Below, one piece after another: positions 1 to 64,000 of a stretch of DNA of 64,000 bases (its first letter is position 1; the number at the start of each line of letters is the position of its first letter). The notes beneath the pieces are model-generated. The model worked only from the letters and a program-made list of their open reading frames with translations, had not been told where the DNA came from and did not search any database. Location of the stretch: positions 64,001 to 128,000 of the forward strand of contig CANQQV010000003.1 of NCBI GenBank assembly GCA_947626095.1, written 5' to 3'. Both the position numbers and the translations under genes were made by a program. The stretch is from an uncultured Bacilli bacterium (GTDB lineage: Bacteria; Bacillota_I; Bacilli_A; RF39; UBA660).

Positions 1-350
1 TGGGTAATACTTTTAAAAAAGAAGGCATTTCTTTTGTTGTTCTAATATAGAGATATGATTTATTAATTATTAACTTTGTCTTCTCTTTACTAAAATAATC
101 ATATATCATATGCGTATAATTTATCTTACTATAATTATCTTTATTTTTATAATACGCATATAAATTATAATCTAGACTATCTTTATTAAAATAATCTCTA
201 ATCTGTTCAAAAAAATTATAAGCTATTTTCACTTGATCATTATTAAGATAATAAATATTTTCTAAGGCTTTATATAAATTATAAGGATAATTCTTAGTTA
301 AATCAGAATATGACTGTTTAATTTTAAAAACATAATATGTACGCATAAAT

Positions 351-386
351 AAATCACCAATAAGAATATATCTCTTATTGGTGATT
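351..386 (-). terminator. Inverted repeat downstream of tkt, probable intrinsic terminator
   Basis: AATCACCAATAAGA...TCTTATTGGTGATT long stem just after the tkt stop. Confidence 0.75.
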
Positions 387-399
387 AAATATGTCGAAA

Positions 400-2385
400 T
401 TAATTTTTATGAAGATTTTCAACTATTTTATTCATTATTGAATCGTAATCAAAACCAACCTTCTTTAAAACATCATCTTTACGACCACTATAACCAAATG
501 TATCTATACCAATTGCACAATCTGGTGAAGCAAAACGATACCATGGTAGCGTTGAACTAGCTTCAACTGTAAAGACCTTCGCTTGACGTGGAATAATTGA
601 TTCTTGATATTCTTTGCTTTGTTCTAAAAAGACTTCTACTGAAGGCATTGATACTAATCTTGTATCTATACCTTTGGTACGTAATTCTTCACATATTAAA
701 TAAGTTGTTGTTAAATCAATTCCTGTACTTACCAAAACGGCATCTAATCTTTGTGATTCCCTACGAACAATATAAGCACCTTTTTTAACACTTTCGCCAT
801 CTGTACCATCTAAGATATGGGCTTCGTCTTTGGCTAAAACTAAAGCCACCGGCTTCTTATTAGCTAAAATATAATCCCAACAACCAATAACTTCATTAAT
901 ATCCGCTGGACGCAATACCGTCAAATTAGGAGTTGTTCTTAACATTGCTAATTGTTCTACAGGTTCATGAGTCGGTCCATCTTGACCAACGGTTACTGAA
1001 TCATGTGTAAAAATATAAGTAACTGGCAAATTCATTAACGCACTCATTCTAATTGCTGGTTTTAAATAATCCGAAAAGACTAAAAAAGTCGAACCAAATA
1101 CACGAAGTCCAGATAAAGCCATTCCATTTAAAATTGCTCCCATTGCATGTTCACGAACACCAAAATTGATATTACGTCCCATATTATCTTTACGACTAAA
1201 ATCAATTTCTTTAAGTAATCCTGTATGACATGAATTAGCTAAATCGGCACTACCACCCAAAAACAACTTATTACGATCACTTATAATATTCATCATCTTT
1301 GAATTAGATTCACGTAACTCTTCACTATAATTATTTTGAATTTTAAAATTAGCACTACTAAAAGGAATATTTACTTCTCCCGTTTCAATAAAATCTAAAA
1401 GTTTCTTTAAATTTTCACTAGGTTCACTCCTCTTAACACTTTCAAAATAACTTTTCCAACTCTTATAATTATGTTCTGTACGATTCTTAATATTTTCTCT
1501 AACATATTTAACTGCATTTTCCGTAATTTCCATCGTATTAGTTGCAATATTATATTTTTTCCTGATATTAATCATATCATCTTTATTTAAAGGCTTACCA
1601 TGGACTAAATTCTTACCTTCATAATAAGAGCCACGACCAATAACTGTTTTTATCTCTATTAAAGTTGGCTTTTTATTTACTTTGGCTCTTGCTAATGCTT
1701 TATCTATTTCACGAAGATCATTTCCTTCAGGAACATAATCTACTTCCCAACCCATTGTAATAAATTTTTGAATAATATTTTCCGTATTAGCTTTCTTAAG
1801 TTCTCCATCTAATGTAACATCATTTGAATCATACAAAACAATTAAATTATCTAAACCTAAAGTTCCAGCAAGTGAAGCCGCTTCATTAGTAATTCCTTCC
1901 ATCAAGTCCCCATCACCAACTAAAGCATATACATAATAATTAATTAATTTTTGTTTTGGTAATTCTTCTTCTAACAAAGTCGCCAAATACTTTTCCGCAA
2001 TTGCCATTCCAACCGCATTAGCAAATCCTTGACCTAAAGGGCCAGTTGAAGTTTCAACACCAGGTGTAACCCCATACTCTGGATGACCAGGTGCCTTAGA
2101 ATCTATCTTACGGAAATCTACTAAATCATCAATTGATATATCATAACCAGCCATAAAAAGCATGGCATATAATAATGCTGAACCATGTCCAGCACTCATT
2201 ACAAAGCGATCTCTATTTGGCCATTTTGGATCACTAGGATATATATTCATATTATCTACATATGCTGAAAATATAATTGGTGCTGCCCCTAAACAAATTC
2301 CAGGGTGACCACTTTTCGCATACGAAATCATATCTACACTTAAAATTCTCAAGCTATTTAATGAATGAGTTGCATCAGGGTTCAT
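400..2385 (-). CDS. tkt: Transketolase
   Basis: GHPG, RDRFVMSAGHGS, GPLGQG, GDGDLMEG TPP motif, FGVREHAM, DGPTHEP. Confidence 0.97.
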   Translation of the reverse strand: MNPDATHSLNSLRILSVDMISYAKSGHPGICLGAAPIIFSAYVDNMNIYPSDPKWPNRDRFVMSAGHGSALLYAMLFMAGYDISIDDLVDFRKIDSKAPGHPEYGVTPGVETSTGPLGQGFANAVGMAIAEKYLATLLEEELPKQKLINYYVYALVGDGDLMEGITNEAASLAGTLGLDNLIVLYDSNDVTLDGELKKANTENIIQKFITMGWEVDYVPEGNDLREIDKALARAKVNKKPTLIEIKTVIGRGSYYEGKNLVHGKPLNKDDMINIRKKYNIATNTMEITENAVKYVRENIKNRTEHNYKSWKSYFESVKRSEPSENLKKLLDFIETGEVNIPFSSANFKIQNNYSEELRESNSKMMNIISDRNKLFLGGSADLANSCHTGLLKEIDFSRKDNMGRNINFGVREHAMGAILNGMALSGLRVFGSTFLVFSDYLKPAIRMSALMNLPVTYIFTHDSVTVGQDGPTHEPVEQLAMLRTTPNLTVLRPADINEVIGCWDYILANKKPVALVLAKDEAHILDGTDGESVKKGAYIVRRESQRLDAVLVSTGIDLTTTYLICEELRTKGIDTRLVSMPSVEVFLEQSKEYQESIIPRQAKVFTVEASSTLPWYRFASPDCAIGIDTFGYSGRKDDVLKKVGFDYDSIMNKIVENLHKN

Positions 2386-2452
2386 AACATCACTCTCCTA
2401 TTCTTAATTATACCAATTTTTTACAATTAGTAAACAAAAAAGAAGTAACGAA

Positions 2453-3592
2453 TTACTTCCCTTTTAAACACTTAATTGCTACCTCATAAAGCTTTTCCAT
2501 TGCTTTATCATTAGTATTAGAAGCCATATTCTTTTGCATGTCTAAAACTACATTAGGATTATCAGAAACGCGTTGCATAAACTTATTAAACATAAAAGAC
2601 GTTCTAAATCTTTTACCATAACCATGCTTTTCAAAATATTTAATATTACCAACTTCTTGACCACCACTACAATTTATCATTATAACTGGCTTTTTAAAAT
2701 ATAAACTTTCAGTAGTTTGCGCTCCCCCTGGTTTAGATACCACAAAATCACATATTTGTAATAATTCTGGAACATTATTTACAAATCCCAAAGTCTTCAT
2801 ATTTTTCACATCATATTCTTTTATCCACTTATCAACTTTTTCTTTGGCAGCTTGATTCTTACCAGCGACATATATAAAATCAATATTTAAATTACTTTTA
2901 ATGATTTTACGAATATAAGGAAGAGAATGCGTTCCTCCATTACCTCCACCACCAAAGAACAAACAAATAGGTCTTGTTCCATCAAAGCCATACTTTTCTG
3001 TCGCTTTAATTACATCAAAGTCAACACTTGTTGTTGGATGAATAGGTATACCATATGGTTTAATAATACTTCTTTTAACCCCTTTTTTAACTAAGTAATT
3101 AACTTCATCTTTATCACCAACAAAAATCGCTTGTTCATTTTTATAACCACGAAGCCATAAACTATGTGCTTCATAATCCGTAACAACAGTAATTAACTTC
3201 GAATTAATTACACCCTTACGATTGTAATATTCAATTAAGCTACTACCAAAGAAATGCGTTGATATTGTCATATCTGGATTAAAATCACTTATAATTTTCT
3301 TCATTCTTTTATTCTTAAATAAGCTCATACTCGTATGATTAGCAATAGCTGCACTTAACTTTGTATCAAAAATATCATATATAATCGACCACCCAAAAGG
3401 AAATTTTAATAAGAAAAAATCAGTTACTTTCTGACTTAATCGACCTAATATAGGGGTTGAATACTTTAATATATCTATCGCAAGAATCTCTAACTCAGGA
3501 TCTTGTTTTTTAAAATAACTTTGAATATATTCCGCAATCGCTCTATGACCATTACCATACATTGCATAAGTTAGTAAAATTCTTTTCTTCAT
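2453..3592 (-). CDS. MGDG synthase/UgtP-like diacylglycerol glycosyltransferase (GT28)
   Basis: YGNGH, STHFF, VTDYEAH, SKPGG, GQEVGN motifs. Confidence 0.88.
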   Translation of the reverse strand: MKKRILLTYAMYGNGHRAIAEYIQSYFKKQDPELEILAIDILKYSTPILGRLSQKVTDFFLLKFPFGWSIIYDIFDTKLSAAIANHTSMSLFKNKRMKKIISDFNPDMTISTHFFGSSLIEYYNRKGVINSKLITVVTDYEAHSLWLRGYKNEQAIFVGDKDEVNYLVKKGVKRSIIKPYGIPIHPTTSVDFDVIKATEKYGFDGTRPICLFFGGGGNGGTHSLPYIRKIIKSNLNIDFIYVAGKNQAAKEKVDKWIKEYDVKNMKTLGFVNNVPELLQICDFVVSKPGGAQTTESLYFKKPVIMINCSGGQEVGNIKYFEKHGYGKRFRTSFMFNKFMQRVSDNPNVVLDMQKNMASNTNDKAMEKLYEVAIKCLKGK

Positions 3593-3644
3593 ATATTTAA
3601 CCTCTTTAATAGATTATACACTAAAACAATTTGTTTTAAAATAG

Positions 3645-3668
3645 AAAAAATATCAGTTGCCTGATATT
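3645..3668 (-). terminator. Intrinsic terminator of the small ORF 3667-3804
   Basis: Minus strand AUAUCAG-GCAA-CUGAUAU followed by a U tract. Confidence 0.7.
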
Positions 3669-3804
3669 AATTCCCCAATGAAGCAATGTTTTGATTGTTG
3701 TTAATAACCTCCATTCGAGCATCAATAGCAACAACCCCTAATATTAATATTAGGTAAAAAACGATAATTCCTGCCACATTTCTCATCGTTTCACTGTGTT
3801 TCAT
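3667..3804 (-). CDS. Unannotated 45-aa single-TM peptide divergent from lexA; candidate YneA/SosA-like SOS division inhibitor
   Basis: MKHSETMRNVAGIIVFYLILILGVVAIDARMEVINNNQNIASLGN; RBS AAGGGAGTGAGG; own promoter and terminator; missing from the ORF track (below its length cut-off). Confidence 0.75.
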   Translation of the reverse strand: MKHSETMRNVAGIIVFYLILILGVVAIDARMEVINNNQNIASLGN

Positions 3805-3830
3805 TTTTCCTCACTCCCTTTACCATCTCT

Positions 3831-3859
3831 ATCATATTACATACATTTGTTTGTGTCAA
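3831..3859 (-). promoter_or_regulatory. SigA promoter of the small ORF with a putative LexA box in the spacer
   Basis: TTGACA (3859-3854), 17 nt, TATGAT (3836-3831). Confidence 0.75.
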
Positions 3860-3938
3860 TATATTTTCAAAACAAATGTTTGTATTTTTACATTTTTATT
3901 TTACAAGCTAAGTTTTTATAACAAAAAACATTTGTTTG
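3840..3938. promoter_or_regulatory. Three putative LexA operators (variant SOS boxes)
   Basis: CATAC-ATTT-GTTTG 3840-3853, AAAAC-AAAT-GTTTG 3869-3882, AAAAC-ATTT-GTTTG 3925-3938; same geometry as Firmicute CGAAC-N4-GTTCG. Confidence 0.65.
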
Positions 3939-3964
3939 ACTTCTCTATTTCCATATGATATTAT
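3936..3964 (+). promoter_or_regulatory. SigA promoter of lexA
   Basis: TTGACT (3936-3941), 17 nt, TATTAT (3959-3964) with extended TG; -35 overlaps box 3. Confidence 0.65.
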
Positions 3965-3981
3965 TATATTGGAGGTATAAA

Positions 3982-4602
3982 ATGGAAAAAAATATCACTA
4001 AAAGACAAGAAGATGTTCTTAACTACGTCAAAAAATATGTCGTTGACCATGGTTATCCACCATCAACTAGAGAAATTGGTGCTGCCCTTGGTTTATCATC
4101 TCCTGCTACTGTTCATTCGCATTTAAAAAAACTAGAAGATGCTGGATGCATTCGTAAAACTAGTTCTAAATTCCGTACAATTGAAATTGTCGGTGAAAAT
4201 GAATATGCTAAAAAGAATGAAGAATTAGTTAAAGTTCCATTACTTGGAAAAGTTGCTTGTGGTAATCCTATCGAAGCAATTGAAAACCCTGATGACTGGT
4301 TTACTTTACCAGCTAGTATTATTCCAGCTAAAGAAACAATCTTTACTTTAAAAGCTAGTGGTGAATCAATGATAAACAAAGGTATTTATGATGGAGATAT
4401 TATCATTGTTCAAAAACAAAACGTCGCTCGTAATGGTGAAATAGTCGTTGCTATGACTCCCGATGGTGATGTTACCTTAAAGACATTCTATAAAGAAAAG
4501 GATCACATTAGATTGCAACCCGAAAATGATACAATGAGTCCTATTATTTTAGACAATTGTACTATTCTAGGTAAAGCAGTTGGTTTATATCGTCAAATAT
4601 AA
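3982..4602 (+). CDS. lexA: LexA SOS repressor
   Basis: GYPPSTREIG wHTH, VACG cleavage site, GESM serine, TLKTF lysine; start moved to ATG 3982 after GGAGG. Confidence 0.96.
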   Translation: MEKNITKRQEDVLNYVKKYVVDHGYPPSTREIGAALGLSSPATVHSHLKKLEDAGCIRKTSSKFRTIEIVGENEYAKKNEELVKVPLLGKVACGNPIEAIENPDDWFTLPASIIPAKETIFTLKASGESMINKGIYDGDIIIVQKQNVARNGEIVVAMTPDGDVTLKTFYKEKDHIRLQPENDTMSPIILDNCTILGKAVGLYRQI

Positions 4603-4631
4603 AAAGATTCAATCAATCGATTGAATCTTTT
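4601..4631. terminator. Bidirectional terminator between lexA and rhomboid gene
   Basis: AAAAGATTCAATC-AATC-GATTGAATCTTTT between convergent genes. Confidence 0.85.
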
Positions 4632-5807
4632 CTATTTAAAGAATATTAAATATACTAAGGCTACAACATATATTAACAAACATATTATACCATTTACTTT
4701 TTCAAAATTTTTAGATTTTCCATCTATTCCTAAAGCCATAGTTATTAAGATACCACCAACTAAGCCTCCAACATGACAGAAATTATCTATTCCGCTTATC
4801 ATACAACCAATTAACAAGTTAATAACAATAACAGGTATTATTTGTCTTCTTAAAGCATCACCTAAGTAAGTACGATAATGATAACCAAAATACAATAATG
4901 ATCCAGCTAAACCAAAGATAGCTCCCGAAGCACCAACGGCAATAATATTGCTATCCATTGTTGCAATTGAAAGTAAACTACCACATAAACCACTTACTAA
5001 ATATATAATAATAAACTTTGTTTTACCTAAGAACGTTTCTATTTGACGCCCTAAAATATTTAACGAATACATATTAACTAATAAATGAACAAGTGAAGCA
5101 TGTAAAAACATTGAAGTAAATAAACGCCATATTTCGCCATTCTTAACTAAGTTAACATTATCGCCACCCATTTGGCTTAAAACAGTCGCAATATAATGAT
5201 TATCACTACCAAATAAGAACTCACTGCCACCTTTTAAACAAGTCAAACCAAAAACAATAACGCATAAAGCAATTAATAAATAAGTAACAACTATTTTTTT
5301 TGGTCTAAAAGTTTTTTCATATACTATATTATCTCTTTCCGTTTTTTGATTTATATCTTTAGTTACATTCAATATTAATTCAACTCCATTTGTATCCTTT
5401 AATAACTTTTCATTAATATTTGGAAAAGCCTCTAAAATTCCTTCATTCGTAATATTTAAATCCGTACCATCTAAAGAAACTGGCATAATGTGCTTAGTTC
5501 CCTCTAGTTTTAAATCTTCATTAACATCAAGTAAAATATTTAAGGTATTAACATTAAAAGAAAAAGTTTTCTTTTTTATCTGTCTAACAATACTTTCAAT
5601 TTTATAATTATCATACTCTAATTGTTCTTTATTAAAAATATTGTTTGAATTTATTCTAACGATACGATATGGCCCTTCTGAATTTTCCAACCATATTTCA
5701 TCTTTAACACCGTTAACAACAATAGGATTATAATTTCCTTCAGTTATAAAATAATGAACTAATTTCATGATTATTTCATCTTTTGTGTTCATTACAATAG
5801 TACTCAT
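4632..5807 (-). CDS. Rhomboid intramembrane serine protease with N-terminal soluble domain (GluP/YqgP-like)
   Basis: WRLFTSMFLH, HLLVN, GASGA, HVGG. Confidence 0.92.
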   Translation of the reverse strand: MSTIVMNTKDEIIMKLVHYFITEGNYNPIVVNGVKDEIWLENSEGPYRIVRINSNNIFNKEQLEYDNYKIESIVRQIKKKTFSFNVNTLNILLDVNEDLKLEGTKHIMPVSLDGTDLNITNEGILEAFPNINEKLLKDTNGVELILNVTKDINQKTERDNIVYEKTFRPKKIVVTYLLIALCVIVFGLTCLKGGSEFLFGSDNHYIATVLSQMGGDNVNLVKNGEIWRLFTSMFLHASLVHLLVNMYSLNILGRQIETFLGKTKFIIIYLVSGLCGSLLSIATMDSNIIAVGASGAIFGLAGSLLYFGYHYRTYLGDALRRQIIPVIVINLLIGCMISGIDNFCHVGGLVGGILITMALGIDGKSKNFEKVNGIICLLIYVVALVYLIFFK

Positions 5808-5951
5808 AAGATTCCTCCTATCTAATATTTTATTATAATTTTTCTAACTCGTAAAGCTTAATCAATATCATAGCTGTTAAGTAAAATATTTGCAAGTTAT
5901 TTCATTCATAGTTTATCTTTTTTTTAATAAGATTAACTATGAGGTGAAATA

Positions 5952-6287
5952 ATGGTTTATATCTTAGTTATTTTATATGCCGTAGTTTTATTTTTATTAT
6001 CTTTTTTATTCTGTCATATTATATATGAAAAAAAGATGAAAAACGATTTATTCTTTTTCGTTATTTCTAACTTTATCTTATCTTTTTCTTTTCTAGTCTT
6101 CTTCTTTTATTATAAAGACTACTTATTTAGCTTAGTAAATATCTTTATTTTACTTATTAATACTATTTTCTTAAGCTACGAAATCCGTCTAACTTACGAC
6201 AAATATAAATTATTCTCTATGCCTTACTTAATCTATATTGTTTTTATCTTTTATCTTATTTTTGACTTGTTTCTAATGAATCTATAA
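5952..6287 (+). CDS. Small membrane protein resembling a shortened TspO/MBR protein
   Basis: Hydrophobic helices, FFFYYK and MPYLIY..F..YL...N C-terminus; RBS GAGGTG. Confidence 0.55.
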   Translation: MVYILVILYAVVLFLLSFLFCHIIYEKKMKNDLFFFVISNFILSFSFLVFFFYYKDYLFSLVNIFILLINTIFLSYEIRLTYDKYKLFSMPYLIYIVFIFYLIFDLFLMNL

Positions 6288-7161
6288 ACTTTTGAAAATA
6301 CTCTGGTAAAGGACATTCAAAATGTAAATGTTCTTTTGTTATTGGATGAATCATATCAATCTTCGCTGAATGCAAAAACTGACCAAATTCTGTTGCCTTC
6401 TTCGTATTATAAACCGGATCATTATATATTGGATAACCAATATAATTCATATGTACTCTTATTTGATGTGTTCTCCCTGTTTTTAATACTAAACTTACCA
6501 AAGTATAACCTTTATACCTTTTTAATACTTTCATATAAGTAATTGCTTCTTTAGCATTTTTATCTGTAACCGTCATCTTCTTACGATCTTTAGAATCTCT
6601 TCCTATCGGTGCATCAATCGTCGCTGAATCATGGGGAAACTCCCCACATATTAAAGCAATATACTCTCTTTTAATATTTTCATGATTTTTAAAATAATCA
6701 GTTAATATCGCATGCGTTTTATTATTCTTTGCTACCACTAATAATCCTGATGTATCTTTATCAATACGATGAACTATTCCTGGTCTTTCTTCACCATTTA
6801 TATCACTTAAAAAATCTGTATAATACATAAGACCATTTACTAAAGTATTATCATGATTGCCACTACCAGGATGAACTACTAAACCACTAGGTTTATTAAT
6901 AACCATTAAATCATCATCTTCATAAACAATATCTAACTTCATTTCCGTCGGCGTAACATCTACTTCTTTTATATAGTTATCTGTAACATCTATTTCATCA
7001 TTTTCTCTTACCTTATAAGAAGCTTTTATTTCTTTTCCATTAACTAAAACATCATTACTATCTAACATTTTAGCAATCACCGAACGTGTATAATCTGTTT
7101 TACTTGCTAGATACTTGTCTAGTCTTTCGTTCTCTTCTTCCTTTAGAACTTTTATCTTCAT
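6256..7161 (-). CDS. rluD: RluA/RluD-family pseudouridine synthase
   Basis: S4 domain RLDKYL, NKPSGLVVHP, HRIDKDTSG, TGRTHQIRVH. Confidence 0.92.
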   Translation of the reverse strand: MKIKVLKEEENERLDKYLASKTDYTRSVIAKMLDSNDVLVNGKEIKASYKVRENDEIDVTDNYIKEVDVTPTEMKLDIVYEDDDLMVINKPSGLVVHPGSGNHDNTLVNGLMYYTDFLSDINGEERPGIVHRIDKDTSGLLVVAKNNKTHAILTDYFKNHENIKREYIALICGEFPHDSATIDAPIGRDSKDRKKMTVTDKNAKEAITYMKVLKRYKGYTLVSLVLKTGRTHQIRVHMNYIGYPIYNDPVYNTKKATEFGQFLHSAKIDMIHPITKEHLHFECPLPEYFQKFIDSLETSQK

Positions 7162-7621
7162 TTACATCTTCCCCTTTAATTGTCGCATAAATCAGTAACA
7201 AAATTCCAACAACTATCGCTACATCAGCAACATTAAAAACTGGATAATCATACTTAAATATATAAAAATCAAAGAAATCTCTTACATATCCATATATTAT
7301 ACGATCTATTAAATTACCAGCTAATCCTCCAATTAATAAACCAAAAGCCATATCATTTCTTTTATTTTTTTTAAAGCAAAAAATAAAATGATAAATTAAA
7401 ACAATTGCTAATAAAGTCCCTATTATTATTAAAATTTTATAATTCTGTAAAATTCCCCATGCTGCTCCATAATTATGACATAAAGTTAAATTAAAAAAAT
7501 TAGGTATAACAACTAAACTCTTATTTAATTTCAAATAAATAGAAGCAAGTATTTTACTTATTTGATCCAGTGCTAAAATGATTGATGCCACAATTAAGAT
7601 TTTCTTATTCATTTTGGCCAC
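7100..7621 (-). CDS. lspA: Lipoprotein signal peptidase II
   Basis: DQISK, NYGAAWG, GNLIDRI, VRDF, PVFNVAD; lspA-rluD synteny. Confidence 0.95.
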   Translation of the reverse strand: MAKMNKKILIVASIILALDQISKILASIYLKLNKSLVVIPNFFNLTLCHNYGAAWGILQNYKILIIIGTLLAIVLIYHFIFCFKKNKRNDMAFGLLIGGLAGNLIDRIIYGYVRDFFDFYIFKYDYPVFNVADVAIVVGILLLIYATIKGEDVNEDKSSKGRRERKTRQVSSK

Positions 7622-7636
7622 CTCACTTAAATTATA

Positions 7637-7861
7637 TCACAAGTTAACTAAAATTACATCTTCTCCTATTTTAGAAATATCATCAAAAGATACTTTAGTA
7701 TCTTCTGTTGATATCATAAATTTACGCCATGTTTTCTTTTCTTCAATAATTAAATATATTATTCTTCCCTGACTATTAATCTCTGCATCCACTATTTTAC
7801 CTATTCTACGTCCATCTTTAACACTTATAATATCTTTACTTTGTAAATCTGATAAAAACAT
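7637..7861 (-). CDS. ylmC: YlmC/YmxH PRC-barrel sporulation protein
   Basis: LSDLQSKDIISVKDGRRIG...ISKIGEDVILV; directly downstream of sigG. Confidence 0.9.
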   Translation of the reverse strand: MFLSDLQSKDIISVKDGRRIGKIVDAEINSQGRIIYLIIEEKKTWRKFMISTEDTKVSFDDISKIGEDVILVNL

Positions 7862-7891
7862 ATAACCACCTGCTTAATTATATGTTACTTT

Positions 7892-8665
7892 TTATTTCAC
7901 TAGTCTTTTAATATTATCTAAAGCTGTTTTTTCAATTCTTGATACTTGAGCTTGTGAAATATGTAATTCTTCACTTAATTCAGTTTGCGTCTTACCAATT
8001 ATATAACGACTATAAATTATCTTTCGTTCACGGTTCTTTAACTTACTTAAAGCTTTTCTAAGTAATAGTAAAGTTTCTCGATCATACTCTGGCCCTGGTG
8101 ATGCTATTTGATCTGATAAATATATCGTATCTCCACCATCATTATATATCGGTGTATTAATACTAATTGGTTCTTTTAAAGATGTTAAAGCATAAGAAAT
8201 AAGATATTCTTCAATTCCTAATTCTTTAGCAATCTCCTCATTACTAGGTTCATTACCATAAGTATTATAATATTTCTCTTTATAAGTTAATATCTTATAA
8301 GCTAAATCTTTAGTACTACGACTAACTCTAATTGGTGTCTCATCTCTAAAAGCCCTTAATATTTCTCCTTTAATTAAAAATACCGCATAAGTACTAAAAC
8401 AGACATTTAAATTTAAATCAAAATTATCAATGGCCTTTATTAAACCTATACAACCTATTTGAAACATATCATTAATATTATTAGCATTAGTTTTAAACCT
8501 TTTTAAAATACTTAAAACTAATTTTAAATTACCTTCTACTAACTTATCTTTAGCTTCTTTACTTCCTTTCTTCATCTCTTTAAATAACTCAATCATTTCT
8601 TCATTACTTAATGTTTTTAAAGTACTAGTATTTATTCCTGCTATTTCAACTTTACGATTATACAT
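7892..8665 (-). CDS. sigG: Forespore sigma factor SigG
   Basis: N-terminus RKVEIAGINTSTL typical of SigG, GNLKLVLS, DMFQIGCIGLIKAIDNFD, ISQAQVSRIEK; start moved to 8665 after AAGGAG. Confidence 0.9.
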   Translation of the reverse strand: MYNRKVEIAGINTSTLKTLSNEEMIELFKEMKKGSKEAKDKLVEGNLKLVLSILKRFKTNANNINDMFQIGCIGLIKAIDNFDLNLNVCFSTYAVFLIKGEILRAFRDETPIRVSRSTKDLAYKILTYKEKYYNTYGNEPSNEEIAKELGIEEYLISYALTSLKEPISINTPIYNDGGDTIYLSDQIASPGPEYDRETLLLLRKALSKLKNRERKIIYSRYIIGKTQTELSEELHISQAQVSRIEKTALDNIKRLVK

Positions 8666-8759
8666 AATTAAAACTCCTTTCAACCTTATATAGGTTAGAA
8701 ACAAGTTATTTTATGCAAATTGTTCTTACCATTAAAAAAATTAGAATATTTTCTAATTT

Positions 8760-9707
8760 TTATTCATAATTATTTTCATAAAATTCTTCAAAAATATCTA
8801 AAAGATATTCTCGACAAGCAATTGCTTTCTTCCATTCCTCAGGTATTAATTCATCACCATATATAATTCCTGATAAACCACCAGTTAAAGCGCCAATCGT
8901 ATCCGTATCATCACCTAGATTAACTGCGCCAATTATTGCTTCCTTAAAGTTCTCACTCTGTAAAGTAACCCATATCGCACTTTCCAAAGTATCAACAATA
9001 TAACCCGTTGATGCGATATCATTTATTGTCAATTTTGCAATATCATCTTTTAATAAACGATCATAAACTTTTCTCGTTTCTTCACTAAACATCGAATAAT
9101 CAATACTCTTAATCATACTATAAGCTGCAAATTTATCTTTTCCGTTAAGTAAAAACATTGCATATCTTACATATATATAGCAACCCATTATACTTATTTC
9201 ATGCGCATGAGTTAAAGAAGATACATCACGAACAACATCTAAGATTTCGTTATCTTTTAATCTTTTCTCTACGGCATAATAAGCAATTGGTAATATACGC
9301 ATTAATGAACCATTACCATTTGATTTAATATCACTTAAACCACAAGTATAAGGATCATGGCTCTCTTCATAATTACAGATTGATTGCAAACAAGTTCTAC
9401 CAATATCAAACACTTCACCTAAAGCTGTATAAGTCGCATGATTTTTCCATGCTACAAATTTAAGTGCAATATCATTTAAATCTATGGTTTGTTTCGAATT
9501 AATTGAATCAATCGTTGCAATCATCATTGAAGTATCATCTGACCATGTTCCCGCTGGTAGATTATAAGTCCCATTACCTGTCATTTTTGTAATAGGATTC
9601 TTTAGTAACTCATGACGTGAAACAAATTCAACTGGTACACCAAAAGCATCCCCAATAACAAAACCCATTAAACCACCAAGATATTTCGACTTCATAATCT
9701 CACCCAC
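8760..9707 (-). CDS. ADP-ribosylglycohydrolase (DraG/ARH family)
   Basis: GDAFG, WSDDT, GNGSLMR, TH, GDDTDT all intact. Confidence 0.93.
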   Translation of the reverse strand: MGEIMKSKYLGGLMGFVIGDAFGVPVEFVSRHELLKNPITKMTGNGTYNLPAGTWSDDTSMMIATIDSINSKQTIDLNDIALKFVAWKNHATYTALGEVFDIGRTCLQSICNYEESHDPYTCGLSDIKSNGNGSLMRILPIAYYAVEKRLKDNEILDVVRDVSSLTHAHEISIMGCYIYVRYAMFLLNGKDKFAAYSMIKSIDYSMFSEETRKVYDRLLKDDIAKLTINDIASTGYIVDTLESAIWVTLQSENFKEAIIGAVNLGDDTDTIGALTGGLSGIIYGDELIPEEWKKAIACREYLLDIFEEFYENNYE

Positions 9708-9861
9708 CTAGTAATATTTTACCAAATGTAATTTATAAAGTCTATTTTTTATTTTTATTAAATCTCATTTCAACAAACAAGTTTTTATAATACCTGTATA
9801 AAAGAAATTTATTTGAGCAATCTATATAATAAAAATACCTAAATAAGTGAGGTGATTTCTA

Positions 9862-10146
9862 TTGAAGAGTAATGATATTTTAGCTATAAACTTAAAATAT
9901 TATCGTTATTTGTCAAAACTTTCTCAAGAGAAATTCGCCGAAGCTTTAGACACAAGTTTAATATACGAAAACCAATTAGAGAAAAAAAGACGAAATCCTT
10001 CTTTAGAAATGTTAGATAAACTATCAACAGGTATCTCCAAACTATTAAAAACTCATATAACATCTGCTGATTTAATAAAATATGATGAAAAAAAGATTGT
10101 TAATCATAAACGAATAGATGAAACAAAAAGAACTAGTGAATCCTAG
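9862..10146 (+). CDS. XRE-family HTH regulator
   Basis: LKYYR..LSQEKFAE..QLEKKRRNPSLE; RBS GAGGTG, TTG start. Confidence 0.85.
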   Translation: MKSNDILAINLKYYRYLSKLSQEKFAEALDTSLIYENQLEKKRRNPSLEMLDKLSTGISKLLKTHITSADLIKYDEKKIVNHKRIDETKRTSES

Positions 10147-10153
10147 TTCTTTT
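10125..10153. terminator. Bidirectional terminator
   Basis: AAAAGAACTAG...CTAGTTCTTTT between convergent genes. Confidence 0.8.
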
Positions 10154-10364
10154 AATTATACATTTTTTTATTTAAATCTAAACCCTCTAATTGTAAAGCA
10201 ATCACCATACTTTTTATCTCAACATCATTAAAACCTTGTTCCTTTAAATCTTTACGTTTCAAAATCCATAAATCATTTACAGTATTAATTTTTGCTTCTT
10301 TTAATTTCTTAGTTAATTCAGGAGATAAATTTAATTTGCTTATCTGTTCATCAATATTTACCAT
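10152..10364 (-). CDS. Stand-alone RNA polymerase alpha-CTD-like protein
   Basis: ISKLNLS..L.K.AKINTVNDL...L.LEGLDL aligns with alpha-CTD [25 protein letters not shown]...LEELGLGL. Confidence 0.7.
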   Translation of the reverse strand: MVNIDEQISKLNLSPELTKKLKEAKINTVNDLWILKRKDLKEQGFNDVEIKSMVIALQLEGLDLNKKMYN

Positions 10365-10367
10365 TAT

Positions 10368-10859
10368 TTATTCCCCCTTTTCTTGTTCTGTAATAAAATC
10401 AATTACATATTTTTTACACTCATCATACGACATATCTAGAGCTATCCCTAATGTCGTATATAAATATTTTTCACTTAAATTAAAATAATTATTATCTTTT
10501 TCGGCAATCTTTTTTCCACAATTTAAACGATTTTGATTACGTATATATGTAGTTTTAATTATTTTAGCTAAATCCAAAGGATTTTGTGTACTTAATAATT
10601 CTTTATAAACATTCTCTAATGACTTTTCATCTGTCTTAATACACTTAACATCTTTTATCGCTTTAATAATATCCAGAGCTTGTTCTTTTGTTAAAATATT
10701 TTGGATATCTTTAGCATCTACTGGTACTTTAAGAGTTAACGATTCATCATTTACGGGAGTCAAAACGTAATAATCACGATCTTGAAAATACTTTTCTTTA
10801 ATATCCCTAACCTGACATACTTCTCTTTTATATAAAATATAATCATTTATTTTATACAT
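10368..10859 (-). CDS. CarD-family transcription factor
   Basis: YKINDYILY..VCQV..I, YYVL.P, LKVPVD N-terminal CarD/TRCF domain plus helical C-domain (GKK...D..Y...EK.LY). Confidence 0.85.
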   Translation of the reverse strand: MYKINDYILYKREVCQVRDIKEKYFQDRDYYVLTPVNDESLTLKVPVDAKDIQNILTKEQALDIIKAIKDVKCIKTDEKSLENVYKELLSTQNPLDLAKIIKTTYIRNQNRLNCGKKIAEKDNNYFNLSEKYLYTTLGIALDMSYDECKKYVIDFITEQEKGE

Positions 10860-10877
10860 AAAACCTCCCCTTTCCTT

Positions 10878-10959
10878 AAAAAGACGAGTAGCTCAACTGG
10901 ACTTACGCCTAAGCTACTCGTTGTATTAATATTATAACATTTTTTCTTTCTCTTAGTAA
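10878..10959 (-). promoter_or_regulatory. carD-like promoter followed by a leader hairpin with U tract (attenuator-like)
   Basis: TTACTA, 17 nt, TATAAT (extended TG), then ACGAGTAGCT/AGCTACTCGT stem plus CTTTTT just before the RBS. Confidence 0.55.
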
Positions 10960-10962
10960 GTT

Positions 10963-11697
10963 TTATTTAAACGGAATAAGAAGTTTTTCATCAAGTTTAG
11001 AAGCATCAAAACGATAATGCCCTGTTATCTTATAATTTGTAATAACATCTTCTTCTCTATTTAACTGACCACCATTATGAATAATATATGTATATCCTTT
11101 TTCATTACGACGATCAGATATCATTCCTACATGATTATTATTTAAAAAGACTATATCGCCCGCTTGCCATTCAGCTATCTTTTTATAATCATTAGTTAAA
11201 CTAATCGCATTTCTTTTAAAAAATACTCTTAAATTATTTACTCGACGAAAGTCAATATTCTTATCTCTATTTTCAATATCAGGATAATCACTAGGATGCA
11301 TCTTAATATCATTATCGACCATGTCTCTTAAACTATAACCTGCATTTTTAAAAGCACGCCATATCACATCCGTACAAACTCCTTCACTATCTGGTGGATA
11401 CGAATCAGCATAATACTTACTAATATAAGTCGGATGATTTTCAGCATCTTGACGAGCTCCTAATAAAAAGTCTGAGTAATCATCAATATCATCATTATCA
11501 AAATCAACACTACTATAAACAGTTTTTATATCAAAGTCTTTGCCCATATAATATTTCTTAGGAATTAAGTTACATTTATTCATCACAAAAATTACTACTA
11601 CAGTAAAAACTAAGATAATACAAATTATAAGGAAATTACGTAAAACATGTTTCTTTAAACCATCAGATAAATTTTGCAAGAAAATCACCCTTTTCAT
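10963..11697 (-). CDS. DUF1287/YijF-like NlpC/P60-superfamily protein with N-terminal TM
   Basis: GVCTDVIWRA, DKNIDFRRV, WQAGDIV, HVG, IIHNGG. Confidence 0.85.
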   Translation of the reverse strand: MKRVIFLQNLSDGLKKHVLRNFLIICIILVFTVVVIFVMNKCNLIPKKYYMGKDFDIKTVYSSVDFDNDDIDDYSDFLLGARQDAENHPTYISKYYADSYPPDSEGVCTDVIWRAFKNAGYSLRDMVDNDIKMHPSDYPDIENRDKNIDFRRVNNLRVFFKRNAISLTNDYKKIAEWQAGDIVFLNNNHVGMISDRRNEKGYTYIIHNGGQLNREEDVITNYKITGHYRFDASKLDEKLLIPFK

Positions 11698-11726
11698 ATT
11701 TTATTATACAAAATTAATATGGCCTT

Positions 11727-12545
11727 TTAAAGATTTTTCTCCCATTTCTTTTTAAGTAACGGTTTAATATCAATAACTACTGGTGATGGTAAAAGATCAC
11801 TAAGTTCACAAGCCATCTCTTGATAATTTACTTCACCAATTACTTTAGCTAAATACTCTAAAGCGCCAATAAAATCTTTTAAACTTATTCGTTTAGCTTT
11901 TCTTAATAAACAATAAGCAATTGTTAATCTTAAAGTCCTATTAATTTTATCATACAACTCATCTAATTGATTATCATCATTAATTTTTCTAGCAAACAAA
12001 GCATATATTTCTTCCCACTCTCTATCAGTTATCATAATTGGTGGTAAATTATAAACTCTATTTAATACATTATATTCAAAATTTATTCGTTTCTTGACAT
12101 CATCTATTGTTAAAAAGACAAATGGCTCTGGCCATAGTTCATCATCATTTCTTTTTTCCTTTGCCATATTCTTTATATCATCATTTAAAAAGTCATTACT
12201 ACTATAAAAAGAACAAGATATATTATAAGGATCATCATCATTTAATTTGATAATATTAGTATCATGACAATTTATTCTTTTACTTTCTTTTACTACATCC
12301 TTAACCATAACTGCTATAGCACAACCACTAACATACATTGTTCCAATAACTAATGGCGTTAAATCTTTAAGTAACAAACTTGCTAAAACTGCCATTGAAA
12401 AAGGCGCAAAAGCAATAAGTGCTTTCTTTTTATTCTCTTTATTTATCTTTTGCATATTAGCTTCCGTTTTACTAACTAAATCATCTAATTGCCAAAGATA
12501 AAGTTCTTCTGTTAATGTTCTAATCTCTCCATTATGTATTTTCAT
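11727..12545 (-). CDS. Hypothetical 2-TM protein
   Basis: 272-aa ORF with hydrophobic hairpin near the N-terminus. Confidence 0.7.
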   Translation of the reverse strand: MKIHNGEIRTLTEELYLWQLDDLVSKTEANMQKINKENKKKALIAFAPFSMAVLASLLLKDLTPLVIGTMYVSGCAIAVMVKDVVKESKRINCHDTNIIKLNDDDPYNISCSFYSSNDFLNDDIKNMAKEKRNDDELWPEPFVFLTIDDVKKRINFEYNVLNRVYNLPPIMITDREWEEIYALFARKINDDNQLDELYDKINRTLRLTIAYCLLRKAKRISLKDFIGALEYLAKVIGEVNYQEMACELSDLLPSPVVIDIKPLLKKKWEKNL

Positions 12546-12599
12546 CCCAATACCCTCTTTAGCAAAGATAATTTATCATAAATAAAAAGAATTAGCAAC

Positions 12600-13334
12600 T
12601 TAAAGAGCTAATTCTTGATTCCTTTTTTTAATAATAAAATAATATACTAAACCCGATATTACTAATCCTGTTACTTCTAAGGTTAACATTGGTGGAAAAT
12701 ACTTAAGCCATGGATATAATACCATTACATTATCAGGTATTTTCGTTGAAAATATATAATTAGTCTTAAAAGCCAAATTAAACGGATACATAATTAACAT
12801 TAAAAAATTAGTTAAGATAAAGGTTTGAATATAGTTTTTAAACTCAACATGATAATTTAGTGCATAATAAGAAAATAAACTAAGGGAAATAAAACAATGA
12901 TGCGATATAACATATTGCCAGAAATTAAAATTATCAATCGTTGAAACTAAATTCGGCCATAAAATAGCTGGTATTGGCCCTATAAATGATAAAAAGATAG
13001 TTATCTTTAAAATATTCTCTTTATTAAACAAAATACCAAACATAAATAAATAATTAGCAATAAAACATAAATGTAATGGTAAATGCTCTTTATAATCAAA
13101 ACTACCAAAATATAAATTACCAAAAGTAAAAATAAGCATATTAATAAATAATATAATCGCTCCTATTTTTAAAATTCTTTTACTGGTCTTTACTGGTATT
13201 TTAGCAATTTTATTTCTTTTTAAATAAATAATAATTAAAACTATTACTACTAACCCAATAAATATATTATGTATTAAACCAAATTGTTTAAACAAAAACT
13301 TAGGATGCTCATTAACAAAGAACTCTCTTAACAT
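12600..13334 (-). CDS. YwaF/TMEM164-family membrane protein
   Basis: QFGLIH, LPLHLC, YVISH, TNYIF. Confidence 0.82.
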   Translation of the reverse strand: MLREFFVNEHPKFLFKQFGLIHNIFIGLVVIVLIIIYLKRNKIAKIPVKTSKRILKIGAIILFINMLIFTFGNLYFGSFDYKEHLPLHLCFIANYLFMFGILFNKENILKITIFLSFIGPIPAILWPNLVSTIDNFNFWQYVISHHCFISLSLFSYYALNYHVEFKNYIQTFILTNFLMLIMYPFNLAFKTNYIFSTKIPDNVMVLYPWLKYFPPMLTLEVTGLVISGLVYYFIIKKRNQELAL

Positions 13335-13374
13335 CTTTTCCTATCCTCCAATTAAAAAGACAGAATAATCTGTC

Positions 13375-13890
13375 TTAACTAGTTTTGAATTGAATAATAA
13401 TTCCTAGTACAAAAACTACTAAAACAACTATCGATAAAACATTACTACTCATTGTAATTAAAACTGGTAAATAAGCTTTAATAATTGCTGACCCAGCTAG
13501 TGAAGAAACTAAAATCATTATTGGTTTAATAAAGAAAGTCGCTAACATTCCTGCTAAAGCTGAAATAACTAATCTTACTACTAACATCATATTAGCATCT
13601 AACCCATTAATCTGGATATTTAAAGAGCCATATACTAAGTAAGCCACGGCAATTAATACGGCCAGCTTTTCTAATTTAAATCCTAAAGATCCTAGTACTA
13701 AACCCGCTACTATTTCTATAATAATATTAACTTGTTTACTTAAATCAAAATAAGTAAGAACATATTGAGCTACCATATACCCCATTGCAAACCAAGCTAA
13801 TATTATAATTAACTTTTGAATTTTAAAACCACTTGTACAAAGGGCTAATCCAATTAAAACCGCCCCAATCGCTAAAATATTATTATCCAT
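13375..13890 (-). CDS. DUF4203-like multi-TM protein
   Basis: IGLALCTSGFK, SSLAGS, GIIIQF. Confidence 0.7.
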   Translation of the reverse strand: MDNNILAIGAVLIGLALCTSGFKIQKLIIILAWFAMGYMVAQYVLTYFDLSKQVNIIIEIVAGLVLGSLGFKLEKLAVLIAVAYLVYGSLNIQINGLDANMMLVVRLVISALAGMLATFFIKPIMILVSSLAGSAIIKAYLPVLITMSSNVLSIVVLVVFVLGIIIQFKTS

Positions 13891-16495
13891 TTTTCTTACC
13901 TTCTTTTACTCTATATATTACTTTATAAACTTCAAACACTGCTATTACTATTAATGACAATAATAATAAATTAATTACTGTTTTAAATGGTAATGGTGCT
14001 ACCTTTAAGAATCTAGCTGTTAAAGGTATTTCAGCTATAACAACTTGTAATAAAATTGAACCAACAACCGTTACTAAAACTAAAGGATTATCTAGTAATG
14101 ACTCTTTAAACACCGTTCTTTTTTCACTACGACAATTTAAAACATTAACATTTTGAATAAATACCATTAACATCATAATAATTGCACGTGCTGTTGTTAT
14201 ATTAGTACCTCTATCCATAATATACTTCCATACTAAGAATACTGTTACACTTATTGTTATGCCTAAAATCATTACTTCGATCATTAGGTCTCTAGAAAAT
14301 AATGATTCTTTAGTATCACGTGGCTTTTCTTTCATAATCGCTTTTTCAGTTTTTTCAAAAGATAAAGCTATATCTTGCATTCCATCAGTTACAATATTTA
14401 ACCATAATAACTGAATAGCTACTAATGGTATATCATAACCAAAGGCAATTGAAAGTAAGAAGAATGCTACTTCTGCAAAGCCACAACCTAATAAGAATAA
14501 AGTTATTTTACGAATATTACTATAAGCAGTTCTTCCTTCTTCAATACCCGCTACTATTGAGGTAAAATTATCATCTGCCACAATCATTGAAGCAGTTTCT
14601 TTCGCTACATCCGTACCACTACCCATCGCAATACCTATATTAGCTGACTTAATGGCTGGTGCATCATTAACACCATCACCTGTAACAGCCACAAACTCCC
14701 CTTGTCTTTTTAATGAATTAACAATATCTAATTTATCCATAGGTGTTACACGGGAAAATACTCTTATATGTCCAACAAACTCATCAAATGCTTCTTCACC
14801 CATCTCACGGTATTTGGCGACATCTTTACCAGTTGCTACTTCTGAAGCATCTTTACATAAACCTAAATCTAAAGCTATCGCATAAGCCGTAAGTGGATGA
14901 TCACCTGTAATCATCATTACTTTAATTCCAGCATTTTTACATTCTTTAATTGAATCTTTTACTTCGACTCTAATTGGATCAATAAAAGCAACCATACCCT
15001 TAAAGTCTAACTTTTTAATATCTTCTTTACTCGTTCCTTTTACTTTACCATCAGCTATCGCAATTACACGATAACCCTTACCAGTTAAATCCTGATTTTG
15101 ATTATGATACTTTTGATTCTCTTCGGAAAAAGCCATAACTTTTTCTAAAGAGCCCTTAACTGTACAATATAGTTCATTATTCTTCTTATAAAAAACAGCT
15201 GAATATTGATTTTCTGACTCATAAGGAATAATCTCTTCTACTTCTGGTATATCATCTATTTTCATTTTCTTAGCTAAACTTAAAAAAGCTATATCTATTG
15301 AATCGCCAAATGATTCCCATTCATCGTCTTTTTTCTCTAAATGAGCTTCATTATTTAAGGCCCCTAATAATGCAATTTCATAAGCTTTATCCATATTAGC
15401 TTTATCTACTGCTGTAACTTTACCATTATCATTATATCCAGTTCCACTTATTTCGTATGTTGAACCATCTTTAGCTACAATCATTTTAGCTGTCTGTTCA
15501 TTCACGGTTAATGTCCCCGTTTTATCTGAAGCAATAACTGTACAACTACCTAATGATTCAACGGCATTTAATTTCTTTACAATAACATTCTTCTTAGCCA
15601 TTCGCTTAGAAGCAATGGTTAAAGCCATTGTTAAAGCAAGTGGTAATCCTTCTGGCATCGCTGATACTGATAAAGCGATAACACATAGAAATATCTCATT
15701 AGTTGGATATCCCTTAACTAATAAGATAACTGTTGTAATAATCGCAATTAAAACAATAATAATACTAATTTGTTTGGAAAACTTTTCTGTTCTAATCGTT
15801 AAAGGTGACTTTTCTTCTTTCGTATTAGTTACCTTATCAGCAATATGACCTATTTCGGTATTTGTTCCAATTGCTGTAACAATTGCATGTGCACGACCTG
15901 TTATAACTGCAGTTCCGGCATAAACCATATTAATACGTTCAGCTAGTGTTGCTTCCTTATTTATTTCTTCTGCAGTTTTAACTACTCCAACACTCTCTCC
16001 CGTTAAAGCTGACTCATCAACCTGAAAATTATGACATTCAATAATACGGGCATCAGCAGATATCTTTGTTCCACTTTCTAAAACAATAATATCGCCTACT
16101 GTTACTTCACTAGAATCAATTTCTATCTCTTTATTATTTCTAATTACTCTAGTTGTAACTTTAATCATATTAATTAGACTTTGTGCATCTTTACGAGCTT
16201 TCCATTCTTCAAAGGTTCCCATTAAGACATCAACTAAAATAATAAAGATTAAAGCAATCGCATCAACTACTTCATGAGCGACAAAAGATAAAATTACGGT
16301 CACTACTAAAATAATCTCAATTGGATTATAAAATTGCGAAATAAATATTTTAAAAATACTATCTTGTTTCGCTTGTGGTAGTTCATTTTTACCATATTTT
16401 TCTTGATTACTTTTAACTTGTTCTGAAGTTAAACCTGTCTTTTTACTTTTTAATTCTTTTAATACTTCATCTGTACTTTTAGCAAAATAATTCAT
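13883..16495 (-). CDS. P-type cation (Ca2+-type, P2A) ATPase
   Basis: TGES, PEGL, DKTGTLT, KGS, TGD, TGDGVNDAPA. Confidence 0.96.
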   Translation of the reverse strand: MNYFAKSTDEVLKELKSKKTGLTSEQVKSNQEKYGKNELPQAKQDSIFKIFISQFYNPIEIILVVTVILSFVAHEVVDAIALIFIILVDVLMGTFEEWKARKDAQSLINMIKVTTRVIRNNKEIEIDSSEVTVGDIIVLESGTKISADARIIECHNFQVDESALTGESVGVVKTAEEINKEATLAERINMVYAGTAVITGRAHAIVTAIGTNTEIGHIADKVTNTKEEKSPLTIRTEKFSKQISIIIVLIAIITTVILLVKGYPTNEIFLCVIALSVSAMPEGLPLALTMALTIASKRMAKKNVIVKKLNAVESLGSCTVIASDKTGTLTVNEQTAKMIVAKDGSTYEISGTGYNDNGKVTAVDKANMDKAYEIALLGALNNEAHLEKKDDEWESFGDSIDIAFLSLAKKMKIDDIPEVEEIIPYESENQYSAVFYKKNNELYCTVKGSLEKVMAFSEENQKYHNQNQDLTGKGYRVIAIADGKVKGTSKEDIKKLDFKGMVAFIDPIRVEVKDSIKECKNAGIKVMMITGDHPLTAYAIALDLGLCKDASEVATGKDVAKYREMGEEAFDEFVGHIRVFSRVTPMDKLDIVNSLKRQGEFVAVTGDGVNDAPAIKSANIGIAMGSGTDVAKETASMIVADDNFTSIVAGIEEGRTAYSNIRKITLFLLGCGFAEVAFFLLSIAFGYDIPLVAIQLLWLNIVTDGMQDIALSFEKTEKAIMKEKPRDTKESLFSRDLMIEVMILGITISVTVFLVWKYIMDRGTNITTARAIIMMLMVFIQNVNVLNCRSEKRTVFKESLLDNPLVLVTVVGSILLQVVIAEIPLTARFLKVAPLPFKTVINLLLLSLIVIAVFEVYKVIYRVKEGKKNG

Positions 16496-16615
16496 CTATT
16501 TACCTCTTCTCTGAAGAACATCTTTATCTTTATACCTATTACCAAAAATTATACCATATCTAATCATTGATTTCTATACTTTATAAGCATCAAAAAAGCT
16601 TGTTCTAAAACAAGC

Positions 16616-17434
16616 CTATAAAAATGTTTCACGGTATTTATTTACACCAGTTAATAACGTCTGATCTAATACTTCAAATCTTAAAGAAATCTTTGCTTCC
16701 TTTAATCTTTTCATTAAACTATCTTTATGCTGTGGATACTTTATTGCTAAACGATATAATTTTAAATATTCTTCTAACATATCTACCATGGTATCTTCAC
16801 TTATCGGTGCTGTTACATTACTATTTGGCACAATACGATAAGTAAAAAATGATTCTTTAAAACTCGTATAACTCTTAGCTTTACATAAAGCAGTTAAAGT
16901 AAAAGCAATATCTTCATATCTCTTACATTCAGGAAAAGTAATATCTTTTAATAGTTCTCTTTTAAAACATTTAGTTGGACACCCTAAATACTCCGTATCT
17001 GCGATTCTTTCTTCTAATGACTTATCTTCTTCTGTCATATAGACAAATTCCCCAGTACTTCTTTTCTTAGTAAAATCTAAGAAAATAACATCTTCACCCT
17101 TAATCGTTTTAACAAGTTTCTCTAAAGATTCATTACTAGTTAAATAATCATCACTATCTAAAAAGATAATATAATCCCCCGTCGCTTCCTTTAAGCCACA
17201 ATTTCTTGCACCTCCAGCTCCACGACGATTAGTTTTTAATACTTTAAAACTATTATATTTCTTTACTTTCTCTAAACTATCATCTGTACTACCATCATCA
17301 ACGACTATTACTTCATAATTCTTATATGTCTGATTAGTAATACTATCTAAGCAATCATTAATATATTCTCCCTTATTATAATTAGGTACTATAAAAGTAA
17401 ATTTTATCTCACTCATCTTTACCCACCTTATCAT
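16616..17434 (-). CDS. GT2 glycosyltransferase
   Basis: IVPNYN, VDDGSTD, ARNCG, FLDSDD, YED. Confidence 0.92.
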   Translation of the reverse strand: MIRWVKMSEIKFTFIVPNYNKGEYINDCLDSITNQTYKNYEVIVVDDGSTDDSLEKVKKYNSFKVLKTNRRGAGGARNCGLKEATGDYIIFLDSDDYLTSNESLEKLVKTIKGEDVIFLDFTKKRSTGEFVYMTEEDKSLEERIADTEYLGCPTKCFKRELLKDITFPECKRYEDIAFTLTALCKAKSYTSFKESFFTYRIVPNSNVTAPISEDTMVDMLEEYLKLYRLAIKYPQHKDSLMKRLKEAKISLRFEVLDQTLLTGVNKYRETFL

Positions 17435-18473
17435 TTAAAGCATATTCTAAATAGTTAGCAAATTCTTCTTTTAATTTACCACCATCATACTTTTCTATAC
17501 TTTCTCTATTTTCTTGCGATAACTCTTCTAGTATTTCTCTATTATTATATAATTCTTTTAATTTAGCTTTTAACTTTTTCTTTACTTCTTCATCCTTTAA
17601 GCCATTTTGTCTTTCCCCAATTATATATTCTTGTTCTTTTGGCCCTAGTACTTCTTTAACTACTCCAACATCCGTTGTTACAATTGGAATTCCACAGTAC
17701 ATTGCTTCCAAAACTGGTAAAGGCGTTCCTTCATGAATTGATGTACATAAACATACATCTATTTCTTTATAGTAATCTAGCATTTCTTTTCTACTTCTTA
17801 GTTTCTCATTACGATCAGCATAATAACCTTTTATATCGTAACCTTCCGTCACTAATTCATCTATTACTGGTTTAATAATTGTATTTAAACCCTTTAAATC
17901 GATATCATTAACTTTTCTTGCACTATTGCCTACCCACCCAACGACAAACGTTCTATTTAAATTTTCAAAACGTTCTAAATTAAGTGGTTTTAAATTACTA
18001 TAATCAATTACATCATGAACTACCCCATAAGGCTTTTTATACTCTTTTACTTTTATATACTCTTTATATAGTTTCTTCGAAGAAACATAATACGTACAAG
18101 TATATTTATTAAATATATCTTGATACTTCAAAATATTTTCTTCATCTAAATATAAGAAATCATAAACTCCTGTTGATAATTTACTACTTAATTTTTTAAT
18201 AAACTCCTCAAAGTCCCCTTTAATATGTCCTTTAAATTCTAACGAATCTAATAGTAATAAAGACTTACGCCAAAAGAAATGAATTAAATCACAATCTAAA
18301 TTGCGTTCAATCACCTCGTATAATTCCTCTGGTTTATTGTACATATCAAAATAATCAATACGTATTTCATACCTATCTCTTAAATCTTTTTTTAACTGAT
18401 TAGCAATAATATCAAATGCCCAACCACGAGCATCACATATTAAACATATTTTAAGTTTAACTAACTTACTCAT
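17409..18473 (-). CDS. GT4 glycosyltransferase
   Basis: GWVGN, SIHEGTPLPVLEAM, TTDVG. Confidence 0.9.
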   Translation of the reverse strand: MSKLVKLKICLICDARGWAFDIIANQLKKDLRDRYEIRIDYFDMYNKPEELYEVIERNLDCDLIHFFWRKSLLLLDSLEFKGHIKGDFEEFIKKLSSKLSTGVYDFLYLDEENILKYQDIFNKYTCTYYVSSKKLYKEYIKVKEYKKPYGVVHDVIDYSNLKPLNLERFENLNRTFVVGWVGNSARKVNDIDLKGLNTIIKPVIDELVTEGYDIKGYYADRNEKLRSRKEMLDYYKEIDVCLCTSIHEGTPLPVLEAMYCGIPIVTTDVGVVKEVLGPKEQEYIIGERQNGLKDEEVKKKLKAKLKELYNNREILEELSQENRESIEKYDGGKLKEEFANYLEYALNDKVGKDE

Positions 18474-19492
18474 AATAAGCCCATTACTTTCATATCTTGT
18501 CTAACTTCTAAGAAGTTATAAAATAACTCATGATTATATAAGATTAAATACAAGCAAGCTTTTTGCGATTTATTTAATAAAGGCAATAACTTAGCTTCTA
18601 AGCTCTTATTCTTTAATGCTTTAGTAATAATACTAAAGATATGCGTTGATTTCTTCGCTACTGTTTTATATTTTCTTCCAGCAATTACATATTTAACACT
18701 TATACTTATAATTGATTCAAGCAAAGCAAATAAATTATATACTTGATAATTTAAATTTTTTTCATAAACATCATTATAACGGTATAATATAACATCTAAA
18801 AAATCATTAAGATTCTTTTCTGAACATGTCGCTGTAATACTATTTTCTCTTTTTAAATAGTTATAACAAACCTTATTAACATAAACAATCTTCTTTATAT
18901 ATTTAGACATTTCATAAGTAAATAATACGTCTTCATAGCATATATTTTCTTTAAATAAACAAGAATCAAATAATTCTCGACGATATAACTTCGTACAAAC
19001 ATAATTTTTAAAACTTTTACGTAGTAAAACTTCTTTTAAAATTGTTCTTTTATTATATACTTTTAATTTAGAATTATGTTCACTTTCTTTGATATCATCA
19101 CTAGTTTCAATGACATATCCACTTTCTCTCGTCATAACTAAACTAGCACTAGCAACATCAGCTTTTTTAAGCAATATAGCATTTAATAATGTTTCACAAT
19201 AATCCTCCGTTATCGTATCATCACTATCGATAAAAGCCAAAAATTCCCCTGTACTTACTCGAATTCCTTGATTCCTTGTTGCTGATAAACCTTTATTCTT
19301 TTCATGATATACCCTAATTCTTTGATCTTTTTTGGCATACTCATCACATATTTGTGGCGATTCATCAGTTGAACCATCATCAATTAAGATAATTTCTAAA
19401 TTTTTATACGTTTGTTTTAATATACTATCTATACATTTATTTAAATACTTACTAACATTATAAACCGGAACAATAAGACTGATTTTATTCAT
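18470..19492 (-). CDS. GT2 glycosyltransferase
   Basis: IVPVYN, IDDGSTD, FIDSDD, YED. Confidence 0.92.
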   Translation of the reverse strand: MNKISLIVPVYNVSKYLNKCIDSILKQTYKNLEIILIDDGSTDESPQICDEYAKKDQRIRVYHEKNKGLSATRNQGIRVSTGEFLAFIDSDDTITEDYCETLLNAILLKKADVASASLVMTRESGYVIETSDDIKESEHNSKLKVYNKRTILKEVLLRKSFKNYVCTKLYRRELFDSCLFKENICYEDVLFTYEMSKYIKKIVYVNKVCYNYLKRENSITATCSEKNLNDFLDVILYRYNDVYEKNLNYQVYNLFALLESIISISVKYVIAGRKYKTVAKKSTHIFSIITKALKNKSLEAKLLPLLNKSQKACLYLILYNHELFYNFLEVRQDMKVMGLL

Positions 19493-19563
19493 ATATTTTC
19501 TTCACCATTTTTATCATCCTACAGCGAAAATCTCGCTGCTGGCCTAATAATATCACAATCATT

Positions 19564-20415
19564 TTAAAAAAGCAAATTAAGAAATAATTCCAAAATAATC
19601 CCTGTTAACGCCCCAATTAAATACAAAGTAACAACAATAAAAATATTCTCTTTTAGCGACTTATTTCCTTTAAATAAAACGATTAAAGCAATTCCACTAC
19701 CAGTGAGTAAACCAGCTAAAGTACTAGCAAAACTTATCGTCTTACTTAAATATAATTCTGTAATCATAATACTAGATCCACAGTTAGGTATTAAACCTAT
19801 CAAACTAGTTATTAAAGGTCCTATTAAACTATTTTTATGTAATAATTTAGCTAAATACTGTTCCCCAACATAATGAAATAATATATTAATAATAAAAGTA
19901 ATAATTAGAATATATATAATCGTTTTCCCCGTATGAATAAGACTAGATTTAATTAAACTATCACTTTCTTCACATCCACAATGCTCATCCTGACATATAT
20001 CATATACTTTTTCTTCTTTTCTTTTCTTACGAAAAATAAAATCAATTATATAACCACAAATAACCCCAATAATAAACTTACAACCTAATAAAGCTAAAAT
20101 AACCTTAAAATCAACTCTATTAGATAACATTATTGGTAACATTTCATCACTCGTTGATAAATATATCGCTATTAAAGTTCCTAAAGATACAATTCTTGTA
20201 ATATATAAATTAGTCGCTATTACCGAAAAACCACATTGTGGTATTAAACCTAATAAACTACCAAATAAAGGTGAATACTTACCACTTTTCTTGATAATAT
20301 TTTCACTTTTTGTACTAAGTTTATGTTCTACATACTCAATAATTAAAAAGGCCACAAATAAGAAAGGTACTAACTTAATAGTATCTAAAAGAGTATCAAT
20401 TATAATATCTTTCAT
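19564..20415 (-). CDS. Putative metal (Mn/As) transporter, duplicated-motif permease
   Basis: GLIPQCG and GLIPNCG, STSDE, central CQDEHCGC metal motif. Confidence 0.8.
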   Translation of the reverse strand: MKDIIIDTLLDTIKLVPFLFVAFLIIEYVEHKLSTKSENIIKKSGKYSPLFGSLLGLIPQCGFSVIATNLYITRIVSLGTLIAIYLSTSDEMLPIMLSNRVDFKVILALLGCKFIIGVICGYIIDFIFRKKRKEEKVYDICQDEHCGCEESDSLIKSSLIHTGKTIIYILIITFIINILFHYVGEQYLAKLLHKNSLIGPLITSLIGLIPNCGSSIMITELYLSKTISFASTLAGLLTGSGIALIVLFKGNKSLKENIFIVVTLYLIGALTGIILELFLNLLF

Positions 20416-20528
20416 TCGCCCACCTCTTTTTTCCTTTTAATTTTATATTAGAACTTATCTTTCGTCAATAAATAACTAATATCAGTATATCATACTACTA
20501 TTATCTATGAAAAAAGAAATAACTCCTG

Positions 20529-21182
20529 TTATTTCTTATTCCATCTCTCATTAAACATATTATTTAAATATTCTACCCCAAAGTACTTATCTAATACTTC
20601 TTCAAACTTATTACTAGGTGGAATATTTTGTTCATACTTTTTACCACGATCAACCGCCGCCAATGTTAATACCGCATCACACAGTAAAAAGATTATCATA
20701 TATTTCATTAATCTAACGCTGTTATTTTTATCTAACTTATCAATTAATTTTTTTATTCTTGGATATAATAGTTTAATCCATACAATACCTAAAATACCCC
20801 AAAAAATTGAATATGTTAAGCAAATACGACCATTAATATTAAAAGGTTTACGCTTATAATTCCAAGCCACAAACCCAAACATTAATTCCATAACATAACT
20901 CATAATGTATTCTAAGATTGAACCAGTTGCAAAAGATACACAGAATATTTCAAAATTGCCCTTATTTTTTAAACGATATAACATAATCGTTAATACAACT
21001 GCTCCAATACCATAAACAAGGTTAAATGGACCAATTACTAAGGCTGTATGATTAATTAACACACCCTTTTTGATTAAAGTCCAAATACCTTCTATAATCC
21101 AACCAAAGATGCAACCAAATAAGAATGTATAAAACATATCATGAAATGAAATCTTTTCTGTTTTCATACCTATTCCCCACAT
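20529..21182 (-). CDS. CmpB/TMEM229-like putative permease
   Basis: FGWIIE, GPFNLVYGIG, LEY, WNY..PFNINGRICL. Confidence 0.85.
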   Translation of the reverse strand: MWGIGMKTEKISFHDMFYTFLFGCIFGWIIEGIWTLIKKGVLINHTALVIGPFNLVYGIGAVVLTIMLYRLKNKGNFEIFCVSFATGSILEYIMSYVMELMFGFVAWNYKRKPFNINGRICLTYSIFWGILGIVWIKLLYPRIKKLIDKLDKNNSVRLMKYMIIFLLCDAVLTLAAVDRGKKYEQNIPPSNKFEEVLDKYFGVEYLNNMFNERWNKK

Positions 21183-21221
21183 TGCCTAGATTATATCACT
21201 TAACCTATTCTCATGCAATTT

Positions 21222-24200
21222 TTAGTCCTTATTCAAAACTTTTTTTCTTGCTGCAATACTTTTTTTTAAATAATCAAGATAATAATTACATTTATACTCA
21301 TTGCTTAGTAAATCATACTTATGATACTCAGCACTAAATATTTCTTCAATTTCATTTAATTCATAAATCGAATTAGTTTCATTAAGACGATTAATAACAA
21401 CACTTAATAACAAGTATATATCATATCTTAACGCTTCTTCTTTATTCACCTTACGATAAGCTGTATAATTATTTTCTAACTTCGTTAAGACTTTTTTAAG
21501 TAGATATGGTTCATACGTCATTTCATATTCTTTTAATAACTTATTAACACTTAATAACTCTTTTTTAGCTACTTTCTCTAAATCAATACTAATAATTGGT
21601 AAACCTTCTGGATGTCTCTTACTTCTAAACTCTAAACTTATATTAACTATTTGATTTAAATACATCTTATCATTTAAACGATTAGCTTTAACTAAGATAT
21701 AATCTGGTTCTATATTAGGTATATTATCATCGTTATAATTAGGTCGTACTCCATATTTATTTAAATACAAAGTATTATTATAATCCCTAGTTTGATCAAT
21801 TAAATTACTAACTGATGAATAATAATCTTTACTATTATCATCTATTTTATCTAAATAATAATTAGATACTTTAATAAGTCCTTCAGCTAATAAACCATTA
21901 TAACCAAATAAGAAATCCTTATCAAATACTAAATTATCTTTAGTTATTAAACTACAAGGTACTCCCTTTTCTCCTTCGTTTAATAACTTATGATAACTTT
22001 TAAAATAACTCTTGGTCTTTAAATAAGACTCTTCTAAATCTAAATTACATACTAAGTATAAGAAATCTTCTTTACTCTTATATATCGTTATCTCTTTATT
22101 ATAGAAATTAATTGTTGATGCTTTTAAATTATTATTTTTACTACGTAACTCATAATTATATATCTGACCATACATCTTCTTTAGTTTATACTCTAAGCGA
22201 TAACTTTCATCCATTGCTATAACTTTATAATCTCTATCTAATTCTTTTAATGATTCATTATCGGTATTAAGTATTTTATTTAAATTCGTTACGAACATAT
22301 ATTCTTCGTTATAGACATTAATATCTACAGAACTAACATCATACATTTTAACCATTAAACGTGCTTCTTCTAAAGTCAATTTAAAATGTTTTTGGATAAA
22401 ATAATCTTTAATATTATCTTCCGTCTTAATAAGATTAGTCAATTTATTCTCTGTTTCTTTCTCATAGTTAACTATCTCTTCATAGGTATGAGGTGCTTTT
22501 AAAACAATTGGTCTTAATAAAACTTCTTCATTCCTATAAAACCTAGGTATTAAATATAATAAATAATTTATTAAACTGTTTAATTCTTTTTTAGGTATTC
22601 GCTGATAATTAACACCATCTAATAATTTCGGCAAATTACCAAATCTTTTACGATTCTTACTATTAGTTACCATAACTAATATATCTAATACTCTATCTAA
22701 CGTTTCATCTCTATTTAATTCTTCTAAAGCATAATACAAAGTATTAATTAACATACTTGGATTTTGATAGTATTTACCAATTACAACTATCTTTTCTTCT
22801 AAAGCAGGATACTTAGTAATATAACTTAAAATACTTAGTTTTAAATCAACAATATAATCTTCAAAGATTCTAAAATCTATTGTATTAAGTAAATAAGCAT
22901 TATTATTTAATAACTTTTTATAAATATTATAGTATTTACTAGATAAAACTTTTTCGACTAATTCTTTAGTACAAAATTCCTTTTTACCATCATAATCTAA
23001 TTCTCTAATAATGTTAGTCAATAACTCTTTATCAAAATAATTATATTCTTTATTAAAATACTTAATTAGATCTTCGCGATCTTTAATTACATCACTTATA
23101 ATATGATAATCTTCTTTCGCATATTTAAATAAAATATCTATTACTTTAAAGTTACTTAATACTTGACTATTAAAACTAATATCTGTTTTAAGTAATAATT
23201 CTTTTATAACTGGTGCTTTTAACTTCGTTATTTCATTAATATTATTTAAATAATAACTAATAGCATATTCATCTAAATGATATGACTTTTCATTGACTAA
23301 TTCATTTCTAAGTTCATTACTATCATAAAAATACTTACGTTTACTTAGAGGCATATCTTTTAATAACATATTAAGTAATTTAGAGTCTTTAAACTCTTCA
23401 ACATTCGCCATTAATAATAAACGATCATCCATTGTAAATTTACCAGCTTTAAATAAATTATCTAACATACTATAATCTTTACTCTTTAAACTATTAACTA
23501 TTCTTGTACATAATTCTTTATTTTTAATAATATCTTTCTTATAACTACTATCTATACGACACAACTCGGTTAAATCTTTAATATTAAATCTATTTAATTG
23601 TTCAGTCTTTAAATCAAGACGTTCTTCATAATTTAAAGCTTTAATAAACTTAACATCATCAATAATTTCTAAATTTCTTAACAAAGCCCCGTAATAATTC
23701 TTATTACTATCCGCAATAACTTGTAATTTATCTAAAGGTAAATCCTTAATAATATCAAAGTAAGGATCTACAAATAAATTTTGTTCTTTAACTAATATTT
23801 TTTTTAGATAACAATATGGTAAACTTCTTAATATATAAATGTTCTTACTATTAATAACTATTTGTTCAACATTATCTAACTGTAATAAATCTTTTTGTAA
23901 TAACTTATCTGTATTCTTAACTAGATGTAATATAATATTATCTTTTGAATAACTAGCTAAAATACTATCTAATTTTTTCTTGGATAAATATTTAAATAAT
24001 GGACAATCAACAGCATAATTATTATCTAACTTAGTTAAATAAATTTTTAAAAACTCTTCATTATTAGCTAATTCTTCTACTTTCTCATAACTAGCTATAA
24101 AATCATTAATCGCTTTTAAATTATATAATTTTAAAATACTTAAATTATTCTTAATTTGTTCTTTAGTATCTTCCTTTAAAGTATTAAAACTAAGACCTTT

Positions 24201-24650
24201 TTTAATTAATAAATTATCTATATCTATATCTTTTCTTAAAAAAGCCACTTCATCAGCTGTTAAATCATTAATTATCTCTTCTAAAGTAAGTATTTCATCC
24301 CCTTTTAAAATACTCTTTCTTATTTTTTTAGAATAAGTAAGTAAAGCTAAACGAGGTTTAGGGAAATTCGAAGTTAATGATAGAAGCATTGAACCATCTA
24401 TGTTTGTTGCATCTAAAAGTTTAATAAATTCTTTATCATTATAAACTGTTTTTAAATAATCAAAAACCATGAATTTATTAGCTACATACAAATATGGATA
24501 TAACATTGAAACATTATCTAAATTAAATCTAAAACTTTTATCTAAAAGATGCAGATTTATTTTCGTTAATATTTTCTTAGCTTTCTCCTCATTATTCTTA
24601 TTACTTTCTAATTCTTTAAATAACTTTTTCATAGACTCTTGTTCTTGCAT
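21222..24650 (-). CDS. Large (1142 aa) hypothetical protein, helical N-region, C-terminal conserved-looking domain (possibly degenerate ART-like)
   Basis: Long ORF with GGAG RBS; C-terminal LYLVC, VPCSLI, YNNTL, EPDYILV, LPIISID pattern. Confidence 0.75.
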   Translation of the reverse strand: MQEQESMKKLFKELESNKNNEEKAKKILTKINLHLLDKSFRFNLDNVSMLYPYLYVANKFMVFDYLKTVYNDKEFIKLLDATNIDGSMLLSLTSNFPKPRLALLTYSKKIRKSILKGDEILTLEEIINDLTADEVAFLRKDIDIDNLLIKKGLSFNTLKEDTKEQIKNNLSILKLYNLKAINDFIASYEKVEELANNEEFLKIYLTKLDNNYAVDCPLFKYLSKKKLDSILASYSKDNIILHLVKNTDKLLQKDLLQLDNVEQIVINSKNIYILRSLPYCYLKKILVKEQNLFVDPYFDIIKDLPLDKLQVIADSNKNYYGALLRNLEIIDDVKFIKALNYEERLDLKTEQLNRFNIKDLTELCRIDSSYKKDIIKNKELCTRIVNSLKSKDYSMLDNLFKAGKFTMDDRLLLMANVEEFKDSKLLNMLLKDMPLSKRKYFYDSNELRNELVNEKSYHLDEYAISYYLNNINEITKLKAPVIKELLLKTDISFNSQVLSNFKVIDILFKYAKEDYHIISDVIKDREDLIKYFNKEYNYFDKELLTNIIRELDYDGKKEFCTKELVEKVLSSKYYNIYKKLLNNNAYLLNTIDFRIFEDYIVDLKLSILSYITKYPALEEKIVVIGKYYQNPSMLINTLYYALEELNRDETLDRVLDILVMVTNSKNRKRFGNLPKLLDGVNYQRIPKKELNSLINYLLYLIPRFYRNEEVLLRPIVLKAPHTYEEIVNYEKETENKLTNLIKTEDNIKDYFIQKHFKLTLEEARLMVKMYDVSSVDINVYNEEYMFVTNLNKILNTDNESLKELDRDYKVIAMDESYRLEYKLKKMYGQIYNYELRSKNNNLKASTINFYNKEITIYKSKEDFLYLVCNLDLEESYLKTKSYFKSYHKLLNEGEKGVPCSLITKDNLVFDKDFLFGYNGLLAEGLIKVSNYYLDKIDDNSKDYYSSVSNLIDQTRDYNNTLYLNKYGVRPNYNDDNIPNIEPDYILVKANRLNDKMYLNQIVNISLEFRSKRHPEGLPIISIDLEKVAKKELLSVNKLLKEYEMTYEPYLLKKVLTKLENNYTAYRKVNKEEALRYDIYLLLSVVINRLNETNSIYELNEIEEIFSAEYHKYDLLSNEYKCNYYLDYLKKSIAARKKVLNKD

Positions 24651-24711
24651 AATGCCAACTCCCTATTCTCTATTTATTATAGCAAATATCCCTATTAAAA
24701 AAAAGGAATTT

Positions 24712-25632
24712 TTATTTCCTTTCTTCATTATTATTAATTGCATTTTGCGCTAGCAATATTGCATCATCTAATGTATTAGTACAAGCTAAAAAACCACTTG
24801 CATGCACAAAACGAGCACTTTTTATCTGTGATATTTGTGCTAACTCTTCATCATGTAATCCATAAAACCTTGTATCAAAATGACAAACTAATTCTTTTGA
24901 TTTTTCATTAATCGTCATTGGCTTTATACTATAACCTCCTCGATTAGAAGGAAATATTACTACTTTTATTTCTTTAGCTTTTGGCTTTACTGAATTAAAA
25001 ATGGCTTCTTGATATGGCATATATTCATCTAATATTAAAATATTACCTTCTACTTGATCAATTAGCTCATTAACCTTTTTACTCGCTTTTATTTTAGCTA
25101 ATTCTTTTCTAATAAGACGATCAAATATATCTAAAGCACAAGCTACTGCTTTTAAGAAATTTTCGTCATTATCAACATCTTCATCCCAAGCTTTATTATA
25201 TAAATCAATTATTGCATCTAAGTCTAATAAACTATATGGTGCATTAACTTGAGGAAATAAACCATTATCAATCCCATCAATCTGTTTAACTAACTTTTCA
25301 TCAATCGCTTGCCATAGTATTTCATAATCCTCTGTTATAGTCTTTAAATATTCTCTACCATAAGTTTCCCATAGTAAACCAAAAGAACAATATTTTATTT
25401 TTTCATCACGCCACTTTGCATCTGGACCATGATGATCAAAGCTTCCAAACCCAATATCATATACAATACTATCTTTATTAATATCATCAGGAACATAATT
25501 AACTCGACATACTACCGGATTTGAAACAATCTTAGTTAAAAAAGCCGTACTAAAGACATCATCGGGATGAAAAGTTGAAGCATGTGTAATTAAATTAGCT
25601 TCTTTTATATCTTTCGTTATTTTAAGATTCAT
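24712..25632 (-). CDS. MYG1-family (DHH-like) exonuclease/metal hydrolase
   Basis: THASTFHPDDVF, YDIGFGSFDHH, IDGIDNG, FVHASGF. Confidence 0.9.
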   Translation of the reverse strand: MNLKITKDIKEANLITHASTFHPDDVFSTAFLTKIVSNPVVCRVNYVPDDINKDSIVYDIGFGSFDHHGPDAKWRDEKIKYCSFGLLWETYGREYLKTITEDYEILWQAIDEKLVKQIDGIDNGLFPQVNAPYSLLDLDAIIDLYNKAWDEDVDNDENFLKAVACALDIFDRLIRKELAKIKASKKVNELIDQVEGNILILDEYMPYQEAIFNSVKPKAKEIKVVIFPSNRGGYSIKPMTINEKSKELVCHFDTRFYGLHDEELAQISQIKSARFVHASGFLACTNTLDDAILLAQNAINNNEERK

Positions 25633-26852
25633 TTTTTGACCTTCTTTCTCGTTGTTGTAAAACGTGCAAATTTAGTTAATTCAAAAATAACAATTGGCAC
25701 CAAACTAACTAATACTGAACTAAAATAATTTTTTAAACCAATATTTCTAGTTGTAAAATAAGTAAAATAATTTATTCCGATTGTTATTGCAATACTTATT
25801 ACAACATATAAATCTATTCTTATATTTTTTAAAGACTTAAAAATATTATATAAAATATTATGTTCACTAAATAAAGAATAAGTCATCAAAATATTAATAT
25901 ATATATAAACAATAAAATAAATAGTATTAGCCAAATTAATTGAGCCACCTTGTGCTAAAACAAACATATATGGAATTGCTAAAGCAAATACTATACAAAA
26001 TGATTCCATAACATTAATAAATAATTCTTGACTACCCATAAAAACATATAGTGGTTTAGGTTTTCTCACGCCTATATCAGTATCATAAGGCATCTTTTTA
26101 TATACAACTTCACTCACTACAATAGTAAATAATTTAAGCACTAAAATAAGTAATAAATTATTAATTGTTGGAAAACCAGCAATTAGAAAAGCAAAATAAC
26201 AAATTAATAATGGTAAATAAGTATTAATAATATATTTTATCGTTCTAATATAATTATCAGCTACTCCCCTAGCTTCATATATTTTATGATAAGCTTCATC
26301 TAATGAAGCAAATTCATAGTAAGTTGTTAATTTATTCATTTTATTTAATAAATCTAAATTATCCGTTTTAATTATTATATTTTTTCTTAAATAACTATTA
26401 TTTACTTCATCTTCGTTAATAACTTTTAACTTCGTTTTTATCTTTTTATTAATTAAAACAATAACATTAATACCCGCTCTATTAAACTTTTTTATTAAAT
26501 CAGCATTATAAATATTTGTTACAATTGTCTTCGTATGATTTATCTTTTCTTCATCTTTGAAACTAACTAAGTATAACGTATTAATTGATAAAGGCATTGT
26601 AATAAAAGCTATTGCTAACGCATTTATAATAACATTTAATGTTGATTTATCACTTTTAGCTTCAATAAATAAAGCAATAACAAAAACCAAAAAGGAAACA
26701 ACATATAAAATGATATTTAATTTACGGGCTTTATTATATAATTCTTTTTTATAAACATCACGATATTTCTTACTTTGATATATCTTATAAACAATTATTA
26801 CTATTAACACCATAATAGATAATAAAATCTTCATTTTCATATCTACCACCAC
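25629..26852 (-). CDS. Degenerate P-type ATPase homolog (membrane part plus P-domain remnant)
   Basis: TMPLSI vs AMPEGL, IKKFNRAGINV vs IKECKNAGIKV, IYEARGVADNYIR vs IEEGRTAYSNIR, RKP; no DKTGT, TGES or GDGxND. Confidence 0.7.
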   Translation of the reverse strand: MVVDMKMKILLSIMVLIVIIVYKIYQSKKYRDVYKKELYNKARKLNIILYVVSFLVFVIALFIEAKSDKSTLNVIINALAIAFITMPLSINTLYLVSFKDEEKINHTKTIVTNIYNADLIKKFNRAGINVIVLINKKIKTKLKVINEDEVNNSYLRKNIIIKTDNLDLLNKMNKLTTYYEFASLDEAYHKIYEARGVADNYIRTIKYIINTYLPLLICYFAFLIAGFPTINNLLLILVLKLFTIVVSEVVYKKMPYDTDIGVRKPKPLYVFMGSQELFINVMESFCIVFALAIPYMFVLAQGGSINLANTIYFIVYIYINILMTYSLFSEHNILYNIFKSLKNIRIDLYVVISIAITIGINYFTYFTTRNIGLKNYFSSVLVSLVPIVIFELTKFARFTTTRKKVKK

Positions 26853-26902
26853 CTCAATTATATCACAAAAAAATCACTAATATTACGAATGTAGTGATTC
26901 TT

Positions 26903-27751
26903 TTATTTATATAATAATTTCTTTAAACCATCATCTTTATGTTCTAAATAAAATTCTGTATCAAATAAATCATGTACTATTTCTTCACGTGATTTTAATT
27001 CTTTTTTTGCCTCTGCTATTTTTTCTTTTTCTTTTAACAACTTCTTTTTTTGTAAGTGAAGCTCCGCCATCTTTAACTCATCTTCCGTCAGAGTTAAAGT
27101 CTCAGTTTCTTCCCTTTTCTTATCTTGCATTAAAGCCTTTTTCTGATAATCATAAGTAACATATAAACTTCCAGCAATAGCTGGTATAGCTAAAATCGTT
27201 GAAACTAAATTAGGATTTAAACTTAACAAGGTATTAAAAGAAGAAACATTAATATAACTTAATAAATTTTTTAAAGTTGGTGCTGAATAAGCAAAAAAAC
27301 TACCTACTATTGAGGCGGCTAATAAAACTGTTTTAGCTTTACCAGCCATACTTGATTGTGAGTTATTGCCTCTTTCCACACTACTATAATTAACAAAAAG
27401 AATTCCTAACTCTAAACCAATTATTATTAAAAATATAGGATTTAAAGTCGATAAAATTAATAAACAGACAATTCCAAATGCTTTATCAGACAAAGCATCA
27501 AGAATACTTCCAAAAAAGCTTTGAACATGAAGTTTTCTGGCTAAAAAGCCATCAATAAAATCTGTTGAAAAAAAGCCTATCGCCGCTAACGCAGTCGCTA
27601 AAGCACCATGAACTGCATAAACAGGTATTATTGCTATAGTACCTAAAGAACGTATAAAAGTAATAAGATTAACCAAAACTTTATTACGTATATGTTTATG
27701 TTGTTCTTGTTTATCTTTTTCTACTTTAATAAACTTGTCTTCCTTTTTCAT
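26903..27751 (-). CDS. CDP-alcohol phosphatidyltransferase (PgsA/Cls-like) with charged C-terminal extension
   Basis: NLITFIR, TDFIDGFLARK..SFFGSILDALSDK, GKAKT. Confidence 0.88.
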   Translation of the reverse strand: MKKEDKFIKVEKDKQEQHKHIRNKVLVNLITFIRSLGTIAIIPVYAVHGALATALAAIGFFSTDFIDGFLARKLHVQSFFGSILDALSDKAFGIVCLLILSTLNPIFLIIIGLELGILFVNYSSVERGNNSQSSMAGKAKTVLLAASIVGSFFAYSAPTLKNLLSYINVSSFNTLLSLNPNLVSTILAIPAIAGSLYVTYDYQKKALMQDKKREETETLTLTEDELKMAELHLQKKKLLKEKEKIAEAKKELKSREEIVHDLFDTEFYLEHKDDGLKKLLYK

Positions 27752-27802
27752 CCTGCTAAAACTCCCATCGATTTCCTATAATAGCAATGGCTATATAAAA
27801 TG

Positions 27803-28381
27803 TCAAACTTTAATATCACTAAATTTTAAATGGTATTGAATATAAGCATTAGAAATCGTTATATCAGTAATTATTTTTTTATTAGAACGTATACTTATCT
27901 CAGTACTAAGTTCCTCAAATGTTATTTCATAACGATACTCAATATATGATTCATTATCAAATACTTCTTCTTCACTATCTTTTATTAAATCAAATATATA
28001 TGTAGGATCTAATAAGTTACTATCAATTTCCTTAAATACATCTTTCTTCGTATTAATATTATATTCCACAAAACTAGGTAAAGTACATTTACCTATTTCT
28101 TCATTTTCATTTCTTTTTCCTTCACATTCAAAATAATACGTTTTATCTTGCATACTATACATTAACGTATAATCATAGTTATATTTATTTTTCTTTAAAT
28201 TACTTTTTTGTTCTTCGTAATCTACTTCTTTTATTTCTTGTTCTTCATTATCACTAATTGGTATATCTACTTTTTCTTCTTTTATAAACCACTTTTCTGG
28301 TGCTAAAAACACAATAAATATTAAAGCACCAATAACTAAAATGGCATATCCTATTAATAAAAATTTATGTTTCTTACTCAT
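27803..28381 (-). CDS. Hypothetical N-anchored membrane protein
   Basis: N-terminal TM; start abuts the fmt stop. Confidence 0.7.
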   Translation of the reverse strand: MSKKHKFLLIGYAILVIGALIFIVFLAPEKWFIKEEKVDIPISDNEEQEIKEVDYEEQKSNLKKNKYNYDYTLMYSMQDKTYYFECEGKRNENEEIGKCTLPSFVEYNINTKKDVFKEIDSNLLDPTYIFDLIKDSEEEVFDNESYIEYRYEITFEELSTEISIRSNKKIITDITISNAYIQYHLKFSDIKV

Positions 28382-29316
28382 TATTTTACTATGCTATAAA
28401 GAACACGAGCTTTATCTAAACCATTTATATAATCTAAAGCTGCCATTTCTTTTTTACCAAAAGGTTTAACTCTTGTAATATAGACTACTTTATCTTTTGT
28501 ACATATACCAATATTATCTTTATTTATTTCACATATTGTTCCTGCTGAAAAACGACTATCTTTATCTCCAATAAAACATTCTAAAATTTTTACTTCTTGT
28601 TCATTAATCAAACAATTAGCTTTAGGCCATGGATATAACCCACGAACTTTATTATATATTTCCTTTGCCGTTAAATTAAAATCTAAATGTTCTTCTTCAC
28701 GTGTAATATTATAAGCATAGGTTGCTAAAGCATCATCTTGCTTTATTCTTTTGTTAGTTCTCTCGACAATTGAAGGCAATGTATCTAACAATAAATCTCT
28801 ACCCATTACACTAAGTGTATCATGTAAAATACCAACATTATCACTATCTTTAATTATATATTCCCTAGTTGCAATAATATCACCAGTATCCATATTCTTA
28901 TCCATATACATAATCGTAATTCCCGTTTTTTCTTCACCATCTATAATTGCATGATGAAGTGGTGCTCCACCTCTTAATCTTGGTAACAAAGAAGCATGAA
29001 CATTAATACAACCTAATCTTGGCGCATTTAAAATTTCTTCGGGAATAATTTGACCATAAGCACATGTAATTATTATATCTGCCTTAGTATTAACAACTTC
29101 ATTGTATTCTTTTCTTATCTTAGTTGGTTGAAAAACTTTAATACCATGACTTAAAGCCACTTTCTTAACAGGTGTCATCTCCATTTCATGATGACGACCA
29201 ACTTCTTTATCTGGTTGTGTTACGACCATTACAACATCTGTATTTTCAATTAACATTTCTAATATAGGTACTGCAAAATCTGGAGTTCCCATAAAGATAA
29301 CTTTTGTATCTTTCAT
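28381..29316 (-). CDS. fmt: Methionyl-tRNA formyltransferase
   Basis: FMGTPDFA, TQPD, NVHASLLP..RGGAP, DTGD. Confidence 0.97.
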   Translation of the reverse strand: MKDTKVIFMGTPDFAVPILEMLIENTDVVMVVTQPDKEVGRHHEMEMTPVKKVALSHGIKVFQPTKIRKEYNEVVNTKADIIITCAYGQIIPEEILNAPRLGCINVHASLLPRLRGGAPLHHAIIDGEEKTGITIMYMDKNMDTGDIIATREYIIKDSDNVGILHDTLSVMGRDLLLDTLPSIVERTNKRIKQDDALATYAYNITREEEHLDFNLTAKEIYNKVRGLYPWPKANCLINEQEVKILECFIGDKDSRFSAGTICEINKDNIGICTKDKVVYITRVKPFGKKEMAALDYINGLDKARVLYSIVK

Positions 29317-29341
29317 ATTATCACCTTATCTATTATAACAT

Positions 29342-30217
29342 TTATTTTCTTCTGTTTTCACTTATTAATTCCATATCTTCGGTAAGTTCTTTAATTCTTT
29401 CAACCAAACGACGTGCTTTTACTTCATCATCACTATATTTATTTGTATTTAAATGATTTTCTAATTCTTTAAGAGTTAAATTAGAAGTAAAGAAAGTTGT
29501 CTTATAATTATTCATTCGTTTTTGTAATATTGGTCCTAATATTTCATCTCTACCCCATTCAGTAACTCTTTCAGCTCCAATATCATCAAGTAATAACAAA
29601 TCCACATTTTCTAAGTAATCAATATAATCAGCAAAATTATCAAAGTCACTCTTTAAATCACGTAATAATTCGGGAAAATAAACAATTTCTGTTGTAACTC
29701 TCTTTTTAGCTAACTCATTAAATAAAGCAGCTATAAAATATGTTTTACCACTACCAAAATTACCATGTAAATAAAGCCCTTTAAATTTCCCATTACGATT
29801 ATATTCATCATAAAACTTTTTTAACCATTTAATAACATGAATTCTCTTTTTATCCGTCAAATCCAAATCCGCCATTGAAGCTGAAGCTAATTCCTTTTCT
29901 CTAGTTGGTTTATTTTCTTCTTGTTTTATTGCTTCCTTTTGATATTTACAAGGTGCATACGAAAATATAACATTATTATTTTGCTTTTCTGGATAAAAGA
30001 CATGTCCTTCTTGTTTATTTTGACAAACCATTAAACCAGTACATTCATGACAATTAGTCAGTTCACTAACTGTTCTTTCTAAAGATGAAGTATATTTCAT
30101 CGCTTCTTCATCTTTTAAACCTAATTTTTTTACTAAAGCACAAAACTTTTTATCCTTTTGCGCTTCACTATAACTTTCTTTTAAGGCTTTTTCATTATAT
30201 TTTTCCATCTTAATCAC
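29342..30217 (-). CDS. dnaI: Primosomal helicase loader DnaI
   Basis: Zn-binding CxxC..C, GLYLHGNFGSGKT, LLLDDIGAE, TFFTSN. Confidence 0.95.
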   Translation of the reverse strand: MIKMEKYNEKALKESYSEAQKDKKFCALVKKLGLKDEEAMKYTSSLERTVSELTNCHECTGLMVCQNKQEGHVFYPEKQNNNVIFSYAPCKYQKEAIKQEENKPTREKELASASMADLDLTDKKRIHVIKWLKKFYDEYNRNGKFKGLYLHGNFGSGKTYFIAALFNELAKKRVTTEIVYFPELLRDLKSDFDNFADYIDYLENVDLLLLDDIGAERVTEWGRDEILGPILQKRMNNYKTTFFTSNLTLKELENHLNTNKYSDDEVKARRLVERIKELTEDMELISENRRK

Positions 30218-31494
30218 CTAAAATCTTTTAATAAATCTTCTAACTCATTAAGTTCTTCATCACTAATTTCTTCCTTTTTAATTTCACTATTAAACCATAC
30301 TGGTTCTGATGTCGAAACTTTCTTATTCGTTTTATTTTCAATCTTCTTCATTATTTTACTATTTTCTTTTTTTGCTAACTCCATCGCTTCTTTAGCGGTT
30401 TGAACATTACATCTCTTCCATTGACTCGCAATTGTTTCAATATAAGCTTGATTAAGTTTATTATTATTTTTCTTTAGTGCATAATCAACTAAAACATTAA
30501 TAACTGCTGGCGGTAGCTCTAAATCAATCATTAAACATTCAATTATTTTTAAATCATGAGCTGTTGGTTTGGCTCCCTTATTCTTCATTCTTAAAAAGTC
30601 ATAAGGAGAAGTATTTTCAAACATATATATAATCTTCGCTAACGCTGAAGTTTCTCCCTCCGGTGTTTTTAAATACTCTGGTTGCGTACGATAAACTAAA
30701 GTTGGTAATTTACCATTGTTATTATATTGATAATACTTACGGGCATTCTTACGTAATTCTTCTTTATCAAAAGTACCCTTATCTGTAATAACCACTCTTA
30801 ATAATTCAATCATTTTCAAAGTATCTAAATCATAGATAAAAGCCAACTGCTCAATTAATTCTTTAACTTTCTTAGTTAACGCATTTTCTTTAACTAAACC
30901 TTTTGGCATTGACGATAGTAACAAATCAAAATCAATATTACTATCTAACTTAATATTTAGTGCAGTCTTTTCTCTAGCTTCAATTGGTTCAAAATTAGAT
31001 GAAGACTTATATGTCGCATTTAGCTCTTTTGATATATCATTATAATCTTTTAAATCAATCTTTGGTAACTCGTACTCTGAAACTATCAAATCATATTCTG
31101 TTTTACCAATATTATTATATAAAGTAACACTAAAGATTGGTGAAGCAAAAAACTCTTTTGGACTTAATGGTGAATATAATTCATAAACATATGAATTAGG
31201 TTCACCTTCCTTTAAATACGCTTTTAAAAGTCCAACTCCTTCTAACGATTCTCTCGCTAACCTAATTACTTCCAAACTACTTTTCATTATTGTCATTAAA
31301 TGATGATGCGTATGATCCGCACTAATTAAATCTAATAAATTAATATCTCTTAATAAAGTAAAATATAAGCTAACCGCAATAGGTCCTATTATTGGTTCAT
31401 ACAAAGAAATAATATTCTTTTTATCATCTTCAGTAATAATTGATTTATTAACAACTGTATAAGTATCTGCTGGTAATAAAGATATTATTTTCAT
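30214..31494 (-). CDS. dnaB: Bacillus-type replication initiation/membrane attachment protein DnaB
   Basis: LYEPIIG, LEGVGLL, VINVLVDY, YIETIASQW; operon with dnaI. Confidence 0.92.
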   Translation of the reverse strand: MKIISLLPADTYTVVNKSIITEDDKKNIISLYEPIIGPIAVSLYFTLLRDINLLDLISADHTHHHLMTIMKSSLEVIRLARESLEGVGLLKAYLKEGEPNSYVYELYSPLSPKEFFASPIFSVTLYNNIGKTEYDLIVSEYELPKIDLKDYNDISKELNATYKSSSNFEPIEAREKTALNIKLDSNIDFDLLLSSMPKGLVKENALTKKVKELIEQLAFIYDLDTLKMIELLRVVITDKGTFDKEELRKNARKYYQYNNNGKLPTLVYRTQPEYLKTPEGETSALAKIIYMFENTSPYDFLRMKNKGAKPTAHDLKIIECLMIDLELPPAVINVLVDYALKKNNNKLNQAYIETIASQWKRCNVQTAKEAMELAKKENSKIMKKIENKTNKKVSTSEPVWFNSEIKKEEISDEELNELEDLLKDFR

Positions 31495-31554
31495 ATGACC
31501 ACACCCTTAATATGTATTATAAACTACAATCATTTATTTTAAAAGAAAAAACGG

Positions 31555-32442
31555 CTAACAGCCGCCTTCTTCACCTACTTCACATTCACTACCTAAATAA
31601 CTAGCAATTAACTTTGTATACTCTTCAGATAATTTATTAACTTCTTCATCAGTTAAATCTCTTAAATTTTGTTTATCATCTAACTCATGACCATCAAGAG
31701 TTCCCTCATGGAAACCAACTATTTCACCACCTTTAACTGCTACTACTGTTGGTGTATTTAATCTTTTAACTCCTGTTTTAACTTTTTTACCTTTAGATGT
31801 ATATAAAACATATTCATCTAAATAATCAGCTAAAGAAGTAACTACTTCATAATAAGCATCACTAGCATCTTTCGTTTTCTTTGCTTTATTCTTATCGTTT
31901 AAATTATAAATATCACGAAGATCATTTTCTTCTTTATCATTAGGTCTTATATTAACATAGTATATTTTATCTAAGTTAGTACTACTCATTGCATTTAATA
32001 AAACCGGTACAGCACTACGACTATAAGCATCAGCAGCATAACCAAAATAGATTACTCCACTACCACTATCTAAAATATCATTTACTTCATCTAATGTTGT
32101 ATACACAATATTATTATCTTCAATAATCTTTATTTCTTTATTTTGTGTTCCATCACTCTTCGTTGTATTATTTAATTTTTCATATTCTTCTTTAAAACTA
32201 CGTTCATCATCTGTCATTTGATAACCAGGTTTATCACCATCATCTTTATGTTTATTATATTGAACAGCTAAATAACCACCTAAAAAGATTACAACTATTA
32301 AAACAGCAGCTAATAAAGTGCGACCATAACCATTTTCCTCACTTTTTATAACTTCTTCTTTCTTTTTATTATCTTCTTTTTTTACTTTCGTAACCTTTTT
32401 TTCTTTAGTTGTTTTTTGCTTTTTATTATTTTCTTTTGCCAT
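31555..32442 (-). CDS. Membrane-anchored thioredoxin-fold protein lacking CxxC
   Basis: GVIYFGYAADAYSRSAVPVL (CPWC expected), IYYVNI, TPTVVAVKGG cis-Pro strand. Confidence 0.7.
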   Translation of the reverse strand: MAKENNKKQKTTKEKKVTKVKKEDNKKKEEVIKSEENGYGRTLLAAVLIVVIFLGGYLAVQYNKHKDDGDKPGYQMTDDERSFKEEYEKLNNTTKSDGTQNKEIKIIEDNNIVYTTLDEVNDILDSGSGVIYFGYAADAYSRSAVPVLLNAMSSTNLDKIYYVNIRPNDKEENDLRDIYNLNDKNKAKKTKDASDAYYEVVTSLADYLDEYVLYTSKGKKVKTGVKRLNTPTVVAVKGGEIVGFHEGTLDGHELDDKQNLRDLTDEEVNKLSEEYTKLIASYLGSECEVGEEGGC

Positions 32443-32510
32443 ATAAATCTCCTTACTTCAAGTACTTATATTATAACAATTATCTAATTAATAGTAAAAT
32501 AAAATAGTAG

Positions 32511-33620
32511 CTATTCTACTATTTTATTACAAGTAACAGAATCAAAATTCATCTTCTTATCACCAATTATTATATCTTTACTATAAGTTTCATCACATAT
32601 CAAAATACTATAATCACTAAACTTATAAAGATTAGAATCATCTACTTCACTATGTATAACTTCTAATGGATTATTATATAATTCTTCAATTTGTAGCTTA
32701 TTACTAGATAAAGCATTTGCTAATTCATAATTATTATCAGGATAATTTATAAACATATCTTGAATACAATAAGTATAAATATCATTATCTAAATTACTAT
32801 ATACTAATCTTTTTTCACTACATACATTTTCACCAGTTATACCTACTTCAAAATCATTCAAATTTATATTACTAACAATCTTAGCTTCTCCCATATATAT
32901 TATATATTTACTATTATCTACTTCTAAATTTTTAACTAGACCAACTACCATTATTTCATCGTAAACATCATAATTATTTAATTCTGGTGTATTATTATTA
33001 AATAAGATTCTTAAAGTAATATTCGAAGCAAAACTAACCGCTCCATTTATCTGAACATCACTAACTTTATATGGTTGCATTTCTAAATAATTTTGCCCCG
33101 TCTTTTTACTTATCTTACCTTTAATTTTAGTGTATTTATTTTTATATTCTGCATAATTATCAACTACTGAATTTAAAAATGAATTAGAATCAATAACATC
33201 TATATCTTCCGCATTACATAAATAACCATTATTATTAAATAAATCAAAAATATACTTAGGTTCATCTTTATTACATTGCCATATTCTTAATCCTAATGAA
33301 TTATATACTTTAGTATTCCCTACACTCGTAATATTATAACTAAAAACAGGAATATGTTTAAAAGCTAAAGCCCCAAGTCCGTCGATTACCAAAGATAGTA
33401 AAAAAGTAACAAAAAACACTAAAACTAAAAAAACAGGTTTCAATTTTAAAGCTTTAACAATATTAATTGTTAATAAAATAATAGCTAATATCCACATGAT
33501 TGGCCTTATTGCACTAACCTCATTAACTGACATTGTCAATAAAATTATGACAATACTTATAGCTAAAGAAAACAAATTAAACTGACGTTTACCCTTTTTA
33601 TTAGTCTTACTACTTTTCAT
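32511..33620 (-). CDS. Hypothetical membrane protein (3 TM plus extracellular OB-fold-like domain)
   Basis: N-terminal TMs; YKNKYTKIKGKI...YDEIMVVGLV OB-like pattern. Confidence 0.65.
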   Translation of the reverse strand: MKSSKTNKKGKRQFNLFSLAISIVIILLTMSVNEVSAIRPIMWILAIILLTINIVKALKLKPVFLVLVFFVTFLLSLVIDGLGALAFKHIPVFSYNITSVGNTKVYNSLGLRIWQCNKDEPKYIFDLFNNNGYLCNAEDIDVIDSNSFLNSVVDNYAEYKNKYTKIKGKISKKTGQNYLEMQPYKVSDVQINGAVSFASNITLRILFNNNTPELNNYDVYDEIMVVGLVKNLEVDNSKYIIYMGEAKIVSNINLNDFEVGITGENVCSEKRLVYSNLDNDIYTYCIQDMFINYPDNNYELANALSSNKLQIEELYNNPLEVIHSEVDDSNLYKFSDYSILICDETYSKDIIIGDKKMNFDSVTCNKIVE

Positions 33621-33712
33621 ATTTTATGCTCCTACTAATAGTATAATCAATAATCAAAAAAAAAGCCATAAATAATTTAATATTTATAGCTTTTTTTATT
33701 GATTAACTATAA

Positions 33713-33985
33713 TTAGTTAATAGCGTCTTTAAGTTTGCTTCCTGCTTTGAATGAAGCTACATTTTTAGCAGGGATTTTAATAGCAGCTTTTGTTAAAGGA
33801 TTAATACCTTCTCTAGCAGCTCTTTTTTTAGAACTGAAAGTTCCGAAACCAACTAGAGCAACTTTACCTTCTTTTTTAAGTCCGCTAGTAATTCCTTCTA
33901 AAGTTGCATCAAGTGCACGAGCAGCGTCAGCTTTAGTTAAGCCTGCTTTAGCAGCAACGTATTCTACTAATTCTTGTTTTCCCAT
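33713..33985 (-). CDS. hup: Histone-like DNA-binding protein HU
   Basis: KQELV, GFGTF, RAAREGINP, FKAGSKLKD; start at 33985 after GGAGG. Confidence 0.96.
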   Translation of the reverse strand: MGKQELVEYVAAKAGLTKADAARALDATLEGITSGLKKEGKVALVGFGTFSSKKRAAREGINPLTKAAIKIPAKNVASFKAGSKLKDAIN

Positions 33986-34159
33986 AATTTTTTTACCTCC
34001 CAATAATAAAATTATCTCTGCAAGGTTTACCCTTACATATTAAAAATAACAAAAATACAAATTTAAATCAAGCTAAATCGCTTATTTTCTTTAAAAAAAT
34101 TGCATTTTACAGCCAAAAGAAAAGTATTAGTGTCAATTATCTAATACTTTTATCAACTT

Positions 34160-35257
34160 TTAATTATTTTCTGGAGTATTTTCTAAATTATTGTCCTCAC
34201 TTATCTCATTGTTGTTTTCACTCTCTTCTTCGCTTGGTAATGACTCTTCACTTTCTTCTATTTCATGATAATTAATAACACTATTATAAATATTAAAAGC
34301 ATTACTATACATATTAATAATATCTAGAGCTTTAACCTCTTCATTCGCATAAGACAAAGTTCCAATCATTTCTGTTACCATTGCTTCATATTCTGTTTTT
34401 GCTTCATCTGTATGATACACAACTGTAACTCCAATTAATAAACGAGATCCGCCATTAATAAAATATATTTGTACTGGCATTTTATTAATTTTAGTATTAA
34501 CTAAATAGGCATCTTTAGCACTTATTTTAATCTTTGAAACTGATGTATCAGTATAATCTTCATGAGTTGCTAAAGCTTTCTTTATTATTTCTTCATTAAG
34601 ATCACTTAATGTACTTTCACTTTGATCTAACTTAATTGATACTGTACTATCTTCATTTGTAATAACGACATTTCTACTATCTTCTGTTAAAAACCATGTC
34701 TTAGGCAAATCAAATTTATATCCATTAGAAGCTACTGCAATTGTTTCTGTTTTAGGCTTATTATCAGTTGACGTAGCAGGTTTACTTCCATTTAAAAACA
34801 TCATCGTGCCAATACCACCAACTACTAGTAACAACAAAATAATTAATAAAAAAGGTTTCTTTTTCTTCTTTGGTTTAACATCTTCATCTTTAACTAAAGG
34901 CGTTTGACTATCGTTTGCTAACTTTTCTTGTTTTCCCGCACTTGCATTAGACACTTGTGCACTTGCTTCAGTTGCTGGAGCAACTTCAGTTACCACAGGG
35001 GATTCCGGTGTAACACTAGCTAAAGCTGGTGCTGAATTATTTACTATTGCTCCCTGCTCATTTGGTGTAACATTAACATTAACTACTTGATTATCAACTT
35101 TATTTTCTGTAACCGGTGCCAATACTTCTGGACTACCTGCTACCACATTATTATTTACTACATTTGTTTCTGGAGTGTTAACTAAATTATTTCCACATAT
35201 TGGACAAGTTGTAACCCCTGGTTCTAGAGGATTTCCACATTTTGGACAATTATTCAT
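34160..35257 (-). CDS. Zinc-ribbon plus low-complexity linker, TM and PsbP/DcrB-like extracellular domain
   Basis: CPKCG..CPICG, central TM, FDLPKTW. Confidence 0.75.
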   Translation of the reverse strand: MNNCPKCGNPLEPGVTTCPICGNNLVNTPETNVVNNNVVAGSPEVLAPVTENKVDNQVVNVNVTPNEQGAIVNNSAPALASVTPESPVVTEVAPATEASAQVSNASAGKQEKLANDSQTPLVKDEDVKPKKKKKPFLLIILLLLVVGGIGTMMFLNGSKPATSTDNKPKTETIAVASNGYKFDLPKTWFLTEDSRNVVITNEDSTVSIKLDQSESTLSDLNEEIIKKALATHEDYTDTSVSKIKISAKDAYLVNTKINKMPVQIYFINGGSRLLIGVTVVYHTDEAKTEYEAMVTEMIGTLSYANEEVKALDIINMYSNAFNIYNSVINYHEIEESEESLPSEEESENNNEISEDNNLENTPENN

Positions 35258-35321
35258 TTACTTATGCCTCCTATTATATATAACTATTATAATATATTAA
35301 AAATAAAAAAGCCATAGTATT

Positions 35322-36800
35322 TTATAACACTATAGCTATTAAGTTACTAGAACCTTTATTAACAATCTTCGTAATTGTCTGGGTTAATTTATATCTTGTA
35401 GTTTCAGGTACAACCGATAATTTAGCTTGAATTCCCTCCTTAACTATAACATCTAAACTACGACCAAATATCTCACTACGCCAAATATTTGTTGGATCTG
35501 TTTCATAGTCCTTCATCAAATAACTAATTAATTCCTTACTCTGTAATTCACTACCAATAATTGGTTCAAACAAACTTACAACATCAGCTTTAATAATATG
35601 ATACGAAGATGCCGTTGCTTTTAATTTAACTCCATACCTACTACCTTGTTTAACTATTTCTGGTGTATCAAGTTGCATATCCTTTAATGTTGGATAAACA
35701 ATTCCATATCCTGTTTGTTTGGCTGTTTTTATCGCTGCTTTTAAAATATCTGTTTCTTCTTTAGTCTCTTTATAAGAACTAAATATTTTAAGCATTCCTG
35801 CCTTGGTATTAACTGTATCTCCCATCATTTCATTTAATACTTCATTATACAAATCATCTTCACTATCTAAATTAATATTAACTATTCCTGTTGCTGTATC
35901 GACATTACTAATATAAGCTTTCGAAATATACTTACTTTCTTTAAAATAACTTAATATTTCATCAACATCTTTTAACTTAGTAACACTTAAAGTACTTGAT
36001 TTAATTTTTGTTAAATACTCTTCCTTTACTGGATGATTATTACTTAAAATATGCACCCATTCTGGTAATTTAATCTGAATATCTAAAACAGGGAATTCAT
36101 ATAATGCCGCTTTTAAAATATCATAAATTTCATATTCGGTCATTGATTCCACACTAATCGGTAAAACTGGAACATTATGCTCTTCTTTTAATTTACGTGC
36201 TAGTTCCTTAGTACCAATATCTTCAGGATGCGTTGTATTTAATATCACAATAAATGGCTTATTAATTTCTTTTAACTCATTAATAACCTTTTCTTCAGCT
36301 TCTACATAACTTTCTCTTTTAATCTCTCCAAAAGAACCATCACTAGTAACTACAATCCCTATTGTTGCATGATCTTTAATAACTTTTTCTGTTCCAATTT
36401 CTGCTGCTGTTTCAAAATTAACTGGTTCCTTAAACCATGGTGTTAAAACCATACGGGGATTACCATTTTCATCTTCATAACCATTAGAACCAGGAATAAT
36501 ATACCCAACACAATCAATTAACTTAACATTCGTTTCAAATTCTTCAACTTTTATTTTCGCCCCATTAGAAGGTACAAATTTAGGTTCTGTTGTCATAATC
36601 GTCTTCCCTTGAGCACTTTGGGGAATCTCATCTAAACAATGCTTCTTTTCGTATTCATCCGTAATATTAGGTACCACTAAGTTTTCAATAAATCTTTTAA
36701 TAAAAGTTGATTTTCCTGTTCGAACAGCACCTACAACCCCTAAATATATTTCACCATTACCCCTCTTAGAAATTGATTCTATTATTTTGTTATCTTTCAA
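35322..36800 (-). CDS. spoIVA: Stage IV sporulation protein A (coat ATPase)
   Basis: IYLGVVGAVRTGKSTFIKRF, MTTEPKFVP, IDCVGY, ALYEFPV, SEIFGRSL; probable TTG start 36800. Confidence 0.97.
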   Translation of the reverse strand: MKDNKIIESISKRGNGEIYLGVVGAVRTGKSTFIKRFIENLVVPNITDEYEKKHCLDEIPQSAQGKTIMTTEPKFVPSNGAKIKVEEFETNVKLIDCVGYIIPGSNGYEDENGNPRMVLTPWFKEPVNFETAAEIGTEKVIKDHATIGIVVTSDGSFGEIKRESYVEAEEKVINELKEINKPFIVILNTTHPEDIGTKELARKLKEEHNVPVLPISVESMTEYEIYDILKAALYEFPVLDIQIKLPEWVHILSNNHPVKEEYLTKIKSSTLSVTKLKDVDEILSYFKESKYISKAYISNVDTATGIVNINLDSEDDLYNEVLNEMMGDTVNTKAGMLKIFSSYKETKEETDILKAAIKTAKQTGYGIVYPTLKDMQLDTPEIVKQGSRYGVKLKATASSYHIIKADVVSLFEPIIGSELQSKELISYLMKDYETDPTNIWRSEIFGRSLDVIVKEGIQAKLSVVPETTRYKLTQTITKIVNKGSSNLIAIVL

Positions 36801-36828
36801 ATATAACACCCCTATCATTTTCTAATTA

Positions 36829-36857
36829 AGTTTATGGACTATATCTCTTTTTTAGAA
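36829..36857 (-). promoter_or_regulatory. SigE-type promoter of spoIVA
   Basis: TTCTAAA, 14 nt, CATAAACT. Confidence 0.6.
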
Positions 36858-36887
36858 CAAAAAAACTAAATTACCAAATAATCTAGT

Positions 36888-37571
36888 CTATTTTTGATAA
36901 ATATCATCTAAAAGCCATGTCTTAGAAAATAATTCAACAATACCCGTTTCACAATAAGGACATGCTTTAAATCCTAATCCCTTTATTGGTGCTCCACAAT
37001 TAGGACAATTTAAACTTATATTCCCTTTTACTTCATCATAAATATATATAAACTCTGTATTTAATCGATCCTGTACTTTATCATTATCTTTATAATACTC
37101 TAAACCAGTTTGTAAGGTTATTTTACATAATCCATCTTTATTGTCATAAGCATTTAACACTGTCCTATGAATTTTAATTTTTGAATATTTAGCCTTATTA
37201 CTCTTTATATTTTCCTTAATTTTATTCTCTAATTTATCAGTAATATTAGGAATATCCTTAAATTCCTTTTCACTTAATGAAGAATAATAAGTTAAAATTG
37301 CATTCTCTGCTATACTTTTTATTTCACTAATATTAATATTAGGAAAATCTTTATTAATCTTAGGCAACAAAACCGTATCTAATCCTGATAAAGATTTAGG
37401 TGTTTCACTATATTCAATCTCCTGGTTTCTAAATCCATCGACAATATTTTTTGTTCCCAAAAATCTCAAAGAAAAACGTTCTATTTTACCTTTGACATAA
37501 AAAACTAAAAATATTAAAGATATTATAATTGCTAAAATTAAAACCAAAATAATTATTAATGGTATACTCAT
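36888..37571 (-). CDS. TM plus Tim44-like domain plus C-terminal zinc ribbon protein
   Basis: INKDFPN, CPNCGAP..CPYC, WLL. Confidence 0.75.
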   Translation of the reverse strand: MSIPLIIILVLILAIIISLIFLVFYVKGKIERFSLRFLGTKNIVDGFRNQEIEYSETPKSLSGLDTVLLPKINKDFPNINISEIKSIAENAILTYYSSLSEKEFKDIPNITDKLENKIKENIKSNKAKYSKIKIHRTVLNAYDNKDGLCKITLQTGLEYYKDNDKVQDRLNTEFIYIYDEVKGNISLNCPNCGAPIKGLGFKACPYCETGIVELFSKTWLLDDIYQK

Positions 37572-37656
37572 ACTATCACATCCATATAAATTATATCATA
37601 AATAATTTGTTTTATATTTATTTATATTATGTTATAATAATTAATAGTAAAGAGGT

Positions 37657-39192
37657 GTGTTTAATATGGATAAAAATATTAAAGACAATAAAGAAAATAA
37701 TGTTCATATTGAACAAGTTACTCCCGAACGCCAAATATCAAATGAAGAGAGAAAAGCTATTATTAAATTTACTGATAATGAAGAACAACTAAGTAAAACT
37801 CAACAATTTAGATTATTAAATTCAAAAAAGAAAAAAGATGACTTTGAATTACCGCGTAAAAAAGTCGGTTTAGGCGAAACAATTAAAATTAAAATAAGTG
37901 ATTTAAGAGCTAAAATAGACGAAGAAATGGAAATGCCAACTCTTAAAAAGAAAAAATCACTTTATGATACTGTAATTATCAAATTAGATGATTTAATCAA
38001 TAATCACAAAGCTCTAAAAACAAATAATTTACAAAAAATTATTAATGTTGAAGAAACCCAAATTGAAAAAAAATTTCATTTTTTCAAACCTCGCGATATT
38101 ACTAAAAATAAAAACATTAAAATCAATGTTGAAAGTGAAGAATTTGGTCGTCAACTATACAATATCAATCGTCTAGCTTTAATCAATTTAAGCAATCAAA
38201 AAGATCAAACCGTTAGAAAAGCTTCAATTGCTAGTCGTATTGGTCGTATTGAAAAAATAAAAATAAGTAAAAATAATTACCTAAAATACCAAACAAAATT
38301 AAATAAATTTGCTATCAACAAACTTTACTATAAGTTTGCTCCTAAAGAAACTAAAAAATATAAAATATATAAATATAGCGTTATTGTTTCAAGTTTCTTA
38401 TTATTTCTAACCAGTTTCTTTATTGTCAATTGGTTCGTTCAAGGTATCCAAATTAATAGTTTAAGCAATGCTATTGCTGAAGAAACTCCTATAGTAAGTA
38501 TCGAAGATGAAGGAACTATTATTACTACCCAAGAACCAATAGAAGACGAAATAGAAGGTCAAATTAATGAAAAACCTGAAAATAAAGAATCGCTTTACTG
38601 GAAATATCTAAACACTCCACTATCTTCTGTTGATTTTACCGAGTTAATAAAACAAAACAGTGATACCGTTGCTTGGATTATTATGAATAATACTAATATT
38701 AATTACCCAATAGTTCAAACTAAAGATAATGATTATTATTTAAGTCATGATTTTAATAAAAAGAAAAATCAAGCCGGTTGGGTTTTTGCTGATTTCAGAG
38801 ATAATTTTAGTAACTTTAATAATAACATGATTCTTTATGGTCACGGACGTAAAGATGGTGTTATGTTCGGTTCACTTAATAATGCATTAAAAGCTAAATG
38901 GTATAAAGATCCTGATAATCAAATTATTCAATTATCAACTATTAAATATAATACTATGTGGCAAATATTCTCTATATATAAAATTCAAGCCGAATCATAT
39001 TATATTACTACTGACTTTGCTAGTGAAGAATCATATCAAACCTTCATTAATACTATGAAAAAACGAAGTATTTATGATTTTGGTGTTAAGGTTACCACCA
39101 ATGATAAACTACTTACATTATCAACATGTTATAACAATAATGGTATTAGAATTGTTGTTCAAGCTAAACTAGTTAAAATTCAAGAAAGATAA
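37657..39192 (+). CDS. srtB: Class B sortase with long charged N-terminal extension
   Basis: NSDTVAWI, INYPIVQ..DNDYYL, LYGH, MFG, LTLSTC, R. Confidence 0.9.
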   Translation: MFNMDKNIKDNKENNVHIEQVTPERQISNEERKAIIKFTDNEEQLSKTQQFRLLNSKKKKDDFELPRKKVGLGETIKIKISDLRAKIDEEMEMPTLKKKKSLYDTVIIKLDDLINNHKALKTNNLQKIINVEETQIEKKFHFFKPRDITKNKNIKINVESEEFGRQLYNINRLALINLSNQKDQTVRKASIASRIGRIEKIKISKNNYLKYQTKLNKFAINKLYYKFAPKETKKYKIYKYSVIVSSFLLFLTSFFIVNWFVQGIQINSLSNAIAEETPIVSIEDEGTIITTQEPIEDEIEGQINEKPENKESLYWKYLNTPLSSVDFTELIKQNSDTVAWIIMNNTNINYPIVQTKDNDYYLSHDFNKKKNQAGWVFADFRDNFSNFNNNMILYGHGRKDGVMFGSLNNALKAKWYKDPDNQIIQLSTIKYNTMWQIFSIYKIQAESYYITTDFASEESYQTFINTMKKRSIYDFGVKVTTNDKLLTLSTCYNNNGIRIVVQAKLVKIQER

Positions 39193-39217
39193 AAGGAAGA
39201 TTTAAAAATCTTCCTTT
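39191..39217. terminator. Bidirectional terminator srtB/fhs
   Basis: AAAGGAAGATTT-A-AAATCTTCCTTT-type inverted repeat between convergent genes. Confidence 0.8.
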
Positions 39218-39222
39218 ATTTT

Positions 39223-40836
39223 TTATGATAAACCAATTATTTCTCCATCCACTAAATGAATCTTTTCATAATTTGGTTCCTTTGGTAAACCAGGCATAGT
39301 AATAATACTACCTAAATAAATTGTAATAAAACCAGCCCCATTATATACTTTAATATTTTTAACTGTTACTTCATAATCTTTTGGATAACCTAATACATCT
39401 TTATTATCAGATATTGAATACTGAGTCTTAGCAATACAAATTGGTTTCTTATCTAACTTATTATCTTCTAGCATCTTAATCATTTTTAAGGCGCTTTCAC
39501 TATAATTTATTTTACCAGCATTATAAATATCTTTAACAATACGTGATACTTTATCTTGTAATGGTAAATCCAAGCTATATAGTTCTTTGTATTTACTTTT
39601 TTTATTTACCATTTCTAAGACTTCATTAGCTAATGGAATTGCTCCTATTCCACCATCTTTATAAGCTGTTGAAACTGCAAATCTAACCTTTAACTTAGTT
39701 ACATAATCTTTAACATATGCAATATCTTCATCTGTATCATTATCGTATTTATTTAAGCAAACAATAATATTATCTGTTATATTCTTCATAATATTTATAT
39801 GTGCTTCTAAATTAGCAATTCCTTTTTTAATATCATCATTACCATTGTATTTTAAAGCTTTAATTGTTGTAACTAATACTGTTACATCAGGACATAAATT
39901 ATTCAAACGACATTTAATATCATAAAATTTTAAGGCACCTAAATCACTACCAAAACCAGCTTCAGTAATACAATAATCACTTAAAGCTAAAGCCGTTCTA
40001 GTAGCAATAATACTTGAACAGCCATGAGCAATATTGGCAAAAGGCCCACCATGGACTATTACTGGATTATGTTCCAAAGTCTGTACTAAATTTGGTTTAA
40101 TAGCATCTTTAAGTAAAACTAACAATGAACCAGTTATATTGAAATCTTTAACAAATAAAGGTTTATTATCTTTCGTAAATCCCACTAAAATACTATCTAA
40201 TTTATCTTTTAAATCATCCATATCTTTCGCTAAACATAAAATAGCCATTATTTCACTTGCTGCTGTTATATCAAACTTTTCTTGACGATGATAATTCTTA
40301 CTATTAATAGTTATATCTTTTAATGCACGATCATTAACATCTAAACAACGATTAAAAACTATATTATTTTCATCTATATTAAATTTATTACCTTGAAAAA
40401 TATGATTATCTACGGCTGCACAAATCAAATTATTCGCCGCCGTTATGGCATGAAAATCACCAGTAAAATTAAGATTAATATCTTCCATTGGAATAACTTG
40501 TGAATATCCTCCACCAGTTGCTCCACCTTTAATACCAAACACTGGCCCCAAAGAAGGTTCCCTTAAAGAAGCAACCGCCTTATGCCCTTCATGACATAAT
40601 GCATCTAACAATCCGATTGATACTGTTGTCTTACCTTCACCAAAAGGCGTTGGTGAAGTTGCTGTTACCAATATTAATTTGCCTTTTTTATTACTTTTAA
40701 CTTTTTCATAGTCAATCTTCGCCTTATAATTACCATATAATTCCAAATTATCTTTTAAATTTAACTTATCAGCAATTTTTGTAATTGGTTCTAATTGCAC
40801 ACTATGAGCTATTTCAATATCTGTCATTTTTATCAC
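39223..40836 (-). CDS. fhs: Formate--tetrahydrofolate ligase
   Basis: PTPFGEGKTT, LREPSLGP.FGIKGGATGGG, HGGPFANIAHG, TEAGFG, TMPGLP. Confidence 0.97.
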   Translation of the reverse strand: MIKMTDIEIAHSVQLEPITKIADKLNLKDNLELYGNYKAKIDYEKVKSNKKGKLILVTATSPTPFGEGKTTVSIGLLDALCHEGHKAVASLREPSLGPVFGIKGGATGGGYSQVIPMEDINLNFTGDFHAITAANNLICAAVDNHIFQGNKFNIDENNIVFNRCLDVNDRALKDITINSKNYHRQEKFDITAASEIMAILCLAKDMDDLKDKLDSILVGFTKDNKPLFVKDFNITGSLLVLLKDAIKPNLVQTLEHNPVIVHGGPFANIAHGCSSIIATRTALALSDYCITEAGFGSDLGALKFYDIKCRLNNLCPDVTVLVTTIKALKYNGNDDIKKGIANLEAHINIMKNITDNIIVCLNKYDNDTDEDIAYVKDYVTKLKVRFAVSTAYKDGGIGAIPLANEVLEMVNKKSKYKELYSLDLPLQDKVSRIVKDIYNAGKINYSESALKMIKMLEDNKLDKKPICIAKTQYSISDNKDVLGYPKDYEVTVKNIKVYNGAGFITIYLGSIITMPGLPKEPNYEKIHLVDGEIIGLS

Positions 40837-40856
40837 CCAGAATTAGTATATAATAT

Positions 40857-41099
40857 TTAAAACATTTTATCTACACTTTTAGGTACTTTTCCTTTTAAGA
40901 TTGTTTCAACAATCTTATCTTCTTTCTCTTTAGATACACTCTTCCCTGTTAAATTAGATAAAGTTGTAATAACTTCTCTTAAAGATTCCTCATCTTTTAA
41001 ATTACCATTTTGTAATTTTGTTGCTAAAGAAAGAATCGTTTCTTTATCAACTTTTGTCTTTTTTTCTACTTTAGCAAAAAATTTATCATCAAAATTCAT
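40857..41099 (-). CDS. spoVIF: Stage VI sporulation protein F
   Basis: FFAKVEKKTKV..I..LA..LQ..NLKDE..LR.VI..LS...GK.VSKEKEDKIV. Confidence 0.88.
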   Translation of the reverse strand: MNFDDKFFAKVEKKTKVDKETILSLATKLQNGNLKDEESLREVITTLSNLTGKSVSKEKEDKIVETILKGKVPKSVDKMF

Positions 41100-41114
41100 A
41101 AAATCACCTACTAT

Positions 41115-41167
41115 ATTCTATGAAAGAATTTATTTAATGTATAATAAGTTCTATTTTTATCATAATA
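41115..41167. promoter_or_regulatory. Overlapping divergent sporulation promoters: SigK-type (spoVIF) and SigG-type (DUF1540 gene)
   Basis: Minus: AC, 16 nt, CATAGAAT (41140-41115). Plus: GTATA, 17 nt, CATAATA (41139-41167). Confidence 0.6.
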
Positions 41168-41181
41168 TTAATGGTGATATT

Positions 41182-41343
41182 ATGAATAATTTTAATCAAA
41201 AAATTGAATGTTCCGTAACTGATTGTGTTCATTGTGTAAATGGTATGAGCTGTGCTTTAACAACAATTCAAATAAGTAAAGATATTCGCAACGAAAATAC
41301 AATGTATAACACCATTTGTCAAAGCTATGAAGAAGAAAAATAA
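41182..41343 (+). CDS. DUF1540 Cys-rich small protein
   Basis: IECSVTDCVHC...CALTTIQI...TICQSY; start 41182 after GGTG. Confidence 0.82.
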   Translation: MNNFNQKIECSVTDCVHCVNGMSCALTTIQISKDIRNENTMYNTICQSYEEEK

Positions 41344-41393
41344 ACTGTTTTATAACATTATTTAAAACAGTTGTGATATATTATTCCTAGAGG

Positions 41394-42782
41394 TTGAGTT
41401 ATATGGACTTATTAAAAGGATTAGTGAAAAAATATCAAAAATGGACAATTACTACAATTCTAATCTTATTACTTACTATAATCATTGGTATAATTATATT
41501 TCAATACAACAATAATCAAGAATTTAAATTAGAAATGGAAGTTATTAAAGAAACTAAAGACAATTATAATATTGAAATTAATTATCCTGTCCTCAATAAC
41601 AAAGGTTTCAACAAAAAAATAACTAACCTTATTACAACGGAAAAAAATAACTTTAAACAAAAAATAAAAGATATACCCAATACTAGCAATGAACTACGTA
41701 TCGATTACGACTATACTCTAAAAGATAATATATATTCTATTCATCTTTTAATATATTCCTATACTGGTCAAAATAATGAATATTATCATAATGATAAAAT
41801 ATTTTATATAAACAAAGCTACCAACCAAGAATTATCGCTTTCCGATTTAGTTAATAGTGATATTTATACAAATATTAAAGAGGATTGTAAAAACTACTTA
41901 ACTAATAAAAAAATCCCTTTATACGAAGATAACGTTATCGAACAAGCTTTAGACAATCTTGCAGATTTTGCTTTATTAGCCTTTAGCGAAGAAGAAATGT
42001 TTGTCATTATTCCCCCTTATAAAGTTAGTGACAACGAAATGGATATTAATATTAATATAAAATATAACAAAATCAAAGATGACTTAAATACCAAATATTT
42101 TACCTTTGCTAAAGATGAAGATTATCAAGTAAGTGGCCCAACTACTAATAACCAAGAGCGTAACTTAGATAACTTCAAAAATAAAAAGTTATTAGCTATA
42201 ACCTTTGATGATGGTCCAAATTATAAAGTAACTAAATATTTAATTGATGAATTGGAAAAAAGAAATGCTCGTGTTACCTTCTTTATGGTTGGTAATCGCA
42301 TAAATTCCCAAAAAGAATTAGTTAAAGAAATTTATGAAAAAGGTCATACAATTGGTTCTCATAGTTACGATCATAAATCATTAACTAAATTAAAAGAAAA
42401 TCAATTAAAACAAGAAATAGATACAACCAATGAAATAATTCAAAGTATTACAGGTGAAACAGTTAAATACTTAAGGCCACCGTATGGTAATTATAATAAA
42501 GACATACTAAACGAAATCGACATGACTTTTATTTTATGGAATGTCGATACTGAAGATTGGAAAAGTAAAGATAAAGATAAAGTATGTAATCACATCATTA
42601 CGCATGCTAATGATGGTAATATAATTTTACTCCATGATTTGTATCAAACTTCTGTCGATGGTGCCTTATGTGCAATCGACAAATTAAAAAATGAAGGTTA
42701 TGAATTCGTAACCATTGAAGAAATGGCTAAAATAAAAGGAATAGAACTTAAAAATCATACAGCCTATAGATATATAAAATAA
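41394..42782 (+). CDS. Peptidoglycan/polysaccharide deacetylase (PgdA/PdaC-like, CE4)
   Basis: TFDDGP, TFFM, HSYDH, RPPYG, DTEDW, ILLHD; N-terminal TM and DUF3298-like domain. Confidence 0.92.
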   Translation: MSYMDLLKGLVKKYQKWTITTILILLLTIIIGIIIFQYNNNQEFKLEMEVIKETKDNYNIEINYPVLNNKGFNKKITNLITTEKNNFKQKIKDIPNTSNELRIDYDYTLKDNIYSIHLLIYSYTGQNNEYYHNDKIFYINKATNQELSLSDLVNSDIYTNIKEDCKNYLTNKKIPLYEDNVIEQALDNLADFALLAFSEEEMFVIIPPYKVSDNEMDININIKYNKIKDDLNTKYFTFAKDEDYQVSGPTTNNQERNLDNFKNKKLLAITFDDGPNYKVTKYLIDELEKRNARVTFFMVGNRINSQKELVKEIYEKGHTIGSHSYDHKSLTKLKENQLKQEIDTTNEIIQSITGETVKYLRPPYGNYNKDILNEIDMTFILWNVDTEDWKSKDKDKVCNHIITHANDGNIILLHDLYQTSVDGALCAIDKLKNEGYEFVTIEEMAKIKGIELKNHTAYRYIK

Positions 42783-42804
42783 AAATCGCTTAAAGCGATT
42801 TTTT
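42781..42804. terminator. Bidirectional terminator
   Basis: AAAAATCGCT-TAA-AGCGATTTTT. Confidence 0.8.
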
Positions 42805-42809
42805 TATTA

Positions 42810-44021
42810 TTAACTTTTAATATATTGAATTCGATATCCAGAATAATCTTTCTTTCCACAATCTTTTCCAGAAGTCATAAAACGTGATGATGCTGTATCC
42901 ATTCTTTCAACCTTACCATCATAACTATCAATAATAAGTAAATCTTGTTCAGTTAAACTGGAAGCATTAGTCACGCTTGACTTAAAGCCAACAACTGTTA
43001 CAAAATGTCTTGAAGTACCCTGTTTATTACCATTAACTTGTAAAACAACAGGTCGGCCATTAGCAACTTCATTAAATACTTTTTCCAAAACATCTTCTTT
43101 ACTATCATTAACATACGTAGCAAAACTACAACCACCTGAATTATAGTTAGCTCCATCATCTGGAGAAGCTGCTGTGCTACCACGATACATCCCACAAGCA
43201 TGAACATAAGCAAAACCTAGACATTTATCACTATACTTCGTCTTATTACTAGCTTGAAAAACCCCTTTACTACCAATAGCATTTGCATAATCTAATACTC
43301 TAATTGGTGTATTAACAACAGTAAAATTTTCACCTAAAATATTAAGTTCTGTAGTTCCTCCACTATTTAATACAGGATCGTATGATGTATTTCCGGAACT
43401 TCCACTACCTCCATTACCATTCGGTCCATTAGCTGGACCAGTATCTCGTGGAAGCTCAATCGTCATACATATACCATTTTCATATCGTCCATTTTTTGCT
43501 TTACATTCAATAATTAAAGCATTTTCATTAGCTTTAATTGAAGAGTCTGAAATACGTTTAACAAAACTTATCATATCATCTTCACGAGCAATCCCCGCTA
43601 TTTTACTAACTGCATTCTCGGCTCTTTGAACTGTAGCAGTAGTTGGATTATTTTCCATATTTTCTAATGCTGTTATTGCTTCAGCTATTGAATCATAATA
43701 TTTAATATTGTTTTCCGTTGCATTTTCCATACATACCTTTAAATCTTCAAAAGATTCCCCAGTTAAAGAAAAAACATAACTGGCAATAGTTGGCATCAAA
43801 AAGATTACTAAACCAGCAATTAATTTTTTAACCGAAACTCCAAGTGCAGCCTTAAAATCTTCTTCTTTACCACTTATAACTATTTTTGCTAAATTAACAA
43901 TTACAGTAATTACAATAATAATTGGAACAACAATGAAAATTATTTTTAAAACATTACGAAAAAAATATAAAGCTCTTAAAAATGATCCCGACTGACACAA
44001 ATTACTTAGTTTCATTCCCAC
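42810..44021 (-). CDS. VirB2/TrbC-pilin-like N-terminus fused to a C39-like cysteine peptidase domain
   Basis: Cys-flanked 2-TM hairpin (IVVPII...KKLIAGLVIFLMP); KCLGFA, GRPVVL, RHFVTVVG, IIDS triad. Confidence 0.75.
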   Translation of the reverse strand: MGMKLSNLCQSGSFLRALYFFRNVLKIIFIVVPIIIVITVIVNLAKIVISGKEEDFKAALGVSVKKLIAGLVIFLMPTIASYVFSLTGESFEDLKVCMENATENNIKYYDSIAEAITALENMENNPTTATVQRAENAVSKIAGIAREDDMISFVKRISDSSIKANENALIIECKAKNGRYENGICMTIELPRDTGPANGPNGNGGSGSSGNTSYDPVLNSGGTTELNILGENFTVVNTPIRVLDYANAIGSKGVFQASNKTKYSDKCLGFAYVHACGMYRGSTAASPDDGANYNSGGCSFATYVNDSKEDVLEKVFNEVANGRPVVLQVNGNKQGTSRHFVTVVGFKSSVTNASSLTEQDLLIIDSYDGKVERMDTASSRFMTSGKDCGKKDYSGYRIQYIKS

Positions 44022-44030
44022 ACCTCTTTT

Positions 44031-46211
44031 TTATACCTGTAATGGATTATTATCAATTTCAATATTAACTTTCAAATTGCTTACATATATCCTATCTAAC
44101 TCTTTCAAAGTTTTAAATAAATTATCATCTTGTTTATATTTTATAATAATTTGAAAACGATATATATTATTAATTTTAAACACTGATGCCGTAGTAGGCC
44201 CCAATATTATACTAGTCTTATTTAATTTACTACTTAAATAATTTTTAATTTTATTTATCTCTTTTAAAGCTAATTCATAGTCTTTAGAGGAAGTCTTTAC
44301 ACTTGTTAAATAGTAATAAGGTGGATAATCAAGTTTATGACGATTTTCCATTTCATAATTATAAAATCTTTCATAATCATGACGTGCAACACACTTTAAA
44401 GTAAAATTATCTGGATTCATTGTTTGAATAATTACTTCTCCCGGTATATCACTTCGACCTGCTCTTCCTGCTACTTGTGATAACAAAGCATATGTTCTTT
44501 CTCCACTTCTAAAATCAGGAATATTTAATGTCGCATCAGCATTAACAATACCTACTAAAGTTACTAATGGAAAATTAAGTCCTTTTGAAATCATCTGTGT
44601 ACCAAGTAAGATATCATACTCATGATTTTTAAAACGATTAATTATATCTTCATGTGCTCCTTTATTTCTTGTGGTATCAGCATCCATTCTAATTGTTCTA
44701 GCACTAGGTATTAATCTATTTATCTCTTGTTCTAATTTCTCAGTTCCAACGCCATAATCCACTAAAGACTTATCATGACATTCTGGACATCTTTCTCCTT
44801 TAAAAATCGTATATCCACAATAATGACATCTTAAGTTATTGCTTGTCTTATGATAAGTTAAAGTAATATCACAATGTGGACATTTATAAGTATAACCACA
44901 AGTCTTACAAGTAATAACTGTTGAATACCCGCGACGATTAAGTAACAAAATTATTTGCTCTTTTTTTATTAATCGATCAACAATTTTATCTTTTAAAACT
45001 GAGGATAATATTACATTACGTTTCTTCATTTCCTCAATCATATTAACAATTAAGATTCTTGGTAATATTGCCTTACCAATTCTTTTTGGCATTGAAAGAT
45101 ACTTATATACTCCTTTTTTAGCCCTGGCCATTGATTCTAATGAAGGCGTTGCACTACCTAAAACTAATGGAATATGATGATAATGACTTCTAAATTTTGC
45201 CATATCTATTGCATGATAACGCGGACTAGTTTCTTGTTTATATGTCTCACTATGTTCTTCATCAATAATTATAATCCCAATATTTTTTAAAGGTGTAAAA
45301 ATTGCACTACGTGTTCCAATAACAATATGAACTTCACCTCTTAGTATTTTTAAATATTCATCATATTTTTCCCCATCAGATAAAGCACTATGAAATATCG
45401 CCACATCATTTCCAAAACGATTATAAAAATTATTAATGATTTGCGTCGTTAAAGATATTTCAGGTACTAACATAATCGCTGTCTGTCCACTTTTTACAAC
45501 CTTCTCAATTAGCTGCATATAAACTTCTGTCTTTCCACTACCTGTAACTCCATGCAAAAGATAAGTATCTTCCTTATTAAGGACAACACTTTCCAAAGCC
45601 TTCTGTTGATCCAAAGACAATTCTTTTTTTTCTTCAACTACTTTTTTATTATTTAAACGATATATTTGTTCTTTCGTTTCTTTAACTAATTTTTCTTCCT
45701 TTAAAGCCTTTACAATATTAGATGAAAAAGTATTCTTTAATATTCTTTTTTCTTTTAATAGTAATTCCAAAGCTTCATTTTGTTTTTTACGACTAGGATG
45801 ACTCACAATATATTCGTTAATTTCTAACTCATTTTTACTTAGTTCTAAATAAACTAAATATTTCGAATAATTATTTTTTTGTTTTTTGACCTTTAAAGAA
45901 CTAGGCAACATTGTTTGATAAGCCATAATTTTAGTACATAAAGTTTCTTCTTGTAAATAAGTCCCCAGTTTTAATAATTCATCATTTAAAACTAAATACT
46001 TATCTACTACATCCTTAATTTCTTTTAATTCATAATCTTCTTGATATTCATCTTTGATATTAGTTACAAAACCATTAATTATTTTATTCCCAAAAGGAAC
46101 TAATACTTTCATTCCTATTTGTAAATCGTCTTTTAAAGATTCAGGGATTAAATATGTAAATGTTTTATCAATTGACTTAGCACTATACTCAATTAAAACT
46201 TCAGCGTACAT
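44031..46211 (-). CDS. priA: Primosomal protein N'
   Basis: GVTGSGKTEVY, VPEISLT, DEEH, SATPSLES, four CxxC pairs, QVAGRAGR. Confidence 0.97.
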   Translation of the reverse strand: MYAEVLIEYSAKSIDKTFTYLIPESLKDDLQIGMKVLVPFGNKIINGFVTNIKDEYQEDYELKEIKDVVDKYLVLNDELLKLGTYLQEETLCTKIMAYQTMLPSSLKVKKQKNNYSKYLVYLELSKNELEINEYIVSHPSRKKQNEALELLLKEKRILKNTFSSNIVKALKEEKLVKETKEQIYRLNNKKVVEEKKELSLDQQKALESVVLNKEDTYLLHGVTGSGKTEVYMQLIEKVVKSGQTAIMLVPEISLTTQIINNFYNRFGNDVAIFHSALSDGEKYDEYLKILRGEVHIVIGTRSAIFTPLKNIGIIIIDEEHSETYKQETSPRYHAIDMAKFRSHYHHIPLVLGSATPSLESMARAKKGVYKYLSMPKRIGKAILPRILIVNMIEEMKKRNVILSSVLKDKIVDRLIKKEQIILLLNRRGYSTVITCKTCGYTYKCPHCDITLTYHKTSNNLRCHYCGYTIFKGERCPECHDKSLVDYGVGTEKLEQEINRLIPSARTIRMDADTTRNKGAHEDIINRFKNHEYDILLGTQMISKGLNFPLVTLVGIVNADATLNIPDFRSGERTYALLSQVAGRAGRSDIPGEVIIQTMNPDNFTLKCVARHDYERFYNYEMENRHKLDYPPYYYLTSVKTSSKDYELALKEINKIKNYLSSKLNKTSIILGPTTASVFKINNIYRFQIIIKYKQDDNLFKTLKELDRIYVSNLKVNIEIDNNPLQV

Positions 46212-46250
46212 TTAATCACCTTCATATAACGATTATACCATATATCCAAG

Positions 46251-46381
46251 AAAAAAAAGAGTTAAAACTCTTTTCTTCTTAAAGTGTGGCACTCAAACTG
46301 GTGCAGTATCACTTTCCCTTTTTCTTCTTTTTATTAGATATTAATCATCTAACCTTAGAGATAGCATACCTATTCTCTAAG
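46251..46381 (-). ncRNA. Candidate structured small RNA (three hairpins plus terminator)
   Basis: Stems 46354-46381, 46334-46352, 46281-46315; terminator 46251-46274 with U8; TATAAT upstream; no credible ORF. Confidence 0.5.
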
Positions 46382-46422
46382 ATTATTATAATACTTTACA
46401 TTATATTTTTGTAAATAAAAAA

Positions 46423-46454
46423 TAAACATTTACATACATATATGTAAATGTTTA
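46423..46454 (-). terminator. Terminator of the 46457-47347 gene
   Basis: TAAACATTTACATA/TATGTAAATGTTTA perfect 14-bp stem followed by U-rich sequence. Confidence 0.75.
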
Positions 46455-46456
46455 CA

Positions 46457-47347
46457 TTAAGAAATCCTTATTATTTTACCTGGACGATCATCCTTCATAA
46501 ACCATGTCATATTCTGCGGTCCACCTTTAGAATTACGCCATAAAGATTCATCACCACAATCATAAGAATAAACATTACCATCTTTAACTGCTGCCACAAT
46601 TGAAACATGACCATAACCTACTTTGCCATTTTTAGCGACATTAGTTCTCACAACAATATCCCCAGGTTTTACTTTGTTGGTAACATCTTCTCCAGCTGCT
46701 ACCGATATTTCAGTCCAACCATATTTTTTATGCCAATCAGTTTTCATAAAATCTCTTGTTCGATGCTGTCCTCCAGCAAAATCTTTATATCCCATTTCAT
46801 ACAAAACCCAACTAACATATGAACTACAATCTATTAAATTCCCTTTAATCGGAATTTGTTCAGTATTTTCTGCATTATAATGAAAGTCTCCATTAACTAC
46901 TTGATGCCATATTTTTTCAGCAACTGGTAAAACCTTAGTATTAGCCGAAGTATTATCATTATCTAAAACAGTATAATCTAATTCTGGAACTTTATATGTA
47001 ATACGATTTAAATCATTATTAGATTCATATAATAAATTTACTTCAGTATCACTTTCATCCCAACAAGCACTTAAATAGTATTCATCTGGTTTTAAGGCTG
47101 TAAATAAATAATTAAGAGCTACTGGCAGTAAAAAAACAACTAAAAGCCCAATTAAACTATTACGAAAGCGATATAACAACTTTTTTCTCGTTTCGTCATT
47201 AGGATTAATAATATATTTATATAAAGCCAAAGATAAAATAATAACAACTAATATTGGAATAATAATATGACATAATTGCATAAATATTTTAAATAATTTC
47301 ATTGTTATTAAAACTATTTTACTCGTACACACATTATCTTTAAACAT
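46457..47347 (-). CDS. VirB2/TrbC-pilin-like N-terminus fused to an NlpC/P60-type peptidoglycan amidase/peptidase
   Basis: Cys-flanked 2-TM hairpin (IIIPIL...NSLIGLLVVFLLP); IDCSSYVSWVL, KPGDIVV, GHVSIV, YDCG. Confidence 0.8.
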   Translation of the reverse strand: MFKDNVCTSKIVLITMKLFKIFMQLCHIIIPILVVIILSLALYKYIINPNDETRKKLLYRFRNSLIGLLVVFLLPVALNYLFTALKPDEYYLSACWDESDTEVNLLYESNNDLNRITYKVPELDYTVLDNDNTSANTKVLPVAEKIWHQVVNGDFHYNAENTEQIPIKGNLIDCSSYVSWVLYEMGYKDFAGGQHRTRDFMKTDWHKKYGWTEISVAAGEDVTNKVKPGDIVVRTNVAKNGKVGYGHVSIVAAVKDGNVYSYDCGDESLWRNSKGGPQNMTWFMKDDRPGKIIRIS

Positions 47348-47364
47348 CTATATCACTTCTTATA

Positions 47365-48222
47365 TTAATATCGACTTTTTATACATTTAGTAAATGTAAT
47401 ATTATTTTCCTTAATATTAACATTATTATTTATACCGCTACCTAATTCTATATCTGGTTTTATTAAAGGACCATGATAATCAGTTCCCCCAGTTTCTAAC
47501 AAATTAAACTCTTTAGCTAATTCTTTATAGAACGCTCTTTGTTCATCACTATCATTAGAATGTATCGTTTCAATTCCTTTTAAACCAATTGAAATCAAAT
47601 AAGCTACTTCATCATGTAATTCCTCATTACTTAATTTTAAAGACCAAGGATGTGCTAAAACAGCTACCCCACCAGCCAGATTAATCAAAGTTATTACTTC
47701 TTCTTTAGTTAAAGTTTTCTTCGTATCTCTAATACATTCATAAACATAATTTAAATACTTGGTAAAAGCCTCATCCATATCTTTTACATATCCATCTTTA
47801 ATAAGTAATTTCCCTAACTCAGGACGACCTATATTCCCCTTAGATGAAAACAAATTATCTATATCTTTCTTATCAAAAACAATCTTAAAATCTTTTTCAA
47901 GGATTTCTAAATATCTTCGCATTGAATCATGCGAAATTCTTCTTAATTCTAATAAAGTATTATTCAAGTTTTGATTATCCAAATCAATATTATACCCTAA
48001 AATATGCATCTGCCCTTTACTAACTTTTGCATTCATTTCCACCCCACTATAAATAGTAATACCAGGATGTGGCAAAGCAACTAATATTTTAGATCCTTCA
48101 ATAAAATCATGGTCAGTAAGAGCAATATACTTTAATTTTTTCTTTAAAGCCATATCTAATAATTCTTGAGGAGTATTACTACCATCTGAATAAATACTAT
48201 GCATATGTAAATCGATATCCAT
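47365..48222 (-). CDS. PHP-domain phosphoesterase (TrpH/YciV-like)
   Basis: DLHMHS..SDG, TDHD, GVE, HILG, AHP, GTDYHG. Confidence 0.92.
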   Translation of the reverse strand: MDIDLHMHSIYSDGSNTPQELLDMALKKKLKYIALTDHDFIEGSKILVALPHPGITIYSGVEMNAKVSKGQMHILGYNIDLDNQNLNNTLLELRRISHDSMRRYLEILEKDFKIVFDKKDIDNLFSSKGNIGRPELGKLLIKDGYVKDMDEAFTKYLNYVYECIRDTKKTLTKEEVITLINLAGGVAVLAHPWSLKLSNEELHDEVAYLISIGLKGIETIHSNDSDEQRAFYKELAKEFNLLETGGTDYHGPLIKPDIELGSGINNNVNIKENNITFTKCIKSRY

Positions 48223-48244
48223 ATAACCTCCTCTTTTCTATATA

Positions 48245-48652
48245 TTATTTACGATTACGATATGTTCCCCACCACTTAGGAATAATATCCATCATTTTAA
48301 GAACCTTATCTTTTTCTAAACTTTCTAAAACTTCAATATCTCCATAATTAGGATTTAATTCGAGCAAATATTCCAACGAACTTTCCGAAGGCATTATTAT
48401 TTCTTCCAATTCATTTAAAACAACAATTTTATCAATAACATATTCATGATCATTAAACATATTAATAATTGCACTTTTTTCTGCACTACAACTTATTATT
48501 GAATTAGAAGTAATACTACTTCCACTATATATTTTATTATTATGTCCCAAAATCGCACAAGATGTATTACCTGTCATTATATAATCAGATACTTCTTTAG
48601 AAACTAAATTCTTTTTAGCCGCTTCATAAAGGCTACCCCAAATACGTTCCAT
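48245..48652 (-). CDS. Cytidine deaminase-fold protein with Zn ligands lost
   Basis: LYEAAK, KIYSG, SAEKSAI (CAE expected), PSESS (PCGAC expected), IPKWW. Confidence 0.75.
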   Translation of the reverse strand: MERIWGSLYEAAKKNLVSKEVSDYIMTGNTSCAILGHNNKIYSGSSITSNSIISCSAEKSAIINMFNDHEYVIDKIVVLNELEEIIMPSESSLEYLLELNPNYGDIEVLESLEKDKVLKMMDIIPKWWGTYRNRK

Positions 48653-48712
48653 ATCACACCTTCTTACTTAATGTATTATGATAACATACGAATGATTATT
48701 TTACAAACCAGA

Positions 48713-49684
48713 TTATAAACTCCTGCTATATTCATTAGTTATATAAGCTTCCGTCATTTTTCCATTTTCATCAGTACTAAACATCACAAAAGAAATCGCA
48801 AAGCTCGTAATTTTTTTATAATCACTTTTAGGAATTGTCAACGAAACTATTTTCTCAGCACCATGATAAATTTCTTCTTTTAAGCTCTTATAATCATATA
48901 TTTTACCATTAATCATTAACTTCTTAATGGCAATGATTTGACTCTTACCTAAACTAGTATTCTTAAAATCAAAATATAAGTAAGAATTATCTTTATCTTC
49001 TAATAATTTATAATAGCTTATCTTAGTATTATTTTTATTATCTATTTCAATTAATCCTTTACGTGAATTATCTACATCAATTTTATTAGACGCATTCATT
49101 TCAAAAAGTTTAACTTCACTTTTCCCCTCACTGTCCAAAACTTTAAAATAAAGCGCTATTCTTCCAAACGTAACAATATCTAATGCATCTAATTCCACTT
49201 GATTAATACGAATTGTTTGTGTAATACTCTCTAAAGGATTTAAACTTTTTGTAAAAGTTGTTGTTGTATCATATCCATCAACCAACACTTTTTCCAAAAT
49301 AACTGTACGTGGATTATTAGTTGTTGAAAAAGTAATATCAGCATCAAAACCTAAATTAGATTTATGAAAATCAGAAAATTCTATCATATAATCAGCTGCC
49401 GTATAAAACTGCTGATCATTAAATACTGGAGCATCAAGTTTATTTTTTATTTTCGTTTCCTCTTTTTCTTCTTCTTTCTTTTTCTTATTCTCTATCTTTT
49501 CCTCGGTTTGCCAAGGCAAATTGAATTCAAAACTAATTCCATTACGTGAAAAATAAAAGACACTACCACCAATTAAAGCAAGCATAATGATTAAAATAAT
49601 TATAATTCCCTTTTTATTAGTAGCTCTTTTTTCCATCTGTAAAAAGCCTTCATCATATTCTTGATAATTATATCTATTTTTCAC
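48713..49684 (-). CDS. Hypothetical TM-anchored extracellular protein, probably two similar beta-rich domains
   Basis: TM, then ILEKVLVDG and IAIKKLMING repeated pattern. Confidence 0.7.
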   Translation of the reverse strand: MKNRYNYQEYDEGFLQMEKRATNKKGIIIILIIMLALIGGSVFYFSRNGISFEFNLPWQTEEKIENKKKKEEEKEETKIKNKLDAPVFNDQQFYTAADYMIEFSDFHKSNLGFDADITFSTTNNPRTVILEKVLVDGYDTTTTFTKSLNPLESITQTIRINQVELDALDIVTFGRIALYFKVLDSEGKSEVKLFEMNASNKIDVDNSRKGLIEIDNKNNTKISYYKLLEDKDNSYLYFDFKNTSLGKSQIIAIKKLMINGKIYDYKSLKEEIYHGAEKIVSLTIPKSDYKKITSFAISFVMFSTDENGKMTEAYITNEYSRSL

Positions 49685-49771
49685 AGTATCACACCCTACT
49701 ATAAATATATTATATCACAAGCTTTAACAACTTATGGTACTTATTTAAAAAAGTAAGTTTTAAACTTACTT

Positions 49772-51343
49772 TTACATTTGATAAAAATTAATTCTTATAT
49801 TGCGATTATGATCAGATAATAAAATTTCAATAAAATCATTTAATGATATTTCTAAATGAAAACTATGACGATAATCTTTAGCGCTATAAGCATCAAAAAC
49901 CATTAAAGAATTTTCACGATCATAGTCAAAATGACCAGTAATAATCGCTCTTTTAATATAATTCAATTTTGTCTTATTGATATTAGACTCATGTCTACTT
50001 TCATCTTTAGCATCATTCAATGCTTCACGGCGATACTTAATTTCCTTTACTAAATGCTCTAATTCTGCACAATCACGTGTAATTCCCACACTATTTTCAT
50101 TTAATAATTTTAAATTACTCTTTGGTATTAAACGCATATTATTTAAACGTTTATTAATACGTCGATTAACACCTACAACCTTTTTATTTAATTTCGATAA
50201 ATCACTTATAATACTTTTATATTCAGGAGTTTCGTAATCAATAATGCTAGGTTTTAACTCCCCTAAATCTAATTGTGAATAATTAAATAAACGCTGTAAA
50301 TTATCTTCATCATATATGTAATTAATATAAAAATTAGATATGGCAAAAGCATTTAAAATATCTCCACGCATTGTACTATCAAGAGCAAATACTTTACGAC
50401 ATTTATCTAAAGGATAATTTTCTTTATAAGCATGTACTAAACTTCTCAATAATTCATAAGTATTTATTAAATGACGTTTATTTATATTAGCTTTGCTATT
50501 ATAACACTTAAATGTTTCTAAAATAAACTCATCTAATACTTTATCATTATCATGTTCATTATAAAGCTTTTCAATTGTTCCTTTATCTTCTTTATTAAAA
50601 AGAGCAATCTTTTTATTTATTGATAAACAAAAATGTTCCTTTGACAACTTACTATTAAGTTCCTGTAACTTCTTAAAATTATACCCTTCAATATTTGCTA
50701 ACATATCAATTAAATATTTTACATCCTGATATGATAACAACTTATTATCTTTACGACTTACTGTATATTCATATAACACTATATCCTTAATAAAAGTATT
50801 TAATGATTGACTTCTATCTTCAGGAATAGTTACCGTATAAAAAGAATATGAATTATGATCTAACGCTAAATTAATATTATTATTTACTGAAGTAATTAGG
50901 AAATTAGCAAATTCAACTAACCATCCAGAATCTACAACAATACCATTATCAAACTTAATAGTATTATTATAATTACATACATATTCACCATTAGCTAAAG
51001 CACTCATTAAATAATCTATTAAACTCTCTTCTGTTTTAATAGAAGGAACTTGCATTTTAAAATAACTAATACCTTTTACTTTATCCATATAATATTTAAG
51101 TTCTTTTTTATCTAACTTAGCATAATCATCCTTAGTTAAATGTTCACTATAATTCATGATTTGTAAAGAAGTATATAATAAATCTAATGCAATATAATCA
51201 AAATCGGTAATAAATTTCAAATTCTTACTGCGATTATTTAAAATTTTTTCAATATATAAACCTAAATATTCATTAGATTTAGTCATATTAATAAAAGTAT
51301 TTAGCTTTGAAATATTTGCTACTAGCGCATTCCCCTTTTTCAT
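49772..51343 (-). CDS. Hypothetical 523-aa protein, possible degenerate double-HEPN
   Basis: LMSALANGEY and IKRAIITGHF resemble IRNxxAHG motifs; coiled coil before the second. Confidence 0.7.
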   Translation of the reverse strand: MKKGNALVANISKLNTFINMTKSNEYLGLYIEKILNNRSKNLKFITDFDYIALDLLYTSLQIMNYSEHLTKDDYAKLDKKELKYYMDKVKGISYFKMQVPSIKTEESLIDYLMSALANGEYVCNYNNTIKFDNGIVVDSGWLVEFANFLITSVNNNINLALDHNSYSFYTVTIPEDRSQSLNTFIKDIVLYEYTVSRKDNKLLSYQDVKYLIDMLANIEGYNFKKLQELNSKLSKEHFCLSINKKIALFNKEDKGTIEKLYNEHDNDKVLDEFILETFKCYNSKANINKRHLINTYELLRSLVHAYKENYPLDKCRKVFALDSTMRGDILNAFAISNFYINYIYDEDNLQRLFNYSQLDLGELKPSIIDYETPEYKSIISDLSKLNKKVVGVNRRINKRLNNMRLIPKSNLKLLNENSVGITRDCAELEHLVKEIKYRREALNDAKDESRHESNINKTKLNYIKRAIITGHFDYDRENSLMVFDAYSAKDYRHSFHLEISLNDFIEILLSDHNRNIRINFYQM

Positions 51344-51407
51344 ATTCTCACCTATTATTTATTATAACATAGTAATTAAAAAGATTAAATAAAAATTATT
51401 TAATCTT

Positions 51408-54400
51408 TTATAATTTAAGTCCTTGACTAGGCTCTTCCATTCCAAAGTCATATTCTTCAACTAAATCAGTACGATTAGAATCAAGACTCTTTGATGCACG
51501 AATTTGTAGTTTATAATCTCTTAAATCAAAATTCTCTTTAGGCGTTTTAAATGCTAAATCAATAGTATCATTATCTACAATAACTGTTTTACGACTACGA
51601 TAATTATCTTTAGCTACTAACGCCAAACGACCATTTATCTTTCTAATTCTTTCATACAAATCTCTTCTAAGTCTAATATTAACACCGTTCTTAATTGCTG
51701 TAATAGTCATCGAATCAACATCTTTAACAATTGCTTCATCTTTACTAACTTTAACTACTTTACTATTAGGATTTAAGAAAATATGTGGTAACTTAACTTT
51801 TGCATTGTTATATTTCTTTTTATTAGAAACTGGCTCTGTTCCTATTATCGAAATAAATTCAAAATCACTATTACTATCTAATGATGGAATAAATGGTGCT
51901 TTTACTCTACTAAATAAACCACTCAACAATTCATCATTCTGTTTAACTAAATCATCAATACTATTTAAATCTAAATTATTAGTACTCATTTCATTAGACA
52001 ATCTGTGAGAAATTGCTCTTCTAATAACCAAGATAAATCTAACTAATTCATTAATTCTTTTATTTAAAGAAGAATCATTTCTATCTAACAACTCTAAAAC
52101 TTCATTCGCCGAAACACTAATCAATTGATTACTAAAGACTAAGTATTGATCAATTCTTGAATAATATTCGACATTGAGTAATTCTGAAGCCGAAGATACA
52201 TCGCCTGCTAAGGAACGATTAAATTTCTTAACATAAGCTAAACGAAGATTTAGCAAATCATTCTTATATCTTACAATATCATTTAAATTAGAATCAGCTT
52301 TTAGTTCACTATTTATAATATTATTAATAAACTTACTATCAGAAATTGATACCATACCTGTTGATTCATAAAAACTATTAACAGCATTAACTTCTTTAAC
52401 TTTAGTATTAACCTCATTAATTATTGCTAAATATAAACTATGATACTCTTCTACAGTTTCAGGAATAACTAAAGGTCTATAAGCAACAGATGTAAATACT
52501 GGCAATCTATCATTTTCTTCATTACCTGATCCACTAGGTAAATGTTCAGATCTTATAGATTTAGTCAAGTTCTTAGCAGCAATTAATTCATCACTAAGCA
52601 TTTGACGTTTATAAGTCTTCATTCTTTCATTTGCAAATGTTATCGTTAAAACGTCATCTTCAAAACTCATTTTAACCCCATTCTGCATATTTAACGGATT
52701 ATTAATTAAAGTATTTAAATATTCACATAATACTCGATAATCATGCTGATAATCTTCAGTATTTAAATATTCTGCCGAAGCATTTCTTAAATTATTACAT
52801 TCAGGCATGACATTCAATCTGGCTATATTAATAGCCAAATAGTTCATAATATAATCGCATAAATCTCGACCTAAAATATTATAAATCTCATTTTCAAATT
52901 GATTTTCATACCTTTGAATAATACTTTCTTTTTCAATTGTACTAAGCTCAGAATAAGCTGAATCAGTTAATAGCTTTGTAATATTAGCATCAGCTACATC
53001 CATACTTTCATGATCAAAAGTAAAATTAGTTAAATAATTTAATACTTCATCATAATATATTTTAACAATTCTCTTCGCTTCAGCTTCAAATCTTTCCAAC
53101 TGTTCATTTTTTACAGCAACAGTTAAGGCATCAAGATTACTTGAAGGTTCATCTAACTTCTTTGGCTCTGCTAAATGTACACTAACTAAGTTTCTTTTAT
53201 TAGGATCATCATCATCTAAACTATAAGGATAATTTGTCCAAATACGATAATCCCCTTCTGGGTTTAATACATTTTCTCTTAATTCATAAGAAAAACGTGC
53301 ATCACTAATATTTCTTTCCACTTCTTCCAAACTATATTCTGGATGTTCCTTAGTCATAACAGTTCTTAAAGCATCACAAATAGTTGCAATAGGAATATCA
53401 CGTGTTGTTGCACCACGATACATTAAATCCTGTAATCTATCAAATAATCTATCAAATGAAAAAACACGTTCTTCGACATTATAATCAGCATTATATCCCA
53501 TTAATTCCAACATTCTTGGTATGTAAAATAATGGTGAATAATCAAAGCCATAAAATCTATTATAAGGACTAGCAGAATTAATAGCTAAACGTTGATAATC
53601 ATCCCTAGAAATTACTAAACACTTAGGAATAGTTAAATATTCCACTGTATTTGAATTATCAATATCCGTTTTACATCTCATTTTATTAAGTGGTGACATC
53701 CCAAAGAAATAAAATCTATATAAAGGATCATTTGTTGGATCAAAAGTACATAATTGATCTAAATGATATTTATCATCTTTTAAACGAGCTATATTTTCTA
53801 CGTGATTAACAGTACTATATCTAAAGCACTTAATATCACATCTTCTAAGCATTGCTGAAAATAAAGTAGCATAACCAACACAAACTATCGTACTCTTATC
53901 TAAAATTACACGATCTAAATCACGAGCATTTCGTGGTCGATTTTCATCTTCAGTATAAATATAATTTTCTCTTAAATAACATTGAGCAGAAAGCATAGCT
54001 TCTAATGGTGAATAATTGTTATCTTTTACTTTCTTTTCAAAAGTTTCAAGACTTTTTAAAACTTGAACATATCCTTTAGCACCAACAGTACCACTTCCTT
54101 CTAATTCAGAGCGATAACAAACATTACGACTATATGGTTCATGACAAGAATCATTAATCAAATCTTGACATGTATGATAAATAACCATTATCTCATTTGG
54201 CATGCTTTCTAATTTAGCATAATCTTCACTATTATCATGTAAAGGATTACTTAAAACACTTATTTTTACTTTAGGATCAAGTCCTGCTTTAACAAACTTA
54301 GATAAAATATCACTATAGCCACTTTGATTATAAAACCTAATATTCAAACTAGCACTATAATAAGGACTAATTTTCAAAACATCGTCTAAATGATTTTCCG

Positions 54401-55019
54401 TAACAATTTTTTTAACTTCTTCATCACTTAAATCTCTAGTTATAAAAAAATCACAAGTAGGACTATGATGAGTTTTTACATCTTTACTATCATTTCTCAC
54501 AAAAAGATTATTTTCTTCATCAATCGGCATCTGCTCTACTCTAGCAACCGACTTGTTAGCGGCAATTTCTAGAAAATTTCCCCTCTTTAATTTATCATAT
54601 GTTTCTTGATCAAGAACATAATCATCGCCCACTATTCTTAATGCAAAAGCATTAGCTTGGCTCTTCTTTATAAGTGCTTCAATAACTGCATCATTTTTTA
54701 AAAAACGATAATCAATTGCAAAAGTCGGACCAAATTGTGCTTCGTTAATAATATCAATTAAATATTGTAAGACATATTGGTTTCTTTCAGATAATGAATC
54801 AAGTTCACCATAAAAACCACTACTATATCTAAAAGAAATAACTTGTCTACCTAAATCATCATCTTCACTATTAATATAATTTCCAACAACTTGTACAGGA
54901 TTATCTAAACTTTCTTCCGTAAATAAACATGAATCTAAAAAAGCTCTATCCATAGAAAAGCCATTAAATCCCCATAATGCACGATATGTTTGATCCAATG
55001 CTTCATAATCATAATCCAT
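51408..55019 (-). CDS. Giant (1203 aa) protein with a central transglutaminase-like Cys-His-Asp domain
   Basis: YSPLE, IVCVGYATLF..L, HVENI, FDPT. Confidence 0.8.
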   Translation of the reverse strand: MDYDYEALDQTYRALWGFNGFSMDRAFLDSCLFTEESLDNPVQVVGNYINSEDDDLGRQVISFRYSSGFYGELDSLSERNQYVLQYLIDIINEAQFGPTFAIDYRFLKNDAVIEALIKKSQANAFALRIVGDDYVLDQETYDKLKRGNFLEIAANKSVARVEQMPIDEENNLFVRNDSKDVKTHHSPTCDFFITRDLSDEEVKKIVTENHLDDVLKISPYYSASLNIRFYNQSGYSDILSKFVKAGLDPKVKISVLSNPLHDNSEDYAKLESMPNEIMVIYHTCQDLINDSCHEPYSRNVCYRSELEGSGTVGAKGYVQVLKSLETFEKKVKDNNYSPLEAMLSAQCYLRENYIYTEDENRPRNARDLDRVILDKSTIVCVGYATLFSAMLRRCDIKCFRYSTVNHVENIARLKDDKYHLDQLCTFDPTNDPLYRFYFFGMSPLNKMRCKTDIDNSNTVEYLTIPKCLVISRDDYQRLAINSASPYNRFYGFDYSPLFYIPRMLELMGYNADYNVEERVFSFDRLFDRLQDLMYRGATTRDIPIATICDALRTVMTKEHPEYSLEEVERNISDARFSYELRENVLNPEGDYRIWTNYPYSLDDDDPNKRNLVSVHLAEPKKLDEPSSNLDALTVAVKNEQLERFEAEAKRIVKIYYDEVLNYLTNFTFDHESMDVADANITKLLTDSAYSELSTIEKESIIQRYENQFENEIYNILGRDLCDYIMNYLAINIARLNVMPECNNLRNASAEYLNTEDYQHDYRVLCEYLNTLINNPLNMQNGVKMSFEDDVLTITFANERMKTYKRQMLSDELIAAKNLTKSIRSEHLPSGSGNEENDRLPVFTSVAYRPLVIPETVEEYHSLYLAIINEVNTKVKEVNAVNSFYESTGMVSISDSKFINNIINSELKADSNLNDIVRYKNDLLNLRLAYVKKFNRSLAGDVSSASELLNVEYYSRIDQYLVFSNQLISVSANEVLELLDRNDSSLNKRINELVRFILVIRRAISHRLSNEMSTNNLDLNSIDDLVKQNDELLSGLFSRVKAPFIPSLDSNSDFEFISIIGTEPVSNKKKYNNAKVKLPHIFLNPNSKVVKVSKDEAIVKDVDSMTITAIKNGVNIRLRRDLYERIRKINGRLALVAKDNYRSRKTVIVDNDTIDLAFKTPKENFDLRDYKLQIRASKSLDSNRTDLVEEYDFGMEEPSQGLKL

Positions 55020-55468
55020 TATAAATCACCGCTTTCTAAAAATAAATTATCATCTATCACATCAATACCATTTTGTATCAGCAATTCAGCAGTAATTCCA
55101 TTACCATCAACCAAATTAGAACTAAACGTTCCATCATATATTTTACCATATCCACAAGACGGACTTTTAGCTTTCAAAATAGCTTTTTTAATTCCTAATA
55201 ACTGACATAATCTTAAAGTTTCGTTAGCTCCTCTTACAAAATTATCCGTGACATCGACACCTTTTTCATTAACTACCTTTCCATCTCTTACTTCAGCTGC
55301 CAATCTTGGTGTCGTAAGTCCACCAACAATTTCCGGGCAAAAAGGAATTATCTCCCTTCCTTTTAATTTAGTAACTAACTCTTCCTTATAATTATTCTTC
55401 CCATTATACTTGCAATTAACTCCTAATAAACAAGCACTTACTAATACTTTTTCTTTCATAAAAAACAA
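55019..55468 (-). CDS. DUF523 / 2-thiouracil desulfurase (TudS-like) Fe-S protein
   Basis: VSACLLG.NCKYNG, CPEI.GGL..PR, LKAKSPSCG. Confidence 0.92.
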   Translation of the reverse strand: MFFMKEKVLVSACLLGVNCKYNGKNNYKEELVTKLKGREIIPFCPEIVGGLTTPRLAAEVRDGKVVNEKGVDVTDNFVRGANETLRLCQLLGIKKAILKAKSPSCGYGKIYDGTFSSNLVDGNGITAELLIQNGIDVIDDNLFLESGDL

Positions 55469-55930
55469 TTACAATCTAATTTCTTTTTTAATCATCTTTA
55501 CTACCATTCTAAATAAAAGATAATATAAAAGAATCCATACAACAATTGACAAAGATATTAATAAATACATCTCTTTTTGTATACACAATATAATATCTAA
55601 AATCATAATAGAAGATAATAAAGCAGCAAAAATACCTATTAAAGTATACTTACAAGTTCTATTAACATAAGAAATTCCCTTTTTCAATGTATTATTTATT
55701 TCACTATTATCATTACGACCAAATATCATTGATATTATAACAAAAACAATTTTAATAGCATTAACTACCGTTAAAACCACCAATAAAAATAATAATGGAA
55801 TAGTAATAAACAAATAGAAAAAATGTAAATCAAACAAATACTTATAAATTACTACTATTCCTGCTCCATAAAATGCAATACTCAAGATGTAAACTAATAA
55901 ACTAAGTCCACGATGTTTTTCTAAATTCAT
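55469..55930 (-). CDS. Hypothetical 4-TM protein
   Basis: Four hydrophobic segments; abuts the DUF523 gene. Confidence 0.72.
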   Translation of the reverse strand: MNLEKHRGLSLLVYILSIAFYGAGIVVIYKYLFDLHFFYLFITIPLLFLLVVLTVVNAIKIVFVIISMIFGRNDNSEINNTLKKGISYVNRTCKYTLIGIFAALLSSIMILDIILCIQKEMYLLISLSIVVWILLYYLLFRMVVKMIKKEIRL

Positions 55931-55976
55931 ATTATCACCCTATTTTATACTATATAAATCTATTATAACATACTTT

Positions 55977-56432
55977 TTATAAATGTTTTATTAAAGATTC
56001 ATATAAAATATCAACTATATAATTAGATGGTTCTAATTCGTACTTTTCTATCAACTCTTCAATAATTCGATCATTATACTCCGTATCTAAATATTTAAAT
56101 ACTGATTCTTTTTTATTTTCTAAATCAACTAAGTAATTTTCAGTATACAAATTATCAATAATAAGCAAAGGTAATTCACCTACCCATTCTTTAAACGCCG
56201 TTAATATTTCTTTGGTACTATCTTTATATACAAATGACTCTTTATCATAATCAATTAATTTTTTAAAATCATCTAAAGCAATTAAATCTTCACGTAAGCG
56301 ATAATCAAATCGATCTAATAAATTTAAGCCCTTTAATTTAATCGCAGATAACTGAATAATATCACCTTTTTCTTTCTTAATCGCTGTCGGAATTATTTCT
56401 AATATAATGTATTCATCTTTTAATAAATCCAT
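55977..56432 (-). CDS. DnaQ/PolC-type exonuclease fold lacking DEDDh residues
   Basis: YIILEIIPT..DIIQLSAIKLK..DRF..FKEWVG aligns with YVVFDVETT..IIELAAVKVK..DKF..FREWIG; start after GAGGTG. Confidence 0.72.
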   Translation of the reverse strand: MDLLKDEYIILEIIPTAIKKEKGDIIQLSAIKLKGLNLLDRFDYRLREDLIALDDFKKLIDYDKESFVYKDSTKEILTAFKEWVGELPLLIIDNLYTENYLVDLENKKESVFKYLDTEYNDRIIEELIEKYELEPSNYIVDILYESLIKHL

Positions 56433-56516
56433 AAATTTCCACCTCATTTCCAATATTATACTATAATTTTTAATTTAATTTTATCATAATATGTTTTATA
56501 ATTATCTAGAAAGGTT

Positions 56517-56879
56517 GTGTATTCTATGAATAAATTCTGTCCCAACTGTGGTAATGAAATTAGTGAAAATGCTCAATTCTGTACTAATTGTGGTGCCCAA
56601 ATAAACGCTAATACACCAAATCAACCAACCACAAATAATGCACCCAAATCTAAATTAGTTGCTGGCCTACTAGGTATTGTATTAGGTTATATAGGAATTC
56701 ACAATTTCTATTTAGGCTACACTGAAAAAGCAGTTGTCCAACTATTAGTTAGTTTAATTGGTGGTCTTTTAACTTGTGGTGTCGCTACTATTGCTATTGA
56801 AATATGGGGTTTAGTCGAAGGAATTATGATTTTAACTGGTTCTATCAAAACCGATGCGGATGGTATTCCTTTAACTTAA
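56517..56879 (+). CDS. Zinc-ribbon plus TM2-domain protein
   Basis: FCPNCG..FCTNCG; KSKLVAGLLGIVLG..GIHNFYLG; DADG. Confidence 0.88.
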   Translation: MYSMNKFCPNCGNEISENAQFCTNCGAQINANTPNQPTTNNAPKSKLVAGLLGIVLGYIGIHNFYLGYTEKAVVQLLVSLIGGLLTCGVATIAIEIWGLVEGIMILTGSIKTDADGIPLT

Positions 56880-56884
56880 TCTAT

Positions 56885-56916
56885 CAAAAAAGTACTCATA
56901 ATTGAGTACTTTTTTT
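56885..56916 (+). terminator. Intrinsic terminator
   Basis: AAAAAAGTACTCA-TAAT-TGAGTACTTTTTT. Confidence 0.85.
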
Positions 56917-57138
56917 ATTTTAATCGACAATATTAAACATAATCCATAAAGAGTTCATTCTATAATACCCTATATAGAAAGAACCTCTCTTTCTTATATT
57001 TATTTTTTTTAATTTTTTATTTTATTTTTTTCTGTATTTCACGTTGTCTAAATTAAATAGCTATAAACTAATTCATATGTTATTAGTGATGGTATAGTTA
57101 TGGACATATAAATTATCTATAAGTATTTAATTTAATCA

Positions 57139-57897
57139 TTACCAACTGCCTGACCAATTGACAACAGCTGGTGCAATAGTGTCATAGTAGTCCTCGACAC
57201 TTTTATCGTGTACGATTCCTGCCGTGTTAACACTAAGTTTCATGGCATTATTTTGCGTTATTTCTTTAGTAGCATGAGCATAATCTCCCACTGCTGTTTG
57301 GTTTTTAACTGTTGTTGAACTACTCTTTTCAGCATCAAAATAAAGACTTTGATATAAAGAAGTTATTTCAATCGTTGGTAACATAAAAATCGCCGCATGA
57401 CCATGGTCACCATTAACTTCCGCATGCGTATTTATCGTCGTACAAGTTCCATTAGTACGACAATAACTATTTTCTAAATATAAAAGTCCCGCTGGTTTAA
57501 CCGTCGAATAATGGCCTATCGCAATAATATCATAACTACGCACTTTAGGAATATTTTTCCAAGTTAAATCTACAAAGTAACGAAAAGTCGTTCCATCCTT
57601 ATACATTACTGTTCTTAAAGATTTATAATTAGTTTCAATATAACCTTCGCCATTTAAATGATATAGGTCGTGGAGATCGACACTATCATATTCTTCTTTC
57701 GTTATTTCAGTTGTAAAAGAAGATAATTCTGGAAGAACACTGGCTGTAACCAACGAATCATTTAAGATGCTAACTGTTTTGTAATACTTAACACTTTCAC
57801 CAATGATGGTAAATCCATCAAAAGCTGGAACATCACGAGCCATAACCATTAAAGGTAAACTTAAGATAAGTATCCATAAAAACTTAATGTATTTCAT
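57139..57897 (-). CDS. Hypothetical secreted protein
   Basis: Signal peptide ending VMA, strong RBS AAAGGAGG, Cys pair, WKNIP..SYDIIAI. Confidence 0.78.
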   Translation of the reverse strand: MKYIKFLWILILSLPLMVMARDVPAFDGFTIIGESVKYYKTVSILNDSLVTASVLPELSSFTTEITKEEYDSVDLHDLYHLNGEGYIETNYKSLRTVMYKDGTTFRYFVDLTWKNIPKVRSYDIIAIGHYSTVKPAGLLYLENSYCRTNGTCTTINTHAEVNGDHGHAAIFMLPTIEITSLYQSLYFDAEKSSSTTVKNQTAVGDYAHATKEITQNNAMKLSVNTAGIVHDKSVEDYYDTIAPAVVNWSGSW

Positions 57898-57934
57898 ATA
57901 CTACACTTTTTCCTCCTTTCTACTTTTTCATCCT

Positions 57935-57994
57935 ATCATATAAGCCTTTAAAAACTCTATTGCTCTTTTAGCGAATAACTCGTTATTTTAGCGA
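57935..57994 (-). promoter_or_regulatory. Promoter with poor -35 and two 9-bp direct repeats just upstream
   Basis: TATGAT 57940-57935; TTTTAGCGA at 57966-57974 and 57986-57994. Confidence 0.55.
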
Positions 57995-58002
57995 GTCCCA
58001 TT

Positions 58003-58761
58003 CTAAAGGCTTTCTTCTAGGTAAATTTGATAATCTATTTCTTTAACAACTTTTTTCTCATTAAAATATAATAACGATATTTTTGTATTCTGAAATTCCT
58101 TTCCTTCTGCTAAAGATATATTTTGCGTTTCAATGTTATCAAAAATATAATCGCTTCCTTCAATTACAAGAGTATCATTCTCATTACTTTTATAAATCAT
58201 AGTACTATCATTAGCAATTGTTATTTCTAAACCAATTGTATATTGTTTATCAGCTTTAGTCTTTTGAACATTAAATAAATGTAGTTTTTTAACAACTAAC
58301 ACATACTCGTTATTTTGTTCAAAAATATAACCTTCAATAATTAAATTATTATCACCACTATTTATTTTATAAATATTTGGTTCATCAACTACCTGATCAT
58401 TTTCTTTAGATTTAGGTTTAAGAAAAAACATAAAGGTTAAATTAACAAATAATAATATTGCCAAAATAACTAAAAATACTTTAAATATAATTCCTTTCTT
58501 CTTAACTGGTGTTACTATATCAGTTTTTTCTTCTGTAATTACTTCGTTTCTTTTACCAGCAAGTAGTTCATCAGCTGTCACATCTAATACTTTACACAAT
58601 TTGGGAATTATAACAACATCTGGTAAATATATACCTGTTTCCCATTTTGATATTGTTTTATCATCTATTCCTATTAGTTCACCTAATTCTCTTTGCGTTA
58701 ATTTCTTTTCTAGCCTTAAATTCTTTATAAATTCACCAAGATTATTATTCACAATAAACAA
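58003..58761 (-). CDS. Membrane-tethered XRE regulator (HTH, TM, extracellular domain)
   Basis: LTQRELGE..ISKWETG..PD; central TM. Confidence 0.88.
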   Translation of the reverse strand: MFIVNNNLGEFIKNLRLEKKLTQRELGELIGIDDKTISKWETGIYLPDVVIIPKLCKVLDVTADELLAGKRNEVITEEKTDIVTPVKKKGIIFKVFLVILAILLFVNLTFMFFLKPKSKENDQVVDEPNIYKINSGDNNLIIEGYIFEQNNEYVLVVKKLHLFNVQKTKADKQYTIGLEITIANDSTMIYKSNENDTLVIEGSDYIFDNIETQNISLAEGKEFQNTKISLLYFNEKKVVKEIDYQIYLEESL

Positions 58762-58863
58762 CCCCTAAATAATTAACTGTATTATAATATGAAACATTTT
58801 ATTAATTTATAAGTTATGGCTATTTTGGAAAAATAATAAACAAAAAAGTACTCTAAACGAGTA

Positions 58864-60462
58864 CTAATATATTTTTTCTACTTCAATAATATCTTTATCT
58901 GTCTCATAGTAACCGATTTTTATTTTATCTCCTACTTCAAGTAGAGGTAAACGATCACTTAATGAAATAGAAGCCTTATAAGTTTTATTTTCTGTTGTTA
59001 AATAATAATGTGTATAACCACCAATTATTCCAGTTTTAATCTTACTAATAGTTATTTCTTCAATCTTTAATTCATCATCACTAGCTTCTTTTTTGATAGC
59101 TTTTAAATAATTATCTTTAGCTACTTCAATTCCTTTTGAAGCATCAGTAACAACTACTTTTTGATAGTCTTTTACATCAACAAATCCATACATTTTAACT
59201 AAACCACTAGAATCTTTTAAACTTACTAAGTAAGTAGGATTTCCTTTTAAATTAATTAATAATGGGAATGTTGAAGTATATCCCATATCTTGGACTTGAC
59301 CTTCAGCACTACTCATTGCACTAAATTCTTCCGCTCCTGGAACATTATAGTATGTTGTTTTACCAGTTCTCATATTCGTTAAAATAAATCCTAAATTAGA
59401 TTCATCGCTAACTACACTAGTTATTCCGGTATATAAATAAATATCATCATTCATCGCTAAATAATTATAACCTTCTGTTGTATTTACAACATTCTTTTGT
59501 CCAAAAATACTATTAAAGAAACCATTTTTGTAGTTGCCCCAATCGTCAACTTGTTCAATTACTAATGATGCTGAATAAGCAATATCGACCCATGAAGGTA
59601 TATCTTCTTTTTTATATTTAGTTGATTCACCTGTAACTGGATCAAAAATAATAACACCAGTTACTTTAGCTTTTAAACCAACTGCTGTATAACTAATAGT
59701 CGGTACAATATAATAAGGATTTCCCTCATTATCTATCTCAAAAGAAATATTGCCAAAATTAGTAGTTGGATAAGTAAATCTTAATTTACGTTCTAACTTT
59801 TCATTAAATAAAGCACTAGATGAATACTTCATTCCTTTTTTTAAACGCGTTAATTTAGACTCGCCTGTTACACTATCAACGGTAATATAACCGACAATTC
59901 CCTCTTTACGATTTGTAAACCATTTAATTGCATCAGCATACTCTAATGGCGTTACTCTTAAAATAGAATCATTATAATTAATTTGCGTATATAAATTAGA
60001 AACACTAAACTGACTTACTAACTCACTTACTTGGCCCATTACACGATCACCTAAAACTTCTGAAGAAGCACGATCAAGTAAAGGCAAATGATTAAAATTA
60101 ACTTCAGCAATATCTTCAGTAAAATTACCACTCTCATCAACACTAATTCTTTGTTGATAACTCTTAGCATTAAATAATGGAGAACAAATAAAATTAACAA
60201 TTAATATTAAAACAAATACTGAACCTATTCCTAAAATGGCATAAATCATTGTATTAGGTAATTGATAATTTACTTTTTTACCTTTTTTAAATAATTCCAC
60301 ACTATTAAAACTACTCAAACTATCTAAAATAGCATATATGAAAACTAAGAAAGCAATAAAGGCATAAAAACCAAAGTTATTTAAATTAATAGCTGGCAAA
60401 GTAATATAATAAATTATAAAACCTAAAACTAAAGTAATTAAAATATTTATTATTTTTCTCAT
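58864..60462 (-). CDS. Conserved Firmicute membrane protein (3 TM plus large extracellular domain)
   Basis: LPAIN, TPLEY, FEIDNEGNPY, YTGITSV.SDESNLGF, GAEEFSAM.SAEG. Confidence 0.8.
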   Translation of the reverse strand: MRKIINILITLVLGFIIYYITLPAINLNNFGFYAFIAFLVFIYAILDSLSSFNSVELFKKGKKVNYQLPNTMIYAILGIGSVFVLILIVNFICSPLFNAKSYQQRISVDESGNFTEDIAEVNFNHLPLLDRASSEVLGDRVMGQVSELVSQFSVSNLYTQINYNDSILRVTPLEYADAIKWFTNRKEGIVGYITVDSVTGESKLTRLKKGMKYSSSALFNEKLERKLRFTYPTTNFGNISFEIDNEGNPYYIVPTISYTAVGLKAKVTGVIIFDPVTGESTKYKKEDIPSWVDIAYSASLVIEQVDDWGNYKNGFFNSIFGQKNVVNTTEGYNYLAMNDDIYLYTGITSVVSDESNLGFILTNMRTGKTTYYNVPGAEEFSAMSSAEGQVQDMGYTSTFPLLINLKGNPTYLVSLKDSSGLVKMYGFVDVKDYQKVVVTDASKGIEVAKDNYLKAIKKEASDDELKIEEITISKIKTGIIGGYTHYYLTTENKTYKASISLSDRLPLLEVGDKIKIGYYETDKDIIEVEKIY

Positions 60463-60483
60463 ATAGTATCACCTACTTATATT

Positions 60484-62316
60484 CTACCATACTTTTAATA
60501 ATTTAGAATTATTATCCGTAAAATATCTTTGATATCTTAAAGCTTGATAACCGACCATATTAGCTGCTTCTAATAACATCTTATCATCGATATCACTAAG
60601 TATTGGATTTTCTTTTAATATAACTACTAACTTATCCCAATCTAAACTAAGATATTCACTATTAGATAAGATAATTGTTTTTATTATTTTACCTAGTTCT
60701 AATAATTTCATTTCTTTTTCCGTTTTATGTACAATATCTAATGAATTACCTTTTATTAAAGCAAAATCAACTGAACTACGAAGAACTAAATATTTATTAT
60801 ATAATGACCAATAATCAATCTCCTTCACTTCATAATGTATACCTTCAATATAATAACCATTTTCTAATATATAATTTATAATATCTAATAAATTCATTGT
60901 ATATATCTTTTCTTTTAAAGTTATTATTAAATAATTAAATAATGTATTATACTTATTAGCTACATCTTCTTTATAAAGAGAAAGATAATATTTAGATAGA
61001 TTTTCCCTAGTTTCTATTTTATTTGTAAATTCTTCTAATTCTGTAAGATTATTGACTACATAAGCTTTATTATCTATAACTATTATCAATCCTACATCAT
61101 CATTAGAATTATCGAACTTAATAAACTTAGCCTCAAAATTATCTACTAATCTTTTTAATAATTTATTAACATTATCATCTTCAATACAATGCTCAACATT
61201 AACAATTAACGAAACCATTTTTTGTAAAAAATCTAGTTTCCCTTGTGCTTTATAAAATTCGTAATTTGCAAGATAGAAATTTTTCATATATAAAAGACGA
61301 TGACGACCATTTTTTATTTCATATTTACCATTGAATTTTTTGACAACAAAATCATAAGTATCCTTTATTTTTTGAATATTAACATATGATGAAGAACTTA
61401 TCTTACTTCTTGTCCCATTAAAATCCAACGCTCCATAAATTAAATCAACATCATAATCAGTATCACCCGTAAATTCTGAATTACTATAAATAAAATCCAT
61501 ATTTATTGGTAATTCTTCTAAACGTGAATAAGTAACGTAATATCTATTTTCTTCTTTTTTAGTTTCCTGCGTCTCCTCTTTTGCTTTTTTCTTATTACAT
61601 ATCTGTTCAATAGTATACCAAGTAGGAAGTTCAATATACGTTAAATTGAAAGGTAATATTTTATCTTTAACTAATTTCCTCGGTATTACAACAATATTTG
61701 GTTTTTGCCCAATAAAAGCATTAAACCATTTTTTGGCTTTCCTTACAATAAAAGCTCCTGTTTTTTCTGGTACATTCTCAAGTCTTTTTTCTAAAATTGC
61801 ATAATAATGACTAACTTCATCAACCGTATAATCTTGTTCTTCTGTTTGTGGTACTTTTAAAATGCTTTTATAAAATATTTTTGGAAAAGTAAATGCCGTT
61901 ATTAGCGCCTTATCTAAATCACTAAATAACTCTCGTTCTTCTTTACTTGCTACACCATTAATTGTTACTTCTCTTTCTATTTGCTTTAATTCAAAAAGAT
62001 ATTTCAAAGAATTTTTATTAAAATCAATACCCTTTTTTTGTATATCTTTTTTTAAATATTCGTTAGTTACATAAAAAATATAATTATTATCAAATTCACT
62101 AGGTTTTATTATCTCCAATAAATGCTTTACATCCTTACTAACAATAAAATTCTTACTATTTAAATAATAATTTATTATTAAGCTAAGATTAGATATAAAT
62201 CGTGCAACATCATTATTTCCATAATCACACAAAGAAACTAAAAAATTTTCATCTTTTAGTAATTCATTAATTATTTTAACTCTTTGTTTTAAATTTTTCT
62301 TAAGTGCTAATTTCAC
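60484..62316 (-). CDS. Hypothetical 610-aa protein with ParB/Srx-like motif and possible degenerate ART-like N-domain
   Basis: YEIKNGRHRL; YIFYVTN...IQKKGI. Confidence 0.7.
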   Translation of the reverse strand: MKLALKKNLKQRVKIINELLKDENFLVSLCDYGNNDVARFISNLSLIINYYLNSKNFIVSKDVKHLLEIIKPSEFDNNYIFYVTNEYLKKDIQKKGIDFNKNSLKYLFELKQIEREVTINGVASKEERELFSDLDKALITAFTFPKIFYKSILKVPQTEEQDYTVDEVSHYYAILEKRLENVPEKTGAFIVRKAKKWFNAFIGQKPNIVVIPRKLVKDKILPFNLTYIELPTWYTIEQICNKKKAKEETQETKKEENRYYVTYSRLEELPINMDFIYSNSEFTGDTDYDVDLIYGALDFNGTRSKISSSSYVNIQKIKDTYDFVVKKFNGKYEIKNGRHRLLYMKNFYLANYEFYKAQGKLDFLQKMVSLIVNVEHCIEDDNVNKLLKRLVDNFEAKFIKFDNSNDDVGLIIVIDNKAYVVNNLTELEEFTNKIETRENLSKYYLSLYKEDVANKYNTLFNYLIITLKEKIYTMNLLDIINYILENGYYIEGIHYEVKEIDYWSLYNKYLVLRSSVDFALIKGNSLDIVHKTEKEMKLLELGKIIKTIILSNSEYLSLDWDKLVVILKENPILSDIDDKMLLEAANMVGYQALRYQRYFTDNNSKLLKVW

Positions 62317-62379
62317 AATTAATATTCCTCTTTAATGAGTGATATTATACTATATTAATTGTCTTTAGTAAAATACAAC

Positions 62380-62799
62380 CTACTGACACAAATCGGCTAC
62401 TTTTTGATATAAATCTGACTCATAAATATATAGTGCTTGCATATCTCCACGATAAACTAAATAATTATTTCCATCAAAAGCAATATAATCAGTTCCCTTT
62501 GTAATACGATAAGTTCCATTAATTGATGCTCCTGGATATTTATAACTATCATCTAATAACATAATATTACTAAATTCACTATTAATCTCTATCAAATCAT
62601 CTGTCGTTATCTTACATTCTCTATATTCTTTAGTTTCACCATCATCATAATGCTTATAAACTTTAATTTCTGAAGTCTCTTGCGCACTATTTTTAGATGA
62701 AACATTGGAAACGACAATTACAAAACAAACTGTAAGCATAATTGCTGCGACAACAACTGCAATTTTAATTTCTCTATTATTAGTCATTACTATCACCAA
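62380..62799 (-). CDS. Hypothetical N-anchored exported protein
   Basis: N-terminal hydrophobic helix. Confidence 0.7.
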   Translation of the reverse strand: MVIVMTNNREIKIAVVVAAIMLTVCFVIVVSNVSSKNSAQETSEIKVYKHYDDGETKEYRECKITTDDLIEINSEFSNIMLLDDSYKYPGASINGTYRITKGTDYIAFDGNNYLVYRGDMQALYIYESDLYQKVADLCQ

Positions 62800-62865
62800 A
62801 TCAAGTATATCATATTAACTAATTTTTGGCATATTTTTTGCAACGAAAAAAGGAAGCAAAGCTTC

Positions 62866-64000
62866 CTAATTAAATTTCTTTGGACGTTTTACAATTAGTA
62901 CAATACCAGATACTATTATAAATGTTGCAATTATAACAAAACTAATACTACCAATTGTGTTTGGATTTTCTACATATGTTACTACAATATTTTTACTACT
63001 ATCAATATTTCTTTTTACTAAGTTGCCACCAACCATAGTTTGTGATTTGTCTTTACCTTGAGTAGATTCAAAAGCATAAACTTCAACAACTTGTTCTTCT
63101 CCAGAAATATTAACTGTTAAATTATAATTATAACTTTTAATATCATGTAATTTAACTACATAATCACCATTTGAATTAATAGGTAATGAAGATAAATCAA
63201 ACTTAGCTAATTCTTCACCTTTTTGTGATACAGTAACATTTAATTTATCATTAGCAGTCGCTTTACGATTTGTTTTAACATAGAAAGCAAAATCACTTTC
63301 TTCTTTTTCGTAAGTAACATCTTTAATAGCTATTGGATCATTTGTTTCTTTTAATGTAATTAAATAATTATAAATTGCTTCAATATCATTTTGAACATAA
63401 TCAAATTTCTTTTTCTCTGTAATATCATCTGTTTTATAACCATTTTGCTTTAAAACAGTATTTGCTGATAATTGAATAGTATTATAATAAACATCTATTA
63501 CCTTTCCAGGATCAGTAAAATGATAAATAGCCATTGAAATAGCATCAAGAAGTTCATCATCAGTAACACTTGCTACTGGAGTTTCATTCTTAGGAGAAGT
63601 AATGTATTTTTTACCATCAACTTCTTTTTCTACTAAAACATTATTAGCAAGTAACTCATTAATCATTGTCTCCCTAGAGATATATGGCCATGAATGTCTT
63701 AAAATTGCTGTTATATTATCTTTAATATTATCAGCAATAAATGTTGTATCACTTAATGATACTTTACGATATGCAATTTGTGAATAAATATCTGGTCCCA
63801 TATCAGCACATAATACAACAAAATAATCACTCATTGTACTATCCCAAGGAACTTGATGACTCTCCTTGAAATTACTATATTTTAAATTTTCAACATCCTT
63901 AGTAACAACATAAAGACGAGGTGTAAAATTATCCAAAACTTGTTGTTCTTCTTTGGTTACATATTTACTATAAGTATGTTGACCTACTTTATAATAACCG
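62866..64000 (-). CDS. 5'-truncated surface protein with probable Cys-Gln thioester domain and NPxT sorting signal
   Basis: Frame stays open to the window end; VLCADM, AISMAIYHFTD, KSQTMVG; C-terminal ENPNTIG, TM and KRPKK tail. Confidence 0.72.
   Translation of the reverse strand, partial: GYYKVGQHTYSKYVTKEEQQVLDNFTPRLYVVTKDVENLKYSNFKESHQVPWDSTMSDYFVVLCADMGPDIYSQIAYRKVSLSDTTFIADNIKDNITAILRHSWPYISRETMINELLANNVLVEKEVDGKKYITSPKNETPVASVTDDELLDAISMAIYHFTDPGKVIDVYYNTIQLSANTVLKQNGYKTDDITEKKKFDYVQNDIEAIYNYLITLKETNDPIAIKDVTYEKEESDFAFYVKTNRKATANDKLNVTVSQKGEELAKFDLSSLPINSNGDYVVKLHDIKSYNYNLTVNISGEEQVVEVYAFESTQGKDKSQTMVGGNLVKRNIDSSKNIVVTYVENPNTIGSISFVIIATFIIVSGIVLIVKRPKKFN

Follow-up and report, generated by a model that had tools for sequence, protein, structure and literature searches.

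We find that the window, i.e. the whole stretch of 64,000 nucleotides from an uncultured Bacilli bacterium that was analysed, probably (we estimate roughly 70%) contains several separate genes of the pseudoenzyme type, each of which has diverged from a known family, lost its residues for chemistry or ligand binding and since been maintained by purifying selection in another role. Six of the ~58 open reading frames (ORFs) in the window are the main motif-less cases, i.e. relatives of cytidine deaminase, the PolC exonuclease, P-type ATPases, thioredoxin, the C-terminal domain of the RNA polymerase alpha subunit (alpha-CTD) and TspO. The initial annotation had described these as one set of intact but catalytically dead enzyme homologs. 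Using motif searches, the ORF list and family scans, all six were traced, and the family kinship as well as the named motif losses are real; however, the genes are not one set but are unlinked, and the losses date to different depths. Moreover, the label "catalytically dead" is inapplicable to two of the six since alpha-CTD and TspO are not enzymes. In total, the six genes are ordinary independent paralogs of the pseudoenzyme type from unnamed families, are mutually unrelated and evolved separately, and do not make up a single system. Throughout, the inactivity of a relic is predicted from its motif loss.

All six ORFs are intact, have Shine-Dalgarno-like sites and are conserved across the genus, with matches in at least 17 and up to all 26 of the other genomes (the source genome, G000, being excluded, and the exonuclease matches including PolC). 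The dN/dS ratios (NG86, against the closest species) are 0.02-0.29, values that are rough because dS is near saturation (0.65-2.4). An intact member of every one of the six families is present in the same genome. Thus, the earlier claim that this is not sequence decay holds; the substitutions are fixed in five genes, and the thioredoxin-like gene is the only one of the six in which they are not.

We regard it as highly improbable that the family resemblances arise artificially from AT-rich coding of low complexity (proteins rich in Phe, Ile, Leu, Asn and Lys), or that the genes are recently broken pseudogenes. The G+C content of the window (22-32%) would fit such artefacts, as would matches at or below cutoffs (TspO-like protein on PF03073, 24.0 bits vs 24; deaminase-like protein on TIGR01354, 24.5 bits vs 113.65; thioredoxin-like protein, none in Pfam); however, homology holds at the profile level or by chaining, and as many as 24 species have the ORF in intact form, with dN/dS far below 1. 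Moreover, TGA is a normal stop here and, therefore, the ORF boundaries are right. The dN/dS ratios and the hhalign match of the exonuclease-like protein (below) already largely refute this explanation.

The cytidine/blasticidin-deaminase-like protein (135 aa; 48245..48652, reverse strand) matches TIGR01354 with E=2.6e-5. In an alignment with active, PCGAC-bearing relatives (one with 35.8 bits on PF00383), all three zinc-ligand Cys residues are substituted (CAE to SAE, and PCxxC to PSESS at residue 88) while the AE of CAE is retained. The gene has a match in 23 of 26 genus genomes and a dN/dS of 0.14-0.15, and the same genome encodes an intact cdd with CAE/PCGYC. In a phylogenetic tree, the three-Cys ortholog of genome G015 is sister to 22 zinc-less orthologs (support 85/86), and the zinc ligands were lost one time, inside the genus. 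The conserved upstream neighbour encodes a 323-aa protein (48713..49684, reverse strand) that is membrane-anchored and belongs to no known family, a homolog of which adjoins the deaminase-like gene at 17 of 23 other loci examined. The Glu of CAE is present in 22 of 23 syntenic orthologs and, therefore, residual or altered chemistry is possible. This conservation would support that enzymatic activity persists in at least some of the relics, either through catalytic residues that have migrated or been substituted by others, or as a new chemistry on the old scaffold; a review describes "migrated" residues or new transferase activities for some pseudoenzymes (PMC10211241). Nevertheless, we consider this alternative unlikely, and for the deaminase-like protein the loss of all three zinc ligands speaks against it; as a pseudoenzyme, the protein may act as a zinc-free nucleoside/nucleotide-binding or oligomerising subunit.

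The PolC-exonuclease (DEDDh)-like protein stands alone and is encoded by ORF 55977-56453 on the reverse strand. Translation probably begins at M8 (56432), upstream of which lies a ribosome-binding site, giving a protein of 151 aa (55977..56432). NCBIfam PolC/3'-5' exonuclease models match at E ~2e-4, PF00929 fails to detect the protein, and a PDB sequence search at E<=10 gave only three matches, all of them PolC or DnaQ. Using hhalign against PolC exonuclease domains from the same family of genomes, the protein aligned over 119 columns with a probability of 96.7 and E=4.5e-10. In this alignment, ExoI reads E-I-I (D to E, and E to I) and the Asp of ExoII is Thr; of the three DEDD carboxylates covered by the alignment, Ile and Thr have taken the place of two, and no alignment to the PolC domains was obtained for the ExoIII region. 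Orthologs are found in 16 of 26 genus genomes and in two of 10 sister genera, the other genus matches being PolC itself; 1375 sequence clusters of the relic carry no Pfam domain, and its distribution is family-wide. The dN/dS is ~0.08, and an intact PolC with DTETTG/HNARFD is encoded in the same genome. Among the orthologs, E12 (the first ExoI position), D63, E109, D141 and E145 are invariant and, thus, residual or altered chemistry is possible, as would be expected of a protein that is still an enzyme; the loss of two of the three aligned carboxylates argues against this. As a pseudoenzyme, the protein could be a non-cleaving factor that binds nucleic-acid ends or the replisome.

The P-type-ATPase-derived membrane protein (ORF 25629-26852, reverse strand, 407 aa; ~403 aa from M5, 25629..26840) has PF00689 (Cation_ATPase_C; E=3.2e-7) as its sole significant Pfam match. 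The window also encodes an active member of the family, i.e. an 870-aa P-type (Ca-type) ATPase that is intact and carries DKTG at 324 (13883..16495, reverse strand), and a profile of the relic's orthologs matched residues 629-860 of this pump with E=7.3e-15. The relic is half-size rather than a full-length pump, and what it retains is M5-M10 preceded by the final part of the P domain. No A domain, N domain or phosphorylation motif was detected in profile scans, which also counts against this protein being a surviving enzyme. It has matches in 24 of the 26 genus genomes, with a dN/dS of 0.23-0.29, and may function as a six-helix membrane module that carries out no ATP-driven transport.

The membrane-anchored thioredoxin-like protein (295 aa; 31555..32442, reverse strand) has DAYS at 138 where its paralogs have CPWC, with ADAYS replacing (W/A)CPWC, and retains the cis-Pro position (TP). 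Direct evidence for the thioredoxin fold is weak: the protein has no direct Pfam match and none at the curated cutoff, its matches in a PDB search were weak, most of them to thioredoxin-fold chains, and the two paralogs with CPWC that this genome encodes themselves match PF00085 weakly. The gene is present in 24 of 26 genus genomes with a dN/dS of 0.24-0.28. The initial annotation had counted retention of the catalytic residues by orthologs as evidence against its proposal, and this is what is found here: CxxC is kept by 11 of 24 orthologs, and the motif was lost in the small clade that includes the window (G000, G005 and G010) and independently elsewhere. Four orthologs have CxxS, a form still able to react, which favours retained enzymatic activity, but the motif of the window's protein contains no Cys. 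As a pseudoenzyme, it may have a redox-independent extracytoplasmic binding or chaperone function.

The alpha-CTD-like helix-hairpin-helix protein (70 aa; 10152..10364, reverse strand) matches PF03118 with 25.5 bits (cutoff 23.8) over profile positions 12-49. It reads LSPE, and the Arg of the "SVR" segment, which we take to contact DNA in alpha-CTD, is missing in all 17 aligned orthologs. The gene occurs in 17 of the 26 genus genomes with a dN/dS of ~0.17, and RpoA is intact in the same genome. It lies 3 nt downstream of a gene for a CarD/TRCF-RID-domain protein (163 aa; 10368..10859, reverse strand; PF02559, 27.9 bits), and the two genes are adjacent at nine of 16 other loci examined. The small protein might serve as a protein-contact module together with the adjacent CarD-like RNA-polymerase binder. 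The truncated TspO/MBR-like membrane protein (111 aa; 5952..6287, forward strand) lies outside the region 10152..62316 to which the initial annotation had assigned all cases. It matches PF03073 over profile positions 43-143 and aligns with full-length, Trp-bearing TspO proteins of related genomes, yet Trp is absent from 21 of 21 orthologs. The gene is present in 20 of 26 genus genomes with a dN/dS of 0.02-0.03, and the same genome encodes a 151-aa TspO with six Trp. The truncated protein could be a three-helix membrane protein that has dispensed with porphyrin/Trp chemistry.

A double HEPN protein and two ART-like domains had been suggested more tentatively. No HEPN or ART family matches were obtained in Pfam or NCBIfam scans of the window. 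The double HEPN was not located by Pfam, NCBIfam or PADLOC scans or by folding of a candidate, a conserved 523-aa protein (49772..51343, reverse strand), the model of which matched only through a coiled-coil hairpin (370-450). One ART-like case probably lies in a lineage-specific multidomain protein of 610 aa (60484..62316, reverse strand; model pLDDT 82.8), the start of which coincides with the end of the region given in the initial annotation, 62316; in structural comparisons of the model using Foldseek and VIA, residues 76-240 gave weak matches to the ART superfamily (10 among the 50 matches listed, Z 7.3-4.5). The second ART-like domain was not located in the window. Residues 264-380 of the same protein are ParB/sulfiredoxin-like with an invariant NGRHR, presumably the ParB/Srx nucleotide motif, and the C-terminus has winged-helix-like helices.

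An alternative that follows the initial annotation is that the lineage systematically turns folds typical of toxins and defence systems, i.e. HEPN, ART, deaminase and nuclease, into sensors, decoys or immunity proteins, and that the set therefore reflects conflict systems. In favour of this, the 610-aa protein joins a weakly ART-like region to a ParB/Srx-like domain, has a patchy distribution (10 of 26 genus genomes) and evolves fast (50-54% identity to the nearest species), as is often the case for conflict genes, and has an HTH_3 protein and surface proteins encoded nearby. However, 13 of 16 unexplained ORFs had no match in a PADLOC scan, and at E<0.001 there was a single match, a weak one of a membrane protein to Csx1 (E=3.1e-4). 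The relic genes lie in a housekeeping context with conserved synteny, neighbouring enzymes giving strong matches to DraG (233.8 bits), MYG1 (171.4), TudS (152.2), Fhs (748.8) and PHP (41.0). In particular, the deaminase-like and exonuclease-like genes are in stable genus-wide synteny with PriA, PHP and TudS rather than in variable islands, and no toxin partner adjoins either of them. Moreover, no conflict-type fold is involved in the ATPase, thioredoxin, alpha-CTD and TspO cases, which make up four of the main six. Altogether, the conflict-system reading is improbable.

We favour instead that each of the six genes arose separately as an extra family copy, by duplication or acquisition, which would have lost its chemistry and been retained while an intact relative carried the original function. 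The relics show very little pairwise similarity to the intact members that this genome encodes (none for TspO, 28% over 47 aa for cdd and 23% over 139 aa for the pump), and a duplication within the lineage is, therefore, inferred rather than demonstrated. Their co-occurrence probably reflects that these uncultured gut Bacilli have small, AT-rich genomes and evolve fast, a lineage in which relics are easily recognised.

Compared with known systems, the deaminase-like protein resembles the homotetrameric cytidine/blasticidin-S-type deaminases (TIGR01354, PF00383) in its length class (~135 aa) and is collinear with them over profile positions 24-119, and it shares the AE of CAE and a C-terminal (P)xWWG tail with active relatives of the same genus; unlike active deaminases, it lacks the three zinc-binding Cys, scores far below the family cutoff and falls into a syntenic clade of its own, with 22 zinc-less proteins among its 23 members. 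The nearest known family of the exonuclease relic is the DEDDh domain of PolC/DnaQ (PF00929; PDB 2p1j, 8h18, 9qpc), from which it differs by standing alone at 151 aa and by E-I-I in ExoI and Thr in ExoII. Inactivated DnaQ-like domains have been described within Pol I and some PolB enzymes, and the portion of that account considered here describes no stand-alone dead copy of the PolC type (PMC12926913). The ATPase relic shares the P domain end and M5-M10 with type II P-type ATPases (PMR1/SERCA-like, including the window's pump), and the "AGIkV" segment and M3/M4 have left weak traces in collinear order; unlike these pumps, it is half the size and has no detectable E1-E2_ATPase, Hydrolase or Cation_ATPase domains and, with no Asp at the DKTGT position either, a phosphoenzyme cycle is impossible. 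The DAYS-bearing protein is nearest to thioredoxin-like proteins with a membrane anchor, for which 1zma ("bacteriocin transport accessory protein") is by name the closest chain of solved structure, and also to tryparedoxins and thioredoxins. It shares the cis-Pro segment and the domain order with its two CPWC paralogs, and its motif likewise follows a beta-strand ("VIYFGYA.."); it differs from the known proteins in its Cys-free ADAYS, long Lys-rich cytoplasmic tail and transmembrane anchor. The 70-aa protein has the helix-hairpin-helix of alpha-CTD above the Pfam cutoff; unlike alpha-CTD, it stands alone, pairs with a CarD-like gene and lacks the "SVR" Arg. Similarly, the TspO-like protein aligns to the TspO/MBR profile and to full-length TspO of its relatives, but without the first third and without any Trp. 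Finally, the 610-aa protein is like the ParB/sulfiredoxin fold at residues 264-380, with repeated Srx, ParB, Noc, KorB and SbnI matches, and like the ADP-ribosyltransferase fold at residues 76-240, with Tpt1, pertussis-like toxin, TreX, Scabin and LT matches, both at modest scores (Foldseek E at least 0.27, Z at most 7.3); unlike the ART fold, the latter part has three predicted strands only, and the candidate last-strand Glu is unconserved in the alignment.

The six genes for which loss of functional residues had been claimed, i.e. the deaminase-, PolC exonuclease-, P-type ATPase-, thioredoxin-, alpha-CTD- and TspO-like genes, were placed by a motif scan, a listing of small ORFs and family scans, and each of the six is preceded by a Shine-Dalgarno-like sequence. 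These relics are spread over 50 kb, and their motif losses are of different depths. The initial annotation had set the group between positions 10152 and 62316; five of the relics fall within this range, and two genes are outside it, namely the TspO-like gene (5952-6287) and that for DraG (8760-9707). It had also proposed to look for active family members elsewhere in the genome and for purifying selection. Both were found: the source genome encodes an intact family member for all six relics, e.g. cdd, PolC and a TspO with six Trp, and dN/dS across the six is 0.02-0.29, i.e. far below 1. Moreover, the relics are as conserved as neighbouring true enzymes, with identities to genome G005 of 84% for the deaminase-like and 82% for the exonuclease-like protein compared to 80% for PHP and 83% for PriA. 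We infer that the relics arose by local duplication, and put this no more strongly because their pairwise similarity to the intact members is very low.

The source assembly (1.6 Mb, 34 contigs) is 91% complete with 7.9% contamination. Within the window, G+C is 22-32%, the minus strand carries nearly all genes, and family scans identified housekeeping and envelope genes (PriA, DnaB/DnaI loaders, Fmt, Fhs, HU, SpoIVA, SpoVIF, sortase B, glycosyltransferases and a Ca-type P-type ATPase). TGA terminates 93 of approximately 1029 long ORFs in the source genome and is an ordinary stop; therefore, the ORF boundaries obtained with translation table 11 hold. TGA recoding, which had been suspected from matches flagged for a single TGA, was ruled out; in the three flagged matches inspected (in genomes G011, G021 and G016), the stop is upstream of the true start. 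Two further observations concern the gene content. Full-length SpoIVA (35322-36818; 344 bits, ATPase domain) and SpoVIF (40857-41099) are encoded in this 1.6-Mb genome, and such sporulation genes may be unexpected for so reduced a lineage. The two proteins encoded on either side of priA (42810-44021 and 46457-47347) have in common an N-terminal T4SS-pilin-like membrane segment, which is fused to Peptidase_C39_2 in one and to CHAP in the other.

The exonuclease-like gene (55977-56453, minus strand) likely starts at M8 (56432), as judged from the ortholog alignment and the RBS. Its product matches the exonuclease domain of PolC from the same genome (E=3.7e-7, 24% identity) and has weak NCBIfam PolC/exonuclease matches; PF00929 detects only PolC in the source genome, and not the exonuclease-like protein. 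When a profile of 19 orthologs was searched against the PDB, only three sequences were obtained at E<=10, all of them PolC or DnaQ, and hhalign against 12 PolC exonuclease domains gave a probability of 96.7 (E=4.5e-10). The protein is, thus, a homolog of the DEDDh exonuclease domain (PolC/DnaQ, PF00929), but it lacks the ExoI D-x-E and the ExoII Asp. ExoI reads E-I-I, with E12, I14 and P15 invariant (E12 and I14 across 19 sequences), and the ExoII Asp is replaced by T97, which is invariant in 19 sequences. At the ExoIII H-x4-D region, the profile alignment stops at residue 127, and the C-terminal VDxLYES is unplaced in it. Sixteen genomes of the genus and two sister genera have orthologs, and a large protein collection contains at least 1375 clusters of this protein at E<=0.001; no Pfam domain is assigned to any of the 120 clusters among the matches listed. 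dN/dS is ~0.08. As a separate observation on the replicative polymerase, the PolC reading frame (PolC matches; positions 18585-19010 of contig 20 of the source genome, outside the window) is ~1929-1950 aa in the genus and ~1450-1650 aa in sister genera and other families, i.e. the genus has roughly 400-500 extra residues in this polymerase.

The deaminase-like protein (48245-48652, minus strand) matches TIGR01354, homotetrameric cytidine deaminase, over residues 31-126 (E=2.6e-5) with 24.5 bits, far below the cutoff of 113.65, and PF00383 was not detected at this locus at E<=1. The zinc-ligand motifs C/H-A-E and P-C-x-x-C are replaced by S-A-E and P-S-E-S-S; thus, the protein differs from the cytidine deaminases of these families in score and zinc ligands, but has the Glu of the CAE motif. 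Among the 26 other genomes of the genus, 23 had the gene in whole-genome searches; the window query retrieved no ortholog from the 10 sister genera. At least two of the three zinc ligands are missing in 22/23 syntenic orthologs, and the AE of the CAE motif is likewise retained in 22/23. Relatives with MCAE...PCGAC occur in genomes G002, G003 and G006 and in other families, all with a C-terminal PxWWG tail, and one of them scores 35.8 bits against PF00383. In a phylogenetic tree, the syntenic genes form one clade (support 100/98), in which an ortholog with all three Cys, from genome G015, is sister to the 22 zinc-less sequences (support 85/86). Loss of the zinc ligands in this clade is compatible with a single event. 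dN/dS is 0.14-0.15 against genomes G005 and G010, 17 of 23 other loci compared have a homolog of a 323-aa membrane protein next to the gene, and the ordinary cdd of the source genome, on contig 9, has CAE and PCGYC.

The ATPase relic (25629-26852, minus strand; likely start M5 at 26840, from the ortholog alignment and the RBS) had been described as a P-type ATPase without DKTGT. The motif is indeed missing and the protein is a P-type relative; however, it is a half-size derivative rather than a full-length dead pump, because only the C-terminal part matches a pump. Specifically, only PF00689, the C-terminal cation-ATPase domain, was detected (30.7 bits, cutoff 27.3), and a profile of 23 orthologs matches residues 629-860 of the intact 870-aa pump encoded in the window, i.e. 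the end of the P domain and M5-M10, with E=7.3e-15; the AGIkV segment and M3/M4 are also faintly discernible in the profile match, in collinear order. Compared to P-type ATPases, the relic has the C-terminal membrane domain, but neither the DKTGT Asp nor the A and N domains: the motif scan found no DKTG, the A and N domains were not detected, and none of the 23 aligned orthologs has Asp at the TKTIVTNI segment aligned to DKTGT. The relic was found in 24/26 genomes of the genus with dN/dS of 0.23-0.29. The relic and the downstream MYG1 gene share 4 nt, and MYG1 flanks the relic in all 15 other loci examined. Also kept beside MYG1 across the genus is a 1142-aa ORF (21222-24650) that has no Trp, is 42-69% identical across the genus over parts within the compared loci, and has no family match in Pfam, NCBIfam, PADLOC or the ESM Atlas.

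For the thioredoxin-like protein (31555-32442, minus strand), no Pfam match was obtained, and a family profile searched against the PDB gave mostly thioredoxin-fold chains (1zma, tryparedoxins and thioredoxins) with weak E-values of 0.13-2.6. Two shorter paralogs in the source genome have WCPWC and YCPWC, and their PF00085 matches are weak and below the cutoff (E=1e-3 and 0.023). Unlike the thioredoxin superfamily, the window protein lacks the CxxC active site and has ADAYS instead. Loss of the motif is not fixed among orthologs: of 24 with a long Lys-rich tail, 11 have CxxC, four CxxS, one xxxC and eight no Cys; a form matching ADAYS, ADPYS, is present only in genomes G005 and G010, so that the loss is shared by these two and the source genome. 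CPWC is kept in all seven short, paralog-type sequences. The aligned motif states indicate relaxed constraint on the redox motif, with repeated losses, while dN/dS of 0.24-0.28 indicates that the protein is still under selection.

The remaining two relics had been counted among catalytically dead enzymes; this term does not apply, as alpha-CTD and TspO are not enzyme families in the usual meaning of the word. The 70-aa alpha-CTD-like protein (10152-10364, minus strand) passes PF03118 (25.5 bits, cutoff 23.8) over profile positions 12-49 of 67. The C-terminal domain of RNA polymerase alpha is part of RpoA and has a DNA-contact Arg. By contrast, the window protein is a stand-alone ORF, with RpoA encoded elsewhere in the genome, and it lacks the Arg at the SVR position, as do all 17 orthologs (0/17 with Arg), which were found in 17 of the 26 genomes. 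The gene begins 3 nt past a CarD/TRCF-RID gene, and the two (10152-10859) lie side by side in 9 of 16 further loci compared. The 3-nt spacing and the recurrence as a pair suggest a two-gene RNA polymerase-associated module. The 111-aa TspO-like protein (plus strand) scores 23.9-24.0 bits against PF03073, at the cutoff of 24, over profile positions 43-143 of 145. In comparison to TspO/MBR proteins, it has neither the full five-helix domain nor the conserved tryptophans; none of the 21 orthologs has Trp, whereas the full-length TspO proteins of related genomes to which the window protein aligns do. This relic is the most conserved of the six (dN/dS 0.02-0.03), and a normal 151-aa TspO with six Trp is encoded on the same contig.

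Two ART-like domains and a double HEPN had been proposed more tentatively. We took the 610-aa ORF (60484-62316, minus strand) as a tentative case because the range of the initial annotation ends at its start. This lineage-specific, fast-evolving protein is patchy in the genus (10/26 genomes; 50-54% identity in the nearest species). In a model built from nine sequences (pLDDT 82.8), Foldseek found nothing at E<=0.001 and many ParB, Noc, KorB, sulfiredoxin and SbnI matches, all at E>=0.27. In a wide structural search with the model, 10 of the 50 matches listed were ART-superfamily chains that matched residues 76-240 (Z 4.5-7.3), the best being 9ld3_A, an ADPR complex (Z 7.3, rmsd 3.2 over 72 residues), and others including Tpt1, TreX, pertussis-like toxins, Scabin and LT. 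For residues 264-380, five of the 50 matches listed were Srx/ParB, the best being 6ky4_A (Z 6.1, rmsd 3.6 over 78 residues). All of these Z scores are below the level of ~8 at which such matches are trusted. With regard to the H-Y-E or R-S-E triad, a Glu is present in the last strand of the ART-like region and is not conserved in the alignment. N336-G337-R338-H339-R340 is invariant in the nine sequences, and may be the Gly-x-x-Arg type motif of the ParB/sulfiredoxin fold; the ParB/Srx-like domain beside the ART-like region looks functional rather than dead. The protein also has an invariant G-D-x-x-Y-D-x-D-x-x-Y-G at residues 284-295 and winged-helix-like C-terminal helices. A wider search with residues 60-400 gave only seven clusters, none with a Pfam domain, and neither the 610-aa nor the 1142-aa ORF had a usable match in the ESM Atlas.

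The 523-aa ORF, modelled with confidence as the double-HEPN candidate (pLDDT 88.7), matched only a coiled-coil hairpin at residues 370-450 and weak JetA/SMC-type structures. No HEPN structure was listed for either the 610-aa or the 523-aa model, although the fold may still be present in the latter, and profile searches of both families against the PDB gave matches at chance level only. Neither did Pfam, NCBIfam or PADLOC matches in the window include a HEPN family. PADLOC gave no match for 13 of 16 unexplained ORFs, two matches at E 0.006-0.011, and a single match below 0.001, i.e. Csx1 for a 272-aa membrane protein (11727-12545; E=3.1e-4, 18.3 bits), which is probably a chance match and is the only HEPN-related trace in the window. 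In total, one of the two ART-like domains is weakly supported by fold matches (610-aa protein, residues 76-240; Z<=7.3), and in family scans of the window and the two models no ORF was found to match the second or the double HEPN. Nothing connects the six relics to toxins or defence, a link that had been suggested.

Eight co-directional genes with gaps of -1 to 87 nt occupy 47365-56453, encoding the exonuclease-like protein, a DUF4389-like membrane protein, TudS, a 1203-aa transglutaminase-like protein, the 523-aa and 323-aa proteins, the deaminase-like protein and PHP. Because these genes are co-directional and tightly packed, the deaminase- and exonuclease-like relics may be on one transcript.

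Pseudoenzymes are well charted in eukaryotic signalling and poorly in bacteria. The relics form a clean, datable set within a single small-genome gut lineage, with useful features such as one loss of zinc ligands common to at least 22 species, a copy of a proofreading domain that is dead throughout the family, a pump reduced to its membrane half, and a thioredoxin motif seen repeatedly in mid-loss, and are natural experiments on why a fold persists after its chemistry goes. They also draw attention to families without a name, whose members automated annotation would either label hypothetical or take for active enzymes. Sources of the protein collection already name deaminase-like members cytidine deaminase and one exonuclease-like member DNA polymerase III alpha subunit. 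In a narrow full-text literature search, we found no description of these families, only general pseudoenzyme reviews and one polymerase survey.

In trypanosomatids, dead paralogs are reported to regulate their active partners (PMC5201418, PMC3663545), and the reading of the relics as pseudoenzymes fits these cases. A less likely reading, to which we give a probability of roughly one in eight, is that the 151-aa PolC exonuclease-derived protein could be an undescribed, widespread non-catalytic replisome or nucleic acid-end-binding factor of uncultured gut Bacilli, and that the genus might keep dead relatives as prozyme-like regulatory partners of its active enzymes, e.g. the zinc-less deaminase as a subunit and, at the membrane, the pump relic.

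Follow-up and report, generated by a model that had tools for sequence, protein, structure and literature searches.

The window, by which we mean the whole 64,000-nucleotide stretch analysed, contains a priA gene flanked by two genes on the same minus strand, ORF A and ORF B, that have a common N-terminal architecture, as an earlier note on this DNA had described at the same coordinates. The features of the locus, with their evidence in brackets, are as follows.

42781–42803, no strand: bidirectional terminator-like hairpin closing A and a convergent deacetylase gene
42813–44015, minus: ORF A, 401 aa, stop codon 42810–42812 (ORF list, Pfam, start-site sequence, model)
42813–43364, minus: catalytic domain of A, residues 218–401 (Pfam, invariant columns, fold matches, atlas)
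43365–43454, minus: disordered Gly/Ser/Asn-rich linker of A, residues 188–217 (pLDDT <50)
43455–43691, minus: helical stalk domain and small β hairpin of A, residues ~109–187 (model secondary structure)
43692–44015, minus: module of A, residues 1–108 (alignments, PF18895 score, model helices)
44031–46211, minus: priA (primosomal helicase), between B and A (Pfam PriA domains, junction sequence)
46212–46456, minus: structured 245-nt spacer between B and priA (sequence, fold z-score −5.99)
46460–47347, minus: ORF B, 296 aa, stop codon 46457–46459 (ORF list, Pfam, homologs)
46565–46831, minus: CHAP domain of B, residues 173–261 (Pfam PF05257, invariant columns, PHROG)
47024–47347, minus: module of B, residues 1–108 (PF18895, alignment; C7, P31, P75, C95)

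ORF A starts at an ATG at position 44015 that is preceded by a GAGG ribosome site and lies 15 nt past the priA stop, and from the sequence it is probably co-transcribed with priA. A GTG at 44021 was replaced as the start by this ATG, which has the GAGG site. The spacer between B and priA, for which no Rfam family was found, has a 15-bp hairpin with a U-run immediately behind B; it also contains other hairpins and, ahead of priA, a TATAAT that resembles a promoter element. The synteny of A is kept in three relatives (L001, L002 and L003), across which A is 56–77% identical compared with 79–85% for priA and ~93% for fhs, indicating that A evolves faster than its neighbours. ORF B is present in L001 but not at the corresponding site in L002, and such patchiness is more usual for accessory or conflict genes. 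PADLOC returned no hits.

A shared hairpin module and unrelated catalytic domains

The N-termini of A and B are 31% identical (32/103 residues, BLASTP E 1e-6), a resemblance far above chance, and a local HMM of the module gives 1.3e-40 for A and 3.2e-31 for B. The shared module proposed in the earlier note was recovered, but it measures ~105 residues and not ~90. Its layout comprises a Cys, an amphipathic/transmembrane helix with a Pro, a basic loop, a transmembrane helix with a Pro and a second Cys. In the structure model of A (mean pLDDT 84.9), C7 is followed by a helix (aa 10–48) containing P31, the basic loop, a helix (aa 51–84) containing P75, and C95, and the module of B likewise has two long helices (aa 8–47 and 51–85). 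The individual elements read earlier were all found: the early Cys (C7 in both proteins), a Pro in TM1 (IVVP in A, IIIP in B), a charged loop between the helices, TM2 (LIAGLVIFLMP and LIGLLVVFLLP, respectively) and the closing Cys (KVC and SAC). Among 79 homologous N-termini, five module positions are invariant, namely two Cys, one Leu and two Pro, and a post-TM motif, C..NAT.E.I.YY, is kept across the module alignments, reading NAT.E.IKYY after C95 in A. The loss of Cys is coupled between the two columns: among 141 representatives in which both columns are occupied, both residues occur in 131 and neither in 6; the first alone occurs in 4 and the second alone in none.

In the family representatives, the loop averages 5.4 Lys and Arg residues versus 2.5 Asp and Glu residues, and the stretch behind TM2 is acidic. 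A signal peptide and an exodomain precede the module in L005 and three representatives, and a signal peptide lies directly before the first Cys in P0146, P0222 and P0240. We infer that the basic loop is cytoplasmic and both ends of the module are outside, where they are probably stapled together by a disulfide joining the two conserved Cys.

In ORF A, the hairpin is followed by a helical stalk region, in which C171 and C183 are nearly invariant, a Gly/Ser linker and a papain-like C39_2 peptidase domain. The C39-like assignment of this domain was borne out by Peptidase_C39_2 (PF13529; 25.5 bits, cut-off 24), and C265, H337, D358 and D363 are invariant in 58 homologs. In the atlas, the domain falls with C39_2 clusters at 0.93–0.94. 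Its fold matches are all weak (best E 1e-2) and comprise staphopain, C39 domains and papain-like toxins, including contact-dependent and T6SS toxins. Elsewhere the same domain occurs behind signal-less helical N-domains and SH3b domains at 50–58% identity. The C39-like domain of A resembles a shuffled effector cassette.

In ORF B, a short linker connects the hairpin to a domain that had been noted as an NlpC/P60-type hydrolase; a hydrolase it is, but of the CHAP family (PF05257; 36.6 bits, cut-off 26). CHAP and NlpC/P60 belong to one peptidase clan. C174, H247 and D263 are invariant in eight homologs, D263 lying just outside the CHAP match, and the domain matches a PHROG tail lysin (4e-7). Beyond their N-termini A and B are unrelated, as proposed, with a papain-like C39_2 domain in one and a CHAP domain in the other.

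Relation of the hairpin to T4SS pilins

The module of B matches Pfam PF18895 (T4SS_pilin) with 28.1 bits over residues 9–81, above the curated cut-off of 26.6 bits, whereas the module of A scores 19.1 bits, below it. Of the 146 best representatives of the family, 29 match PF18895 at E ≤ 1e-3 (best 6.9e-10), and an atlas neighbour cluster of the module is named T4SS pilin (score 0.91). Because it matches PF18895, the hairpin, judged by sequence, is not a generic anchor. The earlier comparison with VirB2-type pilins stands as regards this match and the predicted layout, in which a basic loop joins two helices and both termini are external, but no sequence relation was detected to solved pilins in a PDB search or to the Gram-positive pilin PrgF (hhalign probability 1.7%). 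The link from PF18895 to true pilins rests on the Pfam name, a VirB6-adjacent contig (L005) and sub-threshold NCBIfam hits.

No T4SS gene was found among the 51 ORFs of the window scanned with Pfam (7 + 44), as had been stated before. Of the 13 related loci (208 ORFs scanned), 12 are housekeeping chromosome without a T4SS gene, and the VirB4, VirD4 and VirB6 families were found neither in the window nor in those 12. The only T4SS family over the 13 loci is TrbL_4 in L005, a 3-kb contig on which a module-bearing ORF directly precedes the TrbL_4/VirB6-like ORF. No module hits were obtained in 72,556 plasmid records. The suggestion that A and B become part of a pilus or T4SS, and that they attack other cells, gained no support: no T4SS genes were found in the window and 12 loci, A is operon-like with priA and syntenic in three relatives, neither A nor B is followed by an immunity-like gene in the window, and the module shows no sequence relation to solved pilins or PrgF.

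A large family of envelope hydrolases

ORFs A and B are paralogous members of a very large Bacillota envelope hydrolase family, comprising gut Firmicute proteins that combine the hairpin with varied wall-degrading enzymes; a literature search found no published description of such a hairpin-hydrolase fusion family. With a threshold of E ≤ 1e-3, the module profile retrieved 8,737 cluster representatives from a library of 1.84 billion proteins; 2,628 of them pass E ≤ 1e-10. The polymorphic family with interchangeable wall-hydrolase domains that had been postulated from two genes is huge and contains many different fused enzymes. In 111 of the 146 best representatives, the N-terminal module is followed by >60 more residues, and the fused domains of these 146 are nearly all envelope hydrolases (C39_2, 11; CHAP, 10; M23, 8; GDSL, 8; NlpC/P60, 6; ELLD, 4; glucosaminidase, 4; VanY, 3); the fetched loci also show M23, VanY and GDPD fusions. 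The C-terminal regions of 130 fusions form 41 sequence classes, and the class changes repeatedly on the module tree. Tandem paralogs have N-termini that are 83–100% identical and C-termini that are 30–70% identical. Orthologous catalytic halves are well conserved across species, with 73–100% identity per 30-column block for L008 against L013. Genomes carry several paralogs at different housekeeping sites, and the family includes propilin-like short forms.

In L004, L008, L009, L010, L011 (twice), L012 and L013, the family gene is immediately followed by a gene for a homologous lipoprotein; the window has no member of this lipoprotein family. Lipoproteins paired with a VanY fusion and with a C39-like fusion are 41–46% identical to each other despite the different catalytic folds, which fits a partner of the constant module and not a specific immunity protein. 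WXG100 genes occur close to the family genes in L013 and a WxG-like ORF in L012, and a Pfam scan of 20 proteins detected no LXG or other toxin-trafficking domain.

Comparison with known systems

According to the available text of PMC12102498, arrays of VirB2-like pilins in Patescibacteria have been detected with PF18895. Those pilins, as that text presents them, are like the present proteins in forming a hairpin of two helices and a short charged loop, for which B exceeds the PF18895 cut-off, and in having several diverged paralogs in one genome, frequently arranged in tandem. They are, however, small standalone proteins, many of them encoded next to virB4 (PMC12102498, same text). A and B, by contrast, are longer by 190–300 residues that include an enzyme domain, lack a signal peptide and come from housekeeping regions of spore-forming Bacillota in which no T4SS gene is close by. 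PrgF, a VirB2-like pilin of Enterococcus faecalis pCF10 with counterparts on Gram-positive conjugative plasmids, resembles A and B in its monoderm host, two transmembrane helices, charged cytoplasmic loop and external ends, but it has 75 aa, is encoded two genes from virB6 (prgH), is essential for conjugation and, in the part of the source available, has no fused enzyme (10.64898/2025.12.18.695078). PrgF has no detectable similarity to PF18895.

VirB1-like wall hydrolases, of which CwlT of ICEBs1 is one, have a single transmembrane segment or a lipid anchor and are not known to use a pilin-like hairpin. Others from Gram-positive T4SSs are PrgK, TraG of pIP501 and Orf14 of Tn916, and these, as far as the accessible text describes them, are like A and B membrane-anchored and wall-opening, with CHAP, LytM/M23, muramidase or SLT domains, but are encoded inside T4SS operons, whereas A and B lie outside any T4SS locus (PMC12857230). 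We also compared three Mycoplasma ICE families, NF045849 (Mbov_0395 pilin-like), NF045889 (Mbov_0396 TM protein) and NF045848. The module of the window matches a pilin-like stretch of NF045889 (positions 60–118, E 3e-3) and the VirB6-like ORF of L005 matches the adjacent part (positions 144–305, E 3e-8), suggesting a shared arrangement of a pilin-like followed by a VirB6-like segment. The scores (16–33 bits) are far below the NCBI cut-offs of 40–90 bits and so indicate remote similarity, not membership, and the names of these families, unlike A and B, include no hydrolase domain.

As in Firmicutes polymorphic toxins (LXG/T7SS-type with immunity genes), a constant N-terminal domain is combined with interchangeable C-terminal enzymes, tandem paralogs keep their heads alike and many loci have a small gene immediately downstream. 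In contrast to those toxins, the module is an integral membrane hairpin rather than a soluble secretion domain, the lipoprotein encoded downstream belongs to one homologous family whatever the catalytic fold and is absent for A and B, and orthologous catalytic domains are conserved.

Possible roles of A and B

A generic two-TM anchor whose pilin likeness is compositional, with A and B as unrelated autolysins sharing a hydrophobic N-terminus, seems to us very improbable. The modest PF18895 matches of B and A, the mere 13.7 bits of the L005 module alone and the GPCR transmembrane segments picked up by the same profile in the PDB search (E 0.4–5) would suit it; the five invariant residues, the coupled Cys loss, the retained post-TM motif, the number of representatives at E ≤ 1e-10 and the best PF18895 matches in the family argue otherwise, and the 'unrelated' part is already contradicted. 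Polymorphic-toxin-type antibacterial effectors are a somewhat stronger but still unlikely candidate. The hairpin would then serve as a trafficking or presentation domain, the variable hydrolase would attack the wall of neighbours on contact, and the membrane lipoprotein, where present, would protect. The constant N-terminus with its 41 C-terminal classes, the diverging tandem paralogs, the downstream lipoprotein gene, the signal-less helical carriers of the catalytic domain of A, the WXG100 and WxG-like genes, the variable presence of B and the weak matches to papain-like toxins are all consistent with such effectors. Set against them are the missing downstream partner of A and B, the similarity of lipoproteins across catalytic folds, the conservation of catalytic domains between species, the syntenic and operonic position of A with priA and the lack of toxin-trafficking domains by Pfam.

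Alternatively, the hairpins might polymerise together on a VirB6-like platform whose gene lies elsewhere in the genome, so that pilus-displayed or T4SS-coupled enzymes on a VirB2-like fibre or short stalk pass through the thick wall and open that of the producer or a partner, allowing the transfer of DNA or protein, or epibiosis. We hold this to be quite unlikely, given that VirB4, VirD4 and VirB6 are missing from the window and 12 of 13 loci, that paralogs occupy several housekeeping sites per genome, that A is operonic with priA, that neither PrgF nor solved pilins are related in sequence, and that plasmids gave no hits; packing 200–300 aa of cargo per subunit into a fibre would also be sterically hard. 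The PF18895 match, the VirB2-type layout, whose external termini would put C-terminal cargo on the outer face of a fibre (geometry from the available part of 10.64898/2025.12.18.695078), the ORF pair of L005 and its adjacent matches to NF045889, the short forms and the need of Gram-positive T4SSs for a wall hydrolase (PMC12857230, accessible text) speak for it.

The reading that we prefer, and to which we give about an even chance, is that A and B are membrane-tethered autolysins on an exapted pilin-like hairpin. In its favour are the ordinary chromosomal setting of both genes with no conjugation genes close by, the unit that A forms with priA and its synteny, the envelope-hydrolase nature of nearly all fused domains, the lack of an immunity-like gene or lipoprotein partner behind A and B, the conserved orthologous catalytic halves and the absence of PADLOC hits. 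Counting against it are the faster evolution of A, the patchy presence of B, the cassette-like spread of the C39-like domain, the WXG100-type genes near some family loci, the weak matches to papain-like toxins and the basis, described above, of the link from PF18895 to true pilins. Each protein would consist of the ~105-residue PF18895-type membrane hairpin, a spacer (in A a helical stalk and flexible linker, in B a short linker) and, outside the cell, a catalytic domain that varies by member. In A this domain would be a C39_2 peptidase of the papain-like kind, in B an amidase/endopeptidase of the CHAP type. Their substrate would be peptidoglycan, most likely that of the producer's own wall, which they would cut at a set distance from the membrane as cells grow, separate, sporulate or germinate, and the exapted pilin module would anchor the enzyme and perhaps cluster or gate it.

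Two genes flanking priA share an N-terminal hairpin module

ORF A and ORF B are both encoded on the minus strand and flank priA in the following arrangement.

42781–42803: bidirectional terminator behind A
42810–44021, minus strand: ORF A as originally called (403 aa), with the start re-set to the ATG at 44015 (401 aa)
44031–46211, minus strand: priA, between B and A
46212–46456, minus strand: structured 245-nt spacer between B and priA (MFE −63.4 kcal/mol, z −5.99)
46457–47347, minus strand: ORF B (296 aa)

A GAGG ribosome site precedes the ATG at 44015 and homologs of A begin at the same Met ('MKLSN...'), so that A was taken to comprise 401 residues, beginning 15 nt after the priA stop. B begins 17 nt after the stop of a gene for a PHP-domain phosphoesterase, and a PdaC-type polysaccharide deacetylase gene (41394–42782) converges with A; together with priA, these are the neighbours of the two genes. 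The spacer between B and priA contains a perfect 15-bp hairpin with a U-run directly 3′ of B and a second terminator-like hairpin ahead of a promoter-like TATAAT of priA. Rfam holds no family for this spacer and gave none anywhere in the window; possible roles for the spacer are those of leader, attenuator or small RNA.

BLASTP aligned the first ~103 residues of A and B with 31% identity (E = 1e-6) and returned nothing significant between the remaining parts. This agrees with the earlier note, which had read a common N-terminus in the two genes, and each of the elements it listed was found: an early Cys (position 7), a helix with a Pro (31), a charged loop, a second helix with a Pro (75) and a closing Cys (95), within a module of ~105 residues. 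A word-index search yielded 256 homologs for A and 10 for B; among the best 120 of the 256 listed for A, ~70 are full-length with the N-terminus in common. The same type of search gave 11 short module forms, none of them named. Both Cys, one Leu and both Pro are invariant in 79 aligned N-termini, and a diverse 20-sequence set (alignment A1) shows no variation at these five positions either. The module alignments also contain the motif 'C..NAT.E.I.YY' after the second helix. The Asn-Ala-Thr/Ser triplet in this motif (residues 98–100 of A), three residues past the closing Cys, occurs family-wide and has the form of a glycosylation sequon.

For a wider view, a profile of the module (A4; 17 rows, taken from window and locus sequences only) was searched against 1.84 billion cluster representatives, giving 8,737 matches at E ≤ 1e-3, 2,628 at E ≤ 1e-10 and 2 at E ≤ 1e-30. 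Within A4 itself, 12 of the 17 rows carry both Cys and 5 carry neither, and these five look like one clade. The closing Cys was considered as a lipoprotein Cys on account of the lipobox-like 'LSAC' of B, and this reading was rejected: the Cys lies ~10 mostly charged residues past the second membrane helix, A has 'LKVC' at this position, and its loss occurs only along with that of the N-terminal Cys. Pro31 is present in all of the 146 best new matches and Pro75 in 141. Five of the 146 representatives are truncated at the Cys columns; in the 141 with both columns filled, the Cys pair is complete in 131, both residues are missing in 6, only the first is present in 4 and only the second in none. 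A predicted disulfide would join the two extracytoplasmic ends of the module. In two of the related loci (L004:8337–8645 and L008:9661–9969), a thioredoxin gene lies ~38 nt upstream of tandem module genes with the conserved Cys pair.

The alignment-based model of A (mean pLDDT 84.9, pTM 0.76) consists of two helices (aa 10–48 and 51–84), a helical domain to residue ~173, a small β hairpin, a disordered Gly/Ser linker (aa 188–217) and an α/β domain (aa 221–399). The single-sequence model of B was poor overall (mean pLDDT 49.8) and was used for the hairpin helices alone (aa 8–47 and 51–85). Averaged over the 146 representatives, basic residues prevail in the loop between the helices (K+R 5.4 versus D+E 2.5) and acidic ones in the stretch after helix 2 (1.55 versus 3.28). 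In the L005 locus the module forms the C-terminus, after a signal peptide and a Cys-rich exodomain; a C-terminal module behind a signal peptide and exodomain also occurs in 3 of the 146 representatives, and three homologs (P0146, P0222 and P0240) have a signal peptide immediately ahead of the first Cys. The basic loop, the acidic tail, the L005-type layout and these signal peptides together point to a predicted N-out, loop-in, C-out topology, which would be the VirB2 layout as described in a December 2025 preprint (10.64898/2025.12.18.695078).

Similarity of the module to T4SS pilins

Against the Pfam family T4SS_pilin (PF18895; gathering cut-off 26.6 bits), B scores above the cut-off (28.1 bits) and A below it (19.1 bits). 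At E ≤ 1e-3 this family recognises 29 of the 146 best matches of the module profile (best 6.9e-10), and its two membrane helices with a short charged loop are present in both A and B. An atlas neighbour cluster of the B module is named T4SS pilin (score 0.91), with PF18895 on 14% of its members. Comparison with NCBIfam gave sub-threshold matches to the Mycoplasma ICE families NF045849 ('pilin-like'), NF045889 and NF045848 (E = 2e-3 to 6e-3). On the 3.1-kb L005 contig, the module-bearing ORF lies directly upstream of a TrbL_4 (VirB6-like) ORF that matches positions 144–305 of NF045889 (E = 3e-8), while the window module matches positions 60–118 of the same family; the L005 module alone scores 13.7 bits on PF18895. 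By these matches, B and the family at large are well-supported members of PF18895; descent of the module from a conjugation pilin is plausible, on contextual evidence that is thin. A study of Patescibacteria used PF18895 among its profiles for finding VirB2-like pilins near virB4 (PMC12102498); the available supplement text of that study does not mention it.

Comparisons with individual pilins were negative. The module profile matched no solved pilin among all PDB sequences, giving GPCR and transmembrane noise only (E ≥ 0.38), and the A family and B, searched against the PDB by sequence, likewise returned nothing past transmembrane noise. No relation was detected between the module and PrgF of pCF10 (hhalign probability 1.7%), and PrgF itself did not match PF18895 at E ≤ 1. 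Neither plasmids, searched by tblastn with the L005 protein and P0146, nor phages, searched with the B module, yielded a match. Pfam places PrgF (pCF10 prgF, L014:19545–19772) closest to Maff2 (E = 0.004, below the cut-off), a family from Firmicute conjugative transposons; this match is a possible lead for classifying Gram-positive VirB2-like pilins.

VirB2-type pilins had until very lately been regarded as lacking in Gram-positive bacteria. A December 2025 review still states that VirB2 and VirB5 have not been found in Gram-positive T4SSs, with the exception of Patescibacteria (PMC12857230). The December 2025 preprint describes pilins of the PrgF type on plasmids of Gram-positive bacteria, gives VirB2 candidates for 174 plasmids (Extended data file 1) and reports that PrgF alone models poorly without a VirB6 pentamer (10.64898/2025.12.18.695078). 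Our literature searches found no paper on PF18895-type hairpins fused to wall hydrolases. Compared with the PrgF-type and Patescibacteria pilins, the module family is a different, chromosomal and enzyme-bearing use of a pilin-like hairpin.

Interchangeable enzymes behind a constant module

Most of the 146 best matches have an N-terminal module followed by more than 60 further residues (111 representatives); 32 are short, several of them evident fragments, and in 3 the module is C-terminal. Pfam assigned C39_2 (11), CHAP (10), M23 (8), NlpC/P60 (6), ELLD (4), glucosaminidase (4) and VanY (3) domains to these proteins, together with GDSL lipase/esterase (8 and 7 with two Pfam models), metallo-β-lactamase (3) and Big_2 (2) domains; NAGPA, Peptidase_C39, M15_4, a phage receptor-binding propeller and DUF2272 occurred once each. 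In the related loci, the module heads an M23 protein (L007), four VanY proteins (L009, L010, L011 and L012), a GDPD protein (L006) and C39-like proteins missed by Pfam (L004, L008, L013 and the second fusion of L011).

To compare the regions behind the module, 130 of 175 sequences were kept (module start ≤ 45, matched module stretch ≥ 86, at least 120 residues after it), and single-linkage BLAST clustering divided these 130 fusions into 41 classes. The 14 classes with at least 3 members were scored on a module-only tree of 106 columns, which is poorly resolved. They required 39 changes, against a lower limit of 13 and a mean of 69.6 for shuffled labels, and the well-supported branches alone force at least two origins for 7 of the 14. 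As far as these sequences tell, module and enzyme are therefore mostly inherited together, with repeated replacement of the enzyme. A constant N-terminal module with interchangeable C-terminal enzymes, as had been proposed from the two window genes, is thus borne out by 41 post-module classes and repeated class changes.

In tandem paralogs, head and stalk are 83–100% identical and the catalytic halves 30–70%, whereas the catalytic halves of orthologs between species are 73–100% identical, which points to probable concerted evolution of the head over stable, specialised enzymes. In the tandem pair of L008 (10007–10948 and 10957–11949), head and stalk weakly match two phage families of unknown function, phrog_3793 (E = 6e-7) and phrog_11491, as well as TIGR04402, 'mobilome CxxCx(11)CxxC protein' (E = 1.5e-5). 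Judging from these matches, phages or other mobile elements may be further carriers of the module.

Catalytic domains of A and B

The C-terminal assignments were upheld at the level of Pfam: the C39-like domain of A matches Peptidase_C39_2 (PF13529) marginally (25.5 bits versus a cut-off of 24), and the second hydrolase domain, in B, matches CHAP (PF05257; 36.6 bits versus a cut-off of 26). The putative catalytic residues of A (Cys265, His337, Asp358 and Asp363) are invariant in 58 sequences and those of B (Cys174, His247 and Asp263) in 8. No relative of the A catalytic domain was found among solved structures by sequence. By fold, its best PDB matches were staphopain, C39 peptidase domains and papain-like CDI/T6SS toxins, all with E ≥ 1e-2 and none with E ≤ 1e-3, and in a viral library the domain came closest to phage 'lysozymes' and endolysins (best 7e-4). 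Every one of the nearest named atlas clusters belongs to the C39_2/C39/C70 type, and several are phage-borne. We infer that the domain is a putative peptidoglycan peptidase.

The A-type C39-like domain recurs at 50–58% identity in two other settings, after a signal peptide plus SH3b domains and after helical N-domains of ~100–250 aa that lack a signal (homologs in the P0085–P0130 range). This distribution suggests a shuffled wall-peptidase cassette that may use several export routes. The helical carriers had been suspected from sequence to be LXG proteins; among the 20 proteins scanned, none of the 12 signal-less carriers matched Pfam LXG or WXG100.

Genomic context in the window and in related loci

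The window is core chromosome of low GC (~27%) from a spore-former and encodes transketolase, LexA, a sigma factor, Fmt, DnaB/DnaI-like proteins, SpoIVA and Fhs. None of the 51 ORFs scanned with Pfam matched a T4SS family, as the earlier note had stated; the sole related match, of PriA to TrwB_AAD_bind (E = 0.01), is a chance P-loop match. An 80-aa ORF beside fhs (40857–41099) is an ortholog of SpoVIF-family genes in L001–L003 (88–93% identity), and its presence 4 kb from SpoIVA (35322–36818) indicates that the organism is a spore-former. Elsewhere in the window, a 1,203-aa ORF (51408–55019) has a transglutaminase core as its only Pfam match; its counterparts in L001 and L002 are only 231–240 aa (46–48% identity over ~200–228 residues), so the window copy is greatly extended.

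Thirteen related loci (L001–L013) were obtained from one scan of species-representative genomes with close relatives of A as query, and the set is hence biased to A relatives. Most derive from uncultured Bacilli, the others from Candidatus Coprovivens, Eubacteriales- or Clostridiales-labelled MAGs and two Muribaculaceae-labelled contigs. The latter two (L005 and L007) carry a Bacteroidota label, yet have Bacillota-type genes and a GC content of 32% and 28.5%, respectively. The GC content suggests mis-binning, and either this or a mobile origin of the DNA is probable. With a local HMM, 19 module ORFs were recognised in the window and loci together; L004, L008 and L011 each contain a tandem pair, and two of the genomes have a second locus.

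L001, L002 and L003 are collinear with the window. Their A orthologs are 72%, 77% and 56% identical to A, while priA is 85%, 83% and 79% identical and fhs ~93% (L001 and L002 only). In L001 an ortholog of B is present (71% identity); the corresponding site of L002 has none, its PHP gene ending at 7551 and priA following from 7806. L004, L008 and L013 are flanked by ponA-recU-gpsB-rodZ-pgsA-recA on one side and secE-nusG-rplKAJL on the other, and a SleB-like 'Hydrolase_2' gene lies nearby in L009, L010 and L012. Pfam scans of 208 locus ORFs, with a threshold of E ≤ 1e-4 for 141 and of E ≤ 1e-6 for the other 67, detected a single T4SS family, the TrbL_4 of L005. Otherwise the loci lie in housekeeping surroundings. 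PADLOC returned no matches.

A candidate lipoprotein partner of the module fusions

In seven loci, a homologous ORF of 200–240 aa lies directly downstream of the fusion, whatever its catalytic domain, and L011 has two copies. These ORFs combine a lipoprotein signal, an exodomain and a C-terminal TM segment.

L004:10636–10866: partner ORF
L008:11959–12564: partner ORF
L009:10985–11638: partner ORF
L010:10003–10662: partner ORF
L011:1218–1877 and 2871–3536: partner ORFs
L012:6580–7296: partner ORF
L013:10961–11566: partner ORF

The family has no confident Pfam, NCBIfam, PHROG or PADLOC match, and no member was found in the window even at E ≤ 10. The L011 partners of the VanY fusion and of the C39-like fusion are 41–46% identical although the catalytic folds differ, so that a candidate partner of the constant head fits better than a specific immunity protein. 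A WXG100-family gene lies ~2 kb downstream of the module and lipoprotein pair of L013 (12924–13316), and a 332-aa ORF with an 'SSWEGNAA' motif follows the VanY-fusion cluster of L012 (7794–8792); no T7SS core genes were seen in the flanks.

Discussion

VirB2-type pilins are small proteins made as propilins with a cleaved signal peptide, and some are cyclised. A and B differ from them in having no signal peptide, in starting straight at the module and in carrying 190–300 extra residues, while propilin-like forms are found elsewhere in the module family (P0146, P0222 and P0240). Genes of VirB2-type pilins adjoin virB4 and virB6; no such neighbour occurs in the window or in 12 of the 13 loci, TrbL_4 at L005 being the sole case. 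VirB1-like wall hydrolases of T4SSs lie within T4SS or conjugation operons, a context that A and B lack. The module family shares a constant N-terminal carrier and interchangeable C-terminal enzymes with polymorphic toxin-immunity systems, but A and B have no downstream cognate immunity gene.

The most economical reading, to which we give about an even chance, makes A and B autolysins of the producer that are tethered to its membrane. Here the pilin-like hairpin would serve as an anchor, possibly also as an oligomerisation or gating device, and stalk and linker would fix the reach of the enzyme into the wall. The earlier note had instead proposed a polymorphic family of pilus- or T4SS-incorporated enzymes that breach the wall of another cell. 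The pilin-like head and the one relative adjoining a VirB6 gene (L005) speak for this proposal, but context argues against it for A and B, with no T4SS family in the 51 window ORFs or in 12 of the 13 loci, and we consider it unlikely. That the two proteins are antagonistic effectors is improbable: modularity, the patchy presence of B and the WXG100 genes nearby would fit such a role, whereas the orthologs are conserved and no immunity-like gene follows either A (terminator, convergent gene) or B (terminator-like hairpin, priA) in the window.

The pilin likeness on which the proposal of the earlier note was built holds in the PF18895 match, with B above the cut-off and A below it, and in the predicted VirB2 layout, and fails in the comparison with solved pilins and PrgF; that it is purely compositional is very unlikely. 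A bolder extension, which we regard as very unlikely, is an 'enzymatic pilus' of monoderms: VirB2-like hairpins with wall-degrading enzymes would assemble on a VirB6-like platform, alone or mixed with short propilin-like members, into a short fibre that drills through the thick wall of the producer or a neighbour. A conjugation pilin would then have been turned into a chromosomal housekeeping or predatory wall-breaching organelle of uncultured gut Bacillota.

In thousands of Bacillota proteins, a PF18895 pilin-like hairpin forms the constant head of a modular set of wall hydrolases on the core chromosome rather than on mobile elements, which is a third, unexpected setting for VirB2-like hairpins after Patescibacteria and the PrgF-type plasmid pilins. 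If the head is an anchor only, this would amount to a new means, very common among low-GC gut anaerobes, of tethering autolysins and diversifying them, and would provide one annotation rule for many 'hypothetical' proteins. If pilin-like assembly of the head persists, the family would make up a surface organelle of a new kind. In both cases the family lends itself to studying how a pilin module is exapted, being compact and testable through its Cys pair, two prolines and swappable enzyme.
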